Below, one piece after another: positions 1 to 52,732 of a stretch of 52,732 nucleotides of DNA (within the stretch, counting starts at the first letter, position 1; every line of letters starts with the position of its first letter). The notes below the pieces were generated by a model. It saw only the letters and a list, made by a program, of their open reading frames with translations, made no database searches and was not told the origin of the DNA. The position numbers were made by a program, and so were the translations under genes. The stretch is from a virus (taxonomy: Duplodnaviria > Caudoviricetes): positions 1-52,732 of IMG/VR virus record IMGVR_UViG_3300042294_004185. The stretch is one strand, 5' to 3'.

Positions 1-49
1 TGACGAAGCCACCCCTTTCTTTCATTTAGAATTATTCTAAATAGTTAGA

Positions 50-727
50 TTAATTACCAAAAAATTCTTTTCTTCTTCTATTTACTTCTTGATCAAAAGC
101 TTCTTCTCCTTTTGCTTTCCAACTTAAATAATCTTTATATTGTGCAGGAAAATTAGCTACCCATTTATTAACAGCATCATAAGCTCGTTTAACTGTGGAA
201 GTTGATGGGTTTCGTCTAGCAATAGGAACATCAAATTGACCATCCCACCATCCCATCATGTCTCCATCAACATGAAATCTGAATTGGTTTGGGAATGATA
301 TGGTGTAAATTTTTGCTCCTGTTTTGGCTTCTAAATCTTTGGCCATTTTTTCAAAATCATTAAACATTTCTTCTCTTGTAGGAAGATTTTCATCTTCGTT
401 TAAACTTTCATTTTTCTTTAAGAAAGCAGCTACTTCAGCTGGATTAGTTGATTCAAATTCGGGTTCATCATCATATGAACCAATTTCGTCTTGATTAACA
501 GTATTGTCCCACACTACGTACATATTTTCACCTCCTTCATCACTTTCATCATAGTGAACAACAGCATATTTACCAACTACTAATGTAGCTTCTTCTGTGT
601 CTGGGGATGTTTCGAAATCAGGTAATGCTGCTATTTGTGATGTTAAATCTTCATTTAAACGAGATTGAAAAGTAATTTTATTTTCAACCAACCATTGTTT
701 TGCGTTAAAATTATCTGCTTTTTTCAT
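50..727 (-). CDS. Hypothetical acidic protein with conserved N-terminal leader; candidate internal head protein
   Basis: 225 aa ORF; first 26 aa (MKKADNFNAKQWLVENKITFQSRLNE) nearly identical to those of the upstream ORF; LNE motifs (RLNE, SLNE). Confidence 0.6.
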   Translation of the reverse strand: MKKADNFNAKQWLVENKITFQSRLNEDLTSQIAALPDFETSPDTEEATLVVGKYAVVHYDESDEGGENMYVVWDNTVNQDEIGSYDDEPEFESTNPAEVAAFLKKNESLNEDENLPTREEMFNDFEKMAKDLEAKTGAKIYTISFPNQFRFHVDGDMMGWWDGQFDVPIARRNPSTSTVKRAYDAVNKWVANFPAQYKDYLSWKAKGEEAFDQEVNRRRKEFFGN

Positions 728-1279
728 TTTGTTTTATTTAAAAGAGTTTGGTGTTAATTTGTCTTTAATATTTTCAAAAGATGCATTTAAATCATCTTTC
801 CATTCAGACTGTCCTAATAAGTAATTTATAAACTTAGTAGCTTCACCACTGTCAGGAATACTACCTATTACATCATTAGATGTAGAGGAATTATTTAATA
901 CAAAATTATCACCTTTAAGTTTTATTTGCATTGTTGCTTCTTTACCATCAGCAACTTTAGTGAAAACAAATTTAATAGTAGGATTACTACTAAACATGTT
1001 AGAGAAAAATCCTTCTTTAACTTTTGGTTTTTCAAATATTACATCTTTAAGTTTGTAATTGTAATTAGCATACCTTTTATATAAAGGATTTACTAATACA
1101 GATAAACTAAATTCATCTGGTTGAGATGAGGCTTCTTCTCCTGATGGGTTTTTAATGTTTTTAGTAGCAGCAGCAACAGCCCCCATTTGCCCTGCTAAGG
1201 CCTCATTTAGGCGAGATTGGATAGTGATTTTATTTTCAACTAACCATTTACCCGGATTAAAGTTGTCTGCTTTTTTCAT
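650..1279 (-). repeat. Imperfect 78-bp direct repeat (650..727 and 1202..1279) encoding the shared leader peptide
   Basis: 22 of 26 residues identical; DNA differences include synonymous changes. Confidence 0.9.
734..1279 (-). CDS. Hypothetical protein with conserved N-terminal leader; candidate internal head protein
   Basis: 181 aa ORF starting MKKADNFNPGKWLVENKITIQSRLNE; remainder unrelated to 50..727. Confidence 0.6.
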   Translation of the reverse strand: MKKADNFNPGKWLVENKITIQSRLNEALAGQMGAVAAATKNIKNPSGEEASSQPDEFSLSVLVNPLYKRYANYNYKLKDVIFEKPKVKEGFFSNMFSSNPTIKFVFTKVADGKEATMQIKLKGDNFVLNNSSTSNDVIGSIPDSGEATKFINYLLGQSEWKDDLNASFENIKDKLTPNSFK

Positions 1280-1980
1280 TATTTTACAATACCTGCTCTG
1301 TATTTCATTTTATGGATAAAGTTTTCATCTATTTCTTCTTCATTATTATCCATCATCCCTTGTCTCATAAGCTTTTTTCTAAAGTCAGGAACACTTTCAA
1401 TCCAACTAATTAAAGCTGTTTCACCACCTGGATTGTCATTAAAGAAATCTTCAAATGATTCATATCCTATAGTTTGGATATAGTTCTCTACATTAGTAGT
1501 ACCATAGTAACCTTCTTTTACTTCTTTTTTGGCTTCCATAGTTTGATCAGGACGTTCAGGCATCATAGCGAATTTACCTTTTAAATGAGCTAAAGCCATT
1601 TCTAAATCTGTAGTCATTGATCTAATACCTTCGTTTTTAACGGTAGTCCACTCTTCATTTTCATTATCCCAAATGTAACCATAATCAGCACCAACAGAAT
1701 CAATTTCAGAAGCTATAGTCATCATAGCTTCATTAAAATCATCAGGTAATTGAGTTACATCAGGCATTGATTTATTTGCAGCTTCCCATTCACCTGTTTC
1801 AGGATTTAAATATGAAATATATCCTACATTAGCAATTTCTTCTGCTTTAGCATCACTATTATAGAATATTTCTAAACCTTTACCTAAATTTGAAGGATAA
1901 CCATCGTAGTGGTTGTATGTTGAAGTTAATCTTAGATCACCGTCTGTATCTAAATAACCAATAAGAGCTCTAGTTCCCAT
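1279..1980 (-). CDS. Conserved phage hypothetical protein (HYDGYP motif) with C-terminal extension
   Basis: 233 aa; MGTRALIG...YNHYDGYP N-terminal domain; C-terminus KMKYRAGIVK; TATTTATA motif upstream. Confidence 0.6.
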   Translation of the reverse strand: MGTRALIGYLDTDGDLRLTSTYNHYDGYPSNLGKGLEIFYNSDAKAEEIANVGYISYLNPETGEWEAANKSMPDVTQLPDDFNEAMMTIASEIDSVGADYGYIWDNENEEWTTVKNEGIRSMTTDLEMALAHLKGKFAMMPERPDQTMEAKKEVKEGYYGTTNVENYIQTIGYESFEDFFNDNPGGETALISWIESVPDFRKKLMRQGMMDNNEEEIDENFIHKMKYRAGIVK

Positions 1981-1994
1981 AGTTTAATATATGT

Positions 1995-2002
1995 TATAAA
2001 TA
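1995..2002 (-). promoter_or_regulatory. TATTTATA upstream motif (putative late promoter)
   Basis: Same motif upstream of ORFs at 20015, 32512, 33559, 34889, 41810. Confidence 0.55.
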
Positions 2003-2434
2003 TTACAAAGAGTATTTTAATTTAAAAGAATCAATATAACTTTCACCTACAGCTACATCTAAAATAATAGCATTATCAGGAACACCTGGTAGTGTAGGAG
2101 CTGAAATAATGTAATCAATATTTTCATTATTCCAAACTTTCATTTTAGTTTTAGCATTTGAACGTTCTGATGTTTTGAATACCATTACAACAGGTTGACC
2201 ATTATATGCTTTACCTTTTTCTGCTTTAAATTTTTCATGTTTATAGCCTTTAGGATAAGTAACTTCTACTTTATAAGGACCATTAGCATTTTTACTTTTA
2301 TCATAGTACCAAGTTGATTTAGTTCCTTCATTTTGATACTTTTCATTAGCAAACTCATAATAAGTTCTTTCGAATTTGTCTAATACTACAGCAGGTACCT
2401 CAGCAGGTCTACCTCTACGTTCTGTTTTTTCCAT
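2003..2434 (-). CDS. Hypothetical protein with N-terminal AT-hook-like RRGRP
   Basis: ORF track starts 2449, but the ATG at 2434 follows the AAATAAAGGTT leader shared with 3174 and 40397. Confidence 0.6.
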   Translation of the reverse strand: MEKTERRGRPAEVPAVVLDKFERTYYEFANEKYQNEGTKSTWYYDKSKNANGPYKVEVTYPKGYKHEKFKAEKGKAYNGQPVVMVFKTSERSNAKTKMKVWNNENIDYIISAPTLPGVPDNAIILDVAVGESYIDSFKLKYSL

Positions 2435-2455
2435 AACCTTTATTTCCATGTCGTT

Positions 2456-2485
2456 AATATACGAATTCTATTTTAAAAAGCCAAA
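2456..2485 (-). promoter_or_regulatory. Bacteroidota-type -33/-7 promoter (TTTGG-N19-TATATT)
   Basis: TTTGGCTTTTTAAAATAGAATTCGTATATT; identical spacing in 10 copies. Confidence 0.75.
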
Positions 2486-2704
2486 TTACCTGTACATGAC
2501 TATTATATCACCAAAATGTTTATCTAAAACATTAATTAGATTTTCATAGTTACCACTTGTCATTTCATTTTTAACTGGTTCCCATTCAATACCTGTTTTG
2601 TGACATAAATCTTTAGCAAGACCTAATAAAGCAAAAGCATTACCTTCAGGACCCATTAAATCGATTTCGATTTTAGTTTTTTTAGGACGTTTATTTGTTA
2701 TCAT
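2486..2704 (-). CDS. Conserved small phage protein (IDLxGPxGNAF motif)
   Basis: 72 aa; translationally coupled to the upstream ORF. Confidence 0.65.
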   Translation of the reverse strand: MITNKRPKKTKIEIDLMGPEGNAFALLGLAKDLCHKTGIEWEPVKNEMTSGNYENLINVLDKHFGDIIVMYR

Positions 2705-3174
2705 TAGTTTAATTGTTTACGAACTTCTTGAACATGTTTACAGCCTTTGTTTCTATCTTTAGCTCTGTAGAAACCACTACAATTACAAGTTAATTTTAAA
2801 CCTGATTTTTTAACTGTATAAAAATGACCTGGATCACTTGATGATTCAAATTTCCAAACATCTTTTTCAACAGGTACTTCTATTTTTTCAGGTTTAATCC
2901 ATTCAATATCATTCAATGTTGTTTCAGGATGAACTTCCTGCCAAGTAGGAACAATATATTTTTTACCTGATGTAGATGAAATAAACAATGTTGGTGGTAA
3001 CATAGCATGAATATATTCATACTTAAATAAATGACTACTACCACTTACTAAATGAGGAGCTGGTTTGAAACCATAAGATGTTCCTTTAGTATGTTTAATA
3101 AATCTGTTAGTGTAGGTAATTTCTTGACCTAAGATATTTACTTTGTACGTTTCTGTTACTTTATGTAATGCCAT
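2704..3174 (-). CDS. SWIM zinc-finger protein
   Basis: C-terminal CNCSGF...CKHV (CxC-xn-CxH). Confidence 0.7.
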   Translation of the reverse strand: MALHKVTETYKVNILGQEITYTNRFIKHTKGTSYGFKPAPHLVSGSSHLFKYEYIHAMLPPTLFISSTSGKKYIVPTWQEVHPETTLNDIEWIKPEKIEVPVEKDVWKFESSSDPGHFYTVKKSGLKLTCNCSGFYRAKDRNKGCKHVQEVRKQLN

Positions 3175-3195
3175 AACCTTTATTTCTATGACATG

Positions 3196-3225
3196 AATAT
3201 ACGAAAGGGATTTTAAGAAGCCAAA
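3196..3225 (-). promoter_or_regulatory. -33/-7 promoter (TTTGG-N19-TATATT)
   Basis: TTTGGCTTCTTAAAATCCCTTTCGTATATT followed by AGAAATAAAGGTTATG. Confidence 0.75.
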
Positions 3226-3386
3226 CCTTTTTTTTCTTCTTGCATCTCTTCTTTAAGTAACTGAACATCTAATGTAAGAGCAACACATAAACGTTCTAAA
3301 GCATCCCAATCATATTGTGCTATTTTAGCTAAAATATCATCAGGGATGCTTTGAAAAAACTCTATTGCGCTTCCATCAATCTTCAT
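3213..3386 (-). CDS. Small hypothetical protein (57 aa, not in ORF track)
   Basis: Hand translation MKIDGSAIEFFQSIPDDILAKIAQYDWDALERLCVALTLDVQLLKEEMQEEKKGLAS; fills the gap. Confidence 0.55.
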   Translation of the reverse strand: MKIDGSAIEFFQSIPDDILAKIAQYDWDALERLCVALTLDVQLLKEEMQEEKKGLAS

Positions 3387-3501
3387 GTAAAATATCCTTT
3401 AACCAATCAGGATTTTTCTTTTTAATTTTACCTTTAGTTTTTTGTTCTTCTAACCAAATTCTTAGAACTGCCAATTTTTGATTGTTGCTTGTTTTACTCA
3501 T
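3376..3501 (-). CDS. Small basic hypothetical protein (41 aa, not in ORF track)
   Basis: MSKTSNNQKLAVLRIWLEEQKTKGKIKKKNPDWLKDILHED; tightly packed between neighbours. Confidence 0.45.
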   Translation of the reverse strand: MSKTSNNQKLAVLRIWLEEQKTKGKIKKKNPDWLKDILHED

Positions 3502-3509
3502 AAATGTTT

Positions 3510-3665
3510 TTAACCTTGTCCTACTGAAACTTTAATATAATTTTTTGAATTTTTATTTTTACTCATTTTTGTTTTTGCGTGAACACCTTTTCTTGATTTT
3601 TTAGGTTTTTTTCTGTAGAGTGAAGATGCACTACTTAATGTTGATTTTTTCTTTGTTGCTGCCAT
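3510..3665 (-). CDS. Very basic small protein ending GQG (51 aa, not in ORF track)
   Basis: MAATKKKSTLSSASSLYRKKPKKSRKGVHAKTKMSKNKNSKNYIKVSVGQG; TATGTAT motif just upstream. Confidence 0.65.
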   Translation of the reverse strand: MAATKKKSTLSSASSLYRKKPKKSRKGVHAKTKMSKNKNSKNYIKVSVGQG

Positions 3666-3689
3666 GCTGATACATACATGGCTTTATAA

Positions 3690-4223
3690 TTAAAGTCTTT
3701 CCCATTTACTTTTGTAATCTTTGTTAGTAGTAGCATAAATAGCATACTCATTTCTAATTGGTTGACCTGAATTATAAGCACCACAAGCCAAAGTCCAATC
3801 ATGGTGAATTGAATACCATTTACGAAGCATCTGCATACTAATTTTAACATTTAAGTCAATATTATTACGTAATTCTTTTTCAGTAACGCGTTTTTTAGCG
3901 TATGGTTGCGCCCATCTTGTAATAATTTGCATAGGCCCTACAGCACCAGCAGATGACGTTCTACGATGTTCATAATCAAAATCAAATGGGCCTCTATAAC
4001 GTGTTTCTAGATAAGCAACATTGTAAGCAATGTGTTTTGGGATACCGAAACTATCACTCCAATGTTCAATTGATTCGTACATTTGGAGTGAAGTAGTTCC
4101 AGCAGCTAAATCTAGTCTGTCTTCAAATTCATCCATTCTTCTAGTAATGTTAAGATACATTAAGCATATAACACCCAGAACAATAATTAAATACCAACTT
4201 TTTAATTTAGCAAAAATTCCCAT
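3690..4223 (-). CDS. Lytic transglycosylase (SLT domain) with N-terminal transmembrane anchor
   Basis: Catalytic ET (YLETRY), SSAGAVGPMQI, AYNSG motifs; hydrophobic N-terminus. Confidence 0.85.
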   Translation of the reverse strand: MGIFAKLKSWYLIIVLGVICLMYLNITRRMDEFEDRLDLAAGTTSLQMYESIEHWSDSFGIPKHIAYNVAYLETRYRGPFDFDYEHRRTSSAGAVGPMQIITRWAQPYAKKRVTEKELRNNIDLNVKISMQMLRKWYSIHHDWTLACGAYNSGQPIRNEYAIYATTNKDYKSKWERL

Positions 4224-4227
4224 AGTT

Positions 4228-4542
4228 TTATTTTGTCAAAGGGTTAGCAATTTTAGCAGCATACATTCTGAAAATAGCACTACCTACTGAGTCGCTATAG
4301 ATAATATACTGACCTGTTTTACGGTCCATAATTATCAATTTGTCTTCAGAATCGATAGCAATTCTAACTTCTTTATTCAAGATAGTTTCATTTACTGCTT
4401 GTGGTTTCATTTTCAATTCTTGAAAATAATAACCTAATCCAAAACCAGCAATCAAAGTTGATGCTACAATAGTGACGTTCATAAAACGAGCGAATGCTGT
4501 TTTAAACTTTTCTTTGAACTCTTCTGTGATTAAATTTTTCAT
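4228..4542 (-). CDS. Single-pass membrane protein
   Basis: Hydrophobic segment VTIVASTLIAGFGLGYYF; directly upstream of the SLT. Confidence 0.6.
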   Translation of the reverse strand: MKNLITEEFKEKFKTAFARFMNVTIVASTLIAGFGLGYYFQELKMKPQAVNETILNKEVRIAIDSEDKLIIMDRKTGQYIIYSDSVGSAIFRMYAAKIANPLTK

Positions 4543-4558
4543 AACTATTTTTGTTGTA

Positions 4559-4588
4559 AATATAATGATAGGATTTTAAATCCCCACG
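4559..4588 (-). promoter_or_regulatory. -33/-7 promoter variant (CGTGG-N19-TATATT)
   Basis: Same spacing as the other copies; spacer contains a near-palindrome (GGATTTAAAATCC). Confidence 0.55.
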
Positions 4589-4593
4589 TTAAA

Positions 4594-4926
4594 TTAAGAT
4601 TTTTTTGGTCTTCCTCTTTGTTTAACAACAGGGTTCTTAAGTTCATTAATAGTACTTACTATTCTAGAACAATCTTCATACATTTCTTCTCTGATATAGT
4701 AAGGTAAATTTTCTTCTAATGTTGAAGCAAAATGTTGTCTTTCAACAGTAATGTCATATATTTCACCTTCTTCTAAACAAGTAATAGATAAAACATGTAC
4801 GTGTTTTTTCTTTGTATGTATATTTTCTAAAATACCACTTACAATAGCTTTTGCTATTCTAATATCTTTATTGTCTACTAATTCCTGAAATTCTTCAGTG
4901 TTATTGACTGTGATTTCTGCTACCAT
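4594..4926 (-). CDS. Hypothetical protein with C-terminal AT-hook-like RGRPKK
   Basis: 110 aa ORF in a tightly packed run. Confidence 0.6.
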   Translation of the reverse strand: MVAEITVNNTEEFQELVDNKDIRIAKAIVSGILENIHTKKKHVHVLSITCLEEGEIYDITVERQHFASTLEENLPYYIREEMYEDCSRIVSTINELKNPVVKQRGRPKKS

Positions 4927-4928
4927 AA

Positions 4929-5114
4929 TTAAAATAATTTAAAAAAGTCTGTGTTAATATTCTTTTCCTTTAATTTACTAAATTTTTCTTGCTCTTCCAA
5001 GGTTTTGGTGGCAAGTTTTTCAAGATGTTTTTGCTTTTGGGAGTCAAAATCATTCACAATAGCATCGTGTTTTTTGTTTTTACCCTTTTTTAATAATGGT
5101 ACTCTTTTTTTCAT
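4929..5114 (-). CDS. Small basic hypothetical protein
   Basis: 61 aa; ATGA overlap with the upstream gene. Confidence 0.55.
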   Translation of the reverse strand: MKKRVPLLKKGKNKKHDAIVNDFDSQKQKHLEKLATKTLEEQEKFSKLKEKNINTDFFKLF

Positions 5115-5755
5115 AGGCGAGAAATATATTCACTACCATCATCTACAGGTTTCGGGTCATATAGTCCTAATTCTCTAAGTCGTTGTTGAGTATAATCATC
5201 TACTTCCCAATCAACTTTTGATTCATTTTTAACTAAATGATCTTCAAGCCCCTCTAGCTGTTTGTCGCTAAATATGTCTCCGATTTGGAGGAAATAACAA
5301 TTGTAACAAAGCATTTCTAAATTCTCTAGTCTATAATGTTGTTTGTTACCATCCTTAAAATTCATTATAAGCGGCATTTTATAGTCTAGTACGCGATGCT
5401 CATGAAAACCACACGAATAGCATTCCTCTTTCATATAACCCTCTTGTAACAACCTATATTTAATTTTATTTGGGTTGAATGAAGAGGGGTCAATTCTACC
5501 TTCTATTAAATCTAATAAAGCAAAATCCTTTCTTGGGTTACCATTACTTAAAAATTTAGGAATACCTTTACCTGATTGGTTTTTATGTTGTTCAAATAAA
5601 TTTGGGTAACCAGGTTCAGTAGCATCGTAACGTTTTGCCCACATCTTATAATGAATATAAGAACAATTCAAATAACGTGCTGCTGCTTTATTTGATTTGG
5701 TTTTAGCCATAGCAGCTAAAATCATTTCCTTACCAAGTGGTCTTGCTTTAGGCAT
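5111..5755 (-). CDS. HTH plus HNH-like zinc-binding protein (degenerate HNH)
   Basis: N-terminal SNKAAARYLNCSY helix-turn-helix; CYSCG...KDGN...ENLEMLCYNC. Confidence 0.65.
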   Translation of the reverse strand: MPKARPLGKEMILAAMAKTKSNKAAARYLNCSYIHYKMWAKRYDATEPGYPNLFEQHKNQSGKGIPKFLSNGNPRKDFALLDLIEGRIDPSSFNPNKIKYRLLQEGYMKEECYSCGFHEHRVLDYKMPLIMNFKDGNKQHYRLENLEMLCYNCYFLQIGDIFSDKQLEGLEDHLVKNESKVDWEVDDYTQQRLRELGLYDPKPVDDGSEYISRL

Positions 5756-6057
5756 TATTCTTCCTCGTTTGATTTTACCTCTCTAAATCCATAAGGAATT
5801 TCTTGTTGAGGTTCATCCGTTGGTTCAAGTAATTTATTTCCTGCTTTACGTAGTTTATTTTCTGCTTCAATATATGCTTTATATTCATCGTGTTCTAGAT
5901 GAATAGTTTCAATCCAAGTATGGTCACCTTCACCTTTCATTACAGTGATTGTACCTTTTTTCTGTACACCTGAGCAATTAACACATGTTTTAGCTGTTGG
6001 GAGTGCTTTAATTCTACCTTCAGGTATTACATCTCCACATTTTACACAATTTTTCAT
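5755..6057 (-). CDS. DksA/TraR-type C4 zinc-finger protein
   Basis: CVKCGDVIPEGRIKALPTAKTCVNC matches CxxCGxxIPxxRxxAxPxxxxCxxC. Confidence 0.8.
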   Translation of the reverse strand: MKNCVKCGDVIPEGRIKALPTAKTCVNCSGVQKKGTITVMKGEGDHTWIETIHLEHDEYKAYIEAENKLRKAGNKLLEPTDEPQQEIPYGFREVKSNEEE

Positions 6058-6060
6058 AAC

Positions 6061-6444
6061 TTATTTGTTTTTTTCTATATTATCTATTCTTTTTAAAAAT
6101 TCCCAAAGTTGTTCTGCTGTTTCTACCAGTACATCTTCTTCTTTACCATCAATATGATCATTAAATTTAATAGGCATTATTTCTCCTTCTTTATTATATC
6201 GATCATATACCCACCATAAAATGATATCTGTTTTCCATTCACCATATTTTAGGTGTAATAGATTTTCAATCATTATATAAAAAGGTTCTTCATAGGAAGT
6301 AATATTTAAATTATGTTGTTCTAATGAAGCTGTTCGTTCAAAACAATCATTAAGTAAATTAATTATATCTACTAAAATCTCCTTTTCACTTAAATCCTTT
6401 TTCTTTTTAGATTTAATATTTACATTTTTACCAAAATTTTTCAT
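6061..6444 (-). CDS. Hypothetical protein
   Basis: 127 aa ORF, coupled to neighbours. Confidence 0.6.
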   Translation of the reverse strand: MKNFGKNVNIKSKKKKDLSEKEILVDIINLLNDCFERTASLEQHNLNITSYEEPFYIMIENLLHLKYGEWKTDIILWWVYDRYNKEGEIMPIKFNDHIDGKEEDVLVETAEQLWEFLKRIDNIEKNK

Positions 6445-6599
6445 AGGATAGTTGTTACGCCAAATATTTTTAAAAACTCTTTTAATGGTAATTGTTTACG
6501 TTCAGCAAATATTTTAGCTGCTTGTAATCTGGAAGTTGTAATTACCCGACCAATTGTTTCTTGATCTTTATCTCTTTTGCTATAGAATTTAAATATCAT
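6441..6599 (-). CDS. Small hypothetical protein (52 aa, not in ORF track)
   Basis: MIFKFYSKRDKDQETIGRVITTSRLQAAKIFAERKQLPLKEFLKIFGVTTIL; ATGA overlaps at both ends. Confidence 0.6.
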   Translation of the reverse strand: MIFKFYSKRDKDQETIGRVITTSRLQAAKIFAERKQLPLKEFLKIFGVTTIL

Positions 6600-7525
6600 A
6601 TTCTAATGTATTTATTTTGTTGTTCTTCTAAGGAATTAATAGTAACTTTTAAATTTCCTATTTCAAATACTCCTAAATCATTTGTTTCTTTTACAATATC
6701 ATTTAGTTGTTGAATATAACTATAATCCTCTTGAGTAAATTTACTACCTTCTAATTCAACAACTATATCTTCACCACCGTTGAACCAATACTCTATACTT
6801 TCTTTATCACCAGAATTAATTTGACCGTTGATTATAACTTTTTTATTATACACTACATTATGTTCTGATTTTCTGAATCCCCATTTTTTAACAAACTTTT
6901 TATTTGATTCTATTTCAATAGGTAAATAATCACCAACACGAGATGTTTTACTAACAAAGTGATAAACATGAGCTGAACTTACTTTTTGTTCATATCCTGC
7001 TAATTTATGTCGTAGATGTAAGTCATCATCCTCACAAAATAATTTAAAAGTATATCCATCTATACCTAAATAATCTTCTTTCATACAACCAAAAAACATT
7101 TGAGCACCACCAAATGGGCCAACTGGTTCTAATAGATCATGTTCAATTTTAATATCTAAAAACTTTTGATAATTAAAAGAAATTAAATCTGTTCCACAGT
7201 CAACAACTTTTTTACCTGGGAATTCATTAGGGAATGTAGGTGGTTCTACTCTAGTATAAGCAGTGATTCTGCCTTTAACAATGTCTTTATCCATTTGTTC
7301 TACAAATCCAGGTTTAATAACCATATCATTATGTAATAAGATTATTTTTTCACCTTTTGCTTTAGCAACAGCATTATTATAATTAACACCCATAGTTACA
7401 GTATTATCTTCTGATACTATAATTTCTACTTGTGTTTCGTCAGGATAAATTTCTCGAATATTTTTTACTAAGTTATTCGTATACTCGGAATTTGTTTTGT
7501 TTGTTGGAATAATTAATGATATCAT
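6596..7525 (-). CDS. Glycosyltransferase family 2
   Basis: MISLIIPT start, NNAVAKAKGEKIILLHND, FCEDDDLHLR, VYHFVSKTSR. Confidence 0.85.
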   Translation of the reverse strand: MISLIIPTNKTNSEYTNNLVKNIREIYPDETQVEIIVSEDNTVTMGVNYNNAVAKAKGEKIILLHNDMVIKPGFVEQMDKDIVKGRITAYTRVEPPTFPNEFPGKKVVDCGTDLISFNYQKFLDIKIEHDLLEPVGPFGGAQMFFGCMKEDYLGIDGYTFKLFCEDDDLHLRHKLAGYEQKVSSAHVYHFVSKTSRVGDYLPIEIESNKKFVKKWGFRKSEHNVVYNKKVIINGQINSGDKESIEYWFNGGEDIVVELEGSKFTQEDYSYIQQLNDIVKETNDLGVFEIGNLKVTINSLEEQQNKYIRI

Positions 7526-8475
7526 TGTACAAGTTCTCCGTTAATATTGTTTGGTAATATATTTTTTTCTTTTAGTTGACTAATACCTTTTTTAATATAT
7601 TCAGGTAATTTAGCTTCAAATTCTTTTCTTTGATTTGGAACATCATTTATTTTTAATCTATCTCTATAATATTTAGTAAAACCATCAGCTCCATCTTTTA
7701 ATAATGGGCCTGATGGATACATCCATATTGTTTCTCCTTGTAAAAGATATTGTTGAAAATCTATTTTATTAAGTTTACAAAAATTAGAAAGCATCATAGA
7801 ATAATGATCCCAAGGACCATATCCCTCCCAATCATCTTGTACAGGACATAAATCTTCATAAAATGCTTTATTATATAAATCCATCCACCCAGCAAATTTA
7901 CTATTAGACAAAGGTAATAATCCTATTTCTTCATTTGAATTTTTATTATCATATCTAATATCAAAAATATCTACAGTTAAATAATCACTATAAGGAATAT
8001 TCATATATTTAGGATTTGTTATTCTATCCCAATCACTATCTCCTACTTTTGAAATTTGGGGGGTAATTACAAAATATTTACTTGTAACTAATTTAGCTGA
8101 TTCTATTAGATATGTTAAAACATATTCACTAAAATAAGTATCGGGGCAAATTGTTATATAATAATCTATATCTTTATCTATGGCTTCTCTTTGTTGGTTT
8201 AAATGACCATATAATTTATCCCCTTCATATATTTTACTATTTACTTTGTAATCACTTAATAATAAAAGTAAAGTATTAAATTTATCAATAAAATAATCTT
8301 TAGGTAATTTACTTTCTTCCCAATTATATAAATAACTTGTAAGATTTAATTCAATATCTAAAGTTATATTTACGTCCGCTGGTAAGTGATATTTGGATTT
8401 TTTTAATTGAGTGAACATTAATAAAGTATAATCAATGTCCCAGGGCATTATATGACTTATTATTTTAATATTCAT
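7522..8475 (-). CDS. Putative GT-A fold glycosyltransferase-like protein
   Basis: ITICPDTYFS (DxD-like position), WEGYGPWD motif, cluster context. Confidence 0.5.
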   Translation of the reverse strand: MNIKIISHIMPWDIDYTLLMFTQLKKSKYHLPADVNITLDIELNLTSYLYNWEESKLPKDYFIDKFNTLLLLLSDYKVNSKIYEGDKLYGHLNQQREAIDKDIDYYITICPDTYFSEYVLTYLIESAKLVTSKYFVITPQISKVGDSDWDRITNPKYMNIPYSDYLTVDIFDIRYDNKNSNEEIGLLPLSNSKFAGWMDLYNKAFYEDLCPVQDDWEGYGPWDHYSMMLSNFCKLNKIDFQQYLLQGETIWMYPSGPLLKDGADGFTKYYRDRLKINDVPNQRKEFEAKLPEYIKKGISQLKEKNILPNNINGELVQ

Positions 8476-9241
8476 TTTTCAATTCATTATAAACATTTTT
8501 TATACCTTGTTCTAAACCAATAAAATTCAATCCTAAATTTATAAATTCTCCATTAAAAGGTGGAGCCATATTCCATTCTTTTATATTAATATTTACTTTA
8601 TGGTCATCTAAATTATTAATAATTTTAGCAACATCATACAAAGTAGTAGAATAATTATAACTACAATTTATTTCTTTAGGTAAATTATTTGTTTTTATAC
8701 AATAATCCATTAATGTAATTAAATCTTCCATATAGAAAAAATCCATATATTTATTTTGAAAAATTTCTATATCTTTTTTAGTAATATAATTACGAATATT
8801 AGTTTTAACAAACTTAGATTCTAATTCATTTTCATTAAATACGGCAAATATTCTTATATTATAAAAATTATCCTTATTTTGTATTGATTCATTTATTACT
8901 TTTTTACTTAATCCATAAAATGTATCTTGTTTTTCAGCCCCTGAGCCGAAATAGAAAAGTCTATTAAAGTGGTCTTTACATTCTAATAAATTATAATACA
9001 TTTTTAAATTATTATCTAAAGTAGTAGAAGTTTCAGGTTCTAATCGAAGTCCTCCTTCTACAGCACAATGTATAATAACATCAAAGTGTTTATCTTTTAA
9101 ATATTCTTTAACATTTTGTAGATTTGTTACATCTAATTCTTTACGAGAAGCACATGTGATATTATAATTAGTTTTTAAAGCGTTATATAATGATTTGCCT
9201 ATATAACCATTAGCTCCAGTAATTAAAATTCTTGTATCCAT
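8465..9241 (-). CDS. NAD-dependent epimerase/dehydratase (extended SDR)
   Basis: ILITGANGYIG Rossmann motif; YGLSK catalytic YxxxK. Confidence 0.9.
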   Translation of the reverse strand: MDTRILITGANGYIGKSLYNALKTNYNITCASRKELDVTNLQNVKEYLKDKHFDVIIHCAVEGGLRLEPETSTTLDNNLKMYYNLLECKDHFNRLFYFGSGAEKQDTFYGLSKKVINESIQNKDNFYNIRIFAVFNENELESKFVKTNIRNYITKKDIEIFQNKYMDFFYMEDLITLMDYCIKTNNLPKEINCSYNYSTTLYDVAKIINNLDDHKVNINIKEWNMAPPFNGEFINLGLNFIGLEQGIKNVYNELKNEY

Positions 9242-10962
9242 TGTATATTATTTAATCCTCCAGGTATAAAATTTTTATTTTTATCTAAAACAGGTATTAC
9301 TCTAGGTTCATGAGATTCATTTTCATCTGTAAAAATTTCTAATACAGATGGTTTGTTATTTTTCAGAAATTTTTCTAGTACAGAATCTATTTCATCATGA
9401 TTTTTTATACTAAAATAAGGTAAATCATATGCTTTAACTAATTTCTTAAAATTTGGAAAAGTAACCCCACTACTTTCTTCAGAAGCTACGTATTTACCTT
9501 TAAATAAAAACTTTTGAGTTAATTTAATAGATAAATAACCGTTATTATTTAAAATAATTAATTTAATAGGTAAATTATTATGTTTCATGGTTTGTAATTC
9601 ATGAATATTTAAATGTAAACTACCATCACCTTCTAAACAAATTACTCTAGTATTATTACTACTTGCTCCTATTGCTGCTGGAAGTCCATACCCCATAGGG
9701 GCACAACCTGTATTTGTAATTAGTCTTTGGTTTCCTTTTAATTTTAAAACCTGCATAGTAACCACATTTGCTGAGCCGTCACTAGTAATAATGTGATCTT
9801 TTTCTGTTAAATGATTATTCAGTTTTTCAATAAAATGATAATTACTAACAGTATTAATTTTATTTCTATGTTTATCTAATACAGTAATATTATTTAGAAA
9901 TTTATTTTGAACATATGTTTGCCAATCTGTTGATGTTAAATTTAAAGATTGTTGATTTAATTTATTTAATAAAATTTTAGCATCCGTAGTTACTTTATAA
10001 TCAGGAAATAAAGATGGTTTATTTAATTCATTTGAATCTATATCTGTGTATATTTTATAAGCATTTTGTGCAAAGGATTTAAAATTATAACCTGTTTGTC
10101 TAATATATAATCTTGAACCTATTGTTAAAAGAAAATCACATTCATCTAATAAATTATTAGCACATATTTGAGCATGAGTCCCAAATCGTCCAGCATAATT
10201 TATGTAATCTTCGTTTATTATATCATTTCCATTTACGGCTGTAATAACAGGAACATTAGTTTTATTTAAAAATTCTTTTAGTTCATCAATACCACCACTT
10301 AATCTAACTCCATTACCTACAATGATTAAGGGCTTTTTTGAGTTATTAAATTTTTCTACTATATGGTTAATTTCTTCATTTGTTGGTTTTGGTGTATTAT
10401 CTTCAGGAATAAATGATTCTAGTTCTTCTGGGTTGATGTCAAAAGATTGAGTATTCAAAGGTAAATCTAACCATACAGGGCCTGGTCTACCACTTGTAGC
10501 TTCAAAACATGCTTTTTCTAAATGATATCTAATAGTTTTAGGATCATTTACTTGAACAGCATATTTAGTCATATTTTTTACTGAATCTATTATATTAAAT
10601 TCTTGGTCTCCTAATTGTCTTAATGGAAGATTTGTATAATTAGTAGTCATTTCTTTGTTTACTTGACCACTAATAACAATCATAGGAATAGAATCTAACC
10701 AACTACATAATACACCAGTTAATGTGTTTGTTCCTCCGGGACCACTAGTTACAATACAACAACCCATTTTATCATGCATTCTAGCATAACCTTCAGCAGC
10801 CATAGCAGAAGCTTGTTCGTGATGATTAGCTATGTACTTTATATTTTCAACAGTTCCTAAAGAATCCATTAAAAAAATACATCCACCTCCAGATAAAGTA
10901 AAAAAAGTATCTACTTTATATGAATCTCTTAAAAACTGTATTACATAGTCTGATAATCTCAT
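9223..10962 (-). CDS. Thiamine-diphosphate-dependent enzyme, acetolactate-synthase-like (YerE-like)
   Basis: HHEQASAMAAEGYAR, TSGPGGTN, MGYGLPAAIGA, GDGS...NN ThDP motif. Confidence 0.9.
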   Translation of the reverse strand: MRLSDYVIQFLRDSYKVDTFFTLSGGGCIFLMDSLGTVENIKYIANHHEQASAMAAEGYARMHDKMGCCIVTSGPGGTNTLTGVLCSWLDSIPMIVISGQVNKEMTTNYTNLPLRQLGDQEFNIIDSVKNMTKYAVQVNDPKTIRYHLEKACFEATSGRPGPVWLDLPLNTQSFDINPEELESFIPEDNTPKPTNEEINHIVEKFNNSKKPLIIVGNGVRLSGGIDELKEFLNKTNVPVITAVNGNDIINEDYINYAGRFGTHAQICANNLLDECDFLLTIGSRLYIRQTGYNFKSFAQNAYKIYTDIDSNELNKPSLFPDYKVTTDAKILLNKLNQQSLNLTSTDWQTYVQNKFLNNITVLDKHRNKINTVSNYHFIEKLNNHLTEKDHIITSDGSANVVTMQVLKLKGNQRLITNTGCAPMGYGLPAAIGASSNNTRVICLEGDGSLHLNIHELQTMKHNNLPIKLIILNNNGYLSIKLTQKFLFKGKYVASEESSGVTFPNFKKLVKAYDLPYFSIKNHDEIDSVLEKFLKNNKPSVLEIFTDENESHEPRVIPVLDKNKNFIPGGLNNIQWIQEF

Positions 10963-11965
10963 TTTCTTCTAATCTAATTGTATTGAATATAATATTTTTA
11001 TCTGGGAAAACCAAGTTTATTTGGCCAGTGTTTTTCTTATCTGATTTAATTGTTTTTATAATGTTTTCAATATTAAACCATTTTTTATCTATATTAATAT
11101 GTTCAATTAATGATAAACCTATTTTATTAATAATGGTATAGTCTAAATTTGTTTCTATATTTAATTCTTTAAGTATATCATTTATAATTAAAATACCTAA
11201 TATCACTGCTGAACCATGAGGGAGTTTATAATTGGATGTAATTTCTAATGCATGACCAAAGGTATGTCCATAATTTAATAATTTTCTTAAACCTTGATCA
11301 AATTCATCTATTTCAATTATTGATATCTTATACTCTAAACATTCTCTAATTAATTGATTTAAATTTTCTTTAGAAAAAATATTTTTATTTAATTTATTTT
11401 GTAATATTTTAAATTTAAATACTTCTCCTAAACCACTTTTAAAATCTTCTTCACTTAAGGTTTGTAAAAATTTATCACAAATTAATATTTCTGTTGGAGG
11501 ATAAAATGTACCTAAGATATTTTTTATAGAACTAAAATTAATAGATGTTTTTCCCCCAACACAACTATCACATTGAGATAATAAGGTAGTAGGCACAAAT
11601 TTGTATTTAATACCTCTACTATAGATACTACAACAAAAACCAGCTACATCTTGTAAAGTACCTCCCCCAATAATAACAACTTCTGTATTAGATTTAAATT
11701 GGTTTTGAGTAAAGGTTTTTAATAATATTTCAATATGGTCAAAAGATTTTGTAGTTTCATTACATTCATAAAATATTTTATTAGATAAAGAATTAAAATC
11801 GTAATATTTTTCTAAATTTTTATCTATAATAAACCAACTTTGTTTATTTAAATTATTTAATAAATCTTCTATAGTATTATGAAAAGTTACTTTATAATTA
11901 TTTAAATTAGATTTAACTTTTAGAGGTACAAGAGTACCCTCCGTCAATTGTAATGTTTTGTCCAT
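10916..11965 (-). CDS. 3-dehydroquinate synthase-like sugar-phosphate cyclase
   Basis: GGGTLQDVAGF, PTTLLSQCDSCVGGKTSIN, LNYGHTFGHALE, HGSAV; start codon uncertain because of overlaps. Confidence 0.85.
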   Translation of the reverse strand: MDKTLQLTEGTLVPLKVKSNLNNYKVTFHNTIEDLLNNLNKQSWFIIDKNLEKYYDFNSLSNKIFYECNETTKSFDHIEILLKTFTQNQFKSNTEVVIIGGGTLQDVAGFCCSIYSRGIKYKFVPTTLLSQCDSCVGGKTSINFSSIKNILGTFYPPTEILICDKFLQTLSEEDFKSGLGEVFKFKILQNKLNKNIFSKENLNQLIRECLEYKISIIEIDEFDQGLRKLLNYGHTFGHALEITSNYKLPHGSAVILGILIINDILKELNIETNLDYTIINKIGLSLIEHINIDKKWFNIENIIKTIKSDKKNTGQINLVFPDKNIIFNTIRLEENEIIRLCNTVFKRFI

Positions 11966-12575
11966 TTATGTAAGTATTTTCAATTGTTAAAAAATAAACT
12001 AGTTTAGATATTTCATCAATATTACCTAGTCTTTTTAATGGAATTTGGTTTTTTATATTTTCTAAATCTTCTTTAGTATTATTTTGAAGAGTTAAATCTG
12101 TTAAAATATAACCTGGAGAGATAGTGTTGCATAATATATTATGTTCTGAGAATTCACTTACTATGGTTTTAGTAAGACTATGAAGAGCATTTTTACTGGC
12201 ACTATAACTACCTCTAAGGTTTTTAGCATAATCAATCCATATACTTCCTATATTAACAATTCGTCCATATTTTTTATTCTTTAATAAAGGTAAAAAATGT
12301 TGACAAATAATAAAAGGAGATAAATAATTAATGTTTAAAGTCTTATTTAAATTTTCTATAGTTTCATTTTCTATACTGTTCAAATAATTTACTCCAGCAT
12401 TATTTATAATAACATCTACATCTTTTATTGTTGTTAAATAAGATTTAACATGTTCTAAATTTGATAAATCCATTTCTTTTTTTGAAGGTGAGAGTACAAC
12501 ATGACCCTGTTTTTCAAAAAAATCTTTTATACCTTTACCAATTCCTCTTGAACCTCCTGTTAATAATACAATCAT
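11913..12575 (-). CDS. Short-chain dehydrogenase/reductase (FabG-like)
   Basis: TGGSRGIG, NNAG, YSASK, ITIDGG. Confidence 0.9.
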   Translation of the reverse strand: MIVLLTGGSRGIGKGIKDFFEKQGHVVLSPSKKEMDLSNLEHVKSYLTTIKDVDVIINNAGVNYLNSIENETIENLNKTLNINYLSPFIICQHFLPLLKNKKYGRIVNIGSIWIDYAKNLRGSYSASKNALHSLTKTIVSEFSEHNILCNTISPGYILTDLTLQNNTKEDLENIKNQIPLKRLGNIDEISKLVYFLTIENTYINGQNITIDGGYSCTSKS

Positions 12576-13372
12576 TATATATCTGCAGACTGATTAATTC
12601 TGTCTTGGATCATTTGAATACGTTTATTCTCTTTATCAGCTTGAAATTGATATGTTTCTTTTTTATTAACTAACCATTCATATTCAAACATTTGTCCTTT
12701 AGCTAAAGCTTTACTTAAGTTTTTTAGTGCTTTAGAAGGATCATAAATAGCATATCTAGTTTCAAATTTATCTAAAAGACCCTCTTTATAAAGTTCTTTT
12801 AAAAAACTATAAGAATCAGTAGTAATAGCTCCTCCTAAATTAGCAGTTAATCCTATTTGTTTTGCTTTTGTAAAAATATCTTTTGTCATTTTTAACATTT
12901 CAGGAGAATTAACATATTTTCTATCCTTACCCATAGATGAAACAAAATCAACTCTTCCTACTGTAACAGCATATAAATCTTTACTTTCTTTTACATTTAA
13001 TATTTCATCAATATTTTTATATGATTGAATAGTTTCAATATTAACAATTAATTCTAAGGACTCAACTATATCAGGAGATAAATTAGTATGGACACAGTTA
13101 ATAAATTTAGTTAATCCAAATCCAGATTCAACCATAGGTGCTACTAAACCTTTAACTCCAATAACTGATGAATCTTGAATATCTCTTGATGCTTCTGGTC
13201 CTCCTATTTTTAGAGTTAGTTTTGTTTTTGCTTGGTTACAGATTTCTTTTAACCTAAGAACTTCATTAAAAGTAGCTCCTTCATCTTCGAAACTGGTTTT
13301 GATTCCTATTAAACCATGGTTTTCTACCATGTCTGTTAAAATAGAAACGCATTTAAATTCTCTTGTATTCAT
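12575..13372 (-). CDS. HpcH/HpaI aldolase / citrate lyase family protein
   Basis: KIGGPEA, LVAPMVES, VNIET, VGRVD motifs. Confidence 0.75.
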   Translation of the reverse strand: MNTREFKCVSILTDMVENHGLIGIKTSFEDEGATFNEVLRLKEICNQAKTKLTLKIGGPEASRDIQDSSVIGVKGLVAPMVESGFGLTKFINCVHTNLSPDIVESLELIVNIETIQSYKNIDEILNVKESKDLYAVTVGRVDFVSSMGKDRKYVNSPEMLKMTKDIFTKAKQIGLTANLGGAITTDSYSFLKELYKEGLLDKFETRYAIYDPSKALKNLSKALAKGQMFEYEWLVNKKETYQFQADKENKRIQMIQDRINQSADI

Positions 13373-13378
13373 ATTAAA

Positions 13379-14041
13379 TTATTTTTTATGTATAATAATA
13401 GTTTTATAAGCATTTTGAATATCCGGATGTACATCTATTTGAGATATATTATCTTCTAGATATTTTTTTTCTTGTTCTGTTAAAAATTCTGAATCTGCTA
13501 TTTTTTGTTCTTTTAGTTTTGTAATAAAATCAAAAGTTTCATCGTTTCTAATACAACAACAAGGTAAATCTCTTTCAGTTACATCTTCTAATATATAAAA
13601 ACCTTTTGATTTCACATATTTAAATAAATGTCCTAAAGAAATTATTTGATGATTATGTTGATGAGAACCATCTTCTAATATAAAATCAAAATCCTTAGAA
13701 CCAAATTCATAATACATGTTAGTTAAATCCTCTCTAGAACTTTGATCTCCCTTATAAAATTTTACTCTTTCTCCCAATTCTGTTTCTAGTTCTTTCATAT
13801 CTACTATATCAAAAGTATGTATAAAAGCTTTTGAAAAATAATCATGCCACATCCTAACAGAATGTCCTCCTGTAGTACCTTCCATGCATATTCCTACTTC
13901 TAATAATCTAATAGATTCATTTCTCCACCTTGATAAGTAACTATCATATATAGGAGTATATCCATGTTTACTACTTTTTGGATATTGTGTGCCTTTATCT
14001 GTATTATAATAATTAGCTAATTCATCTAAAGTTTTTTCCAT
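13379..14041 (-). CDS. Class I SAM-dependent methyltransferase (MycE/TylE sugar O-methyltransferase-like)
   Basis: TDKG, LLEVGI, GDQS, FDFILEDGSH. Confidence 0.8.
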   Translation of the reverse strand: MEKTLDELANYYNTDKGTQYPKSSKHGYTPIYDSYLSRWRNESIRLLEVGICMEGTTGGHSVRMWHDYFSKAFIHTFDIVDMKELETELGERVKFYKGDQSSREDLTNMYYEFGSKDFDFILEDGSHQHNHQIISLGHLFKYVKSKGFYILEDVTERDLPCCCIRNDETFDFITKLKEQKIADSEFLTEQEKKYLEDNISQIDVHPDIQNAYKTIIIHKK

Positions 14042-14044
14042 ACT

Positions 14045-15187
14045 TTATTTACTAAAAAATTCTTTGATTTTATCACAAACGTAATCTACATCCTCAACAG
14101 TCATACCATGATGAGCACCTAACAAGAATCCATTTTTCATAATAGTATCTGAGTTTTTAAATTCTTGTAGGTACTCTCTATATACTGGATGACGAGTAAC
14201 ATTACCAGCGAATGTAACACGGGTCTGCACGTTGTTGTTTTCTAAAAAGTTTAGCAATTCATAACGTTTTTCAGTTTGTAAAGGAATAGCTAACCAGTTT
14301 GGTTGAATTGAATCATCAGGTAAAATTAAATCACCTACACCTTTAAGATTTTCAATATAACGTTCAATGTTTTCTCTTCTAATTTGTGAGAATTTTTCAA
14401 AACGGTGTAATTGAACTAATCCAAAAGCAGCATTCATTTCACAAGCTTTCATATGATATCCTAATACAGAATATAAAAACTTATGGTCATAAGGAATACC
14501 GTCTACAATGTGATTAAAACGATCATCCATAATTTCCGAATCATCACCCAAACGACCCCAGTCTCTGTATTGTAGACACTTAGTAACGTGTTTTTTATCA
14601 TTAAACATTACCATACCACCAACACCACCTGCTGTAATAACGTGTGAAGCATAAAAACTAGTTGTTGCTACATCGCTTTCAGGAGTTTCAGTAATTGTGT
14701 CAGCTGAATCTTCAATCAAAATAATATCTGTTCTGCCTAACAATTTAATTTCTTGCTTCAATTTAGCCCAATTTGGTTTATTACCAATCAAATTAGGTAA
14801 CATAATAGCTTTTACATCAGGAGTAATTGCTGCTACTACTTGGTCAATATCAGCTACATAGTCATTTAATCCTACATCTACAAATTTAGGTTTATAACCT
14901 AATTGAATAATAGGAGCTAATGTAGTTGAGAATGTACAAGCAGGAGTAATAATTTTACATCCTTTAGGTAGATCCAAAGAAGCAATAGCTAACAAACAAG
15001 CTGATGAACCTGAATTAACAAATACACCAAACTTTTTACCAAAACGTTTAGCAATTTTTTCTTCAAATTCAACTGATTTAGGACCTTGTCCACCTAACCA
15101 TCCTGAGCGTAGTGATTCTTCTACAGCTTTAATTTCTTCTTCGCCATAAGATTCAAACTTATAAGGGGCGTACCATATTTTTTTCAT
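14045..15187 (-). CDS. DegT/DnrJ family PLP enzyme, NDP-4-keto-6-deoxyhexose 3-dehydrase type (RfbH/ColD-like)
   Basis: FVNSGSSA, IEDSAD, SFYASHVIT with His at the aminotransferase Lys position. Confidence 0.85.
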   Translation of the reverse strand: MKKIWYAPYKFESYGEEEIKAVEESLRSGWLGGQGPKSVEFEEKIAKRFGKKFGVFVNSGSSACLLAIASLDLPKGCKIITPACTFSTTLAPIIQLGYKPKFVDVGLNDYVADIDQVVAAITPDVKAIMLPNLIGNKPNWAKLKQEIKLLGRTDIILIEDSADTITETPESDVATTSFYASHVITAGGVGGMVMFNDKKHVTKCLQYRDWGRLGDDSEIMDDRFNHIVDGIPYDHKFLYSVLGYHMKACEMNAAFGLVQLHRFEKFSQIRRENIERYIENLKGVGDLILPDDSIQPNWLAIPLQTEKRYELLNFLENNNVQTRVTFAGNVTRHPVYREYLQEFKNSDTIMKNGFLLGAHHGMTVEDVDYVCDKIKEFFSK

Positions 15188-15996
15188 ATTAATTTATTGT
15201 GTTTAAAAATTTGTGTGATTGTGTTTACTATATTTTGCTCGTAATTTACATACTCTAAAGCCAATTTCCAATTTTTATTAATTATTTCTTTTCGATTTTC
15301 GTAATAACTTTCATTTAGTTGATTAGTTATATAAATTAAATCATCTATGTTATTAAATGTTATAATACCGTCTATATCAAAGTAATCTCCTATATTTGAA
15401 CAACCCCAATAAATTGGAATTGTCTTTAATAAAAAACAATCTAATATTTTTTCAGTAAAATAACCTCTATGAGATGTATTTTCAATTACTATTCCAAACT
15501 GAGAATCTCCAAATATAAATTTTTTACCTAAACGAGCATCTTCAATATTATTTCTATCTCCATATGTTTCATAAAACTTAAGAGGAATACTAAATTCATT
15601 TTGTCTTGCTAAAGCTTCATGTCTTAAAGAATGACCATATGTTTTTAATAATTTACCACATAAATGAGATAATTGAAACTTTTTATCATGTTCTTTATTG
15701 TATTGATCGGGTTGTAACCAAGTATGTCCAAAAGGTTGATAAACAGCATTATCACAATTATTTAGTACTTTATCACTTTGTGTTAAAATAATATTAAATA
15801 ATTCTTTATTTTGAATAGTCCAATCATGTAAACCAAAATATTCATTTGGTTCCTGAAATGATATAATGTTTATATCTGATAATTCATCTTGTGATTGGGG
15901 TGGAGTTTCTACAAATAAAGAAAAATCCAAATGAGATAAGTGTTGTAATTTATCTTTAAAAACTTGCTCATTAAAATGAGATACTTTTAATTTCAT
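15184..15996 (-). CDS. Glycosyltransferase family 10 (fucosyltransferase-like)
   Basis: FGIVIENTSHRGYFTEKILDCFLLKTIPIYWG GT10 signature. Confidence 0.85.
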   Translation of the reverse strand: MKLKVSHFNEQVFKDKLQHLSHLDFSLFVETPPQSQDELSDINIISFQEPNEYFGLHDWTIQNKELFNIILTQSDKVLNNCDNAVYQPFGHTWLQPDQYNKEHDKKFQLSHLCGKLLKTYGHSLRHEALARQNEFSIPLKFYETYGDRNNIEDARLGKKFIFGDSQFGIVIENTSHRGYFTEKILDCFLLKTIPIYWGCSNIGDYFDIDGIITFNNIDDLIYITNQLNESYYENRKEIINKNWKLALEYVNYEQNIVNTITQIFKHNKLI

Positions 15997-16625
15997 AACG
16001 TATTATAAAACTCGTTTTGTTTTTCTTGTCTTTCTATTGTTTTAGGGTGTAATAAACAAAATTCATCTTCAGCAGGTAAAACAGCATATTTTTTAAATCC
16101 ATCTAACCTTTCGTGTACCTTGTTTATCCATTTTATTGTTGGAATATTTTTATATATTCTCCATTGATAATCAGGAAAATTAATTCTATCACCTTCTACA
16201 TTCCATTTCCATTTCTGGATATGTTCCTCGGTGAGACCACTTACGGTATTAATCCGAGGAACTAAGTATACATCCACATCAGGATTGCTCTCTAAAATAC
16301 CTGGTAACATATTAAGTAAATCTGTATTAGGTAATTCATCAGCATCTATTTGGAAGATATATTCTCCAGAACAGTGTTTAATTAATTCATTTTTATAGGC
16401 AGCAAAATCTTTATTTAATGGATAAAAATGATGTTTAATACCCCTGTTTACTATTACACCAACAACTTCATTTGTACAATTATCTTTATCGATTTGAATA
16501 ATTATTTCATATTCAGGGTACAAAGCTCGTTCTTGGAGGTAATCCAATAGAGTTTCTAATTCTTTATGTTCATTACAAACTGTTATCGCTATGCTTATCA
16601 TCTTCGTCTTCTGGTAGGACTCCAA
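15993..16625 (-). CDS. Glycosyltransferase family 2
   Basis: ISIAITVCNE, DFAAYKN, YIFQIDADE, FPDYQWRI, VHE; true start probably the internal MISIAIT. Confidence 0.85.
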   Translation of the reverse strand: MESYQKTKMISIAITVCNEHKELETLLDYLQERALYPEYEIIIQIDKDNCTNEVVGVIVNRGIKHHFYPLNKDFAAYKNELIKHCSGEYIFQIDADELPNTDLLNMLPGILESNPDVDVYLVPRINTVSGLTEEHIQKWKWNVEGDRINFPDYQWRIYKNIPTIKWINKVHERLDGFKKYAVLPAEDEFCLLHPKTIERQEKQNEFYNTL

Positions 16626-17061
16626 TATACACTAAAGCTTCAATATAATCACGTTCAGGGAACATATAGAGAGTAGTCATATCCATTCTCCATTCATAGT
16701 ATTGTCCTTCTTTTCCTGGAATTGGATATTTGGTTTTTTCTTCTTCGGTTACAGGAACTGCTTTTACAGCTGCCCAGCCCCAATTATCTTTAGAAGCCCC
16801 ATTAGCAAATATCATTCCTTTTTCAGGAACATTTGTTGTTGATGGCATCCAAGTTAATCCATTTTCATCAACATAAAGCAAATCTTTATATAATTCAGGT
16901 AATACTTCAAGCTGTCTATTGTAAAATTCTTCTCCTTCTTTCATTAAAGAATTAGTCATAAAACCGCATCCATAACAAAAATACGTTTTAATGTCTTGAT
17001 TTACTTCTTCTACGTAGCAAGCATCTGAGCCGCAACGAGCACATGTTATTAAATTATCCAT
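16573..17061 (-). CDS. Hypothetical zinc-ribbon protein
   Basis: CARCGSDAC...CYGCGF. Confidence 0.6.
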   Translation of the reverse strand: MDNLITCARCGSDACYVEEVNQDIKTYFCYGCGFMTNSLMKEGEEFYNRQLEVLPELYKDLLYVDENGLTWMPSTTNVPEKGMIFANGASKDNWGWAAVKAVPVTEEEKTKYPIPGKEGQYYEWRMDMTTLYMFPERDYIEALVYIGVLPEDEDDKHSDNSL

Positions 17062-18352
17062 TTTGTTCTACTGTTTTAATTTTTGGTAACTCTATTTTTT
17101 TAAGTTTTGGTATTGTTAATTTTACTTCTTCTGGAAATTCTGGAATGTATTGAGTTAGATAATTACTTATTTTTTCTTGCATTTTATTCCAACTAAATTC
17201 ATTTTTACTTATAAAGGCTTGACGTTTAGCTTTATCAGTATAATTTTTATAATTTTCAAATACATCTTTTAAATAATGTCCTATTTCCATATGGTTTGGA
17301 CTTAACCAACTTGATTCTTTTAATAACCATTGGTTTGCAGAACTTGGATGTACAGGAGTTAATTGACCACCAATCAAATTTGTAAATTCAGCATTCAAGA
17401 AATCTAATTGACCTGACCAACCTGTAGTAATTAATGGCTTTTTGACTAAAGTAAATTCAAGTAATGGACGACCATAACCTTCTCCTTTAGTTAAATTAAT
17501 CATTGCTTTTACTTTAGAATGATTATAAAGTTCATTCATTTCAGCATCTGTAAATTCACCATGAAGTAAATAAATATTAGGTAAATTCTTTGATGGAATT
17601 GATTTCCTAATTTTATTAATTTTTTTAAGTATTTCTTCTCTATCAAGATAAGATGAACCTGCTCCTGATGTTTTTAAGATTAAAGCTGGTTTATTGGCTT
17701 TATTTTTAAAGGTTTCATAAAATGCTTTAATTAATAATCCAACATTTTTTCTATCCTCACCCATATCACCAGCCATCCAATGTCCTACAAACAAATAGGC
17801 AAATTTTTCTTTAATTTGAATATCTAATGAACAAGGAGTATCAATTACTTTATATGTATTTAAATCTGCTCCTTCAAATAATACTTCAACTGGTTTTTTA
17901 AGTTCAATAATTCCTAATAATTGATTTGAATTAGGATCTCTTTTTTCAAATTTTGATTCTTCAAATACTTTTTTAGAATGATTTGATGAAACAAAGTTTA
18001 AATCCATTCTATTCAATCCTTCAATCCAATCACCAGCACATAAAGTAGTTTCAATACCTGCTGTAAATCCAATATTGTATTTTCCTACTGGTTGGAATTC
18101 ATTTGGGATTGTTACTTGGGCCCAAATTTGAGGTTGAAATGTTAATTGATTATTAGGTACAACTAAACTATATAGAAAATTCCATTCAGGATTATCACTA
18201 CAAAATCCAAAAGGACAAGCTCCCCAACGTTGGGATAATAGTTTAACGTCGTATTTATCTGTTTCAATAATGGCTTTAATTAAATCTCTTGAACGAGCAC
18301 CGTAGCCACTGTAGGTATCAAAAGGGCAACTTATAACAAATGTTGGTTTCAT
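17054..18352 (-). CDS. GT-B fold glycosyltransferase (GT4-like)
   Basis: SGYG N-terminal motif, RKNV, KGEGYGRPLLE, TGWSGQLDF. Confidence 0.85.
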   Translation of the reverse strand: MKPTFVISCPFDTYSGYGARSRDLIKAIIETDKYDVKLLSQRWGACPFGFCSDNPEWNFLYSLVVPNNQLTFQPQIWAQVTIPNEFQPVGKYNIGFTAGIETTLCAGDWIEGLNRMDLNFVSSNHSKKVFEESKFEKRDPNSNQLLGIIELKKPVEVLFEGADLNTYKVIDTPCSLDIQIKEKFAYLFVGHWMAGDMGEDRKNVGLLIKAFYETFKNKANKPALILKTSGAGSSYLDREEILKKINKIRKSIPSKNLPNIYLLHGEFTDAEMNELYNHSKVKAMINLTKGEGYGRPLLEFTLVKKPLITTGWSGQLDFLNAEFTNLIGGQLTPVHPSSANQWLLKESSWLSPNHMEIGHYLKDVFENYKNYTDKAKRQAFISKNEFSWNKMQEKISNYLTQYIPEFPEEVKLTIPKLKKIELPKIKTVEQNG

Positions 18353-19788
18353 TAATATAACAATTTATGGTTTATAATTCTATCTTCTACTTCATTAACA
18401 TTAATCAATTCAAATTTTTCTCTTGGTTTCCAAGTTGAAAATAATTCATTAAATGCTTCTATTACTCTTTTACCTTGATATTCAGCAGTAAATCCAGCTT
18501 CATCACTCATAGCCCATTCTTTTCCGGCTAAACCTCTATTTTTACGTTCTTCAGGACCTAAGTTATACACAGCCATAATTTGTTCAGCTGCATCTTCTGG
18601 ATTGCAAGTGTCATCCCAAATGTATGGAGTTGGGGGAGAACCTACTAATGTTCTAGAACTTGGGAATACGGGAAAAGCCCACTTACCGTGTTTTTTATAA
18701 GTGCCTTTATGGTTTGAAGGTACATCTGCATTTGGTGTAAACCAATTACCATTTTCATCTTCAAATCTCATTTGATCTTGCATACCACCAGTTACGTTAG
18801 CGATAATAGGATTACCTGCTAATATAGCTTCTGTTAAACTTAATCCCCAACCTTCATTAGAAGTTAATAGAATTTGACAGTCTGTACTGTTATAAAGTAA
18901 ATTCATTTGTTGTGGATTGAAAACACTATCTGTAAAGATAACATTATATTGTTCTCCGTTAGCTAATAATTCAATTACAGCATCCAAATCAGTACCATGT
19001 TCATTAACATGTTCGGTATGTAATACTAAAGCACATTTTTTAGCTTTTTCAATAGGTAATTGATCTATAAAATATCTATATGCTAAAATAGTATCTGGGA
19101 TTTGTTTACGTCTAATATTTCTAGAATTAAATAGTAGAGCAAAATCATATTCTTTATCTTTAAATAATTTCTTTTTAAATTCTTTTAATTCAGAATCATT
19201 TTTATCTAAAGGTTTAAAAATATCAGTATTTAGTCCGTGAGGAATATATTTTAAAATTCTCTTATCGGCTTTATCTCCTAATACTAATTTATTAATGTTT
19301 ACAGTTTGTTTTGAAATACCCATCAACAAATCACAGGCCTCATAAAAAGGTTTGTTATATAATGGAGCAGGATAATCATCCCAAATATTTAAATATGTAA
19401 TAGGAATATGTTTTCTAATTTCATTTTCCATAGAAAACACCCAAACAAAATATCTTGGATCTGTAATCAACATAATAGCGTCTGGTTTTTCAACAGCCAT
19501 CAATTGTCTTAAAATATCTGGATTTCCATATTCATGGACTGGATATAGAGTTACTGAAGCATCTTTTAATCCTGTGGTCTCATTAGTTGAGGGAGATAAG
19601 TCTAATCTTTTTCCAAATTCAGGATGTTGAATTGCTCCTCCTAAATTTACCCAATTAAAATGTTGTGCTGTGTGCAAAACTATTTCTTTACCTACGTTAG
19701 CGATACCAGAATGTACTCTAATATCATCACAAATAAGCATAATTTTCTTCCTCTTATCAGGAGGTAAGTAAGCAAAACTTGAATTCAT
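18352..19788 (-). CDS. GT-B fold glycosyltransferase (GT4-like)
   Basis: HSGIA, IPHG, RNIRRK, NEGWGLSLTEA, TGGMQDQ. Confidence 0.85.
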   Translation of the reverse strand: MNSSFAYLPPDKRKKIMLICDDIRVHSGIANVGKEIVLHTAQHFNWVNLGGAIQHPEFGKRLDLSPSTNETTGLKDASVTLYPVHEYGNPDILRQLMAVEKPDAIMLITDPRYFVWVFSMENEIRKHIPITYLNIWDDYPAPLYNKPFYEACDLLMGISKQTVNINKLVLGDKADKRILKYIPHGLNTDIFKPLDKNDSELKEFKKKLFKDKEYDFALLFNSRNIRRKQIPDTILAYRYFIDQLPIEKAKKCALVLHTEHVNEHGTDLDAVIELLANGEQYNVIFTDSVFNPQQMNLLYNSTDCQILLTSNEGWGLSLTEAILAGNPIIANVTGGMQDQMRFEDENGNWFTPNADVPSNHKGTYKKHGKWAFPVFPSSRTLVGSPPTPYIWDDTCNPEDAAEQIMAVYNLGPEERKNRGLAGKEWAMSDEAGFTAEYQGKRVIEAFNELFSTWKPREKFELINVNEVEDRIINHKLLY

Positions 19789-19795
19789 GTATTTT

Positions 19796-19990
19796 TTAAT
19801 TTTTAATTTCTAAATTGTTGTGTGAATGAACTTTTTTACGAAAATCTTCATCGGTAAGGTACAAATGAATAGTGCGGTCGGCAAGTTTTTGTAAAGAAAA
19901 TTTGTACTTAACACAGGCAATCTTGAAATCCTCGAATAACTCACTCTGTACTTTTACAGAGGTTAATGTCATATCCTTTTTATTTGTCAT
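19796..19990 (-). CDS. Ribbon-helix-helix DNA-binding protein
   Basis: Alternating beta strand LTSVKV followed by two helices; 64 aa. Confidence 0.6.
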   Translation of the reverse strand: MTNKKDMTLTSVKVQSELFEDFKIACVKYKFSLQKLADRTIHLYLTDEDFRKKVHSHNNLEIKN

Positions 19991-20014
19991 AGCTTTTATT
20001 AATTTAATGTCGTA

Positions 20015-20022
20015 TATAAATA
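20015..20022 (-). promoter_or_regulatory. TATTTATA motif heading the RHH/glycosyltransferase run
   Basis: Perfect copy in the 44-bp intergenic gap. Confidence 0.55.
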
Positions 20023-20034
20023 TATTAGGATTCT

Positions 20035-20988
20035 TTAAGATATACCTTTGTTACACAATTCTTTATTATCTTTAAAAGGACAGTATTTACAATTATTAAG
20101 TGAAGGATTAGGTTCGTGAACGACATCCTTATAAGAACCATCATTATTAAATACACCTTCTATAAAACTTGTTATAGCATTTACTGCTTTATTTACTTTT
20201 ACTTTACCAGATGCTGGAGAATATTCTTGGATTCTGGAGGTAGGGTATGGGGAGTCTTTCCATATTTTACGTTTAACTATAAAGAATTCAATATCAATGT
20301 TATCAATATCAACACCAAATTGTTTAGCAAAAAAGTATTTATAAAGTATTAGTTGAAATTGTTTTGTTTCATCTTTTTTCTCATAATCACTCCAACCCTT
20401 AGTAGATGTTTTAATATCTAATATCTTGAATTTATTTAGTGTTTCATTATATAAAACAACATCTAAATAACCTTTATATAAAACATTATTAAATTGAGAT
20501 AGTGGAGTTAAAACAATAGGAACCTCACATCCAATTAAATGCCATCCCCTTTTCCCAAAAATACCTGCTCTATTTTTCTTTACTGCTTTAATAATTTCTA
20601 ATCCATCATCAAAAAATTCTCTCATTTGAACAGGATCACTAAAATGAACCTTTTTATTTGAGGTATAATCTTTTAAGTATGTTTCTCTAAAACGTTCTTC
20701 AAAATAAGCATCTAAATCAATTCGGTCAGCAGCGGCACCACTTTGCTCATATATAGTTGTTATATAATGTTGTAAAGTTTCATGTAATGCCGTTCCAAAC
20801 GTCATATGAATTGATGATTCAGACGTATAAAAACCATCTTTATACTGTAAAGACCACTTACGTGGACAATTAGTATACATCGAAAGTTGACTATACGAAA
20901 TCGATTTATGGATTGCGTAGTTAACTTCGTTTACTGGTTGTTTTTTAATCTGTTTTACAAGTGCAGGTATTTTTTTCTTTTTTCCCAA
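20035..20988 (-). CDS. PD-(D/E)XK nuclease (RecB/AddB/Cas4-like exonuclease)
   Basis: SYSQ..C P, FGTALHE, GYLDVV, ILDIKTS, QLILY, CKYCPF...C. Confidence 0.85.
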   Translation of the reverse strand: MGKKKKIPALVKQIKKQPVNEVNYAIHKSISYSQLSMYTNCPRKWSLQYKDGFYTSESSIHMTFGTALHETLQHYITTIYEQSGAAADRIDLDAYFEERFRETYLKDYTSNKKVHFSDPVQMREFFDDGLEIIKAVKKNRAGIFGKRGWHLIGCEVPIVLTPLSQFNNVLYKGYLDVVLYNETLNKFKILDIKTSTKGWSDYEKKDETKQFQLILYKYFFAKQFGVDIDNIDIEFFIVKRKIWKDSPYPTSRIQEYSPASGKVKVNKAVNAITSFIEGVFNNDGSYKDVVHEPNPSLNNCKYCPFKDNKELCNKGIS

Positions 20989-20991
20989 AAC

Positions 20992-21246
20992 CTATTTTTT
21001 ACCTTTTAGCATTTGGATCACTTTTTCTAAGTATAGAGCTAAATCCATTGCTTCTTCTTTGGCATGTTGTAAATAATCTAATACTGATAAGTCTGTTCTA
21101 TCTAAAGTATTATTGTATTTTTCTTTACCCATTTCAGCTCTAGTAATGTGTTCATCGATAACCGAATCAACAATAGAGTCTGTTTTTAATATTGTACGAG
21201 TTTCAACACCGTGTCTAACTCCGTAAATTTCACTGTTTTTTGTCAT
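20992..21246 (-). CDS. Small all-alpha protein, possible MazG-like nucleotide pyrophosphohydrolase
   Basis: GKEKY...LQHAKEEAMDLALY (EExxD). Confidence 0.45.
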   Translation of the reverse strand: MTKNSEIYGVRHGVETRTILKTDSIVDSVIDEHITRAEMGKEKYNNTLDRTDLSVLDYLQHAKEEAMDLALYLEKVIQMLKGKK

Positions 21247-21662
21247 TGTACTTCTTTTAATAACTTTTTAATTTCTTTTTCATCAACACCTGCCCTTTCA
21301 AGAATCATCTCTACTCCTTCTCTTTTAAGAATATAAAGATAGTCTTCAGCTTCCCCAAGGGAAATTGTATAATGATCAGCAATGTGTTGTAACACTTTTT
21401 CGTTTGGTTTTTTACGTGAACTTTTCACGTACTTAAGGAAGACATTCTTTTTAGGTAACATATGGCAGTAGTATTTATAGATTTTTTCTTTTTCAGGCAA
21501 CGGTATTCTTTGGCCATAGTTAGCAACCTCTGTATACCCCTCATACATACTAACAAACCGGTGAACCATGTAAGAATTAAACGAATTTTGCTGGTCTTCA
21601 GTAAAAGAAGACCAAGCAGATTTCGTTGTTGTTATCTCTTTAAGCCAATCAAATATTGTCAT
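21243..21662 (-). CDS. Clamp loader small subunit (T4 gp62-like)
   Basis: IFDWLKEI...FNSYMVHRFVSM pattern; close to the gp44-like gene. Confidence 0.7.
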   Translation of the reverse strand: MTIFDWLKEITTTKSAWSSFTEDQQNSFNSYMVHRFVSMYEGYTEVANYGQRIPLPEKEKIYKYYCHMLPKKNVFLKYVKSSRKKPNEKVLQHIADHYTISLGEAEDYLYILKREGVEMILERAGVDEKEIKKLLKEVQ

Positions 21663-21903
21663 TTACTTCTTCTTCGAATTCAGCTCTTAATTCTTTAGGA
21701 AGCAATTCTACTAGTACCTTACCTGTAGCTACATCATAAAAACATGGAATTGGAATAACTCCATCTTCTTGAGTACCAGTTACAAAACGAGATACTTTAC
21801 GCAAAATAACCCCTTCAGCAAATACTTGATTACCTTCAGGTGATGTGATTGGTCTTGTGTTTTTAATGTCGATATTGACATTCATTTGTGGTTTATTTGT
21901 CAT
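21649..21903 (-). CDS. Hypothetical protein
   Basis: Probable start MTNKPQMNVNIDIKN; ORF-track start at 21933 overlaps the previous gene. Confidence 0.55.
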   Translation of the reverse strand: MTNKPQMNVNIDIKNTRPITSPEGNQVFAEGVILRKVSRFVTGTQEDGVIPIPCFYDVATGKVLVELLPKELRAEFEEEVNDNI

Positions 21904-22096
21904 TGTTTTCTTTATTATGTTTTTTCCATTCAATCCAGAATCCAGTTGCTACTAATAAATTCATACCAACTGAAGCCCATAATTCATAAATGTCTTCATA
22001 TATGTTCATAGTTAAGTGAATATGTCCTACTGCCCAAAAAGGTATAGACAAATTACTAGCTACCCATACTATAAAGAACATTATAAATTTTTTCAT
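21893..22096 (-). CDS. Small membrane protein
   Basis: Two hydrophobic segments in 67 aa. Confidence 0.55.
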   Translation of the reverse strand: MKKFIMFFIVWVASNLSIPFWAVGHIHLTMNIYEDIYELWASVGMNLLVATGFWIEWKKHNKENNDK

Positions 22097-23031
22097 ATAA
22101 CTCTTTTATTTGAAATTAATGACAAGATTCTGGATACCAAAGCCATTATATTAATTTCTTTATCTAATCTAAAATTAGCATGATATTGATACTCTTCAAT
22201 ATAAATTACTATCTCACCTACACTTAATGGAGCATACTTTTCTACATTGTCATACAAGTATCTAAACATGTCTTCAAAATCATTTACATTTGAGTCAGCA
22301 ATTATTTGTCTAATGTTATTAAACGATTTAGCTGTTGGTTTCATTAATTCCGCGAGCACCTTGTTTTTATAGCTATTAGACACTAATATACTTTTATCTA
22401 CAACGATTTCATCACCATTAACACTCATTTGTAGTGTGTTAAGCATTTTACGAATATCAGGATAATGTTGATTAATAACTAATTTTAAATCATCAGCACT
22501 ACAATCAACTTCTTCCTGTTTAAAGATATCCATAATATGATAAGCAATCTCTTGTTTAGATGGAGGTACAATTTTTAATACCTGACAACGAGATTGTAGA
22601 GGATCAATTACACGTTCAATATAATTACAAGTTAAAATAAAACGAGTTGACCTTGAAAATGTTTCAATAATATTACGGAGCGCTGCTTGACCTTGGATTG
22701 TAATATAATCTGCTTCATCCAAGATAATTACTTTAAATGGTTTAAATGAGGCAACAGAGGCAAAACTTTTAACTTTTTCCCTAATTGTGTCAATTCCATT
22801 TTCATCACTAGCATTAATGTACAAATATTCACAATCTAAATTATTAACAATAAGTTTTGCTAATGTAGTTTTACCTGTACCTGCTGTTCCGTAAAATAGG
22901 AAGTTTTGAATATCATTTTGTTTTAAGTAATGAGAAATAGTTTGTTTGATATTTTCATTACCAACATAATCTTCAAGTGTTTGACTACGGTATTTTTCAA
23001 CCCATAATGTATGCTCTCTCTTAGTACTCAT
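22093..23031 (-). CDS. Clamp loader large subunit (RFC / T4 gp44-like AAA+)
   Basis: LWVEKYR, GTAGTGKT, NASDENG, DEAD, SRC. Confidence 0.95.
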   Translation of the reverse strand: MSTKREHTLWVEKYRSQTLEDYVGNENIKQTISHYLKQNDIQNFLFYGTAGTGKTTLAKLIVNNLDCEYLYINASDENGIDTIREKVKSFASVASFKPFKVIILDEADYITIQGQAALRNIIETFSRSTRFILTCNYIERVIDPLQSRCQVLKIVPPSKQEIAYHIMDIFKQEEVDCSADDLKLVINQHYPDIRKMLNTLQMSVNGDEIVVDKSILVSNSYKNKVLAELMKPTAKSFNNIRQIIADSNVNDFEDMFRYLYDNVEKYAPLSVGEIVIYIEEYQYHANFRLDKEINIMALVSRILSLISNKRVI

Positions 23032-23287
23032 AGTCTCCGTAAATTGAATATTGTTTAGGTTTTGGTTCTTTAATTTCTACTTCTTCAGAAAAGATAGCAT
23101 AAAGTTTACCTTGAGCTAAATCTAAACGAAATGCTTTTGGTTTAACTGTATTAAGTTGAAACCATGCTTCTAAAGCTTCAGTTAATCCTTTTTGAATAGC
23201 ATTAACATTACTTATTTTCCATTGGTCACCTGGTGGTACACGACTACCAATTTCAATTAATTTTTCTTTAATTTCTGTTTTACTCAT
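23021..23287 (-). CDS. Hypothetical protein
   Basis: 88 aa ORF, coupled to neighbours. Confidence 0.55.
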   Translation of the reverse strand: MSKTEIKEKLIEIGSRVPPGDQWKISNVNAIQKGLTEALEAWFQLNTVKPKAFRLDLAQGKLYAIFSEEVEIKEPKPKQYSIYGDYEY

Positions 23288-23472
23288 AACTTAATTTGTT
23301 CAATCAGGTAAGGCAGTAGGTCTTCATATCTCCAATTTACAGTTACATAATCGGATTTCATCAAACCAACATACAAATAATTAGTTCCCGGTACAAAATA
23401 AAACTCTTTGATTCGATAATTAAGTTCATTAATTTGAATCTGTTTACCTATAAGACCTACTGCGTCCTGCAT
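23284..23472 (-). CDS. Hypothetical protein
   Basis: 62 aa ORF, ATGA overlap. Confidence 0.5.
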   Translation of the reverse strand: MQDAVGLIGKQIQINELNYRIKEFYFVPGTNYLYVGLMKSDYVTVNWRYEDLLPYLIEQIKL

Positions 23473-23482
23473 AATCGTTAAT

Positions 23483-25421
<1,939 letters not shown>

Positions 25422-25425
25422 ATTT

Positions 25426-25746
25426 TTAAATTCCTAAATTAACTAATTGATTGATTTCTTCTTGAATGTTTTTAAACATTTCAATATATTCTTGAATTGA
25501 ATTATAACTTTTTTTATCATTAACTTTATTACGAGCAATTGTCTTTAAACAATTTCCAAAATTACTATAATGACCTAATGCTTTAGTATATTCTTTACCA
25601 GGTTTATTATCTTCAGTATATCTAGTATCTGGAGTAATTGTTTGATAAACAGTATAGCAGTAAGCATCTTTACCTATAAAATAAGGTTCGATTCTAGGAT
25701 CTCTGATAACTGTGATTGATGATAATTCTTCTTTTTCTTTTGTCAT
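25426..25746 (-). CDS. Hypothetical protein
   Basis: 106 aa; first gene after the promoter at 25769. Confidence 0.6.
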   Translation of the reverse strand: MTKEKEELSSITVIRDPRIEPYFIGKDAYCYTVYQTITPDTRYTEDNKPGKEYTKALGHYSNFGNCLKTIARNKVNDKKSYNSIQEYIEMFKNIQEEINQLVNLGI

Positions 25747-25759
25747 AACTTATGTTTGT

Positions 25760-25984
25760 TTATGTGGTAATATACGAATCCTTTGTTACTTCTCCAAGTT
25801 CTTCTTCAATAATTTGTGCTTCTTCAATAAATCTAACAAACCATAAAAGACCATCTTTTCTAAAGACGTGTGTACAATCATTTTTCCACTTAATGTATTC
25901 TACATCTATTTGTTTATTTTCGGGAATTTGATCAATTACTTGATACAAAGTTCCATCACTCGTTTTAATTAAATGTAATTTCAT
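25760..25984 (-). CDS. Hypothetical protein
   Basis: 74 aa; AGGTTATG start context. Confidence 0.55.
   Translation of the reverse strand: MKLHLIKTSDGTLYQVIDQIPENKQIDVEYIKWKNDCTHVFRKDGLLWFVRFIEEAQIIEEELGEVTKDSYITT
25769..25798 (-). promoter_or_regulatory. -33/-7 promoter (CTTGG-N19-TATATT) upstream of the groES/groEL run
   Basis: CTTGGAGAAGTAACAAAGGATTCGTATATT, embedded in the 3' end of the 74-aa ORF. Confidence 0.7.
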
Positions 25985-25989
25985 AACCT

Positions 25990-26497
25990 GTGAAACCTTA
26001 GGAGAACGGTTTTACTTAATTGTTAATAGTTTTGTTTTTGTTTCTTTACTGTGTGGAATGGAAATTTTTAATAAGCCATTTTCCATTTTGGCTTCAGATT
26101 GTGATAAGTCAAATTGTGAGGAAATTTTGTAACCAATATTAATAGAACGTTTAGCTATTCCTCTATGAATGTATCTAACTAAACCTAAGTCCTCAGTATC
26201 AATACCTTCAGTTTTTGCTTTATCATAACTGATTTTAAGGATGTCTCCTTCAACCCCAATTTCTAAATCTTCTTTGTCAAGACCGGTACAAGCCACTTCA
26301 AAGTGGAGTCCATCTTTATTTTCGTAAATGTCAATTGGGTGTGGGATTTTTGCTTCTTCAGCAGGGAAGAAGTGTGAGTTCGACTCAAAAAAGTTCTTAA
26401 ACAGAATGTCGAACGGTGTTAGTTCTCTTTCAAATAATTTTAAATTTGTCATAATTTTTATCTCCTAAGATGATTTTTGTGTTCCCTAAGGTTTCAC
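25990..26497. repeat. Inverted repeat flanking hsp20 (GTGAAACCTTAGG 25990..26002 / CCTAAGGTTTCAC 26485..26497)
   Basis: Perfect 13-bp reverse complement, extendable by 4 bp across a 1-nt bulge; further 9-bp partner TCTCCTAAG at 26461..26469. Confidence 0.9.
26012..26452 (-). CDS. Small heat-shock protein Hsp20 (alpha-crystallin domain)
   Basis: PIDIYE, YIHRGIAKRS, AKMENGLLKISIP. Confidence 0.92.
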   Translation of the reverse strand: MTNLKLFERELTPFDILFKNFFESNSHFFPAEEAKIPHPIDIYENKDGLHFEVACTGLDKEDLEIGVEGDILKISYDKAKTEGIDTEDLGLVRYIHRGIAKRSINIGYKISSQFDLSQSEAKMENGLLKISIPHSKETKTKLLTIK

Positions 26498-26521
26498 TTT
26501 ATCGGTTATACATATATGGTT

Positions 26522-27262
26522 TTAATAATCCTTCGCAATTACATAATACTCGCTTTTAATATTTCCGTTATCAAACGCAAGTTTCATGATTCCATCTAAA
26601 TTAATTCCCATAACACAGTGTGCTACGTCTTTATTACAATACATAATTTCTTTAATCATGTTTGAATCATAATTAACTTTAAAATCATTTGGCAAATCAT
26701 GAGTTTCAATATCTGGTAAGTAAAATGATACTTTATTTGAGTATTCAATATTACCACCAAATACCATTTCCAATTGTAAATCACCATCAGCGTTAGTAAA
26801 TGGTTTAAATACAACAGTATCGGTTTCGGCCAAAGCAGATTTTGCTCGCACTATAGAATTTATACTTTCGTTATCTAACGTAGCTTCAATATTATATGCT
26901 TCATCACCAACATACTCACCTGCTGTAGGGATAATCATTGTATCTGCTAAAGCATAATTAAGTGTAAATTGATTATCTGCTATAATAAGCTTTGTAATTA
27001 ATTTATGTTGTTTAACATATTCCAAACTTAAAGGACCATTTGTAATAGCTAATAGTTTAAGCAATTGAGTAGTATTACTAATACCAATTGATGAATCCTC
27101 TAAATCAAAATTGTCACAAGTAACAACTCCAATCATTGATTTATCAGGAGCTTTAAATTTGATTGTTAATTTGTTGTCTTGAATATCCCACTTAACGGCC
27201 TCATTTTTACCATTTAGGAAATACTTTGAAATAATTGAAACTAGATCTAATTTATTTATCAT
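26522..27262 (-). CDS. Sliding clamp (T4 gp45/PCNA-like)
   Basis: 246 aa beta-rich protein directly downstream of PolB; C-terminal GIMKLAF...SEYYVIA pattern. Confidence 0.75.
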   Translation of the reverse strand: MINKLDLVSIISKYFLNGKNEAVKWDIQDNKLTIKFKAPDKSMIGVVTCDNFDLEDSSIGISNTTQLLKLLAITNGPLSLEYVKQHKLITKLIIADNQFTLNYALADTMIIPTAGEYVGDEAYNIEATLDNESINSIVRAKSALAETDTVVFKPFTNADGDLQLEMVFGGNIEYSNKVSFYLPDIETHDLPNDFKVNYDSNMIKEIMYCNKDVAHCVMGINLDGIMKLAFDNGNIKSEYYVIAKDY

Positions 27263-27264
27263 GT

Positions 27265-29859
27265 TTAAAATTTAAAAAACTTGTTTATGTTTGGATTAAG
27301 TACTACAGCACCCCATCCTAAATCGGAATATAATGACTCTAATTTGTTTTTCATAACTGAATCAAATAAGCCGTCTCTATCTATATATTTTTCTACAAAA
27401 TCTCTGATTTCCTGAGGGTCATTATAACCGTTAAATCCTATAACATCAATTCTATAAGGATTATCCTTTAAATAAGCAATAAACATTTTATCACCAATTT
27501 GAAATTTAGGATATTTTTTGTCTAAACCTTTAAATTTTAAAATATCGTTATAGTAAATTGCTGCTTTAGTATTAATAGGGCATTTTAGTCCTAATTTAGA
27601 AAATATTTCACCAGCACCTGGAGGTCCAGCTAAATATTCACTCATTTTCTTTAATCCTGTAGGTTTAAGGATTTTTTCCCAACCAATTGTTCTTAATTCG
27701 TTTCTAAAATCTAATATTTGTTTATCAATATCTGATTTAGGTTTACCAAACATAATTTCATTAATAATATGTTCACCGAATTTTTTAAACAATGGTGGGA
27801 AATTTGATTTCATCAAATCTAATCCTTTAACATCTAATTCATCTGTTGGTACACCTTCTTTATTAACAATATGTTGAGCGTATCTTCTCTTACCTGCAAA
27901 GTAACCTCTATCAAGTACAACCTCTTGTTTTAATTCAAAGTAATGAGGTTCATTAGGATAACTAATATTAAATAATTCTTGTACTAGAGTATGTAAATTT
28001 TCATTTGCTAATTTTTGAATTTCAGTAGCAACTTTAAGTACCTCTTGTACAATTGTTTCTTGATCTGCTGTAACTAATTTAGGGTTACGTTTTAAGATTA
28101 AATCTTTAACCTGAATGAATAGTGAATCGGTATCTGATGTAACAATATAATCTTTATCTTCTGTACCTAATTCTTGATTTAACCAATTATTTACAAATAC
28201 AATAGATTCTTGAGTTAAGCGTTGACCTGTTAAAGTAATTGCTTTACTAATAAATTTATTTCCATCAGTGTATCTCCAACCATTAATAGCAAATACCCCG
28301 TAAACGTCATTTAATTTAATTTTATACGCGTGTTGACGCCTATCGTAAAAAGATCCCATAACAGGGTCGTTATCTTCTTTATATGCTTTTTTCATGAGTT
28401 TTTTATACTCTTGACGTTTAGCAAACCAGTCAGATAAAATTTCACATACAACACTTGATTTGTCTTTACGGAACATCACTCCAGGTGCTGATATAATTAA
28501 ATCATTACCTTCAATAATTTCTATTAAGTCACCTACTTTAACTTGTGTATGAGATAATCTACGATCCTTTTTAACTTTTTCAATAGTAACAACAGTGTTA
28601 GAATCCATTGCTTTAAGTTCTTTAAGTGACCATTGGTTATCAAATTTACCTCTATTTACAACACGTCCAACTAACGTTTCAATACCCATATTAAGTGAAC
28701 GAATAATAGAAGGATACAAAGATGTAAAATCCAAGTCAATAACCCACTCATATAGTCCTGGTGTTGGATCTTTTAAATAACCACCAGCATATTCTTCTTG
28801 TAATGTTTGAAGTGCTGGATTATAAGTAGTAGGTTTATTAGGTGAAACTATACCTTTACGTTTTAGGTAAGTTAAAATAGCACCTTCATTTAATACTGTT
28901 GAAAAATAAATCGATTCATAAGTTGTATGACATAAGTGACCAATTGTAACTGTCAGCTCCATAAACTTCATTCGTTTTTCAAGCTCAACAATAATTTCAA
29001 CGTCACGTAAGTTATACTCAATAAACTTATCTACGTCTTCAGCAAATAATCTATCAAGTGAACCTTGATACTCAATCTTTTCTAATTTAGCATATTTTTT
29101 ACCAATATCACCTAAACGATAAGATGGCTCTTGTTTTGTAATAAACTTTTTAAACAAAAGCATATAATCAAGATGGTTAATACCTCCTAAGTTAACAGGT
29201 TGATCTTGATACTGAGGTGTAAATTTGATTTTACCAATTGGGGATAAAGTATTGGCCAAAGATTCGCCCATTACTTTTTTAATACGATAATATAAATAAG
29301 GTATATCAAAGAAACCACTATTCCAACCTGTAATAATTGTAGGGTCTAATTCATACCACTTATCTAAAAATCCACTCAATAATTCTTTTTCAGATGTATA
29401 AGGAATAATAATTTTGTCTTCAGACTCGGCTTTAGACATTTTACCTTCTTTATCTAAAATTAAACAGAAATATTTTTTAGAATTATGGTCATATAAAGCA
29501 ACAGCTGTTATTTCACCTTTAGGATCTTTAATATTTTCCTCAGTTAATGCTCCCGCTACTACACACTCAATATCAAGATAAACTATGTTATGGAATTTAG
29601 GTGTATCGTCAGATTCGTAATAGTAGTCTACTAACAGGCGAGTTAATTTATCAACGTCTTTTTCAAAGTATTTAGGGTCTTTCCAATCATCCATTCTTTT
29701 GGTTGGAGACACCCTAGTACCTTCTAACGTTTCAAACTCGCCATCAGGATCAGGTTGATATAAGGTAGGCCAGTGTTGTAAGGTTTTAAACCCTTCCCAT
29801 CTGTCATCTCTTAAATAATACTGTTTTTCTTCCTTATCGTAGTAGACCGCTTGATACAT
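27265..29859 (-). CDS. DNA polymerase family B (T4 gp43-like)
   Basis: Exo DIE, GWNSGFFD, YNLRD; Pol DFTSLYPS, KIKLNDVYG, SDTDS. Confidence 0.97.
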   Translation of the reverse strand: MYQAVYYDKEEKQYYLRDDRWEGFKTLQHWPTLYQPDPDGEFETLEGTRVSPTKRMDDWKDPKYFEKDVDKLTRLLVDYYYESDDTPKFHNIVYLDIECVVAGALTEENIKDPKGEITAVALYDHNSKKYFCLILDKEGKMSKAESEDKIIIPYTSEKELLSGFLDKWYELDPTIITGWNSGFFDIPYLYYRIKKVMGESLANTLSPIGKIKFTPQYQDQPVNLGGINHLDYMLLFKKFITKQEPSYRLGDIGKKYAKLEKIEYQGSLDRLFAEDVDKFIEYNLRDVEIIVELEKRMKFMELTVTIGHLCHTTYESIYFSTVLNEGAILTYLKRKGIVSPNKPTTYNPALQTLQEEYAGGYLKDPTPGLYEWVIDLDFTSLYPSIIRSLNMGIETLVGRVVNRGKFDNQWSLKELKAMDSNTVVTIEKVKKDRRLSHTQVKVGDLIEIIEGNDLIISAPGVMFRKDKSSVVCEILSDWFAKRQEYKKLMKKAYKEDNDPVMGSFYDRRQHAYKIKLNDVYGVFAINGWRYTDGNKFISKAITLTGQRLTQESIVFVNNWLNQELGTEDKDYIVTSDTDSLFIQVKDLILKRNPKLVTADQETIVQEVLKVATEIQKLANENLHTLVQELFNISYPNEPHYFELKQEVVLDRGYFAGKRRYAQHIVNKEGVPTDELDVKGLDLMKSNFPPLFKKFGEHIINEIMFGKPKSDIDKQILDFRNELRTIGWEKILKPTGLKKMSEYLAGPPGAGEIFSKLGLKCPINTKAAIYYNDILKFKGLDKKYPKFQIGDKMFIAYLKDNPYRIDVIGFNGYNDPQEIRDFVEKYIDRDGLFDSVMKNKLESLYSDLGWGAVVLNPNINKFFKF

Positions 29860-30356
29860 TACTTTTTATATGCTGTGTTTAAACCCTGCCACTGACCATC
29901 ATACTGTTCTCCAACTTCATCTACTTTCCAGAATGCAATTTGTCCAATACGAGCATTTTTTTCAATAATAATAACACTTGTTACAATCATTGTTGTGTTC
30001 ATTTGATCACAATAGAATCCTGGATCCCACCAAGGTGATTCGATAATAGTTCCTGTACGGTACAAAGATGAACGGTGAGTAATTTTAGCAGCAGCATCAG
30101 CAGGTACTTTAATACCTTCGTTAAATGTAACCGAATAAACACCCTTTTCAAGTCTCCAACATTCCTTACCATCAATAAGTTGTGTGAAGACTTCTTCATA
30201 ACCATCTGGATTAATGTAAGTTTTGTCTTTGTAAACAACAGAACCAACATTAATCGCTTCAATTTTACAAACTGATAAGTCAATACCAATTTGTGCACGT
30301 TTAGAGAAATCAGATTCAATAACGTGATTTGCGATTTGATTTGAATTTAATAACAT
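29859..30356 (-). CDS. dCTP deaminase / trimeric dUTPase family protein
   Basis: GIDL, RSSLYR, WDPGF, RIGQ, YDGQWQ. Confidence 0.85.
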   Translation of the reverse strand: MLLNSNQIANHVIESDFSKRAQIGIDLSVCKIEAINVGSVVYKDKTYINPDGYEEVFTQLIDGKECWRLEKGVYSVTFNEGIKVPADAAAKITHRSSLYRTGTIIESPWWDPGFYCDQMNTTMIVTSVIIIEKNARIGQIAFWKVDEVGEQYDGQWQGLNTAYKK

Positions 30357-30526
30357 TACTTTAATTTATTTAAAATTTTATCCCAAAACAAGTCTAACTT
30401 GTCTTTTCTTGCTTTACAGCCACAATCATCATAGCCCATTTTTTTGGCTATAAAGAGGGCAATACGGTAACCTTGCCCTAAGGTAATAATGTTTATTACC
30501 TTTTCAACAAAACCACCTAGCTTCAT
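30356..30526 (-). CDS. Small DCGC-motif protein (56 aa, not in ORF track)
   Basis: MKLGGFVEKVINIITLGQGYRIALFIAKKMGYDDCGCKARKDKLDLFWDKILNKLK; TAATG couplings at both ends. Confidence 0.65.
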   Translation of the reverse strand: MKLGGFVEKVINIITLGQGYRIALFIAKKMGYDDCGCKARKDKLDLFWDKILNKLK

Positions 30527-31218
30527 TAGATCTGATGTCCTCCGTTGTTGATTTTCAAGCTGTCAAAAAATTCCTTACGTGCTTGATTTTCGTTGTTCAA
30601 GAATACTCCTGATGCTTTTGTAGTAACCATTGAAGCTCCTTGATGTTTAACACCTCTACAGCTTACACAATTGTGAGTAGCAACTACAGTTACAATTACA
30701 CCTTTGTTGTTTTCACAGATTTTATCTACTGCTTGGTGGATTGCTGATGTAAGTTGTTCTTGAATAGCTCCTCTACGTCCAAAATGCTCAACAATACGAT
30801 TTAATTTAGACAAACCAATTACTGAACCATTTTCACCTACAATGTAACCAATATGAACTACACCTCCGATTGTTTGGTGGTGATGAGAACACATTGAGGT
30901 AAGTGGGATGTTACGTTCAATAACAATACCATCATAACCATCACTAGGGAATGAGGTAATGTCACTCATAGCATCATAACGGCCTTTCCACAAATCAAAT
31001 ACATAAGCTTTAGCTACACGACGAGGGGTGTCTGCTGAATTTGGATCGTTTCTCCAATCACATTGTAAAGCATCTAAAAATTTACCATATGCTTCTGCTG
31101 CCTCATCTACCATTGACCATTTTTCTTTCTCAGTAAATGGGAAACCAGGAGCAATACCATTGGCATAACCTTGTTTTACACACTCTAGATCGAGTGTAAA
31201 TGTTTTATTTTTTTCCAT
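30526..31218 (-). CDS. folE: GTP cyclohydrolase I
   Basis: DTPRRVAK, SMCSHH, GLSKLNR, IQEQLT, HNCVSCRGV. Confidence 0.95.
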   Translation of the reverse strand: MEKNKTFTLDLECVKQGYANGIAPGFPFTEKEKWSMVDEAAEAYGKFLDALQCDWRNDPNSADTPRRVAKAYVFDLWKGRYDAMSDITSFPSDGYDGIVIERNIPLTSMCSHHHQTIGGVVHIGYIVGENGSVIGLSKLNRIVEHFGRRGAIQEQLTSAIHQAVDKICENNKGVIVTVVATHNCVSCRGVKHQGASMVTTKASGVFLNNENQARKEFFDSLKINNGGHQI

Positions 31219-31230
31219 AACTTATATTGT

Positions 31231-31260
31231 AATATAATGAATTTATTTTTGATAACCAAA
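31231..31260 (-). promoter_or_regulatory. -33/-7 promoter for folE-dcd-polB-clamp
   Basis: TTTGG-N19-TATATT. Confidence 0.75.
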
Positions 31261-32235
31261 TTAAAGTCCAAATCTTCCTTTTTGGGCGTTATAATTTTGT
31301 GATATTTCAGATGATGATAAAATCCTATTATAAATTCTATAAATACCTCCATTACCGGAAAAATAACCTTGTTCTGCCCATCTTGCTATTACAACGTTAG
31401 TAGTACCAATAAAAGAGGCTATAGTACCTGTTCCTTGAGATACATTATTTTTAAATATTTGACAAGCACCATTTGAAGCATTAAAAGTATAGACAATTTG
31501 ATACCAGTTATTTACAGTAACAGTTCCAGCAGAAAAATCCGAAGCATAATGTCCTTGATAAATCACTCCATTTCTGAATACTAAGTGTAAACCTTGTCTA
31601 AAACCTTGTTGATCAGTACCAAACATTGTTCTATCACCTGATAAATTTGTAGGATAAACCCATGCTTCCATAGTATAATTAGCATCATAAAACCCTAATT
31701 GTGTTGCTGTTTTACCCGTATTACAATAATCATCTGTTCCATCCCACACAATCGAACCACTATTAGCAGAATTAAACGCAGGATTATTTATTAATGTTCC
31801 ATTATTAGAATTCCCACTCAAATCATACCAAGTAGATCCTGTTGTTGGATATGAAGGATCAAAACCCGCATCATAATTCAACATTAATCCATTAGTTACA
31901 ATACCTTCATAGTTAAAATTAACACATAGTTTATCTGTTTGAGTAGCAAAATATTCTAAACATTGAGCTACTGTTGTATAACCTGCTGGAGAACCTACAG
32001 TCCCAGCAATATTTCTATTTGTGATATTAATTAATTGTGTATCATTAGCAGGACAATAAATACTAGGACCACCAGATGCTTTATTTAAATAAATTGTATA
32101 ACCACCAGATGGAGGATCGATACCATTAAAAAATGTTAGTCCATAATCAGCAGTATTATTACCAATTAACATATTGCCTTTTCTAAGACAACCTGTTGGT
32201 GTAGCACCTGTTGAATATTTTATTACGTTAGGCAT
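31261..32235 (-). CDS. LamG/concanavalin A-like domain protein (putative virion fibre/decoration), paralog 1
   Basis: GIVTNGL..YDAG..SYP..G.TWYDLSGN, DGTDDY, WVYP, RIYNRILS..EI.QNYNA. Confidence 0.8.
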   Translation of the reverse strand: MPNVIKYSTGATPTGCLRKGNMLIGNNTADYGLTFFNGIDPPSGGYTIYLNKASGGPSIYCPANDTQLINITNRNIAGTVGSPAGYTTVAQCLEYFATQTDKLCVNFNYEGIVTNGLMLNYDAGFDPSYPTTGSTWYDLSGNSNNGTLINNPAFNSANSGSIVWDGTDDYCNTGKTATQLGFYDANYTMEAWVYPTNLSGDRTMFGTDQQGFRQGLHLVFRNGVIYQGHYASDFSAGTVTVNNWYQIVYTFNASNGACQIFKNNVSQGTGTIASFIGTTNVVIARWAEQGYFSGNGGIYRIYNRILSSSEISQNYNAQKGRFGL

Positions 32236-32240
32236 TTAAA

Positions 32241-32507
32241 TTAAATAGGATAAGGTGGAGTCCACTCAGGTGTAGATAAAATAGTTAAAATTTCATTGTA
32301 AGTATATTCTTGAGATTTACTTGTTAAACTAGATACTGATGAAGGCATTGGCATATCATATTTAACAAATGTTTTTGTTTCATCAACAGATTTTCTAACT
32401 GTATCAGCATCTGTTTCAAATACTTGATTAAAATTAATTTTATTAAGTTCTGTTACATTAAATATAACAAAACGTCTGTCGGGGTATTGTTCTTGTTCTA
32501 GTGACAT
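32241..32507 (-). CDS. Small conserved phage protein between the LamG paralogs
   Basis: 88 aa; RKSVDETKTFVKY...EW; TATTTATA 4 nt upstream. Confidence 0.65.
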   Translation of the reverse strand: MSLEQEQYPDRRFVIFNVTELNKINFNQVFETDADTVRKSVDETKTFVKYDMPMPSSVSSLTSKSQEYTYNEILTILSTPEWTPPYPI

Positions 32508-32519
32508 ATGGTATAAATA

Positions 32520-33554
32520 TTAAAGGCCGAAGCGACCTTTTTGAGCGTTGTAGTTTTGGGTGACTTCTGTTGATAGAAGAGCACGATTATATATTAGCAA
32601 ATTATATTGCGTCATTTGAGGTGACCATCCACCAGAGGGAAAATTACCTAATATGTCCGTAGTTGATTGTGATAGACCTGAGCTTTTAGTTGCTGTATTT
32701 GTATAAATTTCACTATTATTTAAATATATTTTAGTAGTTGCCTGCGTAGATGAAATAGGTGTCCAAGTTAATACACAGTGGTAAAAAGTATTTACACTTA
32801 ATGTTGTTGATGTCAAATGTAACCAAGGATTATAACTATCACCTGCACCTATCCACCACCTTAAAACAGGATTTCCCCCATTTGCATTAATAGAAAAATG
32901 CCAAAAATTATTACTTGCACCACCACTACCTCTATATAATATACTTCTTCCATCTCCATTAGGAATTGAAAAATCAGATGGTAATTTTATCCAAGTCAAA
33001 ATAGAAATTCCATTTGGATATAAACTGTTAAAAAAAGAATCATTAACACCATCACAAGTCATAATATCATCAATTCCATCATAAACTATCCCCCCACTAT
33101 TAGCCGAATTATATGTAGGACCATTTGTTAATGTTTCGTTTCTATTATTTCCACTTAAATCATAAAGTGTTGTTCCCGTTGTAGGATATGAACCAACAAA
33201 CCCAGCATCTGTGTTTAATACTAACCCATTAGTAACTATACCTTCATAGTTTATATTAACACATAATTTGTCAGACTGTCCAGCAAAATAATTTAAACAT
33301 TGAGCAGCTGTTGTATAATTTGCCCCCGCAATTTGATTAGTAATAAAAATTAATTGAGTATTGTTAGCAGGGCAATAAATACTAGGACCACCACTAGCTT
33401 TATTTAAATAAACAGTATAGCCACCAGATGGAGGGTCAATGCCGCTAAAAAAAGAGGATCCATAGTTAGCTGTGTTATTAGCAATTAACATATTACCTTT
33501 TTTTAGGCAACCTGTTTCAACAGCTCCTGTTGTATATTTTATTCCGTTAGGCAT
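32520..33554 (-). CDS. LamG/concanavalin A-like domain protein, paralog 2
   Basis: Highly similar N-terminal half and identical QNYNAQKGRFGL end versus 31261..32235. Confidence 0.8.
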   Translation of the reverse strand: MPNGIKYTTGAVETGCLKKGNMLIANNTANYGSSFFSGIDPPSGGYTVYLNKASGGPSIYCPANNTQLIFITNQIAGANYTTAAQCLNYFAGQSDKLCVNINYEGIVTNGLVLNTDAGFVGSYPTTGTTLYDLSGNNRNETLTNGPTYNSANSGGIVYDGIDDIMTCDGVNDSFFNSLYPNGISILTWIKLPSDFSIPNGDGRSILYRGSGGASNNFWHFSINANGGNPVLRWWIGAGDSYNPWLHLTSTTLSVNTFYHCVLTWTPISSTQATTKIYLNNSEIYTNTATKSSGLSQSTTDILGNFPSGGWSPQMTQYNLLIYNRALLSTEVTQNYNAQKGRFGL

Positions 33555-33569
33555 TTATCATAAATATGA

Positions 33570-34070
33570 CTAATCTTCAGCCATAATGCCTGTAATATAC
33601 TTTTGATTACGTTTTAATCCATTTTCAGCATCTAAACCATATCCAATCAACCAATGTTCGTTAGTTAATTCAAATCCATAAATTAAATCGGGATGTTTAG
33701 AATAATGTTTTTTAAATAATGTTACAGGAATAATAGATTTAGGATTATTATATTGAAGATGTTTTATCAAATGATTCATAGTATTACCTGAATCATAAAT
33801 GTCATCTATAAGATAAACATCTTTTCCTTCAATATCAACAGTAATTGATTTTAAAATTCTTATTTCACCCTGCTTAGTTCCATCGTAAGATTTCGCACTA
33901 ACAAAATCTATTTCACAATCATCTACTTGTTTAACCAAGTCCGTAAAAAACATAAACGCGCCATTTAAAACGCATATAAACACGGGTGGATTTTCGTGTT
34001 GATTCTTTTTAATTTTATAGGCAATCTCACCTACTTTGTTTTTAATTTCTAATTCTGAGAACAATATCAT
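33570..34070 (-). CDS. hpt: Hypoxanthine-guanine phosphoribosyltransferase-like protein
   Basis: VLNGAFMFFTDL, KSY, PRPP motif YLIDDIYDSGNT, IGYGLD. Confidence 0.9.
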   Translation of the reverse strand: MILFSELEIKNKVGEIAYKIKKNQHENPPVFICVLNGAFMFFTDLVKQVDDCEIDFVSAKSYDGTKQGEIRILKSITVDIEGKDVYLIDDIYDSGNTMNHLIKHLQYNNPKSIIPVTLFKKHYSKHPDLIYGFELTNEHWLIGYGLDAENGLKRNQKYITGIMAED

Positions 34071-34312
34071 AAAATAACTTTTTTCAAAAACTCGGTAATT
34101 TCTTTTATACCTTCAAATTTATGTTTTCCATTTTGATCTTCCAACATAAATGTAGGAACCCATTTAATATCAAGAGATTCAATTAACATGCCTTCTTCAT
34201 AAGTGTTAATAGAAGTAATTTCAAATATTTGTTTTAATTCCTCTATTACAGGTTTTAAATCCTGACATTTAGGACATTCGGGGTTATAGAAGAAGGTTAA
34301 TTTTGGTTTCAT
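34067..34312 (-). CDS. Thioredoxin-like protein
   Basis: CPKC, VPTF cis-Pro motif. Confidence 0.8.
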   Translation of the reverse strand: MKPKLTFFYNPECPKCQDLKPVIEELKQIFEITSINTYEEGMLIESLDIKWVPTFMLEDQNGKHKFEGIKEITEFLKKVIL

Positions 34313-34884
34313 TTTATTAAGTATTTTTTAAAGTCTGAGTATTCGGGAGTTTTGTTTGGGAAATAATATTTTTCTGTTTTATTATTAAATGTAATTATTT
34401 TATAAAATCCATCAGGAACTGTAGCTCCAGTAGCTAATTTTAAAGACGTTGTACTATACACCATTCTAATTTCTACACTAACTGTGGTGGTTGCTGCTAG
34501 GTCGCGCTCATATGACTCTAATATACGCCATACACCGCGATTTAAGCGCTCATGTTGTAAAACACAATTTGCATAAGTAAATGTTTTATATAATAATTCT
34601 TTTGTACAATTAAAATCAGCAGCAGGAGCACAATGTCCTTTATCATAAACATTATTTGCATAATCATTATTATCAGAAGTAATCAAATTAGGTTCAGCAT
34701 AAAAATCCATTCCTGTACGAGGTGCTTTACCATTAGGACATTGAACAGTATATTTAACCCATTTTGGTTGTTGTAATACTTCAGAATAAACTTCTGTAAA
34801 AATGTCTGTTTTAAGATAGACTGAATCTCTTTGAGCAAATGCTACTAAAGGTAATAAAAATAATACTAATAATAATTTTTTCAT
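34309..34884 (-). CDS. Secreted DNA/RNA non-specific endonuclease (NucA/EndoG family)
   Basis: Signal peptide MKKLLLVLFLLPLVAFA|Q; YDKGHCAPA (DRGH), LNRGVWRILE, VPDGFYK. Confidence 0.9.
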   Translation of the reverse strand: MKKLLLVLFLLPLVAFAQRDSVYLKTDIFTEVYSEVLQQPKWVKYTVQCPNGKAPRTGMDFYAEPNLITSDNNDYANNVYDKGHCAPAADFNCTKELLYKTFTYANCVLQHERLNRGVWRILESYERDLAATTTVSVEIRMVYSTTSLKLATGATVPDGFYKIITFNNKTEKYYFPNKTPEYSDFKKYLIK

Positions 34885-34896
34885 ATATTATAAATA

Positions 34897-35268
34897 TTAC
34901 ATTTTATTCCATTTATTGTTGGAATCTAATACAAAACTACCTACACATTCATATTTCCATTCATTAGGTTTAATCATTGATAAAAATATATTTCCATCTC
35001 TTCCAACATATAAATGATATGTTTGTCCTATAACTGGTTCGAAATTAAATTTAGCATTATAAACTAATTCGTTCCATTTATATTCCTCTACTAATTTTTT
35101 ATATTCATCTTTTAATTCATTAAATCTAGTTTGTAGTTGATGATTTACTTTAATAGAATTAATAGATTTCCAGATAGTGGTATCTTCAACCCTAATAGCA
35201 GGAGCACTTACATTACTACCATAAGGTAATAATCCCGGGTTTTCAGCTACATTATCTGGTTTTTTCAT
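34897..35268 (-). CDS. DUF2452-like protein
   Basis: LLPYGSNVSAPAI, VYNAKFNFEPVIGQTYHLY, LSMIKPNEW. Confidence 0.65.
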   Translation of the reverse strand: MKKPDNVAENPGLLPYGSNVSAPAIRVEDTTIWKSINSIKVNHQLQTRFNELKDEYKKLVEEYKWNELVYNAKFNFEPVIGQTYHLYVGRDGNIFLSMIKPNEWKYECVGSFVLDSNNKWNKM

Positions 35269-35666
35269 AGTTTTGAGGGAGGGGTGTTGAATATTCTTTT
35301 AACTTGTTCTGATATTGGGATAGGAACACCTTCTTCATCTACACGAACAAAAGTCATATTGGTAGCAAGTAAAACAACTTCATCACCTCTAAATACATTG
35401 TATGCTCTTGCTTCTACATTAAATGTAGCTGATGTGTTTCCTATTTTAACTAATTGAGCATAAATTTTAACAAGTTGTTTTTCTTTGGCAGGTTTTTTAA
35501 ACACACACTTATCCATAGCAATAGTAATCATGTTTTGACTTCTACATCTTTCCATAGCATAGGCAGCAACAGCAGCATCTAACCAGCTAAGTAATTTACC
35601 ACCAAATAGATTACCATGAAAACCTAAATCTGATTTTTTAACGGGGTGGGTTGATAATAAATTCAT
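35265..35666 (-). CDS. Hotdog-fold acyl-CoA thioesterase (YciA-like)
   Basis: HGNLFGGKLLSWLD, GNTS, TFVRVDEEGVP. Confidence 0.9.
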   Translation of the reverse strand: MNLLSTHPVKKSDLGFHGNLFGGKLLSWLDAAVAAYAMERCRSQNMITIAMDKCVFKKPAKEKQLVKIYAQLVKIGNTSATFNVEARAYNVFRGDEVVLLATNMTFVRVDEEGVPIPISEQVKRIFNTPPSKL

Positions 35667-36457
35667 TAAACAGCTCTCTTAGTATCATAACTAATAATGT
35701 GGTCACGACCTGTCCAATTATAACCCATTTCAAATGCTTTTTCTAATGAAATAGGATATTGTTTAATTAATTCCTCTCTGTTATCTCCAGCAGGCATCAA
35801 CCAAGTTTTATTTTTAGGAATATTCATTTCAACTCTAAATCCCTCAATTTCATCCATTGTGGTTTGAGTACCATCATAAACTGGTTTATAATGAAAATCA
35901 GTATGATAGTCTAATGTTTTACGAATTGCCTCTTTATTTAAACGAAGTTTATTATGTTGGTCAATCATTTTTTGATCAACGAGTTTACCCATTGGAGTGG
36001 TAGTGTCAAGGCTAGGAACAGAATTACTAAACTTTGGAGATAAAGATACCAACCCAAATGGATAATCGGTTTCAATAAAGTGACTACCTTCTGTTTCAAT
36101 GGTTATACATATACCACGCTCGTGAGCAAAGTGAGTTAATTCATTACACAAATCAGGTTGCATAGTTGGTGAACCTCCAGTTAACATCATTTCTTTAATT
36201 TCAGGATTTTCATCATAAATCTTAATAATGTCGTTAAATGTATAAATACCTTTTTCTGGGTGGATACTTGTGTACCAAGAATCACACCAACCTCCAGCAC
36301 CAAACCAACATCTATGAGTACAACCTGTTGTTCTAATAGCTACTGTTGGGCGACCTTGTCTTGAACCTTCACTTTGAATACAAGTATAAACTTCAAGTAC
36401 AGGTAATTTTTTGTTATAGTCGAGAATACGACCTGGTTTTTTAGTTTCTGTTGTCAT
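35666..36457 (-). CDS. queE: 7-carboxy-7-deazaguanine synthase (radical SAM)
   Basis: IQSEG, RTTGCTHRCWFGAGGWCDS, LTGG, ETEG, SLSPK. Confidence 0.92.
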   Translation of the reverse strand: MTTETKKPGRILDYNKKLPVLEVYTCIQSEGSRQGRPTVAIRTTGCTHRCWFGAGGWCDSWYTSIHPEKGIYTFNDIIKIYDENPEIKEMMLTGGSPTMQPDLCNELTHFAHERGICITIETEGSHFIETDYPFGLVSLSPKFSNSVPSLDTTTPMGKLVDQKMIDQHNKLRLNKEAIRKTLDYHTDFHYKPVYDGTQTTMDEIEGFRVEMNIPKNKTWLMPAGDNREELIKQYPISLEKAFEMGYNWTGRDHIISYDTKRAV

Positions 36458-37017
36458 TAGAATTCATATTTTGAGTTTGAACGATATTCATTTAGATATT
36501 TTTCCATATCATCTTTAGACATAGGTTTAATATCTTCTTGGTAAATGCTAGAATTTTTATCTGCTTCCCAACATTCTACTTTGGTTACTTTAACTCTACC
36601 ACCACCTTGTTTAGATAATACATCATTAAATTTATCATATACTAATTTAGCAGCAGATTCAGCTCCAATTTTATCCATAATACGTAAATGACATACTGTT
36701 GGATTCATTGAAACAAATAAATCTAAATATGGATCATCTTTTTCAATTAATAAAGTATGATCCCACATATAATCCATCCAATCTTTTAATCCATTACCTG
36801 GAGTTGGTTTGGCATCTACTGATTTAAATCCACCATAGTCTTGAATCCAATTCATTTCATCTAATTGGTTTTCTTCTAATGGTTCTACTGATTCAAACCA
36901 TACTTTAAATTTTAAAGCATAACCATGAAGTAGTTGACAATGTGAATGTTGTGCTTTCCATTGTCTAATAGCAACTGAATAGTTGTCAAATAATTTTGTT
37001 GATTGATATTTACCCAT
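36457..37017 (-). CDS. queD: 6-carboxytetrahydropterin synthase
   Basis: HCQLLHGY, DYG, WDH, AE, WE..KNS. Confidence 0.9.
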   Translation of the reverse strand: MGKYQSTKLFDNYSVAIRQWKAQHSHCQLLHGYALKFKVWFESVEPLEENQLDEMNWIQDYGGFKSVDAKPTPGNGLKDWMDYMWDHTLLIEKDDPYLDLFVSMNPTVCHLRIMDKIGAESAAKLVYDKFNDVLSKQGGGRVKVTKVECWEADKNSSIYQEDIKPMSKDDMEKYLNEYRSNSKYEF

Positions 37018-37258
37018 TGTTAATAAATTGCATTACTTGTTCATATGATTTCGCACCTACAAATCTACGAACTTCTTGTCCGTTTTCCACGAGTATTACA
37101 GTAGGAACACTCATAACATTTGCACCACGAGCTCTATCCATTTCATAATCAATGTTAATTTTTTGAACACCAATTTGTTGTCCTACTTTATCCATAACTG
37201 GACCTAATGCTTGGCAAGGACCACACCAAGGGGCTGTAAAATAAAATAATTGTTTCAT
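37010..37258 (-). CDS. Thioredoxin
   Basis: APWCGPC, SVPT, RFVG. Confidence 0.92.
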   Translation of the reverse strand: MKQLFYFTAPWCGPCQALGPVMDKVGQQIGVQKINIDYEMDRARGANVMSVPTVILVENGQEVRRFVGAKSYEQVMQFINNG

Positions 37259-37410
37259 ACTAATTCTTCGATAATTCCTATAAGTTCACTAAATATAAGT
37301 ACTGTAGTTGCAGCTACCAAGCTAAATGGAATAAGTCCATAACCGGCAATTCGTACTCCTGATTTGATAAAACTAATAGTTTGATGTTTTTTAGGATCTG
37401 GTTGTTTCAT
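37255..37410 (-). CDS. Small membrane protein (51 aa, not in ORF track)
   Basis: MKQPDPKKHQTISFIKSGVRIAGYGLIPFSLVAATTVLIFSELIGIIEELV; ATGA overlaps at both ends. Confidence 0.65.
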   Translation of the reverse strand: MKQPDPKKHQTISFIKSGVRIAGYGLIPFSLVAATTVLIFSELIGIIEELV

Positions 37411-37625
37411 TTTAATAATTCTTCTTCGTTAATTAATTCGGCTCCATAAGTAAATTCTAAAAGCCGTGTTGTATTTTCTTTATGTAATGGTTTTGCTTCA
37501 AACCAATTACCGGACCATTGAGCAGAACCTCCTTTTAATCCGGTAAATACCTCCCCTGCTCTATTAATTACTACATACATAGGAACAGAGGGAGGTGATT
37601 TTCTATACTGTTTTCGTGTGTTCAT
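37407..37625 (-). CDS. Hypothetical protein
   Basis: 72 aa ORF inside the que cluster. Confidence 0.55.
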   Translation of the reverse strand: MNTRKQYRKSPPSVPMYVVINRAGEVFTGLKGGSAQWSGNWFEAKPLHKENTTRLLEFTYGAELINEEELLK

Positions 37626-38502
37626 CTAGAACGGAAGATACGTACTCTTTTACAAATTCCCAAGTTACTGGTCCGAATTCGTCAGCATAACTTACAGGAT
37701 CTTTACGACCTAGTTTTATAAATGCTTCTACTCGTTCAACAGATGATGCTGATTTGTAATCACTAAACCAATCTTCTTCTTCAACAATACCACCATCTTC
37801 AGTATCATAATATACTGTTAATTTAATTGGTTTATAGGATGTATTAGTACGTCTATAAACTTCATCAAAATTAAGTCCAAGGGTATGACAACAAATCTCA
37901 CCATCAACTAAAATACCATACTTATCATCTTCAAGATATGGAGTATAATAAGTTACTTTTTCAGCACCCCAGTTACCTGCTTTAAATGCTTCATAATCAA
38001 TATCTCTAAATTCTTGTCTACAATCAGGATAAATTGCATGGTCACCAGCATGAATACCCATTGCAATAACACATTCTGTATTTTTAGATTCTGCAATTGA
38101 TAAGGCAACGGCTTGAATAATTGAACTAAAGATTTTGTTACGATTAGGAACAACAGTCGCTTTCATATTTTCTTCAGCATAGTGTCCTTCAGGAACTTCT
38201 GCTCCACCTGTTACAAGTGCTGAATTTAGTAGTTGACTCAATCCATCAAGTTTAATTACTTGATAATTAACTTTAGGAAAGTGATGTAAAATAACTTCTG
38301 ATGTTTCAGATTTGTATTTAACTTCATCTGCTTTACTATTTAAATAATCAACTAAAGACTGTGCACGTTCAAGTTCAACTGAATGTTTTTGTCCATAATC
38401 AAAGGATAATGCTGTAACTTCATAGCCATTGGCGAGTAGATGAAGCAGCAAGGTAGAGCTATCCATTCCTCCACTTAGTGATAATACTGCTTGTTTATTC
38501 AT
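37603..38502 (-). CDS. queC: 7-cyano-7-deazaguanine synthase
   Basis: SGGMDS, FDYGQKH, VPNRN, YPDCR; C-terminal Zn-binding cysteines absent. Confidence 0.92.
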   Translation of the reverse strand: MNKQAVLSLSGGMDSSTLLLHLLANGYEVTALSFDYGQKHSVELERAQSLVDYLNSKADEVKYKSETSEVILHHFPKVNYQVIKLDGLSQLLNSALVTGGAEVPEGHYAEENMKATVVPNRNKIFSSIIQAVALSIAESKNTECVIAMGIHAGDHAIYPDCRQEFRDIDYEAFKAGNWGAEKVTYYTPYLEDDKYGILVDGEICCHTLGLNFDEVYRRTNTSYKPIKLTVYYDTEDGGIVEEEDWFSDYKSASSVERVEAFIKLGRKDPVSYADEFGPVTWEFVKEYVSSVLDEHTKTV

Positions 38503-38627
38503 TTTGACATTCTTTTTAATACTTCTAATCTATTTTGAGTAATTTTCCATTTATTTTCACGAATAGCTTGTAATGCTTTTTCGATTTCTTTATCCCATAC
38601 AGGATTTATTTCAGGTTGTTTTTTCAT
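38499..38627 (-). CDS. Small hypothetical protein (42 aa, not in ORF track)
   Basis: MKKQPEINPVWDKEIEKALQAIRENKWKITQNRLEVLKRMSK; ATGA overlap with queC. Confidence 0.5.
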   Translation of the reverse strand: MKKQPEINPVWDKEIEKALQAIRENKWKITQNRLEVLKRMSK

Positions 38628-38629
38628 AA

Positions 38630-38839
38630 TTAAAATGGTAAATTATCTATTTGTTCAACTTTAAAATACTTATCTAACCAATCTTTAGGATAAAGCATTA
38701 CTTTACCTGTATATCTTGGGTTTGAAATTTCTCGAATTGTACGAGATATTTTTTCTTCAGCCGCTGCTTTATAAACATTAGCTCCTAATTCTTTACCTGC
38801 TGGTTTGCCAAGGTAATCAAAAAGTGATATCATTTCCAT
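38630..38839 (-). CDS. Hypothetical protein
   Basis: SLFDYLGKPAG...YTGKVMLYP. Confidence 0.6.
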   Translation of the reverse strand: MEMISLFDYLGKPAGKELGANVYKAAAEEKISRTIREISNPRYTGKVMLYPKDWLDKYFKVEQIDNLPF

Positions 38840-38844
38840 ATATT

Positions 38845-39621
38845 TTATTTTAATAACTTTCTAAACATTCTTAAATTCCAATCCAACAAATTATAATCTA
38901 ATTCTGTGGTATAGAAATTATCATTCATATTTGATTTTGGTTTATCAAGTAAACCATTTCGACCATATTGAATACCATCTAAAGTTGCCATAATAGGATT
39001 TGATGTATCAATAGTTTCAATAAATCCAGCATCTTTATACCAACTAAATTCTTGTGGTACCTGACAACCTAATAAATGTACTCTATCATTTGGTTGAATT
39101 AAACCCATACTATACATTCTACCTATTACTTCAATTCTACCTAATGCTTTTGCTAAATTTTTATTAGGATGATTAGAATGATCTAAATAATATTCAGCAC
39201 CATAAGAGAATGCAATTTTCTTATAACCTAAATCTCTATACGTTTGATAACAAAGCATAGCATCTAAGAAATTCTGTGCTTGAACTACTGCTACCTTAGT
39301 AACTTCTTTAGGTAATTCAATTTGGGCCCAAAATCTAGCATTAACAATAGATTGAGTTGTATCTTGCCAAACATCAGGTACAATAAATTCATTTGGTTTT
39401 AACTCGTTAATCCAGTGTATTAAACGAGATTTATCATATGCTACTCCTAATTCATGTAATGAATTATCCATTATCATATACACACCTTGTTTTTTAACTT
39501 TATAAAAAAAGTCTTTGTAATCTTCGTCTTGATCTAACAAATGAGGTAAACAATACTGATAGTCATTAAAATCTAGACTATCTTCTAATAAACAAATAGG
39601 AACTTCATGACTAATTTTCAT
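38845..39621 (-). CDS. Divergent TGT-fold protein, putative DpdA-like deazaguanine transglycosylase
   Basis: Ordered TGT-like motifs MDNS, VPDV, VVQ, VHLLG, IDTS; heads the que operon. Confidence 0.7.
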   Translation of the reverse strand: MKISHEVPICLLEDSLDFNDYQYCLPHLLDQDEDYKDFFYKVKKQGVYMIMDNSLHELGVAYDKSRLIHWINELKPNEFIVPDVWQDTTQSIVNARFWAQIELPKEVTKVAVVQAQNFLDAMLCYQTYRDLGYKKIAFSYGAEYYLDHSNHPNKNLAKALGRIEVIGRMYSMGLIQPNDRVHLLGCQVPQEFSWYKDAGFIETIDTSNPIMATLDGIQYGRNGLLDKPKSNMNDNFYTTELDYNLLDWNLRMFRKLLK

Positions 39622-39627
39622 AACTGT

Positions 39628-39657
39628 AATATAATAATAATTTTTTATTTTACCAAA
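39628..39657 (-). promoter_or_regulatory. -33/-7 promoter for the dpdA-like/que operon
   Basis: TTTGG-N19-TATATT. Confidence 0.75.
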
Positions 39658-40170
39658 TTAAAATTTAGGGGGAGGTTGGATTTTAGGTAGATTTCTTGAG
39701 TTTTTATATGCCTCTAGAAATTCAGGTATAGTACCTTCAAACGATTCAAACATCTCTTTGATTTGATCTTCATTACCACCAAAACTATTTTTAACATCTT
39801 TGACAAATGTGGTCCAACGATTCAACTCATCACGTTCAGCATCATTCAACAAACGCTTTCTACGCTCCCAATACAATTTTGTAATTTGTCTTTCAGCCCA
39901 ACCAAAATTTTCCATAGCACCTGTATAAGTAGATTTGAATTTTTTAATTTCTTGTTCTTCAAACCAAAATTCCCATTCACGCTGTTTCCAATAAGGTGAA
40001 ACATCATAATCACCATTTTTTGCCTTATCCCAAATAGAAGCCATTTTAGACAACGATTTGTGCTCTTGATAACGCCTCCACCAAAAAAACTTATTATACG
40101 TTTTATTTGGTTTTGGAGGAGTTGGATCGTAAGTGGCTTTCCACTCTAAAAAATCTTGAATTACACTCAT
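39658..40170 (-). CDS. Hypothetical protein
   Basis: 170 aa, aromatic-rich. Confidence 0.6.
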   Translation of the reverse strand: MSVIQDFLEWKATYDPTPPKPNKTYNKFFWWRRYQEHKSLSKMASIWDKAKNGDYDVSPYWKQREWEFWFEEQEIKKFKSTYTGAMENFGWAERQITKLYWERRKRLLNDAERDELNRWTTFVKDVKNSFGGNEDQIKEMFESFEGTIPEFLEAYKNSRNLPKIQPPPKF

Positions 40171-40397
40171 ATACCCATTTCCTTTTTTAAATCATATTCT
40201 TCTTTTTCAACCTCAGAATACACATTAAGGTTTAAATAAGTGTTATTCCAAGCATTATGAAACAAATTTTTAGCTTCTTCAGCATCCCATGCTTTACAAA
40301 ACTCATACTCCTCTTGAGTAAGGATTTCTTTATTAAACATCAATTCTTGGTACTTTCTGTACTCTTGCTCTACTTCGTAAATTTTTTGATTCATCAT
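40167..40397 (-). CDS. Hypothetical protein
   Basis: 76 aa following the AGAAATAAAGGTTATG leader. Confidence 0.6.
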   Translation of the reverse strand: MMNQKIYEVEQEYRKYQELMFNKEILTQEEYEFCKAWDAEEAKNLFHNAWNNTYLNLNVYSEVEKEEYDLKKEMGI

Positions 40398-40422
40398 AAC
40401 CTTTATTTCTTATTACTCGGTG

Positions 40423-40452
40423 AATATACAAAAGGGATTTGACAAAGCCAAA
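40423..40452 (-). promoter_or_regulatory. -33/-7 promoter overlapping a terminator
   Basis: TTTGGCTTTGTCAAATCCCTTTTGTATATT. Confidence 0.75.
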
Positions 40453-40456
40453 TCCC
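40430..40456 (-). terminator. Intrinsic terminator after the EF-hand membrane protein
   Basis: GGGATTTGGC-TTT-GTCAAATCCC hairpin (one GU pair) followed by TTTT. Confidence 0.65.
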
Positions 40457-40479
40457 CTCGCAAAGTTTTTAAAAGTTTT

Positions 40480-41805
40480 TTAGAAGTAAGTTATAGTATT
40501 ATCGTCATCTTTTTTATTCTTTAAAGACCCTAATTCCATACTTAATTTTTTTATTTCTTCTATTTGTTTATTAATGTTACTTAATTCTTCTGGGTTGAAA
40601 TTGTAATATTGTTTTACATTATCTACAACGCCTTCAACTTGTTTATTTAGTTGATTTAATTTTGATGCTGTTTCTGGGTCTAGATTAGCTGCTTTTGCTT
40701 CTTCTTCATCTATATAACCATCATTATTAGTATCTGCTTCTTCAAATACTTGTTGTAATTCTTCTTCCTCTATTACACCATCTCCGTCTAAATCTAGATT
40801 TTTAGATTCTTGTTCTTGTTCTTCATAATATAGTTTACCTGTTTTAGGATCTACAAATACAGGAATAGGTTTTTCTTTTTCTTGTTCCTGTTGTTCCCAA
40901 TTTTGATAATCTACTAAACTAGCTTCTTCCCATTCTTTTATTTCATCTTCTAAATCATCGTATGCCTCTACTACTTTTCTCATATCCTCTACTTTTTCTT
41001 CTATTGGTGTTTCTCTACGTTTAGTAAGTTGGGCAAAAGCAAAGTTAGCGGCTATAACAAGAGCAATAGCTAATGGATCAAACACAAATATAATAACTAA
41101 TATGTACCAGTTAATAATTCGGTCCATAGCAACTCCAGTAAGAGTACTTAAATATTTTAATGGACCTAATTCACTTTCAGCTGTAGCTGTATTTTTAATT
41201 TCTAATATTTTGGTTTCTAAAGAAAAAATAGAATCATTTACTACATCTAATTTAGCAGATAGTTTTTCATCTGATTTAGAGGCATTTTCTATCTGTTTAA
41301 TAGTAGCATTATTTGATCTTACTACTAAATTACCTTTTTTATCAGTATATTGAGTAGTTGAACCCTTAGATAATGTACCTTTTAGTTCTGATAGTGATTG
41401 TTTTTCTTTAAGAATACCATCTCTATTACTTTCATAAAGTTTCTTTTTAGTTTCTAAAGATGCTATTTTAGAATCAACAATACTTGTTTGGTCCGCAGTT
41501 TTCTGATATGCTGAAGATAAGTAACCATAAATACCAGCAGAGGTAATTAATATTAATACTGCTGCTGCTATAGTTAAATAAGTTCTTAATATTTTATTTA
41601 GTTTATTCCAGTACTGATAAAGTAAAGAAGCAATTACTAATTTAGATATTTCTAGAGAAGCTGCCATAATGATTACAGCGGTACTAGCCCCAGCAAATAA
41701 CATGCTAAGGCCAGTAACACTATAAACTGCAGCAGATGCACTTACAGATAGTGCGGAAAGTGCGATTATTAAAGGAAATATCCTTTCTTTTATACTGTTC
41801 CACAT
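40480..41805 (-). CDS. Multi-pass membrane protein with coiled coil and C-terminal EF-hand-like loops
   Basis: Three N-terminal TM segments, coiled coil, a fourth TM (IIFVFDPLAIAL), DLDGDGVIEEEE and DTNNDGYIDEEE. Confidence 0.75.
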   Translation of the reverse strand: MWNSIKERIFPLIIALSALSVSASAAVYSVTGLSMLFAGASTAVIIMAASLEISKLVIASLLYQYWNKLNKILRTYLTIAAAVLILITSAGIYGYLSSAYQKTADQTSIVDSKIASLETKKKLYESNRDGILKEKQSLSELKGTLSKGSTTQYTDKKGNLVVRSNNATIKQIENASKSDEKLSAKLDVVNDSIFSLETKILEIKNTATAESELGPLKYLSTLTGVAMDRIINWYILVIIFVFDPLAIALVIAANFAFAQLTKRRETPIEEKVEDMRKVVEAYDDLEDEIKEWEEASLVDYQNWEQQEQEKEKPIPVFVDPKTGKLYYEEQEQESKNLDLDGDGVIEEEELQQVFEEADTNNDGYIDEEEAKAANLDPETASKLNQLNKQVEGVVDNVKQYYNFNPEELSNINKQIEEIKKLSMELGSLKNKKDDDNTITYF

Positions 41806-41817
41806 ATCTTATAAATA

Positions 41818-43674
41818 TTAAACTACCTCACAGGCTCCACCTGCACAAGCGGCTTGATCCATTAACGCTGTATTATCACTCATTTCAACAACTCGTGACA
41901 AATCTACCTCGTGTAATGATTTTACTGCTTCGTTAAATTGTTCTTCAGTAATGGTTTCAAAAGGTGCTTGTTTGTAAGTACCTAAATCCTCAGGTAAGAA
42001 TGACAATGCGGTAAAATATTCTTTATTTTCATAAAGCCATTCTCCAACTGCAGGCCATTCATCTTGTTTAATAGTAACAGTAGCTGATACGTTATGCATG
42101 TTAGCACCTTTTCTATGTCCTGGTTTAATCCAATTTTTGTTAATTGTTTTAATACGCTCTAACATATCCATAGCTGATTCTTTACGTGTAATAGCACCTT
42201 CTGGAGCACGTTGAGGAACAGAAACAATTGATTGAAGATTTGGTTTAAAGAAATCATCTTCCAACATTTCAGGATGGTAAATACTTAAGTAAGTATACAA
42301 AGCTTCATTTTTACCTAAACGGATTCTACGTAAATAGAAATCATCATGCCAAGCGTGAATACCTGAACTAGTACCTAATACTAAAGATGTAGTACCTGAT
42401 GGTTTAACTGTAGTAACACGAGCTGCTTTATTAATACCTAATACTTTAGCTAAACGTTCGTTTTCCTCACAAGCTACTTTAGCTGCTTCTTTCATATTTA
42501 ACTTAAACACAGCACCTGAAGCAATACCTGTCATTCCAATACCTAGCAATGCTTCTTTTTCAGTTGTTTTTCTCCAAACATCTCTTAAGTAATGGAAATC
42601 AGTATATGAAGCTTGTAATGTACCAATAAATGCTGCTGCTTTAGCTCTTGCATTATATTCTTCTTGAGTTTCAATATCGCTAGCGTTAATTTCACACAAG
42701 TTACAGAATTGATTAGCTTTTAAGTTAATTTCAGCACAAGGGTTTGTTCCAGCATCTTTATCATTTGTAAAGATAAATCCAGGTTCACCACTATTAGATG
42801 CCTCAATTTTACCCCACAAATTCATAAATGTTTCTTTATCAATCATATTACGAAGTAATACTGCTGAGTTATTAGCACGACCACGTTGTGGATTATTTTC
42901 CCACCAGTTACCAAACTTACAAGTCAACATATCTTCATCATGTAAATTGAATAAAGCAATTAACGCTGCTCTACGAATACCACCTGATAATACAGCATCA
43001 GCTAAGTGACAAATAATATCGTGACATTCCAATGTTGTTAATTTTTCACCATCATTTTTACGGTCTAAAATAGCTTGCATATGAATCAAAGCAATTTTCA
43101 ATGGTTCAGGACCTGGTGCTTTACCACCAACTGTAATCAACGAAGCACCTTTAGCTCTAATGTCTCTAAAGTCAAATAGAGGAGCAGTTGATGTTTGTCC
43201 AAAATATGCTTTAGTCAACATACGAACAGCATCAGCCCATCCTTCAATAGAATCACCTACTAAATAACGCTTTGATTTCAAAGGTTTTCTAATTTCAGGT
43301 AGTTTTTCTACGTGGTGGGTTTGTACTGAGTACCCTACTCCACAGCCTGAAAGTAATAAAAACATAATTTCAGAGAATGCTCTAAAATCATCAATTGGTA
43401 AGTAAGAACAGTTAAAAATACGAGCATTGTTTATTTCAATTGGTTTACCAGCAAATTGCATTGAACGCATTGAAGGTAATACCTTTTTGTCATAAACATA
43501 CTTGTAAGCGGCTTCAATTTCTTCAGCCAATTGTGGAAATTTCTTTAAATGCATTTCCTTGTTTCGAGTTACTAGCTCGTCCCATGTTTCTCTTCTGTTT
43601 TTTTCAGGTACGAATTTCGCATACTTGAGATGGGTAGTAATTTCAGACAAAATTTGTGATTCTGTGGTTAACAT
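41818..43674 (-). CDS. nrdJ: Class II (adenosylcobalamin-dependent) ribonucleotide reductase
   Basis: FNC, GCGVG, TNPCAEI, CNL, TVKPSGT, C-terminal CAGGAC; no adjacent small subunit. Confidence 0.9.
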   Translation of the reverse strand: MLTTESQILSEITTHLKYAKFVPEKNRRETWDELVTRNKEMHLKKFPQLAEEIEAAYKYVYDKKVLPSMRSMQFAGKPIEINNARIFNCSYLPIDDFRAFSEIMFLLLSGCGVGYSVQTHHVEKLPEIRKPLKSKRYLVGDSIEGWADAVRMLTKAYFGQTSTAPLFDFRDIRAKGASLITVGGKAPGPEPLKIALIHMQAILDRKNDGEKLTTLECHDIICHLADAVLSGGIRRAALIALFNLHDEDMLTCKFGNWWENNPQRGRANNSAVLLRNMIDKETFMNLWGKIEASNSGEPGFIFTNDKDAGTNPCAEINLKANQFCNLCEINASDIETQEEYNARAKAAAFIGTLQASYTDFHYLRDVWRKTTEKEALLGIGMTGIASGAVFKLNMKEAAKVACEENERLAKVLGINKAARVTTVKPSGTTSLVLGTSSGIHAWHDDFYLRRIRLGKNEALYTYLSIYHPEMLEDDFFKPNLQSIVSVPQRAPEGAITRKESAMDMLERIKTINKNWIKPGHRKGANMHNVSATVTIKQDEWPAVGEWLYENKEYFTALSFLPEDLGTYKQAPFETITEEQFNEAVKSLHEVDLSRVVEMSDNTALMDQAACAGGACEVV

Positions 43675-43689
43675 TTGTTTTTTAATAAA

Positions 43690-45051
43690 TTAATTAGTTA
43701 GTTCGAAAAATTTTTGTTTAATAAGGGCTTTATCTACAGAATCGATGCCTCCAAAAGTTGATGATTGAGGTGTTGTAGGTGTATCGTCATCGTCTTCCAT
43801 TTGGGATGATACCTCAAAGTGTCCTGTTGAAGTATCTACTTTGACAGAATAGGTCATACCGTCCATTCCGTATCGATTTTTCATAATGTGAAATCTTCCT
43901 GTCCCATTTACTTTATCTTGACGTTTCCTTGATAAGGATATAGCAACATCGGTAACCATCATTTTATCATAGCTACCTGCGGCTTTATCACCTTCAATAA
44001 TATCATCTTTTGCACCAGCTCGGTTTACTTGAGACACACTCCAAATAGGTAGTTTTAATTCTCTAGCAAGTCCTTTAGTACTAATATAAATATCATCTAT
44101 TTCGTCCTTACGCTCACCATTCTTTCTTTTAGAACGAAGAAGGTCAACATAATCGATAATAACTAGATCTGGTTTAAAATCTAAGTCAATACATTTTTTA
44201 ACATGCGATTCAATTGTAGAAATTGTTGCTTTTCCTGTAGGGAATTCTTTAATAATAAGTTGACCTTGTAACTGAGTAATAACTTCTTCAACCTTATCTT
44301 TATGTTTAATAATATTACCTACAGGAATATTGGTGAAGAAGGCATCATAACGTCTACCAACATAATCTGCTCCTAATTCAAGTGTATAGTGTAAAACATT
44401 ATAACCTAATTTAACAGCATAACCACCTAAAGCAACTAATGACCAAGATTTACCACCACCTGGGCTACCAAAAATCAATCCGAAGTCACCATCACCTAAT
44501 CCACCTTGTAACAATTCATTAAATGGTTCAAATGGTGTAGGAACTACTACTCTATGATCTTGTCTGTAACGAGATTCGGTATCTTTATTGTACTCGTGTC
44601 CAATATTTTTGTCTTGACCCGCTTTAAGTGCGTTATCAACAATTGTTCTAATTGAATCATAGTCTCCTGCGTTTAGGAAATCTACGCTTGTTAACAACGC
44701 TTTTTTAAGCTGTTGATTCTTACAAAAATTACTAAACTCTTCTTCTACATACTTAAGATCCTCGTCTGATGCTTTATAAGCTTCACGGAGTTGTTCTTTG
44801 ATAGATACTTGTAATACTTCATTGTCGATCTTTTTAAGTTCTACTTTGAGAACATCCATAGTAGGACAAGTGTGGTATTTTTGGTAATATTTTAGAATTT
44901 CTTTGATAATCCACTTGTGAGCTTGATTATCAAAATATTCTTCACTTAACACATCTTGAATATTCAAGAGAAATTCCTTGTGTGTTAGCAAAGAGGATAA
45001 AACTTTGATTTGAAAACCGACGCCATAGGCGTTTAGATTGTTTAATGTCAT
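43690..45051 (-). CDS. Replicative DnaB-like helicase (T4 gp41-like)
   Basis: GSPGGGKS Walker A, TLE, IIDYVD, SQVNR, KNRYG. Confidence 0.93.
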   Translation of the reverse strand: MTLNNLNAYGVGFQIKVLSSLLTHKEFLLNIQDVLSEEYFDNQAHKWIIKEILKYYQKYHTCPTMDVLKVELKKIDNEVLQVSIKEQLREAYKASDEDLKYVEEEFSNFCKNQQLKKALLTSVDFLNAGDYDSIRTIVDNALKAGQDKNIGHEYNKDTESRYRQDHRVVVPTPFEPFNELLQGGLGDGDFGLIFGSPGGGKSWSLVALGGYAVKLGYNVLHYTLELGADYVGRRYDAFFTNIPVGNIIKHKDKVEEVITQLQGQLIIKEFPTGKATISTIESHVKKCIDLDFKPDLVIIDYVDLLRSKRKNGERKDEIDDIYISTKGLARELKLPIWSVSQVNRAGAKDDIIEGDKAAGSYDKMMVTDVAISLSRKRQDKVNGTGRFHIMKNRYGMDGMTYSVKVDTSTGHFEVSSQMEDDDDTPTTPQSSTFGGIDSVDKALIKQKFFELTN

Positions 45052-45056
45052 ATAAC

Positions 45057-46094
45057 TTATTTTGTAAAACTATTTAATATTTTGTAAACATTGTTGATTG
45101 TAAATTCAGGATTTTTGATCATATGACCTAATCCATCTTCATGGTAAAATCGTAAAAAAGCTTCAGTATTCAAAGCTGGAGTTGATTCTTCTACAACATT
45201 TTCTAAATATTCTTTTTCTGTATCATCCATTAATGGATTACTTAGATCCATAATACGATAGTTGTTTTCTAATCTCTCCATATCAAATACTACTCTTGAA
45301 TATACGACATGTTCCTTATGTTTAGCAGCACTTATTTCAATAATATCTTGAAATGTAAGTGGACGTTCTGCTAATTCAGGGAATTTTTTAAGTAACCCTT
45401 TTTCACCTAATCCTTTAACACCTGCTACTTTATCTGATTGGTCACCCAATAATGTTTTATACAGAATAAAATTCTCAGTTAATACACCAAAATTTTCTTT
45501 AACTAATTTTTTGGTATAAAATTCTTTTTCTCCAGGACGATAAAGTATAACATTTTCGTTTACTAATTGAACAAAGTCTTTATCGTTAGATACTATGAAT
45601 ACTTGAGAATTATGTTTTTTAGGTAAAATATCACTTAAGTAAGCAATAATATCATCGGCCTCTACTTTATCTAAACTTAATGTTTTAACGGGTAGGCATT
45701 TTAAATAATGAATTAATCTTACTATTTGGTCAACTTTAGAATCATGTTCATCTTCTAATGAATCAAAAGTATCCCAGTTTGTGATACGAACTAAATTACG
45801 ACCTGATTTGTATTCAGGTAATAGATTTTTTCTGTTTACTGATGAACCCGTTCCATCAAATACTACATAAACAGATGTTGGTTGGATTTGATTAATTAAA
45901 GCATTAAGAGAACGAATAAAACCCCCTAAACCGCCAATGTGAACTCCTTGCTCATTTACAAGGTTCATCATTGCGAAGTTCCTAAAAAACAAATTTAGTC
46001 CATCAATCAATAGTACTCGCTCGTGTGGACTGGTAGAACTTTCTTCTTGCTTATCCATTTGGTTTAGGAGGTTTAATAGTTCGTTCTTGTTCAT
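45057..46094 (-). CDS. 5'-3' exonuclease / T4 RNase H-like flap endonuclease
   Basis: LIDG, VFDG, YK..R, EADD, SNDKD, GDQSD..GVKGLG. Confidence 0.93.
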   Translation of the reverse strand: MNKNELLNLLNQMDKQEESSTSPHERVLLIDGLNLFFRNFAMMNLVNEQGVHIGGLGGFIRSLNALINQIQPTSVYVVFDGTGSSVNRKNLLPEYKSGRNLVRITNWDTFDSLEDEHDSKVDQIVRLIHYLKCLPVKTLSLDKVEADDIIAYLSDILPKKHNSQVFIVSNDKDFVQLVNENVILYRPGEKEFYTKKLVKENFGVLTENFILYKTLLGDQSDKVAGVKGLGEKGLLKKFPELAERPLTFQDIIEISAAKHKEHVVYSRVVFDMERLENNYRIMDLSNPLMDDTEKEYLENVVEESTPALNTEAFLRFYHEDGLGHMIKNPEFTINNVYKILNSFTK

Positions 46095-46103
46095 ATGTGC
46101 TGG

Positions 46104-46133
46104 AATGTAATAAATTTCTTTGACGTCTCCTAA
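46104..46133 (-). promoter_or_regulatory. -33/-7 promoter variant (TTAGG-N19-TACATT)
   Basis: Same spacing; lies in the 39-bp gap upstream of the exonuclease. Confidence 0.6.
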
Positions 46134-47219
46134 TTAATCAGGCTCTTGCTCAAAAATATTCATTGAACTTTCTAACACATCTTCTTCCTCGTAAATATCG
46201 AAATCCATACCACCCAAAATCTTACTCCATTCTGAAGCATGATCATCTTTGTATGCTTTAATTTCTTTATCAGTATCATTAATAAAACCGTGTGGGGTCA
46301 TAATAATTTTACCTCGAGTTGTAACACCATTAATGTGGTTTTTATCAATTTGAATATTTGTACGTTTAGCAAATTCAACTTGTTTACCATCTTTAATAGC
46401 TTTGATTTTACTGGTACCAGCATTTGAAACATTACCGAATGTAATTACAAACGTAGCGTCAAACCACATAGCAAATCCACCTTTATTCATCAACTTAGGT
46501 TGTCCCATAGGTACTTCAGCTTTTGCTGTCCAAACCTTGTTAACACATACCAATGTATTAGTGTATGGTGAACTTTCTTTACGTGATAATGTAATTTTTT
46601 GGTTTACGTTGTTACCAAACTGTGTACTCATAGCACCAGCATTCCATTCATTGTTATTTTTGTTTGATTTAACAGACAATTCACAAGGAACTGAACCGAT
46701 TGAATCCCACAAGAACAATAAATCATAAGGTAGATTACCTTTTTTCTGTTCATCAAGCAAATCTAAAATAAATGCGGCTACATCTTCAATTGTGTGTAAA
46801 GTTTCCCTATCTACGTAAAGGAAAAATCCACTATAATTTCCAACCTCACCAGTTTCTTCATCTACTTCAGTGTTTACTTGCATTCCCATTTGAACTGCGT
46901 GTTCCCAATTCCATTTCATCTCAGTAATAATAAACACGGGTAGTACACCTGCTTTTTGAGCAGCAACTGCTGCCTCAATCAACGCTGTTGTTTTTCCTGT
47001 GTCACTATGTCCACGAAGTAGAACAATGTGCCCAGTAGGAATACCAGGCACACTTGTTACTTCTTGAAATGCAGGACTAAGGGGAATCCACTTCTGTTCT
47101 TTAAACTTAACGTTACCATTAAGTAATTTCTTCTCCTTAAATTTATCTAAATTGAAATTAGATTTAATTTCTGCGGAGACTGCAGCCGTTAGCGATTCGC
47201 TTTTCTTAGTTTTTGCCAT
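46134..47219 (-). CDS. RecA/UvsX-like recombinase
   Basis: GIPTG, GHSDTGKT, TE, WDSIG, KGG, KNH. Confidence 0.9.
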   Translation of the reverse strand: MAKTKKSESLTAAVSAEIKSNFNLDKFKEKKLLNGNVKFKEQKWIPLSPAFQEVTSVPGIPTGHIVLLRGHSDTGKTTALIEAAVAAQKAGVLPVFIITEMKWNWEHAVQMGMQVNTEVDEETGEVGNYSGFFLYVDRETLHTIEDVAAFILDLLDEQKKGNLPYDLLFLWDSIGSVPCELSVKSNKNNNEWNAGAMSTQFGNNVNQKITLSRKESSPYTNTLVCVNKVWTAKAEVPMGQPKLMNKGGFAMWFDATFVITFGNVSNAGTSKIKAIKDGKQVEFAKRTNIQIDKNHINGVTTRGKIIMTPHGFINDTDKEIKAYKDDHASEWSKILGGMDFDIYEEEDVLESSMNIFEQEPD

Positions 47220-47232
47220 AAATTTAATTTAA

Positions 47233-48078
47233 TTAGAAAGGTAGATCGTTGTCTTCATCTTCGTCAAACAAGGCATCAAATTTTTCTGCTTTGCTTGCTT
47301 TTGTAGTTTGAGGTGTTTTCAAAGCATAATTTTTAACAGGAGCTGCTTCTAATTCTGCTTCTACTTCATTCTCATCATCGATGATTGAACCTTCTTCTGG
47401 TTCTTCAGGTGACAACCAATTTTGCAATACTTCTTTCAAATCATCATAAGTTCTCTTACGTTGAAGTTCCAAAATGTCTGGTTGATCTGTAAGGAATTTA
47501 CCGATTTGAGAAGCATCTGCACTCAAAGCTGTAGTTTTAGGTTTAATTCTGATTGATGATTTAAGACCTTGGCGACCACCAATATCACCTTTAACTACAT
47601 CAACAGTAAAGTCACGACCTTCGTTGATGTCAGTGTAATCACCATAATCTTCATCCTCAGCAATACCTAAAAGTTGCATGTAAATTTCTTTACCAAATTC
47701 CCAAAGGCGTACACCTTTTTCTTCTTCACCACGTACAATAACGGGAGCATAAACCCTCATTTTAGGTTCAATTTTCTTAGCTAGCTGCCAGTTTTCTTTG
47801 TCGTTGGTTTTACGGAGTTGAGAAACAAATTCTACAACAGGATCTTTTTCACCCCAGTTAGTTAGGGAAAAGATAGGGAATTTAGAAATTACATAATGTA
47901 CAAAAACCTCTTTGAAAGGATTTTGAGGGTCCAATTTTGAAGGTACAATACGAATTTGGTACTTTCCTTCTTCTTTTGGTTTCCAGTAAACTTTTGAGTA
48001 ATCGATTTTTTCTTTCTTGCCTGTGTTGTTCGTCGACTGTAAAGCGTTTAGTCGTTGTTTGATAGCATTAATATCCAT
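47233..48078 (-). CDS. Single-stranded DNA-binding protein (T4 gp32-like)
   Basis: WKP..G...IRIVP, GVRLWEFGK, D..EGRDF, acidic tail ending DLPF. Confidence 0.85.
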   Translation of the reverse strand: MDINAIKQRLNALQSTNNTGKKEKIDYSKVYWKPKEEGKYQIRIVPSKLDPQNPFKEVFVHYVISKFPIFSLTNWGEKDPVVEFVSQLRKTNDKENWQLAKKIEPKMRVYAPVIVRGEEEKGVRLWEFGKEIYMQLLGIAEDEDYGDYTDINEGRDFTVDVVKGDIGGRQGLKSSIRIKPKTTALSADASQIGKFLTDQPDILELQRKRTYDDLKEVLQNWLSPEEPEEGSIIDDENEVEAELEAAPVKNYALKTPQTTKASKAEKFDALFDEDEDNDLPF

Positions 48079-48105
48079 GATTTTATTTATTAGTTTAATG
48101 TCGGA

Positions 48106-48135
48106 AATATAAGAACGAGGTATTGTATAACCAAG
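48106..48135 (-). promoter_or_regulatory. -33/-7 promoter for ssb-uvsX
   Basis: CTTGG-N19-TATATT. Confidence 0.7.
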
Positions 48136-48633
48136 TTAAAGTTCAACAATTTTAAAAACTTTTGTATTCAGTTGTTTCAACTCATTATGGTTGGTTAACA
48201 AAATACAGTTTTTATAGTGTTGCCAATTTACACGGTAAGATGGATCAACCACACCACCGTTTAATTTTTTTATTAGATCATTTAACGCATTAATAGTATA
48301 AAGCGTATTAGTTTCTTTCTTTCTATGTACTAAGATTGTATTTTGAGGAATACCCTCAACATTACCTTGCTCTACGTTGTATGTAACAACATACTCGTCT
48401 GTACTTTTAACATAAAGTATAAACATCTTATTATACATAATTGAATAAGACTTAGTCAATTCACTAATCAGTGCATCTAAATCCTCTAGTCCTGTAAATG
48501 TACAAAATAACTTATTGTTCACGTCTTTTATGTTTGTCGAATCGAAATCGTATCCGTCATACATATAGTCATTTTTCTGTAAAATCATATGTTTTTCCAT
48601 AACTTGTTTTTGTTTGTAACCTGTATTTATCAA
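48136..48633 (-). CDS. Conserved phage hypothetical protein
   Basis: KLFCTF...HRKKETNTLYTINALN; true start likely downstream (for example GTG at 48522) since the track start overlaps polA. Confidence 0.65.
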   Translation of the reverse strand: MINTGYKQKQVMEKHMILQKNDYMYDGYDFDSTNIKDVNNKLFCTFTGLEDLDALISELTKSYSIMYNKMFILYVKSTDEYVVTYNVEQGNVEGIPQNTILVHRKKETNTLYTINALNDLIKKLNGGVVDPSYRVNWQHYKNCILLTNHNELKQLNTKVFKIVEL

Positions 48634-49858
48634 ATATTTGTCTTATCTCATTTTCTATATCATTTTCACCCTCACCTAGCTCAAACAAAAACGAATCGTA
48701 CGTATATAATACAATTTTTGTTTTGCGTCCTCGCAGTAGCTTATGTATATCTATCAATATATGAACATTCATTGCGGACTCCACATTCTGCAACATATAG
48801 TTAAACAGTTTTTGCGGATTCATATTCTCCAGCTCGCTCTTTTTAAAGCAATAACCCGAAATCGGCACGATAACTTGACCCGAGTTATTGAACTCTTTCC
48901 AGTTATTGTCTACAAATTGTTTTACTTGTTGAAAAAATTCAAGGTGCTCATACTCTTTAAAAACGCCTCCGTATAGCTGCTTAAACGTGATTTCTTTTGC
49001 TTCTTTATAACTCGTTTGGTAGAGATCCGCGAACGCTTGATGGACATCTGGAACGCCAAAATCATAGGCAAGTAAACGACCGACAATAGTAGGATGGTAT
49101 GCACTAATATCGAACTCAACGTACCCATGACTCGATATGTAACTCCTCCTTGAGCCATTGTCTTTGTTTATTGCTGCGAAATTAACGCCATTAAAAGAAT
49201 TACTTGGTCTACGTGTTGTTGTAGCCAAATTGTAGCTTGTGTAAATTCGATCGCCTTGGATTGAATAAAATTCATTGTTGAGCTCATAGTGTTTATCAAA
49301 TTCATATTTGTCTATTTTTAATCCGTTTTTTTCTATTCCAAAGAATGCAAGTACTGCCTTATTGTTGTAAAAATCAAAATATGGTGGTAATTCCTTTGGT
49401 ATTACACTACGAACTTGTTGATAAATATGTTCGCATTTTTCGTAGTGTTTGCTTATTGGTACAAGTTTATTAACCTTTGGATAATTCGTATGGTGAGAAT
49501 AAAAGTAATTATGTGCTTGTGTTTCGGTTTGTATATACGTAGGATTAAGAATGGATAGGTCGCACAAGCTTTTGATAGGAAAATAGTACAATGCGGATTT
49601 CTTATCGCGTACCCACACTTTATCTATTTTTTGTAGTAACGCGTCTATAACCGTTTTATTAAGCGAGGAAGTCTCACTATGGTCAACGCATAACATATAA
49701 CCTTTTGTGTCGTTAAACGGTCTTATATACACTAAAGACACGTCATTTAAAGCAGGGTGTATGTTATCGTGATACGGAATTATCTCTACGAATGCCTCTT
49801 GTATCGTCTTGTGGACTAGATAGTCCATCGATTCTTCTGTTTCTATAATCCAAAACAT
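48569..49858 (-). CDS. Compact family-A DNA polymerase-like protein
   Basis: TTTRRPS, motif A FDISAYHP, motif B AKEITFKQLYG, NYMLQ, motif C YTYDSFLF. Confidence 0.8.
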   Translation of the reverse strand: MFWIIETEESMDYLVHKTIQEAFVEIIPYHDNIHPALNDVSLVYIRPFNDTKGYMLCVDHSETSSLNKTVIDALLQKIDKVWVRDKKSALYYFPIKSLCDLSILNPTYIQTETQAHNYFYSHHTNYPKVNKLVPISKHYEKCEHIYQQVRSVIPKELPPYFDFYNNKAVLAFFGIEKNGLKIDKYEFDKHYELNNEFYSIQGDRIYTSYNLATTTRRPSNSFNGVNFAAINKDNGSRRSYISSHGYVEFDISAYHPTIVGRLLAYDFGVPDVHQAFADLYQTSYKEAKEITFKQLYGGVFKEYEHLEFFQQVKQFVDNNWKEFNNSGQVIVPISGYCFKKSELENMNPQKLFNYMLQNVESAMNVHILIDIHKLLRGRKTKIVLYTYDSFLFELGEGENDIENEIRQIFDKYRLQTKTSYGKTYDFTEK

Positions 49859-50519
49859 AACCTTGATTTGTATCGTTAATATATGAACCCGAATTTAAAG
49901 TTCCAAGTTTAGGATAAAAATTAAGATAACCTCCACTTAATTCTATGTATCTGCTAAAACCAAATGCTTTATATTTTGCCTCTACTTGTTCAACAACGAT
50001 TTTATTTGTTCTAGCAACTTTTTCTTTTTCGCCTATTAATTCCCAAGGAATAGTTAAGGCATAATAAAGTTCCCAATAGTAATCACTACTGTTTTGAACT
50101 AAATTATCATAAGTATCTTTATTAATTTCTATAAAAACATAGTCATTAATTTGTTTAGCAAAGTATCTTTGAAATTCTCCTAACTCATAATCTTGTTGAG
50201 TAGGTTGTGGATAATAAGGAGTTGGTAATTTTCTATCAACAGGGCTTTTACCTAAAACTCGTAAATAATCATCTGCTAGTAAATCATTTTGAGTAGTAAT
50301 AGTAACATATAAAGGATTACTTGCTATTTCAATAGGACTTATTTCGGCTTTAATTATTTCTCTTGGAACACCATCGTTTTGATTTTTTCCAGTAAAAAAT
50401 GTTCCGTTATACAAACTATAATAATATCCAACATAGGATTCACCTGTACCTTTAATTACATATTCATCACCATTAGTGTAAAGGTCAGTTATAATTCTAT
50501 TTTTTGGGTAATAGGCCAT
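49764..50519 (-). CDS. Hypothetical protein (probably structural module)
   Basis: 251 aa; YYPQPT..DY..G.F.RYF motif; coupled to the large upstream ORF. Confidence 0.6.
   Translation of the reverse strand: MAYYPKNRIITDLYTNGDEYVIKGTGESYVGYYYSLYNGTFFTGKNQNDGVPREIIKAEISPIEIASNPLYVTITTQNDLLADDYLRVLGKSPVDRKLPTPYYPQPTQQDYELGEFQRYFAKQINDYVFIEINKDTYDNLVQNSSDYYWELYYALTIPWELIGEKEKVARTNKIVVEQVEAKYKAFGFSRYIELSGGYLNFYPKLGTLNSGSYINDTNQGYVLDYRNRRIDGLSSPQDDTRGIRRDNSVSR
49878..49907 (-). promoter_or_regulatory. -33/-7 promoter for the family-A polymerase, inside the upstream CDS
   Basis: CTTGG-N19-TATATT followed by AAATCAAGGTTATG. Confidence 0.7.
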
Positions 50520-52732
50520 TATTTAGTTGTTTTGGTTTGTTGAGCTGTATTTCCTAGGAATGATAAGTCTAAGAATTCTTTTACTTCATTAGGGGTAGTA
50601 GCTGTTGCACGTTGTCCTTTAGCTGATACTGTTAAACTATCTATTTTAGTTGTCCATTGATTACTAGTTATAGAATGTGTAATACCTTTAATAAGAAAAT
50701 CAATTTTGCCTTGTTTTTTTAGGCTATTTTTTTCTATAGAGGGTCTATAACTATAAGGTAAAATAGATTCTTCAACAGCAAAACGTTGATAGTTTACCAT
50801 TCCAGATAATCCATCCATTTCTAATGACATATTGAACGGAATAAAGAATGGAGCTGGTACTAATTCTTTTTCAGCATAACCTCCCATAACATATAAAGAA
50901 ACATCTCTATTAATTGATCTTAAAGTATCAACGTTATCTTTTTGGTACATAAAATCAATGTATAATTCTCTAAGAAAAGCATACATTTTTAACATATTCT
51001 GATTGAATAATACTTCTGGTGAGTCTGGTTTATTAGCTACTTTTCCACCTAAGCTTTCTGCGTCTAATTTATATGTTATAATTCTATCTTTTAGTCCTGT
51101 GTTTAATTTAGATAAAGCAGTAGCATTTTCACCTACAATATTTCCTTTTGCTTGGGCAGAAATAGTTGCCATTGCTGCCATATTAGGAGGTAATTGTACT
51201 TGGAAATCAACATTTCTTAAGAAACTACCTTTACCTGTACCTACTCCAGGTTCTACTCCAAAAGCTTTAAATATTGCTATATCAGGAGTATCATCTTTAG
51301 ATCTTTTTAAAATATTATCATCTATAATTTTTACCTCATTTTCTTCAGCATCATATATTGCCTGTAATTTATTAACATTACCTAAAGTATCATTAATATT
51401 ATTACAAAGTTCATTTAAATATTTTAATAAATTTACTTTACCATTTACGTCAACATTACTTGCTAATAATTTAGCACAGAAATCAATATTAACCATAATA
51501 TTCATTAATTTCCCTTGAAAAGGATTATTTTCAAATAAGTAATTACTTAAATTAGGTAAATTAGGAGTATTCTTTGTAAAAAATTCCCAACCATTTCCTT
51601 TTTTATCTTTTCCAGACATTGGAATTAAACAAACAAAAGGATCACACGATACTTGAAGAGGCCAAGACAAACAACGATTTAATTCAGGATCAGTATCAAT
51701 AGTAAACATGGCCACAGCATTAGGAGGTAATGGAGTTATTTTACCCGCTAATGTTTTTGAAAATTTATCATTAACAGTTGGTTGTTTAGTATTAACTGTT
51801 GGATTTTCGTTATTTTTAAGATTCTGTTGTTTATAAGCTGCCTCTTTTTGAATAGGATTTAAAGCATTATATTCTTTAGAACCAACTGTTGGTACATTTG
51901 ATGTTTGATTTTGAACAATTGGAGTTAAATCATAATATAATAGATTTTTTGTAATCCAATCTAATAAGTAACCAAATCTTACATAATATTGATCAAACTG
52001 ATGTTCTGAAACGCCTGTTTCTCCTGAGTTTGATGATTTTGCTTTATAAGATAAAACACAAAAATTATCAGGATCTATTTTTTTATTTGCTTTTAATCCA
52101 TCAATCCACCCCCATAAAACAGCATTTAATTTAGTTTTACCAGCACTTTCTTTAGCTGATTGTGGTGCCAATTCTTCTTTTTCTTTAGCTGCTTCTACGG
52201 CACGTTGAAGTTCTCTAAACTTTTTTTCAGCTGCTTCTTTTTCTTGATCTAATTTATTTCTATTAGCTTCTAATTCAGCATCCTTTTTTTCTTGTTGAGC
52301 TTGTTGTTCTATAAGTTTAACATATTGTCTAGCAATCAATATCATTTGATTATATGTTGTTATAGCTACTGGAGATAAACCAGTTATTACTACTTCAACA
52401 CCATTAGCATTAGTAATAGTTGTTCTATATGGTAAACCAGATTGAGAATCAAGTTGTATTCCATCAACAGTTTGGGCTCTTTCAAAAAAGTCATTAGGAT
52501 CTTTTCCCTCAATAATTTGATTTTGATAAACTTGAAAAGTTTTTTCTAATTTTGCAAGTTCTGTTTGATCTTGAGGAATAGCGAGAAAAAACTCTAAACG
52601 TGTTGTGTTAATATCGTCACCTAAATCATCATATTGTCTTTGTAATGCCTCTTGTTTTGCGGCTATTGATTCTGATTCTTTAGCTGAGTTATCTGTTTTA
52701 GAATTTAATTCTTTGTCTTTGGCTTCAAAAGC
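50519..52732 (-). CDS. Large virion-type protein, 5'-truncated (possible tail/baseplate hub)
   Basis: Frame stays open well upstream of the track ATG at 52345 toward the window edge; C-terminal LEMDGLSG...FLIKGITHSITSNQWTT resembles hub-protein ends. Confidence 0.55.
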   Translation of the reverse strand, partial: AFEAKDKELNSKTDNSAKESESIAAKQEALQRQYDDLGDDINTTRLEFFLAIPQDQTELAKLEKTFQVYQNQIIEGKDPNDFFERAQTVDGIQLDSQSGLPYRTTITNANGVEVVITGLSPVAITTYNQMILIARQYVKLIEQQAQQEKKDAELEANRNKLDQEKEAAEKKFRELQRAVEAAKEKEELAPQSAKESAGKTKLNAVLWGWIDGLKANKKIDPDNFCVLSYKAKSSNSGETGVSEHQFDQYYVRFGYLLDWITKNLLYYDLTPIVQNQTSNVPTVGSKEYNALNPIQKEAAYKQQNLKNNENPTVNTKQPTVNDKFSKTLAGKITPLPPNAVAMFTIDTDPELNRCLSWPLQVSCDPFVCLIPMSGKDKKGNGWEFFTKNTPNLPNLSNYLFENNPFQGKLMNIMVNIDFCAKLLASNVDVNGKVNLLKYLNELCNNINDTLGNVNKLQAIYDAEENEVKIIDDNILKRSKDDTPDIAIFKAFGVEPGVGTGKGSFLRNVDFQVQLPPNMAAMATISAQAKGNIVGENATALSKLNTGLKDRIITYKLDAESLGGKVANKPDSPEVLFNQNMLKMYAFLRELYIDFMYQKDNVDTLRSINRDVSLYVMGGYAEKELVPAPFFIPFNMSLEMDGLSGMVNYQRFAVEESILPYSYRPSIEKNSLKKQGKIDFLIKGITHSITSNQWTTKIDSLTVSAKGQRATATTPNEVKEFLDLSFLGNTAQQTKTTK

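Follow-up and report, generated by a model that had tools for sequence, protein, structure and literature searches.

We analysed a 52,732-nt stretch of DNA (hereafter the window, meaning this stretch at its full length) from an uncultured freshwater phage of a distant T4-like type, the source of the hsp20 helix described here. The PolB of this phage shares 28-34% identity with gp43-type polymerases, and a DNA similarity search with the window gave no match to cultured phages. On the - strand, the window carries hsp20, a 146-aa CDS at 26452-26012 (Pfam PF00011 (HSP20), E=4.8e-9; PHROG 432 Hsp20, E=1.7e-14), located downstream of orf246 and upstream of a 74-aa ORF, orf74 (25760-25984, - strand). 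Reading along the mRNA, a promoter-like TATnTAT box (TATGTAT, 26508..26514), at least 90% conserved in 94 aligned representatives, lies directly 5' of the first of two complementary arms. This 5' arm, GTGAAACCTTAGGGAAC (26497-26481; also given as GUGAAACCUUAGGGAAC, 26481..26497), is followed by an 11-nt spacer and then by CTTAGGAGA (26469-26461), which has 9 nt of complementarity to the 3' arm; TAAAAATT lies between CTTAGGAGA and the hsp20 ATG at 26452. An AGGAG Shine-Dalgarno (SD)-like box is contained in AUCUUAGGAGAU (26460..26471), where a 4-bp mini-hairpin could also form. The hsp20 stop codon, TAA, is separated by 4 nt (AACC) from the 3' arm, GTTCTCCTAAGGTTTCAC (26007-25990; also given as GUUCUCCUAAGGUUUCAC, 25990..26007), after which come AGGTT and the ATG of orf74 at 25984. 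Together, the box, arms, UTRs and hsp20 make up a cassette of 536 nt (25986..26521, - strand) that is present or absent as a unit at the DNA level.

In the window, the arms form 13 perfect bp plus 4 bp across a 1-nt bulge, or 17 bp in total (helix 1), and an outer helix (helix 2) adds 7 bp between UAUAACC (26504..26510) and GGUUAUG (25982..25988), the latter including the AUG of orf74. This outer pairing is found in the MFE structures at 15, 25 and 37 °C, starts 11 nt after the stop codon of orf246, and has an A-rich/U-rich equivalent in most relatives. The loop thus closed measures ~480 nt and consists of the 5' UTR, the hsp20 ORF and its stop codon. An earlier note on this DNA had described the order and coordinates of these elements, the 13 + 4 bp pairing, the 9-nt alternative and the next ORF adjoining the 3' arm, all of which we confirmed on the - (mRNA) strand. 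It had also singled out the SD-like box as rare, and this holds: an AGGA, GGAG or GAGG tetramer occurs at -20..-4 in 9 of 74 ORFs, against 8% of random 17-mers, with AGGAG unique to hsp20 and GGAGG found in two other ORFs.

By itself, the window lends no support to the pairing. The arm 13-mer has only these two occurrences in the record, and a 13-bp inverted repeat is at chance level, with 10 perfect inverted repeats of at least 13 nt within 3 kb compared with 8.9 +/- 3.0 in Markov shuffles. The evidence comes from relatives, sampled as the best 80 of 489 metagenome matches and the best 80 of 449 viral-contig matches; these best 160 of more than 900 relatives detected yielded ~170 hsp20 loci and a non-redundant set of 94 arm pairs with 40 distinct 5'-strand haplotypes. 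When the 5'/3' complementarity score of each locus was compared with the best of five shuffles, the flanks of hsp20 exceeded the control in 168 of the 169 loci with enough flanking sequence (median score 40, control mean 20.6). RNAalifold, applied to a structure-blind MAFFT alignment, did not recover the long-range helix and returned only a local 5'-UTR hairpin, because MAFFT had misaligned the arms between subfamilies. We therefore read covariation in two ways, from pairs anchored on GGG/CCC and from pair counts on the blind alignment itself, and set aside RNAduplex energies with free internal loops as too noisy.

Both readings show covariation of the arms across hsp20 homologues, which the earlier note had proposed as a check. 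At 14 variable positions the paired fraction is 0.963, against 0.689 +/- 0.015 (maximum 0.737) in 1000 partner permutations, and positions -9 to +7 about the GGG/CCC anchor are 91-100% paired, with two to four Watson-Crick types each. On the blind alignment, 66.0% of cells are paired compared with 59.2 +/- 0.7 after shuffling, and the covariation score is 0.182 versus 0.123 (for both, none of 500 shuffles was as high), with slid controls at 33-47% paired. The mismatches also point to the strand: under symmetric scoring, there are 98 G·U against 35 A·C on the mRNA strand, and the polarity is fixed, GG(G) being in the 5' arm and CC(C) in the 3' arm in all 91 anchored pairs. The complementarity and covariation in relatives, together with this bias of G·U over A·C, identify the two arms as the strands of a conserved, selected long-range RNA helix in the sense transcript. 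In relatives, the helix has a median of ~24 paired positions. Model values for its pair probability are 0.995-0.998 in the window transcript at 15-37 °C (0.995 at 37 °C) and 0.83-1.00 in 15 of 15 diverse relatives. The local hairpin returned by RNAalifold (CCGCUG-A-UC-UUCG-GA-CAGC) is conserved in most relatives at the site of the window's AUCUUAGGAGAU, with compensatory changes in all six of its pairs.

The earlier interpretation of the locus thus stands in one half, the gene-spanning pairing of the mRNA, and falls in the other, a switch or thermometer acting on the SD box. RNA thermometers of small heat-shock genes, such as ROSE, fourU and the cyanobacterial hsp17 element, share with the hsp20 helix a location in the UTR of an sHSP gene. 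The helix differs from them in being far too stable, non-local and without an Rfam match (none at E <= 1 in 25700-26800, to a thermometer or any other family), and in leaving the SD box and AUG free, its end lying 26-74 nt upstream of the AUG. Modelled over temperature, the energy of the main duplex is -26.6 kcal/mol at 37 °C and remains as low as -18.8 at 55 °C. A switch, with the 3' arm pairing in turn with the distal 5' arm and with the SD box to control hsp20 translation, could draw on a real complementarity of 9-11 bp between SD box and 3' arm (-15.8 kcal/mol at 37 °C in the model) that is conserved within the window's clade, and PMC12697547 describes 3'-located anti-SD-like sequences that can pair with ribosome-binding sites over hundreds of nucleotides in vivo. 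The main helix is, however, ~11 kcal/mol more stable than this alternative, and the pairing that was proposed as mutually exclusive with it has a modelled probability of P = 0.000 at 15-37 °C in the full transcript. SD:3'-arm pairing of at least 9 bp occurs in just 3 of the 94 non-redundant configurations, all of the window's type, and in just 3 of the 18 with an SD-like box; a further two runs of 9 nt are AT-rich and involve no SD, and overall this pairing does not exceed the permuted-partner control. We consider the switch or thermometer reading largely refuted and give it next to no credence.

The cassette occurs as a whole or not at all. hsp20 is absent from 57 of 78 orf246 loci, and in the closest relatives without the cassette (L187-L190) the junction reads orf246-TAA-t-ATG-orf74. 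Boxes of the TATnTAT class also occur between orf246 and orf74 in some relatives lacking hsp20. No fused local hairpin was found at the empty sites of relatives lacking the cassette, so there is no direct sign that hsp20 inserted into a pre-existing stem-loop. Short contigs from metatranscriptome (RNA) libraries span portions of hsp20 as well as 19 nt upstream of the 5' arm; two of them stop at 26004 and 26009, but these are read-length contigs and not informative on transcript ends. One RNA-library contig joins 25985 to 26522. Excision or splicing of the RNA was ruled out as its origin, since close relatives show this junction in their DNA contigs too.

The arms could also be a feature of the DNA, namely the termini of a segment that inverts or moves, a folded single-strand recombination site of the integron attC type, or paired operators for one co-evolving DNA-binding protein. 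In favour of this count the presence or absence of the cassette as a unit and the 96% identity that hsp20 of the window shares with that of L001/L206, compared with just 81% for the flanking orf246, which suggests cassette exchange. Yet all matches of neighbouring genes are co-oriented with hsp20 (0 of 427 opposite), contrary to the inversion that had been raised for this locus, and no tyrosine recombinase (PF00589) was found in four records, one 92% complete and three incomplete. Forty arm haplotypes argue against a single protein site, and the G·U excess and fixed GGG/CCC polarity, unexpected for sites in double-stranded DNA, speak for RNA and disfavour operators, the other DNA-level option of the earlier note. 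Moreover, 12-20 bp is a short arm length for homologous recombination, and integron-like cassettes are at odds with just one or two bracketed genes per genome. A DNA-level explanation is thus very improbable. For annotation, the locus is a warning that inverted repeats around a phage gene can be RNA structure and not DNA recombination sites.

We tentatively favour a helix that would serve as an RNase III-type processing and end-protecting stem and that, in most relatives, would probably also act as a split attenuator resembling the PeSLs described below. The processing stem, which the earlier note had offered as its second option, remains a leading explanation. The helix would be a double-stranded target of RNase III-class processing, much like the stems bracketing 16S and 23S rRNA. 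By cutting the duplex, the host's RNase III would free the hsp20 cistron from a polycistronic orf246-hsp20-orf74-orf106-GroES-GroEL transcript, and the freed RNA would be a 'panhandle' whose 5' and 3' ends remain paired and shielded from end-dependent RNases. In the window's clade, where the AUG of orf74 is paired within the outer helix (MFE, window), the same cut would free this start codon, otherwise buried. With 17 + 7 bp, the window's helix reaches the ~20 bp of double-stranded RNA taken as the length criterion for RNase III, and the paired length is at least 20 in 70 of the 94 non-redundant pairs, as two helices with an asymmetric bulge whose AT-rich extensions are partly doubtful. Against a processing stem counts the inner helix alone, which at a median of 12 bp is short for RNase III. 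We found no phage-encoded RNase III in four records, three of them incomplete, which means that the enzyme would have to come from the host. In the window, neither a promoter-like box nor a T-run lies between the 3' arm and orf74; expression of the downstream genes thus requires read-through, and a post-transcriptional role is the better fit there.

Several known systems bear on this explanation. RNase III stems bracket 16S and 23S rRNA, and early mRNAs of T7 carry RNase III sites. Like these, the hsp20 helix is a long-range duplex of about two helical turns with an internal bulge, in a putatively polycistronic transcript; unlike them, it encloses a translated protein-coding cistron, and its cleavage is putative. 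In Staphylococcus aureus icaR, the 3' UTR reportedly pairs with the SD region, with cleavage by RNase III. In Bacillus subtilis hbs, a 14-bp pairing of the 5' and 3' UTRs modulates cleavage by RNase Y (PMC5737220). As in both of these genes, a segment of the 5' UTR pairs just past the stop codon of the same small gene and encloses the ORF, with a plausible link to a ribonuclease, and the hsp20 helix is a variant among such known 5'/3'-UTR interactions. It differs in being longer (17 + 7 bp), off the ribosome-binding site and right after a promoter-like box, and in that its support is covariation in ~170 loci (from the best 160 of more than 900 relatives) and not single-species genetics, with cleavage putative.

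The attenuator component comes from the sequence around the 3' arm. In most relatives, a GC-rich inner helix (57% GC in a genome of roughly 30% GC) is followed by a U-enriched run, with 4.95 T in the 9 nt after the inner helix compared with ~3.2 expected, and then by the next promoter-like box, of the TATATT type, which 69 of 89 pairs have downstream of the 3' arm. In these relatives, a second probable effect of the stem is attenuation of transcription, in the manner of a PeSL whose stem-loop is split by the gene. The window's own clade has no U-run after the 3' arm, which counts against this component. The boxes look like promoters and may act as such; a sigma-70 scan did not call the TATnTAT box, which is not a canonical -35/-10 site. 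PeSLs, as characterized in two reports on T4-type phages, are composite cassettes of a stem-loop terminator and an early promoter that flank variable genes (PMC2839356; PMC4122927). The hsp20 locus resembles them in having a GC-rich stem that adjoins a promoter-like box and borders a gene that some close relatives have and others lack. The stem-loops of PeSLs are local and are found in direct repeat on either side of a gene, whereas at hsp20 a single stem is split, with the gene as its loop, and the pairing alone is conserved, not the stem sequence.

The same features could be explained by a split intrinsic terminator alone, in which the 5' arm, transcribed first, provides the upstream half of the hairpin and the 3' arm, emerging just past the hsp20 stop codon, the downstream half. 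RNA polymerase would stop at the U-rich run, leaving an mRNA with paired ends without the action of a nuclease. We regard this as a somewhat unlikely account of the helix. It would fit the GC-rich inner helix with T enrichment after it (at least 5 T in 57 of 91 pairs) and A enrichment before it, as well as the promoter-like box that follows the 3' arm; no other, local terminator was found near hsp20, and modules of local hairpin, T-run and TATATT occur elsewhere in the window, akin to PeSL stem-loops, which terminate transcription (PMC2839356). The window's clade, however, has just 3 T in 9 and lacks a promoter-like box downstream, and efficient termination there would silence orf74-GroES-GroEL. 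Among the 91 pairs, just 28 have at least 6 T in 9, and some relatives have the next promoter box within the loop, upstream of the 3' arm. The loop of ~480 nt, the whole gene, is far beyond those of known terminators and the 3-8 nt of a short loop. In vitro, an oligonucleotide annealed in trans can reportedly stand in for the upstream arm of a terminator (Yarnell and Roberts 1999); we know of no precedent for a terminator with a 480-nt loop.

A translational role is improbable. By long-distance termination-reinitiation, the helix would join the upstream stop to the downstream start, or the closed loop would return hsp20 ribosomes to their own 5' UTR. In relatives lacking the cassette, the orf246-TAA-t-ATG-orf74 junction is typical of coupled genes, and in the window the orf246 stop precedes the outer helix by 11 nt with the orf74 AUG in its 3' strand. 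Where the next ORF abuts (eight non-redundant configurations), its ATG lies 4-13 nt after the 3' strand of the inner helix, and in the window, L003, L015 and L016 it is in or right after the aligned stem. Since SD boxes are not enriched in the phage, its internal starts may rely on coupling. However, the distance to the next ORF exceeds 15 nt in 81 of 89 non-redundant configurations, usually with a promoter-like box of its own, which means that coupling cannot be the conserved function. To our knowledge, long-distance coupling of this kind has no experimental precedent in bacteria. As a special form of it, the helix could render the 536-nt cassette 'transparent' to the ribosome, a highly improbable proposal. 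The orf246 stop and the orf74 start, 1 nt apart in relatives lacking the cassette, would be brought side by side across the base of the stem, and after termination on orf246 the ribosome would open the outer helix to re-initiate at the orf74 start. If true, this would be a phage or bacterial counterpart of the ribosome shunt of plant pararetroviruses, without SD pairing. The ~40 natural arm variants in ~170 loci are a ready mutational series for asking how loop closure affects a bacterial mRNA, be it in stability, RNase III processing, long-distance termination or translational coupling.

The processing-stem explanation gives no account of the near-restriction of the helix to hsp20. Using a score cutoff of 30, we found hsp20 to be the sole bracketed gene among 75 in the window, the sole convincing case among the 197 genes of a relative that is 92% complete (G001), and one of two among 133 in a third record. 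Two further genes of G001, each with a score of 32 and thus below the mismatched-partner maximum of 33, were dismissed as AT-rich matches. The gene-spanning helix is clade-specific. In the T4-like cyanophages P-SSM4, S-PM2 and S-SM1 and in Pelagibacter phage Mosig (28-30% identity), hsp20 has only local hairpins, and no pairing spans the gene; a relative with 35% identity (L019) has an ordinary terminator in place of the helix. The locus also illustrates how a gene cassette can bring its own RNA 'insulator' along between phage backbones. Besides hsp20, only one more bracketed family was found, an 89-aa membrane ORF in G003; the second bracketed gene, L005:5779-6048, also runs from the upstream stop to the downstream ATG, as the translational reading would have it.

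The window (GC ~30%) is an entire IMG/VR virus record of 52.7 kb with an estimated completeness of ~32%, and all 74 of its predicted ORFs lie on the - strand. The gene order around hsp20 on that strand is PolB (27265-29859), orf246 (26522-27262), hsp20 (26012-26452), orf74 (25760-25984), orf106, GroES and GroEL; the chaperone cluster of hsp20, GroES and GroEL (23483-26452) adjoins replication genes. Relatives keep the cluster order, hsp20 having GroES on its downstream side in 153 of 166 loci. The genomic site is constant, with orf246 on the upstream side in 116 of 135. Identity is only 28-34% between PolB and the gp43-type polymerases of T4-like phages and only 24-36% between hsp20 and its counterparts in cultured cyanophages and one pelagiphage, and DNA comparison of the window with cultured phages gave no match. 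Fourteen DNA runs, 13 labelled as lake water metagenome and one only as metagenome, contain 0.66-0.95 of the window's sampled words. Judged by these comparisons, the source is an uncultured freshwater phage, distantly T4-like. SD-like boxes are not enriched (9 of 74 ORFs versus 8% background), which is compatible with a Bacteroidota host. A crude ORF call (ATG start, at least 50 aa) leaves three ORF-free stretches at 10963-11912, 48079-48568 and 49859-50518 (950, 490 and 660 nt), which are candidate sites for genes that begin at another start codon, for small genes or for RNAs.

The elements that the earlier note had described in the hsp20 flanks are all present on the - strand: a 5' arm (26497-26481), an SD box (26469-26461) and a 3' arm (26007-25990) that begins 4 nt past the stop codon, with the next gene's start codon 5 nt beyond it. 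By itself, a 13-bp perfect inverted repeat is unremarkable in a window this rich in AT: 10 occur within 3 kb compared with 8.9 ± 3.0 in shuffles. Relatives are represented by 179 hsp20-homologue loci from three partly overlapping collection scans (the best 80 of 489 metagenome matches, the best 80 of 449 viral-contig matches and 19 found in the first viral scan). Local complementarity alignment of 150 nt upstream with 45 nt downstream, controlled by five shuffles per locus, was applied to the 169 loci, including the window, whose flanks reach 150 nt or more on the upstream and 60 nt or more on the downstream side. In 168 of the 169, the flanks score higher for complementarity than any of the five shuffles (median score 40, control mean 20.6); the sole exception, a homologue of 35% identity (L019), has an ordinary hairpin and T-run terminator instead. 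Among the 94 distinct arm alignments left after removal of duplicates, the arms are highly diverse in sequence (GTGAAACCTTAGG, ACTTTAGGGAGC, GCAAACTTAGGATGC, ACTCAAGGGTAC, ACTGCGGGTC, GCAGGGACC, ACGGGCACCCC), yet each is complementary to its own partner.

Covariation of both arms across homologous loci, which the earlier note had named as one check on its proposal, is borne out. With the invariant GG(G)/CC(C) as anchor for 91 arm pairs, pairing runs at 91-100% from position -9 to position +7, and each position shows several Watson-Crick types (position -4: T-A 33, C-G 31, G-C 6, A-T 2; position +3: C-G 44, A-T 25, T-A 9, G-C 5). Of 849 cells at 14 variable positions, 96.3% are paired, versus 68.9 ± 1.5% with permuted partners (maximum 73.7% in 1000 permutations), figures that overstate independence because the alignments were picked by complementarity and the loci are related. 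In a structure-blind check, one relative's helix was counted on an ordinary MAFFT alignment built from 94 full-length representatives: 66.0% of cells pair versus 59.2 ± 0.7% when shuffled, and the covariation score is 0.182 versus 0.123, with none of 500 shuffles as high in either measure; sliding the partner by 1-3 columns leaves 33-47% paired. RNAalifold did not recover the long-range helix from this alignment, an outcome of MAFFT misaligning arms from different subfamilies. Overall, hsp20 is very probably enclosed by a selected RNA helix that forms in the sense strand and spans the gene; a limited literature search found no report of a covarying helix of this kind round a phage protein gene.

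Each gene of three records was tested for such flank complementarity against mismatched partners. In the window, hsp20 alone stands out among 75 genes (score 37, control maximum 27), and it is the sole convincing case among 197 genes of a 92% complete relative, G001 (score 44, control maximum 33). Another two of its genes, both scoring 32, were dismissed as AT-rich and below the control maximum. A second relative, G003, has hsp20 (score 38) and an 89-aa membrane ORF (score 42; control maximum 28). This ORF (L005:5779-6048, equal to G003 52078-52347; also in loci L004 and L006) has gene-spanning arms of its own, AAAATTGATGAGTCCTAAATT / AATTTAGGACTCTCAATTTT, which hold a U·G wobble in one relative, and a weak PHROG 'hol-like' match.

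Under scoring that treats G·T and A·C equally, helix mismatches on the mRNA strand are G·U in 98 cases and A·C in 35. The polarity is fixed, GG(G) being found without exception in the 5' arm and CC(C) in the 3' arm; all 427 neighbouring-gene matches are co-oriented with hsp20, and no tyrosine recombinase was found in four records examined, one of them 92% complete. These patterns favour a helix in sense RNA. They oppose inversion, attC-like sites and paired operators, so that DNA-level roles, among them the inversion and operators raised in the earlier note, appear decidedly improbable.

The same note's RNA switch or thermometer acting on the SD fares worse, and we regard it as barely credible. 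Modelling the window's transcript over 538 nt gives the 13 central pairs a mean probability of 0.995-0.998 from 15 to 37 °C and the alternative pairing of SD and 3' arm a probability of 0.000. The isolated main duplex is predicted at -26.6 kcal/mol at 37 °C (the alternative, -15.8 kcal/mol) and still at -18.8 kcal/mol at 55 °C. The inner helix is likewise predicted at 0.83-1.00 at 20 °C in 15 of 15 relatives with differing arms. Among 94 configurations, only 3 offer the alternative, each of them of the window's type, and complementarity between the ribosome-binding site and the 3' flank is generally not above the permuted-partner control across the 94. Long-range anti-SD pairing is reported in vivo (PMC12697547).

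Across relatives, a nearly invariant TATnTAT box directly precedes the 5' arm, and the helix has two parts: an inner helix (median 12 bp, 57% GC) and, past a 1-4-nt bulge, an A-rich/U-rich outer helix. Paired positions total a median of 24.5, with at least 20 in 70 of 94 pairs, and the 3' arm mostly starts 4-8 nt past the stop codon. The nine nucleotides past the inner helix average 4.95 T (~3.2 expected). In 81 of 89 pairs, more than 15 nt of spacer lie beyond the 3' arm, and in 69 of these 81 the spacer holds a TATATT-type box that resembles other intergenic boxes of the window. The resulting order in most relatives, a GC-rich stem, a U-enriched run and the next promoter-like box, speaks for the main rival, a PeSL-like intrinsic terminator or attenuator in split form, PeSLs being the stem-loop terminator and early-promoter cassettes of T4-type phages (PMC2839356, PMC4122927). 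This is conceivable but rather unlikely, and it does not suit the window's own clade. In eight configurations, including the window, the next ATG lies 4-13 nt beyond the inner helix's 3' strand, the box is missing and T is scarcer (3.6). The window's outer helix, UAUAACC/GGUUAUG, is predicted to pair the AUG of orf74; a translational coupling or closed-loop role is, in our view, improbable. Elsewhere, local modules of GC-rich hairpin, T-run and (c)gTATATT(c)ac recur in gaps between genes (for example, window 40398-40479 and 4543-4593) and resemble PeSL cassettes.

Our tentative preference, held with somewhat less than even confidence, is for a stem of the RNase III class that would serve in processing and in protecting the ends. 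Systems considered for comparison across the various readings are rRNA processing stems, T7 RNase III sites, trans-oligonucleotide termination, 5'-end stabilisation and plant-virus ribosome shunt. The duplex, about two helical turns with an asymmetric bulge, would suit an RNase III-type stem; it is predicted to be nearly always formed, and in the window's clade it would sit within a necessarily polycistronic transcript. Cleavage would free hsp20 with its ends still paired and would also unmask the orf74 start codon. Pairing between 5' and 3' UTRs is reported for B. subtilis hbs, where a 14-bp interaction modulates RNase Y (PMC5737220), and for S. aureus icaR (PMC3868564).

Separate from the long-range helix, RNAalifold on the MAFFT alignment found a local hairpin ~20-40 nt upstream of the hsp20 ATG (A2 columns 154-171; window counterpart 26460-26471). 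Its form CCGCUG-A-UC-UUCG-GA-CAGC, with bulged A and tetraloop, is conserved in locus L044 and most hsp20 loci, and it covaries (GAGUAGC..GCACUC, GGUGAGC..GCCACC, GUUGAGC..GCCAAC), with compensatory changes at all six RNAalifold pairs. The window's clade has AUCUUAGGAGAU with the AGGAG box at this place, for which Rfam gave no family match in the window. In the T4-like cyanophages P-SSM4, S-PM2 and S-SM1 (L022-L025), a stretch AAACTCGCTTA(T/A)(T/A)TAAAGGAG is conserved right before the hsp20 start codon, with a local hairpin ahead of it; this stretch has no relation to the gene-spanning helix.

In a 244-nt contig of a metatranscriptome library, 25985 runs straight on to 26522, a joint explained by DNA contigs of relatives that carry the same hsp20-less junction. 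Among 78 orf246-homologue loci whose downstream sequence is long enough, hsp20 is missing from 57 and present in 21, and the junction in the four closest relatives (orf246 93-95% identical) is TAA-t-ATG. In loci L001/L206, hsp20 is 96% identical to that of the window, the adjacent orf246 only 81%. Given this presence and absence and this identity gap at a constant genomic site, the 536-nt unit (25986-26521, - strand), which comprises the box, the arms, the UTRs and hsp20, behaves like an exchangeable module of the chaperone gene cluster. The heptamer TAAAACC follows both the orf246 frame (26515-26524) and the hsp20 frame (26008-26014) on the - strand, and so marks both the cassette's left edge and the position immediately ahead of the 3' arm, perhaps as a relic of the exchange route. 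The AAAACC edge is also kept in L001, where a different gene precedes the cassette.

Follow-up and report, generated by a model that had tools for sequence, protein, structure and literature searches.

The closest described systems to the locus analysed here are phages of the DpdA3 subfamily, a published group of TGT-fold enzymes whose members come from CP220, phiST and immuto (PMC10516641). As described there, DpdA3-subfamily phages replace 100% of the G in their DNA, CP220 with dADG and phiST, which also encodes DpdL, with dDG; immuto was presented as a DpdA3 phage in that same 2023 study (PMC10516641). In the account given there, DpdA3 is proposed to make its swap on DNA after replication, and the authors' attempts to show DpdA3 activity in E. 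coli failed (PMC10516641). Among phosphoribosyltransferases (PRTs), TubE uses CDG and PRPP (PMC6112128); a further source on TubE/ToyH-type clusters is bioRxiv 10.64898/2026.04.15.718813.

Here, we describe a 52,732-nucleotide stretch of viral DNA (the window) with a G+C content of ≈30%. It comes from an uncultured large phage, a relative of Flavobacterium phage immuto, and covers about one third of the genome (≈32% by the CheckV completeness estimate, corresponding to a genome of ≈165 kb). Judged by its sequence, the window carries a DpdA3-type 7-deazaguanine DNA-modification module, a kind of gene set that is already known. The new part is comparative: a PRT is tied to the deazaguanine module in many phages, a link of which we found no published mention in a literature search.

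Gene Content of the Window

All genes across 23–46 kb of the window lie on the minus strand (Table 1). Profile matches and the structure search bore out the folE, queD, queE, queC and short TGT-fold genes that had been called in a previous, sequence-only reading of this DNA, as well as the HPRT inside the locus, which is a full-length Hpt-type PRT, and the class II RNR in the same block, which is RTPR-like. QueE scored slightly below the cut-off of the Pfam Radical_SAM profile.

Table 1. Features of the deazaguanine module and flanking genes in the window.
Feature	Position	Strand	Evidence and remarks
Possible sliding clamp, 246 aa, acidic	26522..27262	-	Language-model atlas lead to PCNA/gp45 clusters, 0.94
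Family B DNA polymerase (PolB)	27265..29859	-	PF00136 2.7e-33; PF03104 1.7e-18
Putative dUTPase/DCD-superfamily NTP pyrophosphatase-like protein	29859..30356	-	NF002598 dUTPase 3.3e-24
FolE, GTP cyclohydrolase I	30526..31218	-	PF01227 4.9e-42
Two Laminin_G_3 genes and 88-aa ORF, inserted between PRT and folE	31261..33554	-	PF13385; PHROG virion structural protein-like
Hpt-type 6-oxopurine PRT, 166 aa	33570..34070	-	PF00156 9.2e-26
Thioredoxin	34067..34312	-	PF00085 1.2e-8
Non-specific DNA/RNA endonuclease, variable member	34309..34884	-	PF01223 2.8e-24
Hotdog-fold (4HBT) thioesterase	35265..35666	-	PF03061 5.4e-17; 60% identity to immuto26A_50
QueE, radical SAM CDG synthase-like	35666..36457	-	PHROG QueE-like 4.4e-45; TIGR03365 3.7e-15
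QueD, CPH4 synthase-like, 186 aa	36457..37017	-	PF01242 (PTPS) 7.2e-10; PHROG QueD-like 1.5e-32
Thioredoxin	37010..37258	-	PF00085 1.1e-17; kept in related loci
QueC, 299 aa	37603..38502	-	PF06508 5.8e-35
Small conserved ORF, 69 aa, downstream of DpdA3	38630..38839	-	No Pfam or PHROG match
DpdA3-subfamily TGT-fold protein, 258 aa	38845..39621	-	phrog_19058 2.2e-38
Two conserved ORFs, 170 and 76 aa, upstream of DpdA3	39658..40397	-	In related loci, two forms
Class II RTPR-like RNR	41818..43674	-	TIGR02505 5e-80; phrog_367 1.1e-128

Some of the other calls needed correction. The gene previously read as dcd does belong to the dUTPase/DCD superfamily, but an archaeal-type dUTPase profile fits it better than that of dCTP deaminase (3.3e-24 vs 1e-8; PDB 9w59 1.3e-13). 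In other loci, this slot between folE and polB is occupied by a MazG-like protein. The supposed clamp has the language-model lead to PCNA/gp45 as its sole support, with no match in Pfam or PHROG, and the gene is kept after polB in related loci. The genes folE, orf56, dcd-like, polB and o246 are tightly packed, their junctions ranging from −1 to +2 nt; the shared promoter suggested earlier for folE, dcd, polB and the clamp gained no support, promoter-like matches being at chance level (119 vs 104.6 ± 10.7).

The module has both constant and variable members. The 69-aa ORF adjoins dpdA3 in most related loci (33–62% identity), and the thioesterase gene is present in most, not all, of them. The endonuclease has a counterpart in only one of 37 IMG/VR loci (L012), and the Laminin_G_3 insertion in none of the 39 loci compared, the window alone having it. 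The two ORFs upstream of DpdA3 had no match in Pfam, PHROGs, NCBIfam or the language-model atlas. Profile searches of the window found no QueF (PF14489), DpdN-type formyltransferase (PF00551) or ArcS core (PF17884), nor was a Gat domain found among the window ORFs scanned with Pfam, consistent, for this ≈32% of the genome, with the earlier statement that queF, arcS and gat-queC are not recognisable. Two (near-)complete relatives likewise had no QueF, DpdN-type formyltransferase or ArcS core.

The TGT-Fold Enzyme and the Predicted Base

The 258-aa protein had no Pfam or NCBIfam match. By tblastn, it is 33% identical to immuto DpdA and 34% to CP220 gp056, and by hhalign it groups with the DpdA3 of phiST (probability 95.9%, E 6e-9) and not with the DpdA of VpKK5 (0.3%). 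The "divergent DpdA-like enzyme" proposed before falls into this already published subfamily. An AlphaFold model (pLDDT 82) retrieved exclusively TGT, ArcTGT and DpdA structures among the Foldseek matches listed (ranks 1–50). Residues D52 and D205 are invariant across 16 sequences. DpdA3 is a short protein of acidic pI (5.4) that lacks a Cys-rich motif.

FolE, QueD, QueE and QueC would together convert GTP to preQ0. The window QueC is 66% identical to that of immuto over 98% of its length and lacks, in the alignment, the C-terminal CxxCxxC that is present in VpKK5 QueC. The modified base is predicted to be preQ0, because QueF, the DpdN-type formyltransferase and the ArcS core were found neither in the window nor in the two (near-)complete relatives, or ADG if the window QueC stops early. 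By analogy with other DpdA3 phages, replacement of G is probably near-complete. At the G+C content and genome size given above, a genome copy would hold ≈50,000 G, so that full replacement would release ≈50,000 guanines and require the same number of GTP molecules.

Forms and Linkage of the Phosphoribosyltransferase

The window PRT matches HGPRTs in the PDB (1e-27), with the PRPP loop, SY dyad, Lys and aromatic-GYG-D motifs aligned, and these motifs are kept in 15 phage sequences of 40–79% identity. Its TIGR01203 score (4.6e-37, 127 bits) is under the 150-bit equivalog cut-off, which counts against a role in guanine recycling. Relatives of the module were found at 37 IMG/VR loci, 18 of which end before the queE-to-folE slot while 19 extend beyond queE. 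All 19 informative loci, and immuto, have a 6-oxopurine PRT in this slot, in one of three forms: an Hpt-type PRT at 66–79% identity (10 loci), a second Hpt-type at 40–46% identity (6 loci), and a short Gpt-like PRT (3 loci and immuto). The standard 6-oxopurine PRT catalytic motifs are kept in all three. BLAST similarity of the Hpt-type to the short PRT is confined to the PRPP loop; for the latter, XGPRT/GpT enzymes are the best PDB matches. The short form accompanies QueF in immuto and is also present in G002 (99% complete), which lacks QueF; the type of PRT does not track the pathway's end product. Hpt-type matches in 50,697 phage records were otherwise to unannotated short contigs or bacterial-like records.

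Relatives of the short Gpt-like PRT were present in at least 433 viral stretches, of which the best 80 loci were examined; clustering of their PRTs gives 44 groups at 80% identity and 11 groups at 60%. Among these best 80 of at least 433 loci, a que or folE gene lies within 4 kb of the PRT in all 80, FolE or FolE2 lies within 4 kb in 76 and within 150 bp in 63, and 71 have an NTP pyrophosphatase-like gene, of the MazG-like or DCD-like kind, no more than 1.5 kb away. These counts are not independent events because most loci come from related phages.

The independent signals of linkage are displacements, two gene orders and a fusion. The PRT precedes the cyclohydrolase in 31 of the best 80 of at least 433 loci and follows it in 45. 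At one locus (L039), the short PRT is followed by FolE2 (PF02649 3.6e-71), the cyclohydrolase partner having been displaced. The 300-aa "FolE" of VpKK5 and of a Stenotrophomonas phage begins with a PRT domain in which the RGG, DDIxDSGxT and VFPWE motifs are intact, FolE itself occupying residues 117–293. A tblastn search with this N-terminal domain matched 44 phage records, in 34 of which the match was at the folE gene (31 annotated as FolE, 3 unannotated); these 34 are phages of Vibrio, Stenotrophomonas, Pseudomonas, Variovorax, Xanthomonas and Sphingomonas. The gene identities, the synteny and this linkage and fusion are direct observations.

Other arrangements also occur. Brevundimonas phage MaInes has the order dNMP kinase, FolE, XPRT; in the PA5oct-like phage Callisto, gpt adjoins queE, with a DpdL-like gene nearby; and the phiST PRT adjoins a dNMP-kinase-like gene and RNR. 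No PRT lies within 6 kb of the DpdA3-like clusters of Bacillus and Weizmannia phages, no Campylobacter phages were among the phage PRT matches, and PF00156 had no match in the whole CP220 record. The PRT is thus an accessory and not a requirement, because CP220 replaces 100% of its G without a phage PRT.

Role of the Phosphoribosyltransferase

On balance, the gene contexts suggest that the PRT most likely acts on guanine, feeding displaced guanine back into precursor synthesis. Its linkage and fusion to GTP cyclohydrolase place it where the pathway begins (guanine → GMP → GTP → FolE), which supports guanine recycling and not the making of preQ0 nucleotides by the HPRT. Recycling of DpdA-released guanine had been one of two alternatives raised earlier, and the slot, the linkage and the fusion favour it. 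DpdA3 would swap guanine for deazaguanine, the PRT would use PRPP to convert guanine from the swap and from nucleic-acid breakdown to GMP, host kinases would raise GMP to GTP, and FolE would commit GTP to new preQ0 precursor. In such a closed loop, each excised guanine could pay for the next deazaguanine, and the PRT would also clear guanine, a competitor of preQ0 at the transglycosylase. We infer both the substrate and this direction of flux; PRT and FolE would not be consecutive enzymes, because GMP is two kinase steps from GTP.

A nucleotide-level, pre-replicative route, in which DpdA3 would swap guanine for preQ0 on dGMP, is unlikely, and is the best of the alternatives. The putative dUTPase/DCD-like or MazG-like pyrophosphatase would convert dGTP to dGMP, also keeping G out of DNA, P-loop and host kinases would produce the triphosphate, and PolB would incorporate it, the PRT still salvaging the released guanine. 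Parallels would be the routes of T4 hmC and of Z-genomes. A nucleotide-level route would fit the frequency of pyrophosphatase-like genes near the PRT (71 of the best 80 of at least 433 loci), their position adjoining or close to DpdA3 in phages immuto and phiST, and the non-orthologous displacement of MazG-like and DCD-like genes in the folE-to-polB slot. It would also fit the HD-plus-P-loop fusion protein adjoining DpdA3 in CP220, the P-loop kinase-like genes (AAA_28/AAA_33) flanking it in CP220 and immuto, the Walker-A protein that, in Bacillus phage BSTP12 and Weizmannia phage Youna2, overlaps the DpdA3-like gene at its start, and the small, acidic, Cys-motif-free DpdA3 itself. The failed attempt to see DNA modification by DpdA3 in E. 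coli and the ADG nucleoside from CP220-infected cells, both as reported in PMC10516641, point the same way. However, apart from P-loop models, nothing in the PDB or among protein families matched the kinase-like proteins significantly, and the lineage of the window itself has its AAA_28 homologue ≈50 kb from DpdA3. Moreover, TGT-fold enzymes are not known to us to act on mononucleotides, and phages commonly have a dUTPase or MazG next to the polymerase, which dUTP clean-up explains.

The other alternative raised earlier, that the PRT would convert preQ0, CDG or ADG with PRPP to a ribonucleotide, as in TubE/ToyH, for reduction by the RTPR-like RNR and incorporation by PolB, lost ground and is improbable. 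A 7-deazapurine-using PRT does exist, which also counts against guanine recycling: TubE, which belongs to the same Pfam family, is proven to act as a CDG:PRPP phosphoribosyltransferase (PMC6112128). The gene block also contains PolB, thioredoxins and a class II RNR of the NTP-reducing kind, and DpdA3 phages are described as reaching 100% replacement (PMC10516641). However, it is FolE or FolE2, the enzyme that opens the pathway, and not QueC or DpdA, to which the PRT is linked or fused. The VpKK5-like clusters that show the fusion have a conventional DpdA and belong to the subfamily whose characterised members are reported to replace 16–32% of G. In addition, the type of PRT varies independently of the final product, CP220 achieves full replacement without a PRT, and DpdA3 would be left without a role. 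In HGPRTs, an Asp contacts the purine N7, and this Asp is kept in all PRT forms, although a 7-deazapurine has no N7.

A role for the PRT in general purine salvage, as an auxiliary gene with no special tie to deazaguanine, is equally doubtful: phages do carry purine salvage genes, the gene block around the PRT serves nucleotide metabolism and replication (RNR, thioredoxins, nuclease), and the PRT of phiST is beside RNR and far from the que genes, but the cyclohydrolase is within 150 bp in 63 of the best 80 of at least 433 loci, in both orders, adjacency survives the displacement of either partner, the PRT is fused with FolE, and Hpt-type matches in the phage records are otherwise to the short unannotated contigs and bacterial-like records noted above.

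Comparison with Known Systems

The TubE/ToyH clusters for deazapurine nucleoside antibiotics in Streptomyces, compared by description only, resemble the present locus in having a PF00156 purine-type PRT beside FolE, QueD and QueE homologues; they lack a TGT or DpdA, and their products are free nucleosides. Queuovirinae-type clusters (queE-queC-queD-folE-dpdA, as in Vibrio phage VpKK5) share the preQ0 pathway and a 6-oxopurine-type PRT tied to FolE, but their PRT forms one domain of a fusion protein with FolE, their DpdA shows no relation to DpdA3 at the profile level, and replacement of G in characterised members is described as partial.

Campylobacter phage CP220 (Firehammervirus) has a DpdA3 homologue 34% identical to that of the window, and que genes; in contrast, its record has no PRT, its genes are dispersed, and HD-kinase and AAA_28-like genes flank DpdA3. 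Cellulophaga phage phiST shares DpdA3, FolE (62%), a MazG-like gene adjoining FolE and a Gpt-like PRT in the genome, but lacks QueC and has DpdL, and its PRT, beside a dNMP-kinase-like gene and a class I RNR, is separated from the que genes by 17 kb.

The likeness to immuto extends to DpdA3 (33%), FolE (63%), QueE (64%), QueC (66%, both Cys-less) and the hotdog thioesterase (60%), and to a PRT adjoining folE, an NTP pyrophosphatase after folE, and GroEL/GroES. QueF and the DpdN formyltransferase of immuto were not found in the window; the Hpt-type PRT, dUTPase/DCD-like protein and PolB of the window contrast with the short Gpt-like PRT, MazG-like pyrophosphatase and family A polymerase of immuto.

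Organization of the locus

The window (52.7 kb, ≈30% G+C) is the entire record of the virus, with a completeness of 32% as estimated by CheckV. Between 23 and 46 kb, all genes are carried on the minus strand, in the transcription order listed in the table. Profile searches bore out the gene list that the sequence-only reading had drawn up for the deazaguanine locus, with small corrections only. The profile scores of the gene labelled dcd clearly favour an archaeal-type dUTPase over a dCTP deaminase, and the "clamp", a 246-aa acidic protein, is retained as a lead. The genes from folE to this lead are tightly packed. The RNR is a class II, RTPR-like enzyme (TIGR02505, E = 5e-80). A promoter scan of the window returned promoter-like matches at chance level, and scanning it for tRNAs and Rfam families, preQ1 riboswitches included, gave no matches. 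When the whole region was used in a megablast search, the sole match was a 444-nt stretch of folE in phage immuto.

Several other features surround these genes. The RNR is separated from the deazaguanine genes by the gene for a conserved 441-aa EF-hand-motif protein. The gap that divides this gene from the opening ORF of the block containing the 258-aa gene holds a strong terminator-like hairpin (13 pairs and a T run). An insertion made up of two paralogous Laminin_G_3 genes and an 88-aa ORF separates the phosphoribosyltransferase (PRT) gene from folE; it is absent from all 39 compared loci, and the Laminin_G_3 genes resemble a virion structural protein (PHROG). In most related loci, as here, a gene for a hotdog-fold thioesterase lies between those for QueE and the PRT; the window protein has 60% identity to immuto26A_50. 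The phage also encodes GroEL, GroES and Hsp20, as well as a large sugar/glycan biosynthesis island with several glycosyltransferases (GT2, GT1, GT10-like), an RmlD/epimerase-like protein, an acetolactate-synthase-like TPP enzyme, an SDR, an HpcH-like aldolase, a methyltransferase-like protein, an RfbH/DegT-like PLP enzyme and an AroB-related sugar-phosphate cyclase (TIGR04425, 330 bits, under the cut-off).

Table. Coordinates and gene order of the features discussed in the text.
Feature	Stretch	Coordinates	Strand	Content
Transcription order, block 1	window		-	flap endonuclease, DnaB-like helicase, class II RNR, 441-aa EF-hand protein
Transcription order, block 2	window		-	two ORFs without assigned function, 258-aa gene (38845-39621), conserved 69-aa ORF
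Transcription order, block 3	window		-	QueC, two small ORFs, thioredoxin, QueD, QueE
Transcription order, block 4	window		-	hotdog thioesterase, DUF2452, non-specific nuclease, thioredoxin, Hpt-type PRT
Transcription order, block 5	window		-	two Laminin_G_3 genes, FolE, 56-aa ORF, dUTPase/DCD-like, PolB, 246-aa acidic protein
Transcription order, block 6	window		-	Hsp20, GroES, GroEL
Glycan island	window	6596-19788	-	
Chaperone genes	window	23483-26452		
Laminin_G_3 insertion	window	31261-33554		
Hpt-type PRT	window	33570-34070	-	
Hotdog-fold thioesterase	window	35265-35666		
QueC motif	window	37603-38502		
QueC motif	L056	2992-3873		
Terminator-like hairpin	window	40431-40459	-	
EF-hand-motif protein	window	40480-41805		
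Short PRT and FolE2	L039, near-complete relative	14235-15744		
PRT-FolE fusion	L051, VpKK5	4998-5900		gp32, annotated GTP cyclohydrolase
PRT-FolE fusion	L052, Stenotrophomonas phage	4971-5864		gp47, annotated GTP cyclohydrolase
PRT beside queE	L055, Callisto	3812-6372		
P-loop proteins flanking DpdA3	L002, CP220	8868-11361		
P-loop protein adjoining DpdA3	L001, immuto	13478-14002		
Walker-A protein	L143, BSTP12	5342-5905		
Walker-A protein	L144, Youna2	5387-5938		

The 258-aa gene and DpdA3

The short TGT-fold gene, previously described as a divergent DpdA-like enzyme, could be placed among the DpdA subfamilies: it is sequence kin of the DpdA3 founders and not of the other DpdA groups. In tblastn, its identity is 33% to immuto DpdA, over 98% of the length, and 34% to CP220 gp056, and the alignments to these two founders cover 91-98% of the length (E = 4e-42 and 7e-34). 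In hhalign, a profile of 16 relatives aligned end to end with phiST CGPG_00065 at a probability of 95.9%, compared to 0.3% and no alignment with VpKK5 DpdA. The gene is encoded together with FolE, QueD and QueE, as in DpdA3 systems, QueC being optional among them. It has no Pfam or NCBIfam match, and the DpdA3 profile retrieved just designed TIM barrels and noise from the PDB sequences, in which VpKK5 DpdA had no match either. An AlphaFold model (pLDDT 82) has a TGT-like (β/α)8 fold, and the Foldseek matches listed for it, ranks 1-50, are solely TGT, ArcTGT and DpdA structures. The TGT relation of the predicted protein is visible only through this modelled fold and its kinship to published DpdA3. 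D52 (in a DNS motif) and D205 (IDTS) do not vary among the 16 sequences and are aligned with Asp residues of phiST DpdA3; they may be the equivalents of the catalytic Asp residues of TGT. There is no Cys-rich motif, and searches of Pfam, PHROGs, NCBIfam and the atlas left the 170-aa ORF upstream of DpdA3 without a match.

According to Hutinet et al. 2023 (PMC10516641), the DpdA3 subfamily was founded on CP220, phiST and immuto, in which the DNA base is dADG, dDG and fdPreQ1, respectively, and is said to permit complete replacement of G. The locus is a divergent new addition to these systems, the family itself having already been described, and it bears on how some phages replace every G with a 7-deazaguanine, a replacement credited to DpdA3.

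Predicted DNA base

The window QueC is 66% identical to that of immuto. Both lack a C-terminal CxxCxxC motif that is present in VpKK5 QueC, and both carry an insertion; the Stenotrophomonas phage QueC is likewise without the motif. Since immuto, which shares the QueC form of the window, needs preQ0 for its QueF, this Cys-less form probably makes the nitrile. The earlier observation that queF and arcS are missing from the window holds also for two relatives with rated completeness of 100% and 99%: none of the three has a QueF, a DpdN-type formyltransferase or an ArcS core. From these absences, we predict that the DNA base is dPreQ0 or, less likely, dADG, and that dPreQ0 probably replaces G at a high level, near 100%. 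The window adds a large environmental lineage that has the full preQ0 pathway but no tailoring enzyme.

The PRT of the window and its relatives

The PRT encoded in the window is a full-length Hpt-type protein of 166 aa. It matches TIGR01203 with E = 4.6e-37 over model positions 1-164 of 167, but its score of 127.4 bits is under the curated equivalog cut-off of 150 bits, and it was therefore filed as an Hpt-type 6-oxopurine PRT rather than as an equivalog. HGPRTs in the PDB were matched at 1e-27, and the PRPP-binding acidic loop, Ser-Tyr loop, Lys, aromatic residue and GYG-D motif all align with PDB entries 4qri and 1hgx. Presumably, the Lys serves O6 and the aromatic residue stacks on the base. 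These motifs are kept in 15 phage sequences. The PRT has at least 734 relatives in metagenomes, with 73-96% identity among the 120 listed; the Hpt-type matches among isolated phage records resemble bacterial or unannotated contigs.

Among 37 IMG/VR loci found with DpdA3, 18 stop short of the slot between queE and folE. In the 19 informative loci, the slot is always filled by a PRT, although not always the same one: ten have the form seen in the window (66-79% identity), six a second Hpt-type form (40-46% identity) and three a short PRT of ≈130-150 aa, as found beside folE in immuto. The short PRT has the PRPP loop alone in common with the Hpt form, and among PDB entries it is matched best by XGPRT/GpT enzymes. 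The catalytic motifs are retained by all three forms.

Linkage of the PRT to GTP cyclohydrolase

We then surveyed the best 80 of at least 433 viral stretches that encode relatives of the short PRT. A que or folE gene lies within 4 kb of the PRT in all 80 loci, and FolE or FolE2 lies within 4 kb in 76 and within 150 bp in 63; the four loci without a cyclohydrolase match include two that end just past the PRT. The PRT precedes the cyclohydrolase in 31 loci and follows it in 45. Clustering of these PRTs gives 44 groups at 80% identity and 11 at 60%. One relative, rated 99% complete, has FolE2 (PF02649, E = 3.6e-71) rather than FolE after the short PRT, and in Brevundimonas phage MaInes the gene order is dNMP kinase, FolE, XPRT.

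The two partners may also be fused. The 300-aa "FolE" proteins of VpKK5 and the Stenotrophomonas phage consist of an intact Gpt-like PRT domain (≈116 aa) joined to FolE. With the fused PRT domain as a tblastn query, 44 phage records were matched, 34 of them at the folE gene (31 annotated as FolE, three unannotated), in phages of Vibrio, Stenotrophomonas, Pseudomonas, Variovorax, Xanthomonas and Sphingomonas (six host genera); the domain layout was confirmed by Pfam in two of the 34.

In Callisto, a PA5oct-like Pseudomonas jumbo phage, a gpt-like PRT adjoins queE, and a DpdL-like QueD paralogue (33% identity to phiST DpdL) lies 0.8 kb upstream, which hints at a deazaguanine pathway in PA5oct-like jumbo phages. 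In phiST, a distance of 17 kb separates the que genes from the PRT, whose neighbours are the RNR and a dNMP-kinase-like gene.

The adjacency survives the displacement of both partners, both gene orders and fusion, and this comparison of sequences provides good evidence that a 6-oxopurine PRT is functionally tied to the first step of the pathway. The PRT is not a strict requirement, since the CP220 record lacks one altogether and no PRT lies within 6 kb of the DpdA3-like clusters of Bacillus and Weizmannia phages. The link appears to be new to print: among the main texts of open papers, none was found that connects a PRT to phage DpdA or FolE clusters. In the text of PMC10516641, the terms phosphoribosyl, HPRT and thioesterase occur 0 times, although the gene tables of its Supplementary Data S1 could list a PRT. 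The papers searched omit a recurrent accessory of many phage lineages: a 6-oxopurine PRT at the GTP cyclohydrolase step, which may precede or follow the cyclohydrolase gene, be replaced by a non-homologous form, or be part of a FolE fusion.

Role of the PRT

Two roles had been proposed for the PRT from the sequence: recycling of guanine released by DpdA, or conversion of preQ0 or CDG to a nucleotide. The former offers the simplest chemistry for a PRT tied to the first step of the pathway. The PRT would convert guanine and PRPP to GMP, which host kinases would raise to GTP, the substrate of FolE. A TGT-type base exchange would free one guanine per site, and a genome copy contains ≈50,000 G, a rough figure derived from the G+C content and completeness. 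At full replacement, the guanine released would approximately equal the GTP needed by the pathway. By closing this guanine loop, the PRT would make the modification nearly self-financing in purine, and it would also remove a competitor of preQ0 in the base exchange.

A PRT that instead acts on preQ0 or CDG to make a deazapurine nucleotide has a real precedent in TubE, as described in PMC6112128, but this role fits the data less well. The linkage is to the entry of the pathway and not to its exit, the end product is not tracked by PRT type, and CP220 manages without a PRT. Furthermore, the PRT-FolE fusion occurs in VpKK5-like clusters of Queuovirinae type with a conventional DpdA. For the Queuovirinae, the texts of PMC10484667 and PMC10516641 give a replacement of 16-32% of G, a figure that comes from characterised members and not from phages with the fused PRT. 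Guanine recycling remains our preferred reading. Tests of the PRT role bear too on whether modification takes place before or after replication.

A possible nucleotide-level route to full replacement

In the text of PMC10516641, all such modifications are proposed to be post-replicative. The alternative is that DpdA3 is not a DNA enzyme but exchanges guanine for 7-deazaguanine on mononucleotides, at the centre of a pre-replicative pathway. A conserved pyrophosphatase (dUTPase/DCD-like or MazG-like) would convert dGTP to dGMP, keeping G out of the DNA; DpdA3 would swap the base; P-loop kinases would re-phosphorylate the product; and the phage polymerase would build fully substituted DNA, with the PRT still a guanine salvager that returns the released base to FolE. 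Taken jointly, we regard these steps as unlikely. If true, the route would explain the 100% replacement, the failure of attempts to demonstrate DpdA3 activity on DNA in E. coli and the ADG nucleoside seen in CP220-infected cells (both reported in PMC10516641).

Several gene neighbourhoods would fit this route. Of the best 80 loci, 71 carry a pyrophosphatase-like gene at most 1.5 kb from the PRT, MazG-like or dUTPase/DCD-like in a pattern of non-orthologous displacement, and one is found near DpdA3 in immuto and phiST; however, a dUTPase beside a polymerase is ordinary. Putative kinases are also close by. In CP220, DpdA3 is flanked by an HD+AAA_33 (kinase) fusion and an AAA_28-like P-loop protein; in immuto, it adjoins an AAA_28 P-loop protein; and in two Bacillus-group phages, BSTP12 and Youna2, the gene of a Walker-A protein runs into the start of the DpdA3-like gene. 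In the relatives of the window, on the other hand, the AAA_28 homologues are far from DpdA3. The MazG-like protein and two P-loop proteins adjoining DpdA3 had no significant match among PDB sequences.

Two candidate kinases were rejected. The immuto gene beside DpdA3 that had been taken for a thymidylate kinase proved to be an AAA_28 match, and a DpdA3-NadR-type kinase fusion in Bacillus phages reflects a GenBank label that looks spurious, the gene being 262 aa with no extra domain. The Bacillus phages have a separate Walker-A gene upstream of the DpdA3-like gene.

The pre-replicative T4 hmC and Z-genome systems combine three activities: removal of the canonical dNTP by a dNTPase, synthesis of the modified dNMP, and phosphorylation by a dNMP kinase. 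In the window and its relatives, searches for a dNMP kinase were negative (PF21448, 0/5; PF02223, no true match). For the first activity, the window has at most a candidate, its dUTPase/DCD-like pyrophosphatase; the AAA_28 P-loop protein of its relatives is encoded at a distance from DpdA3.
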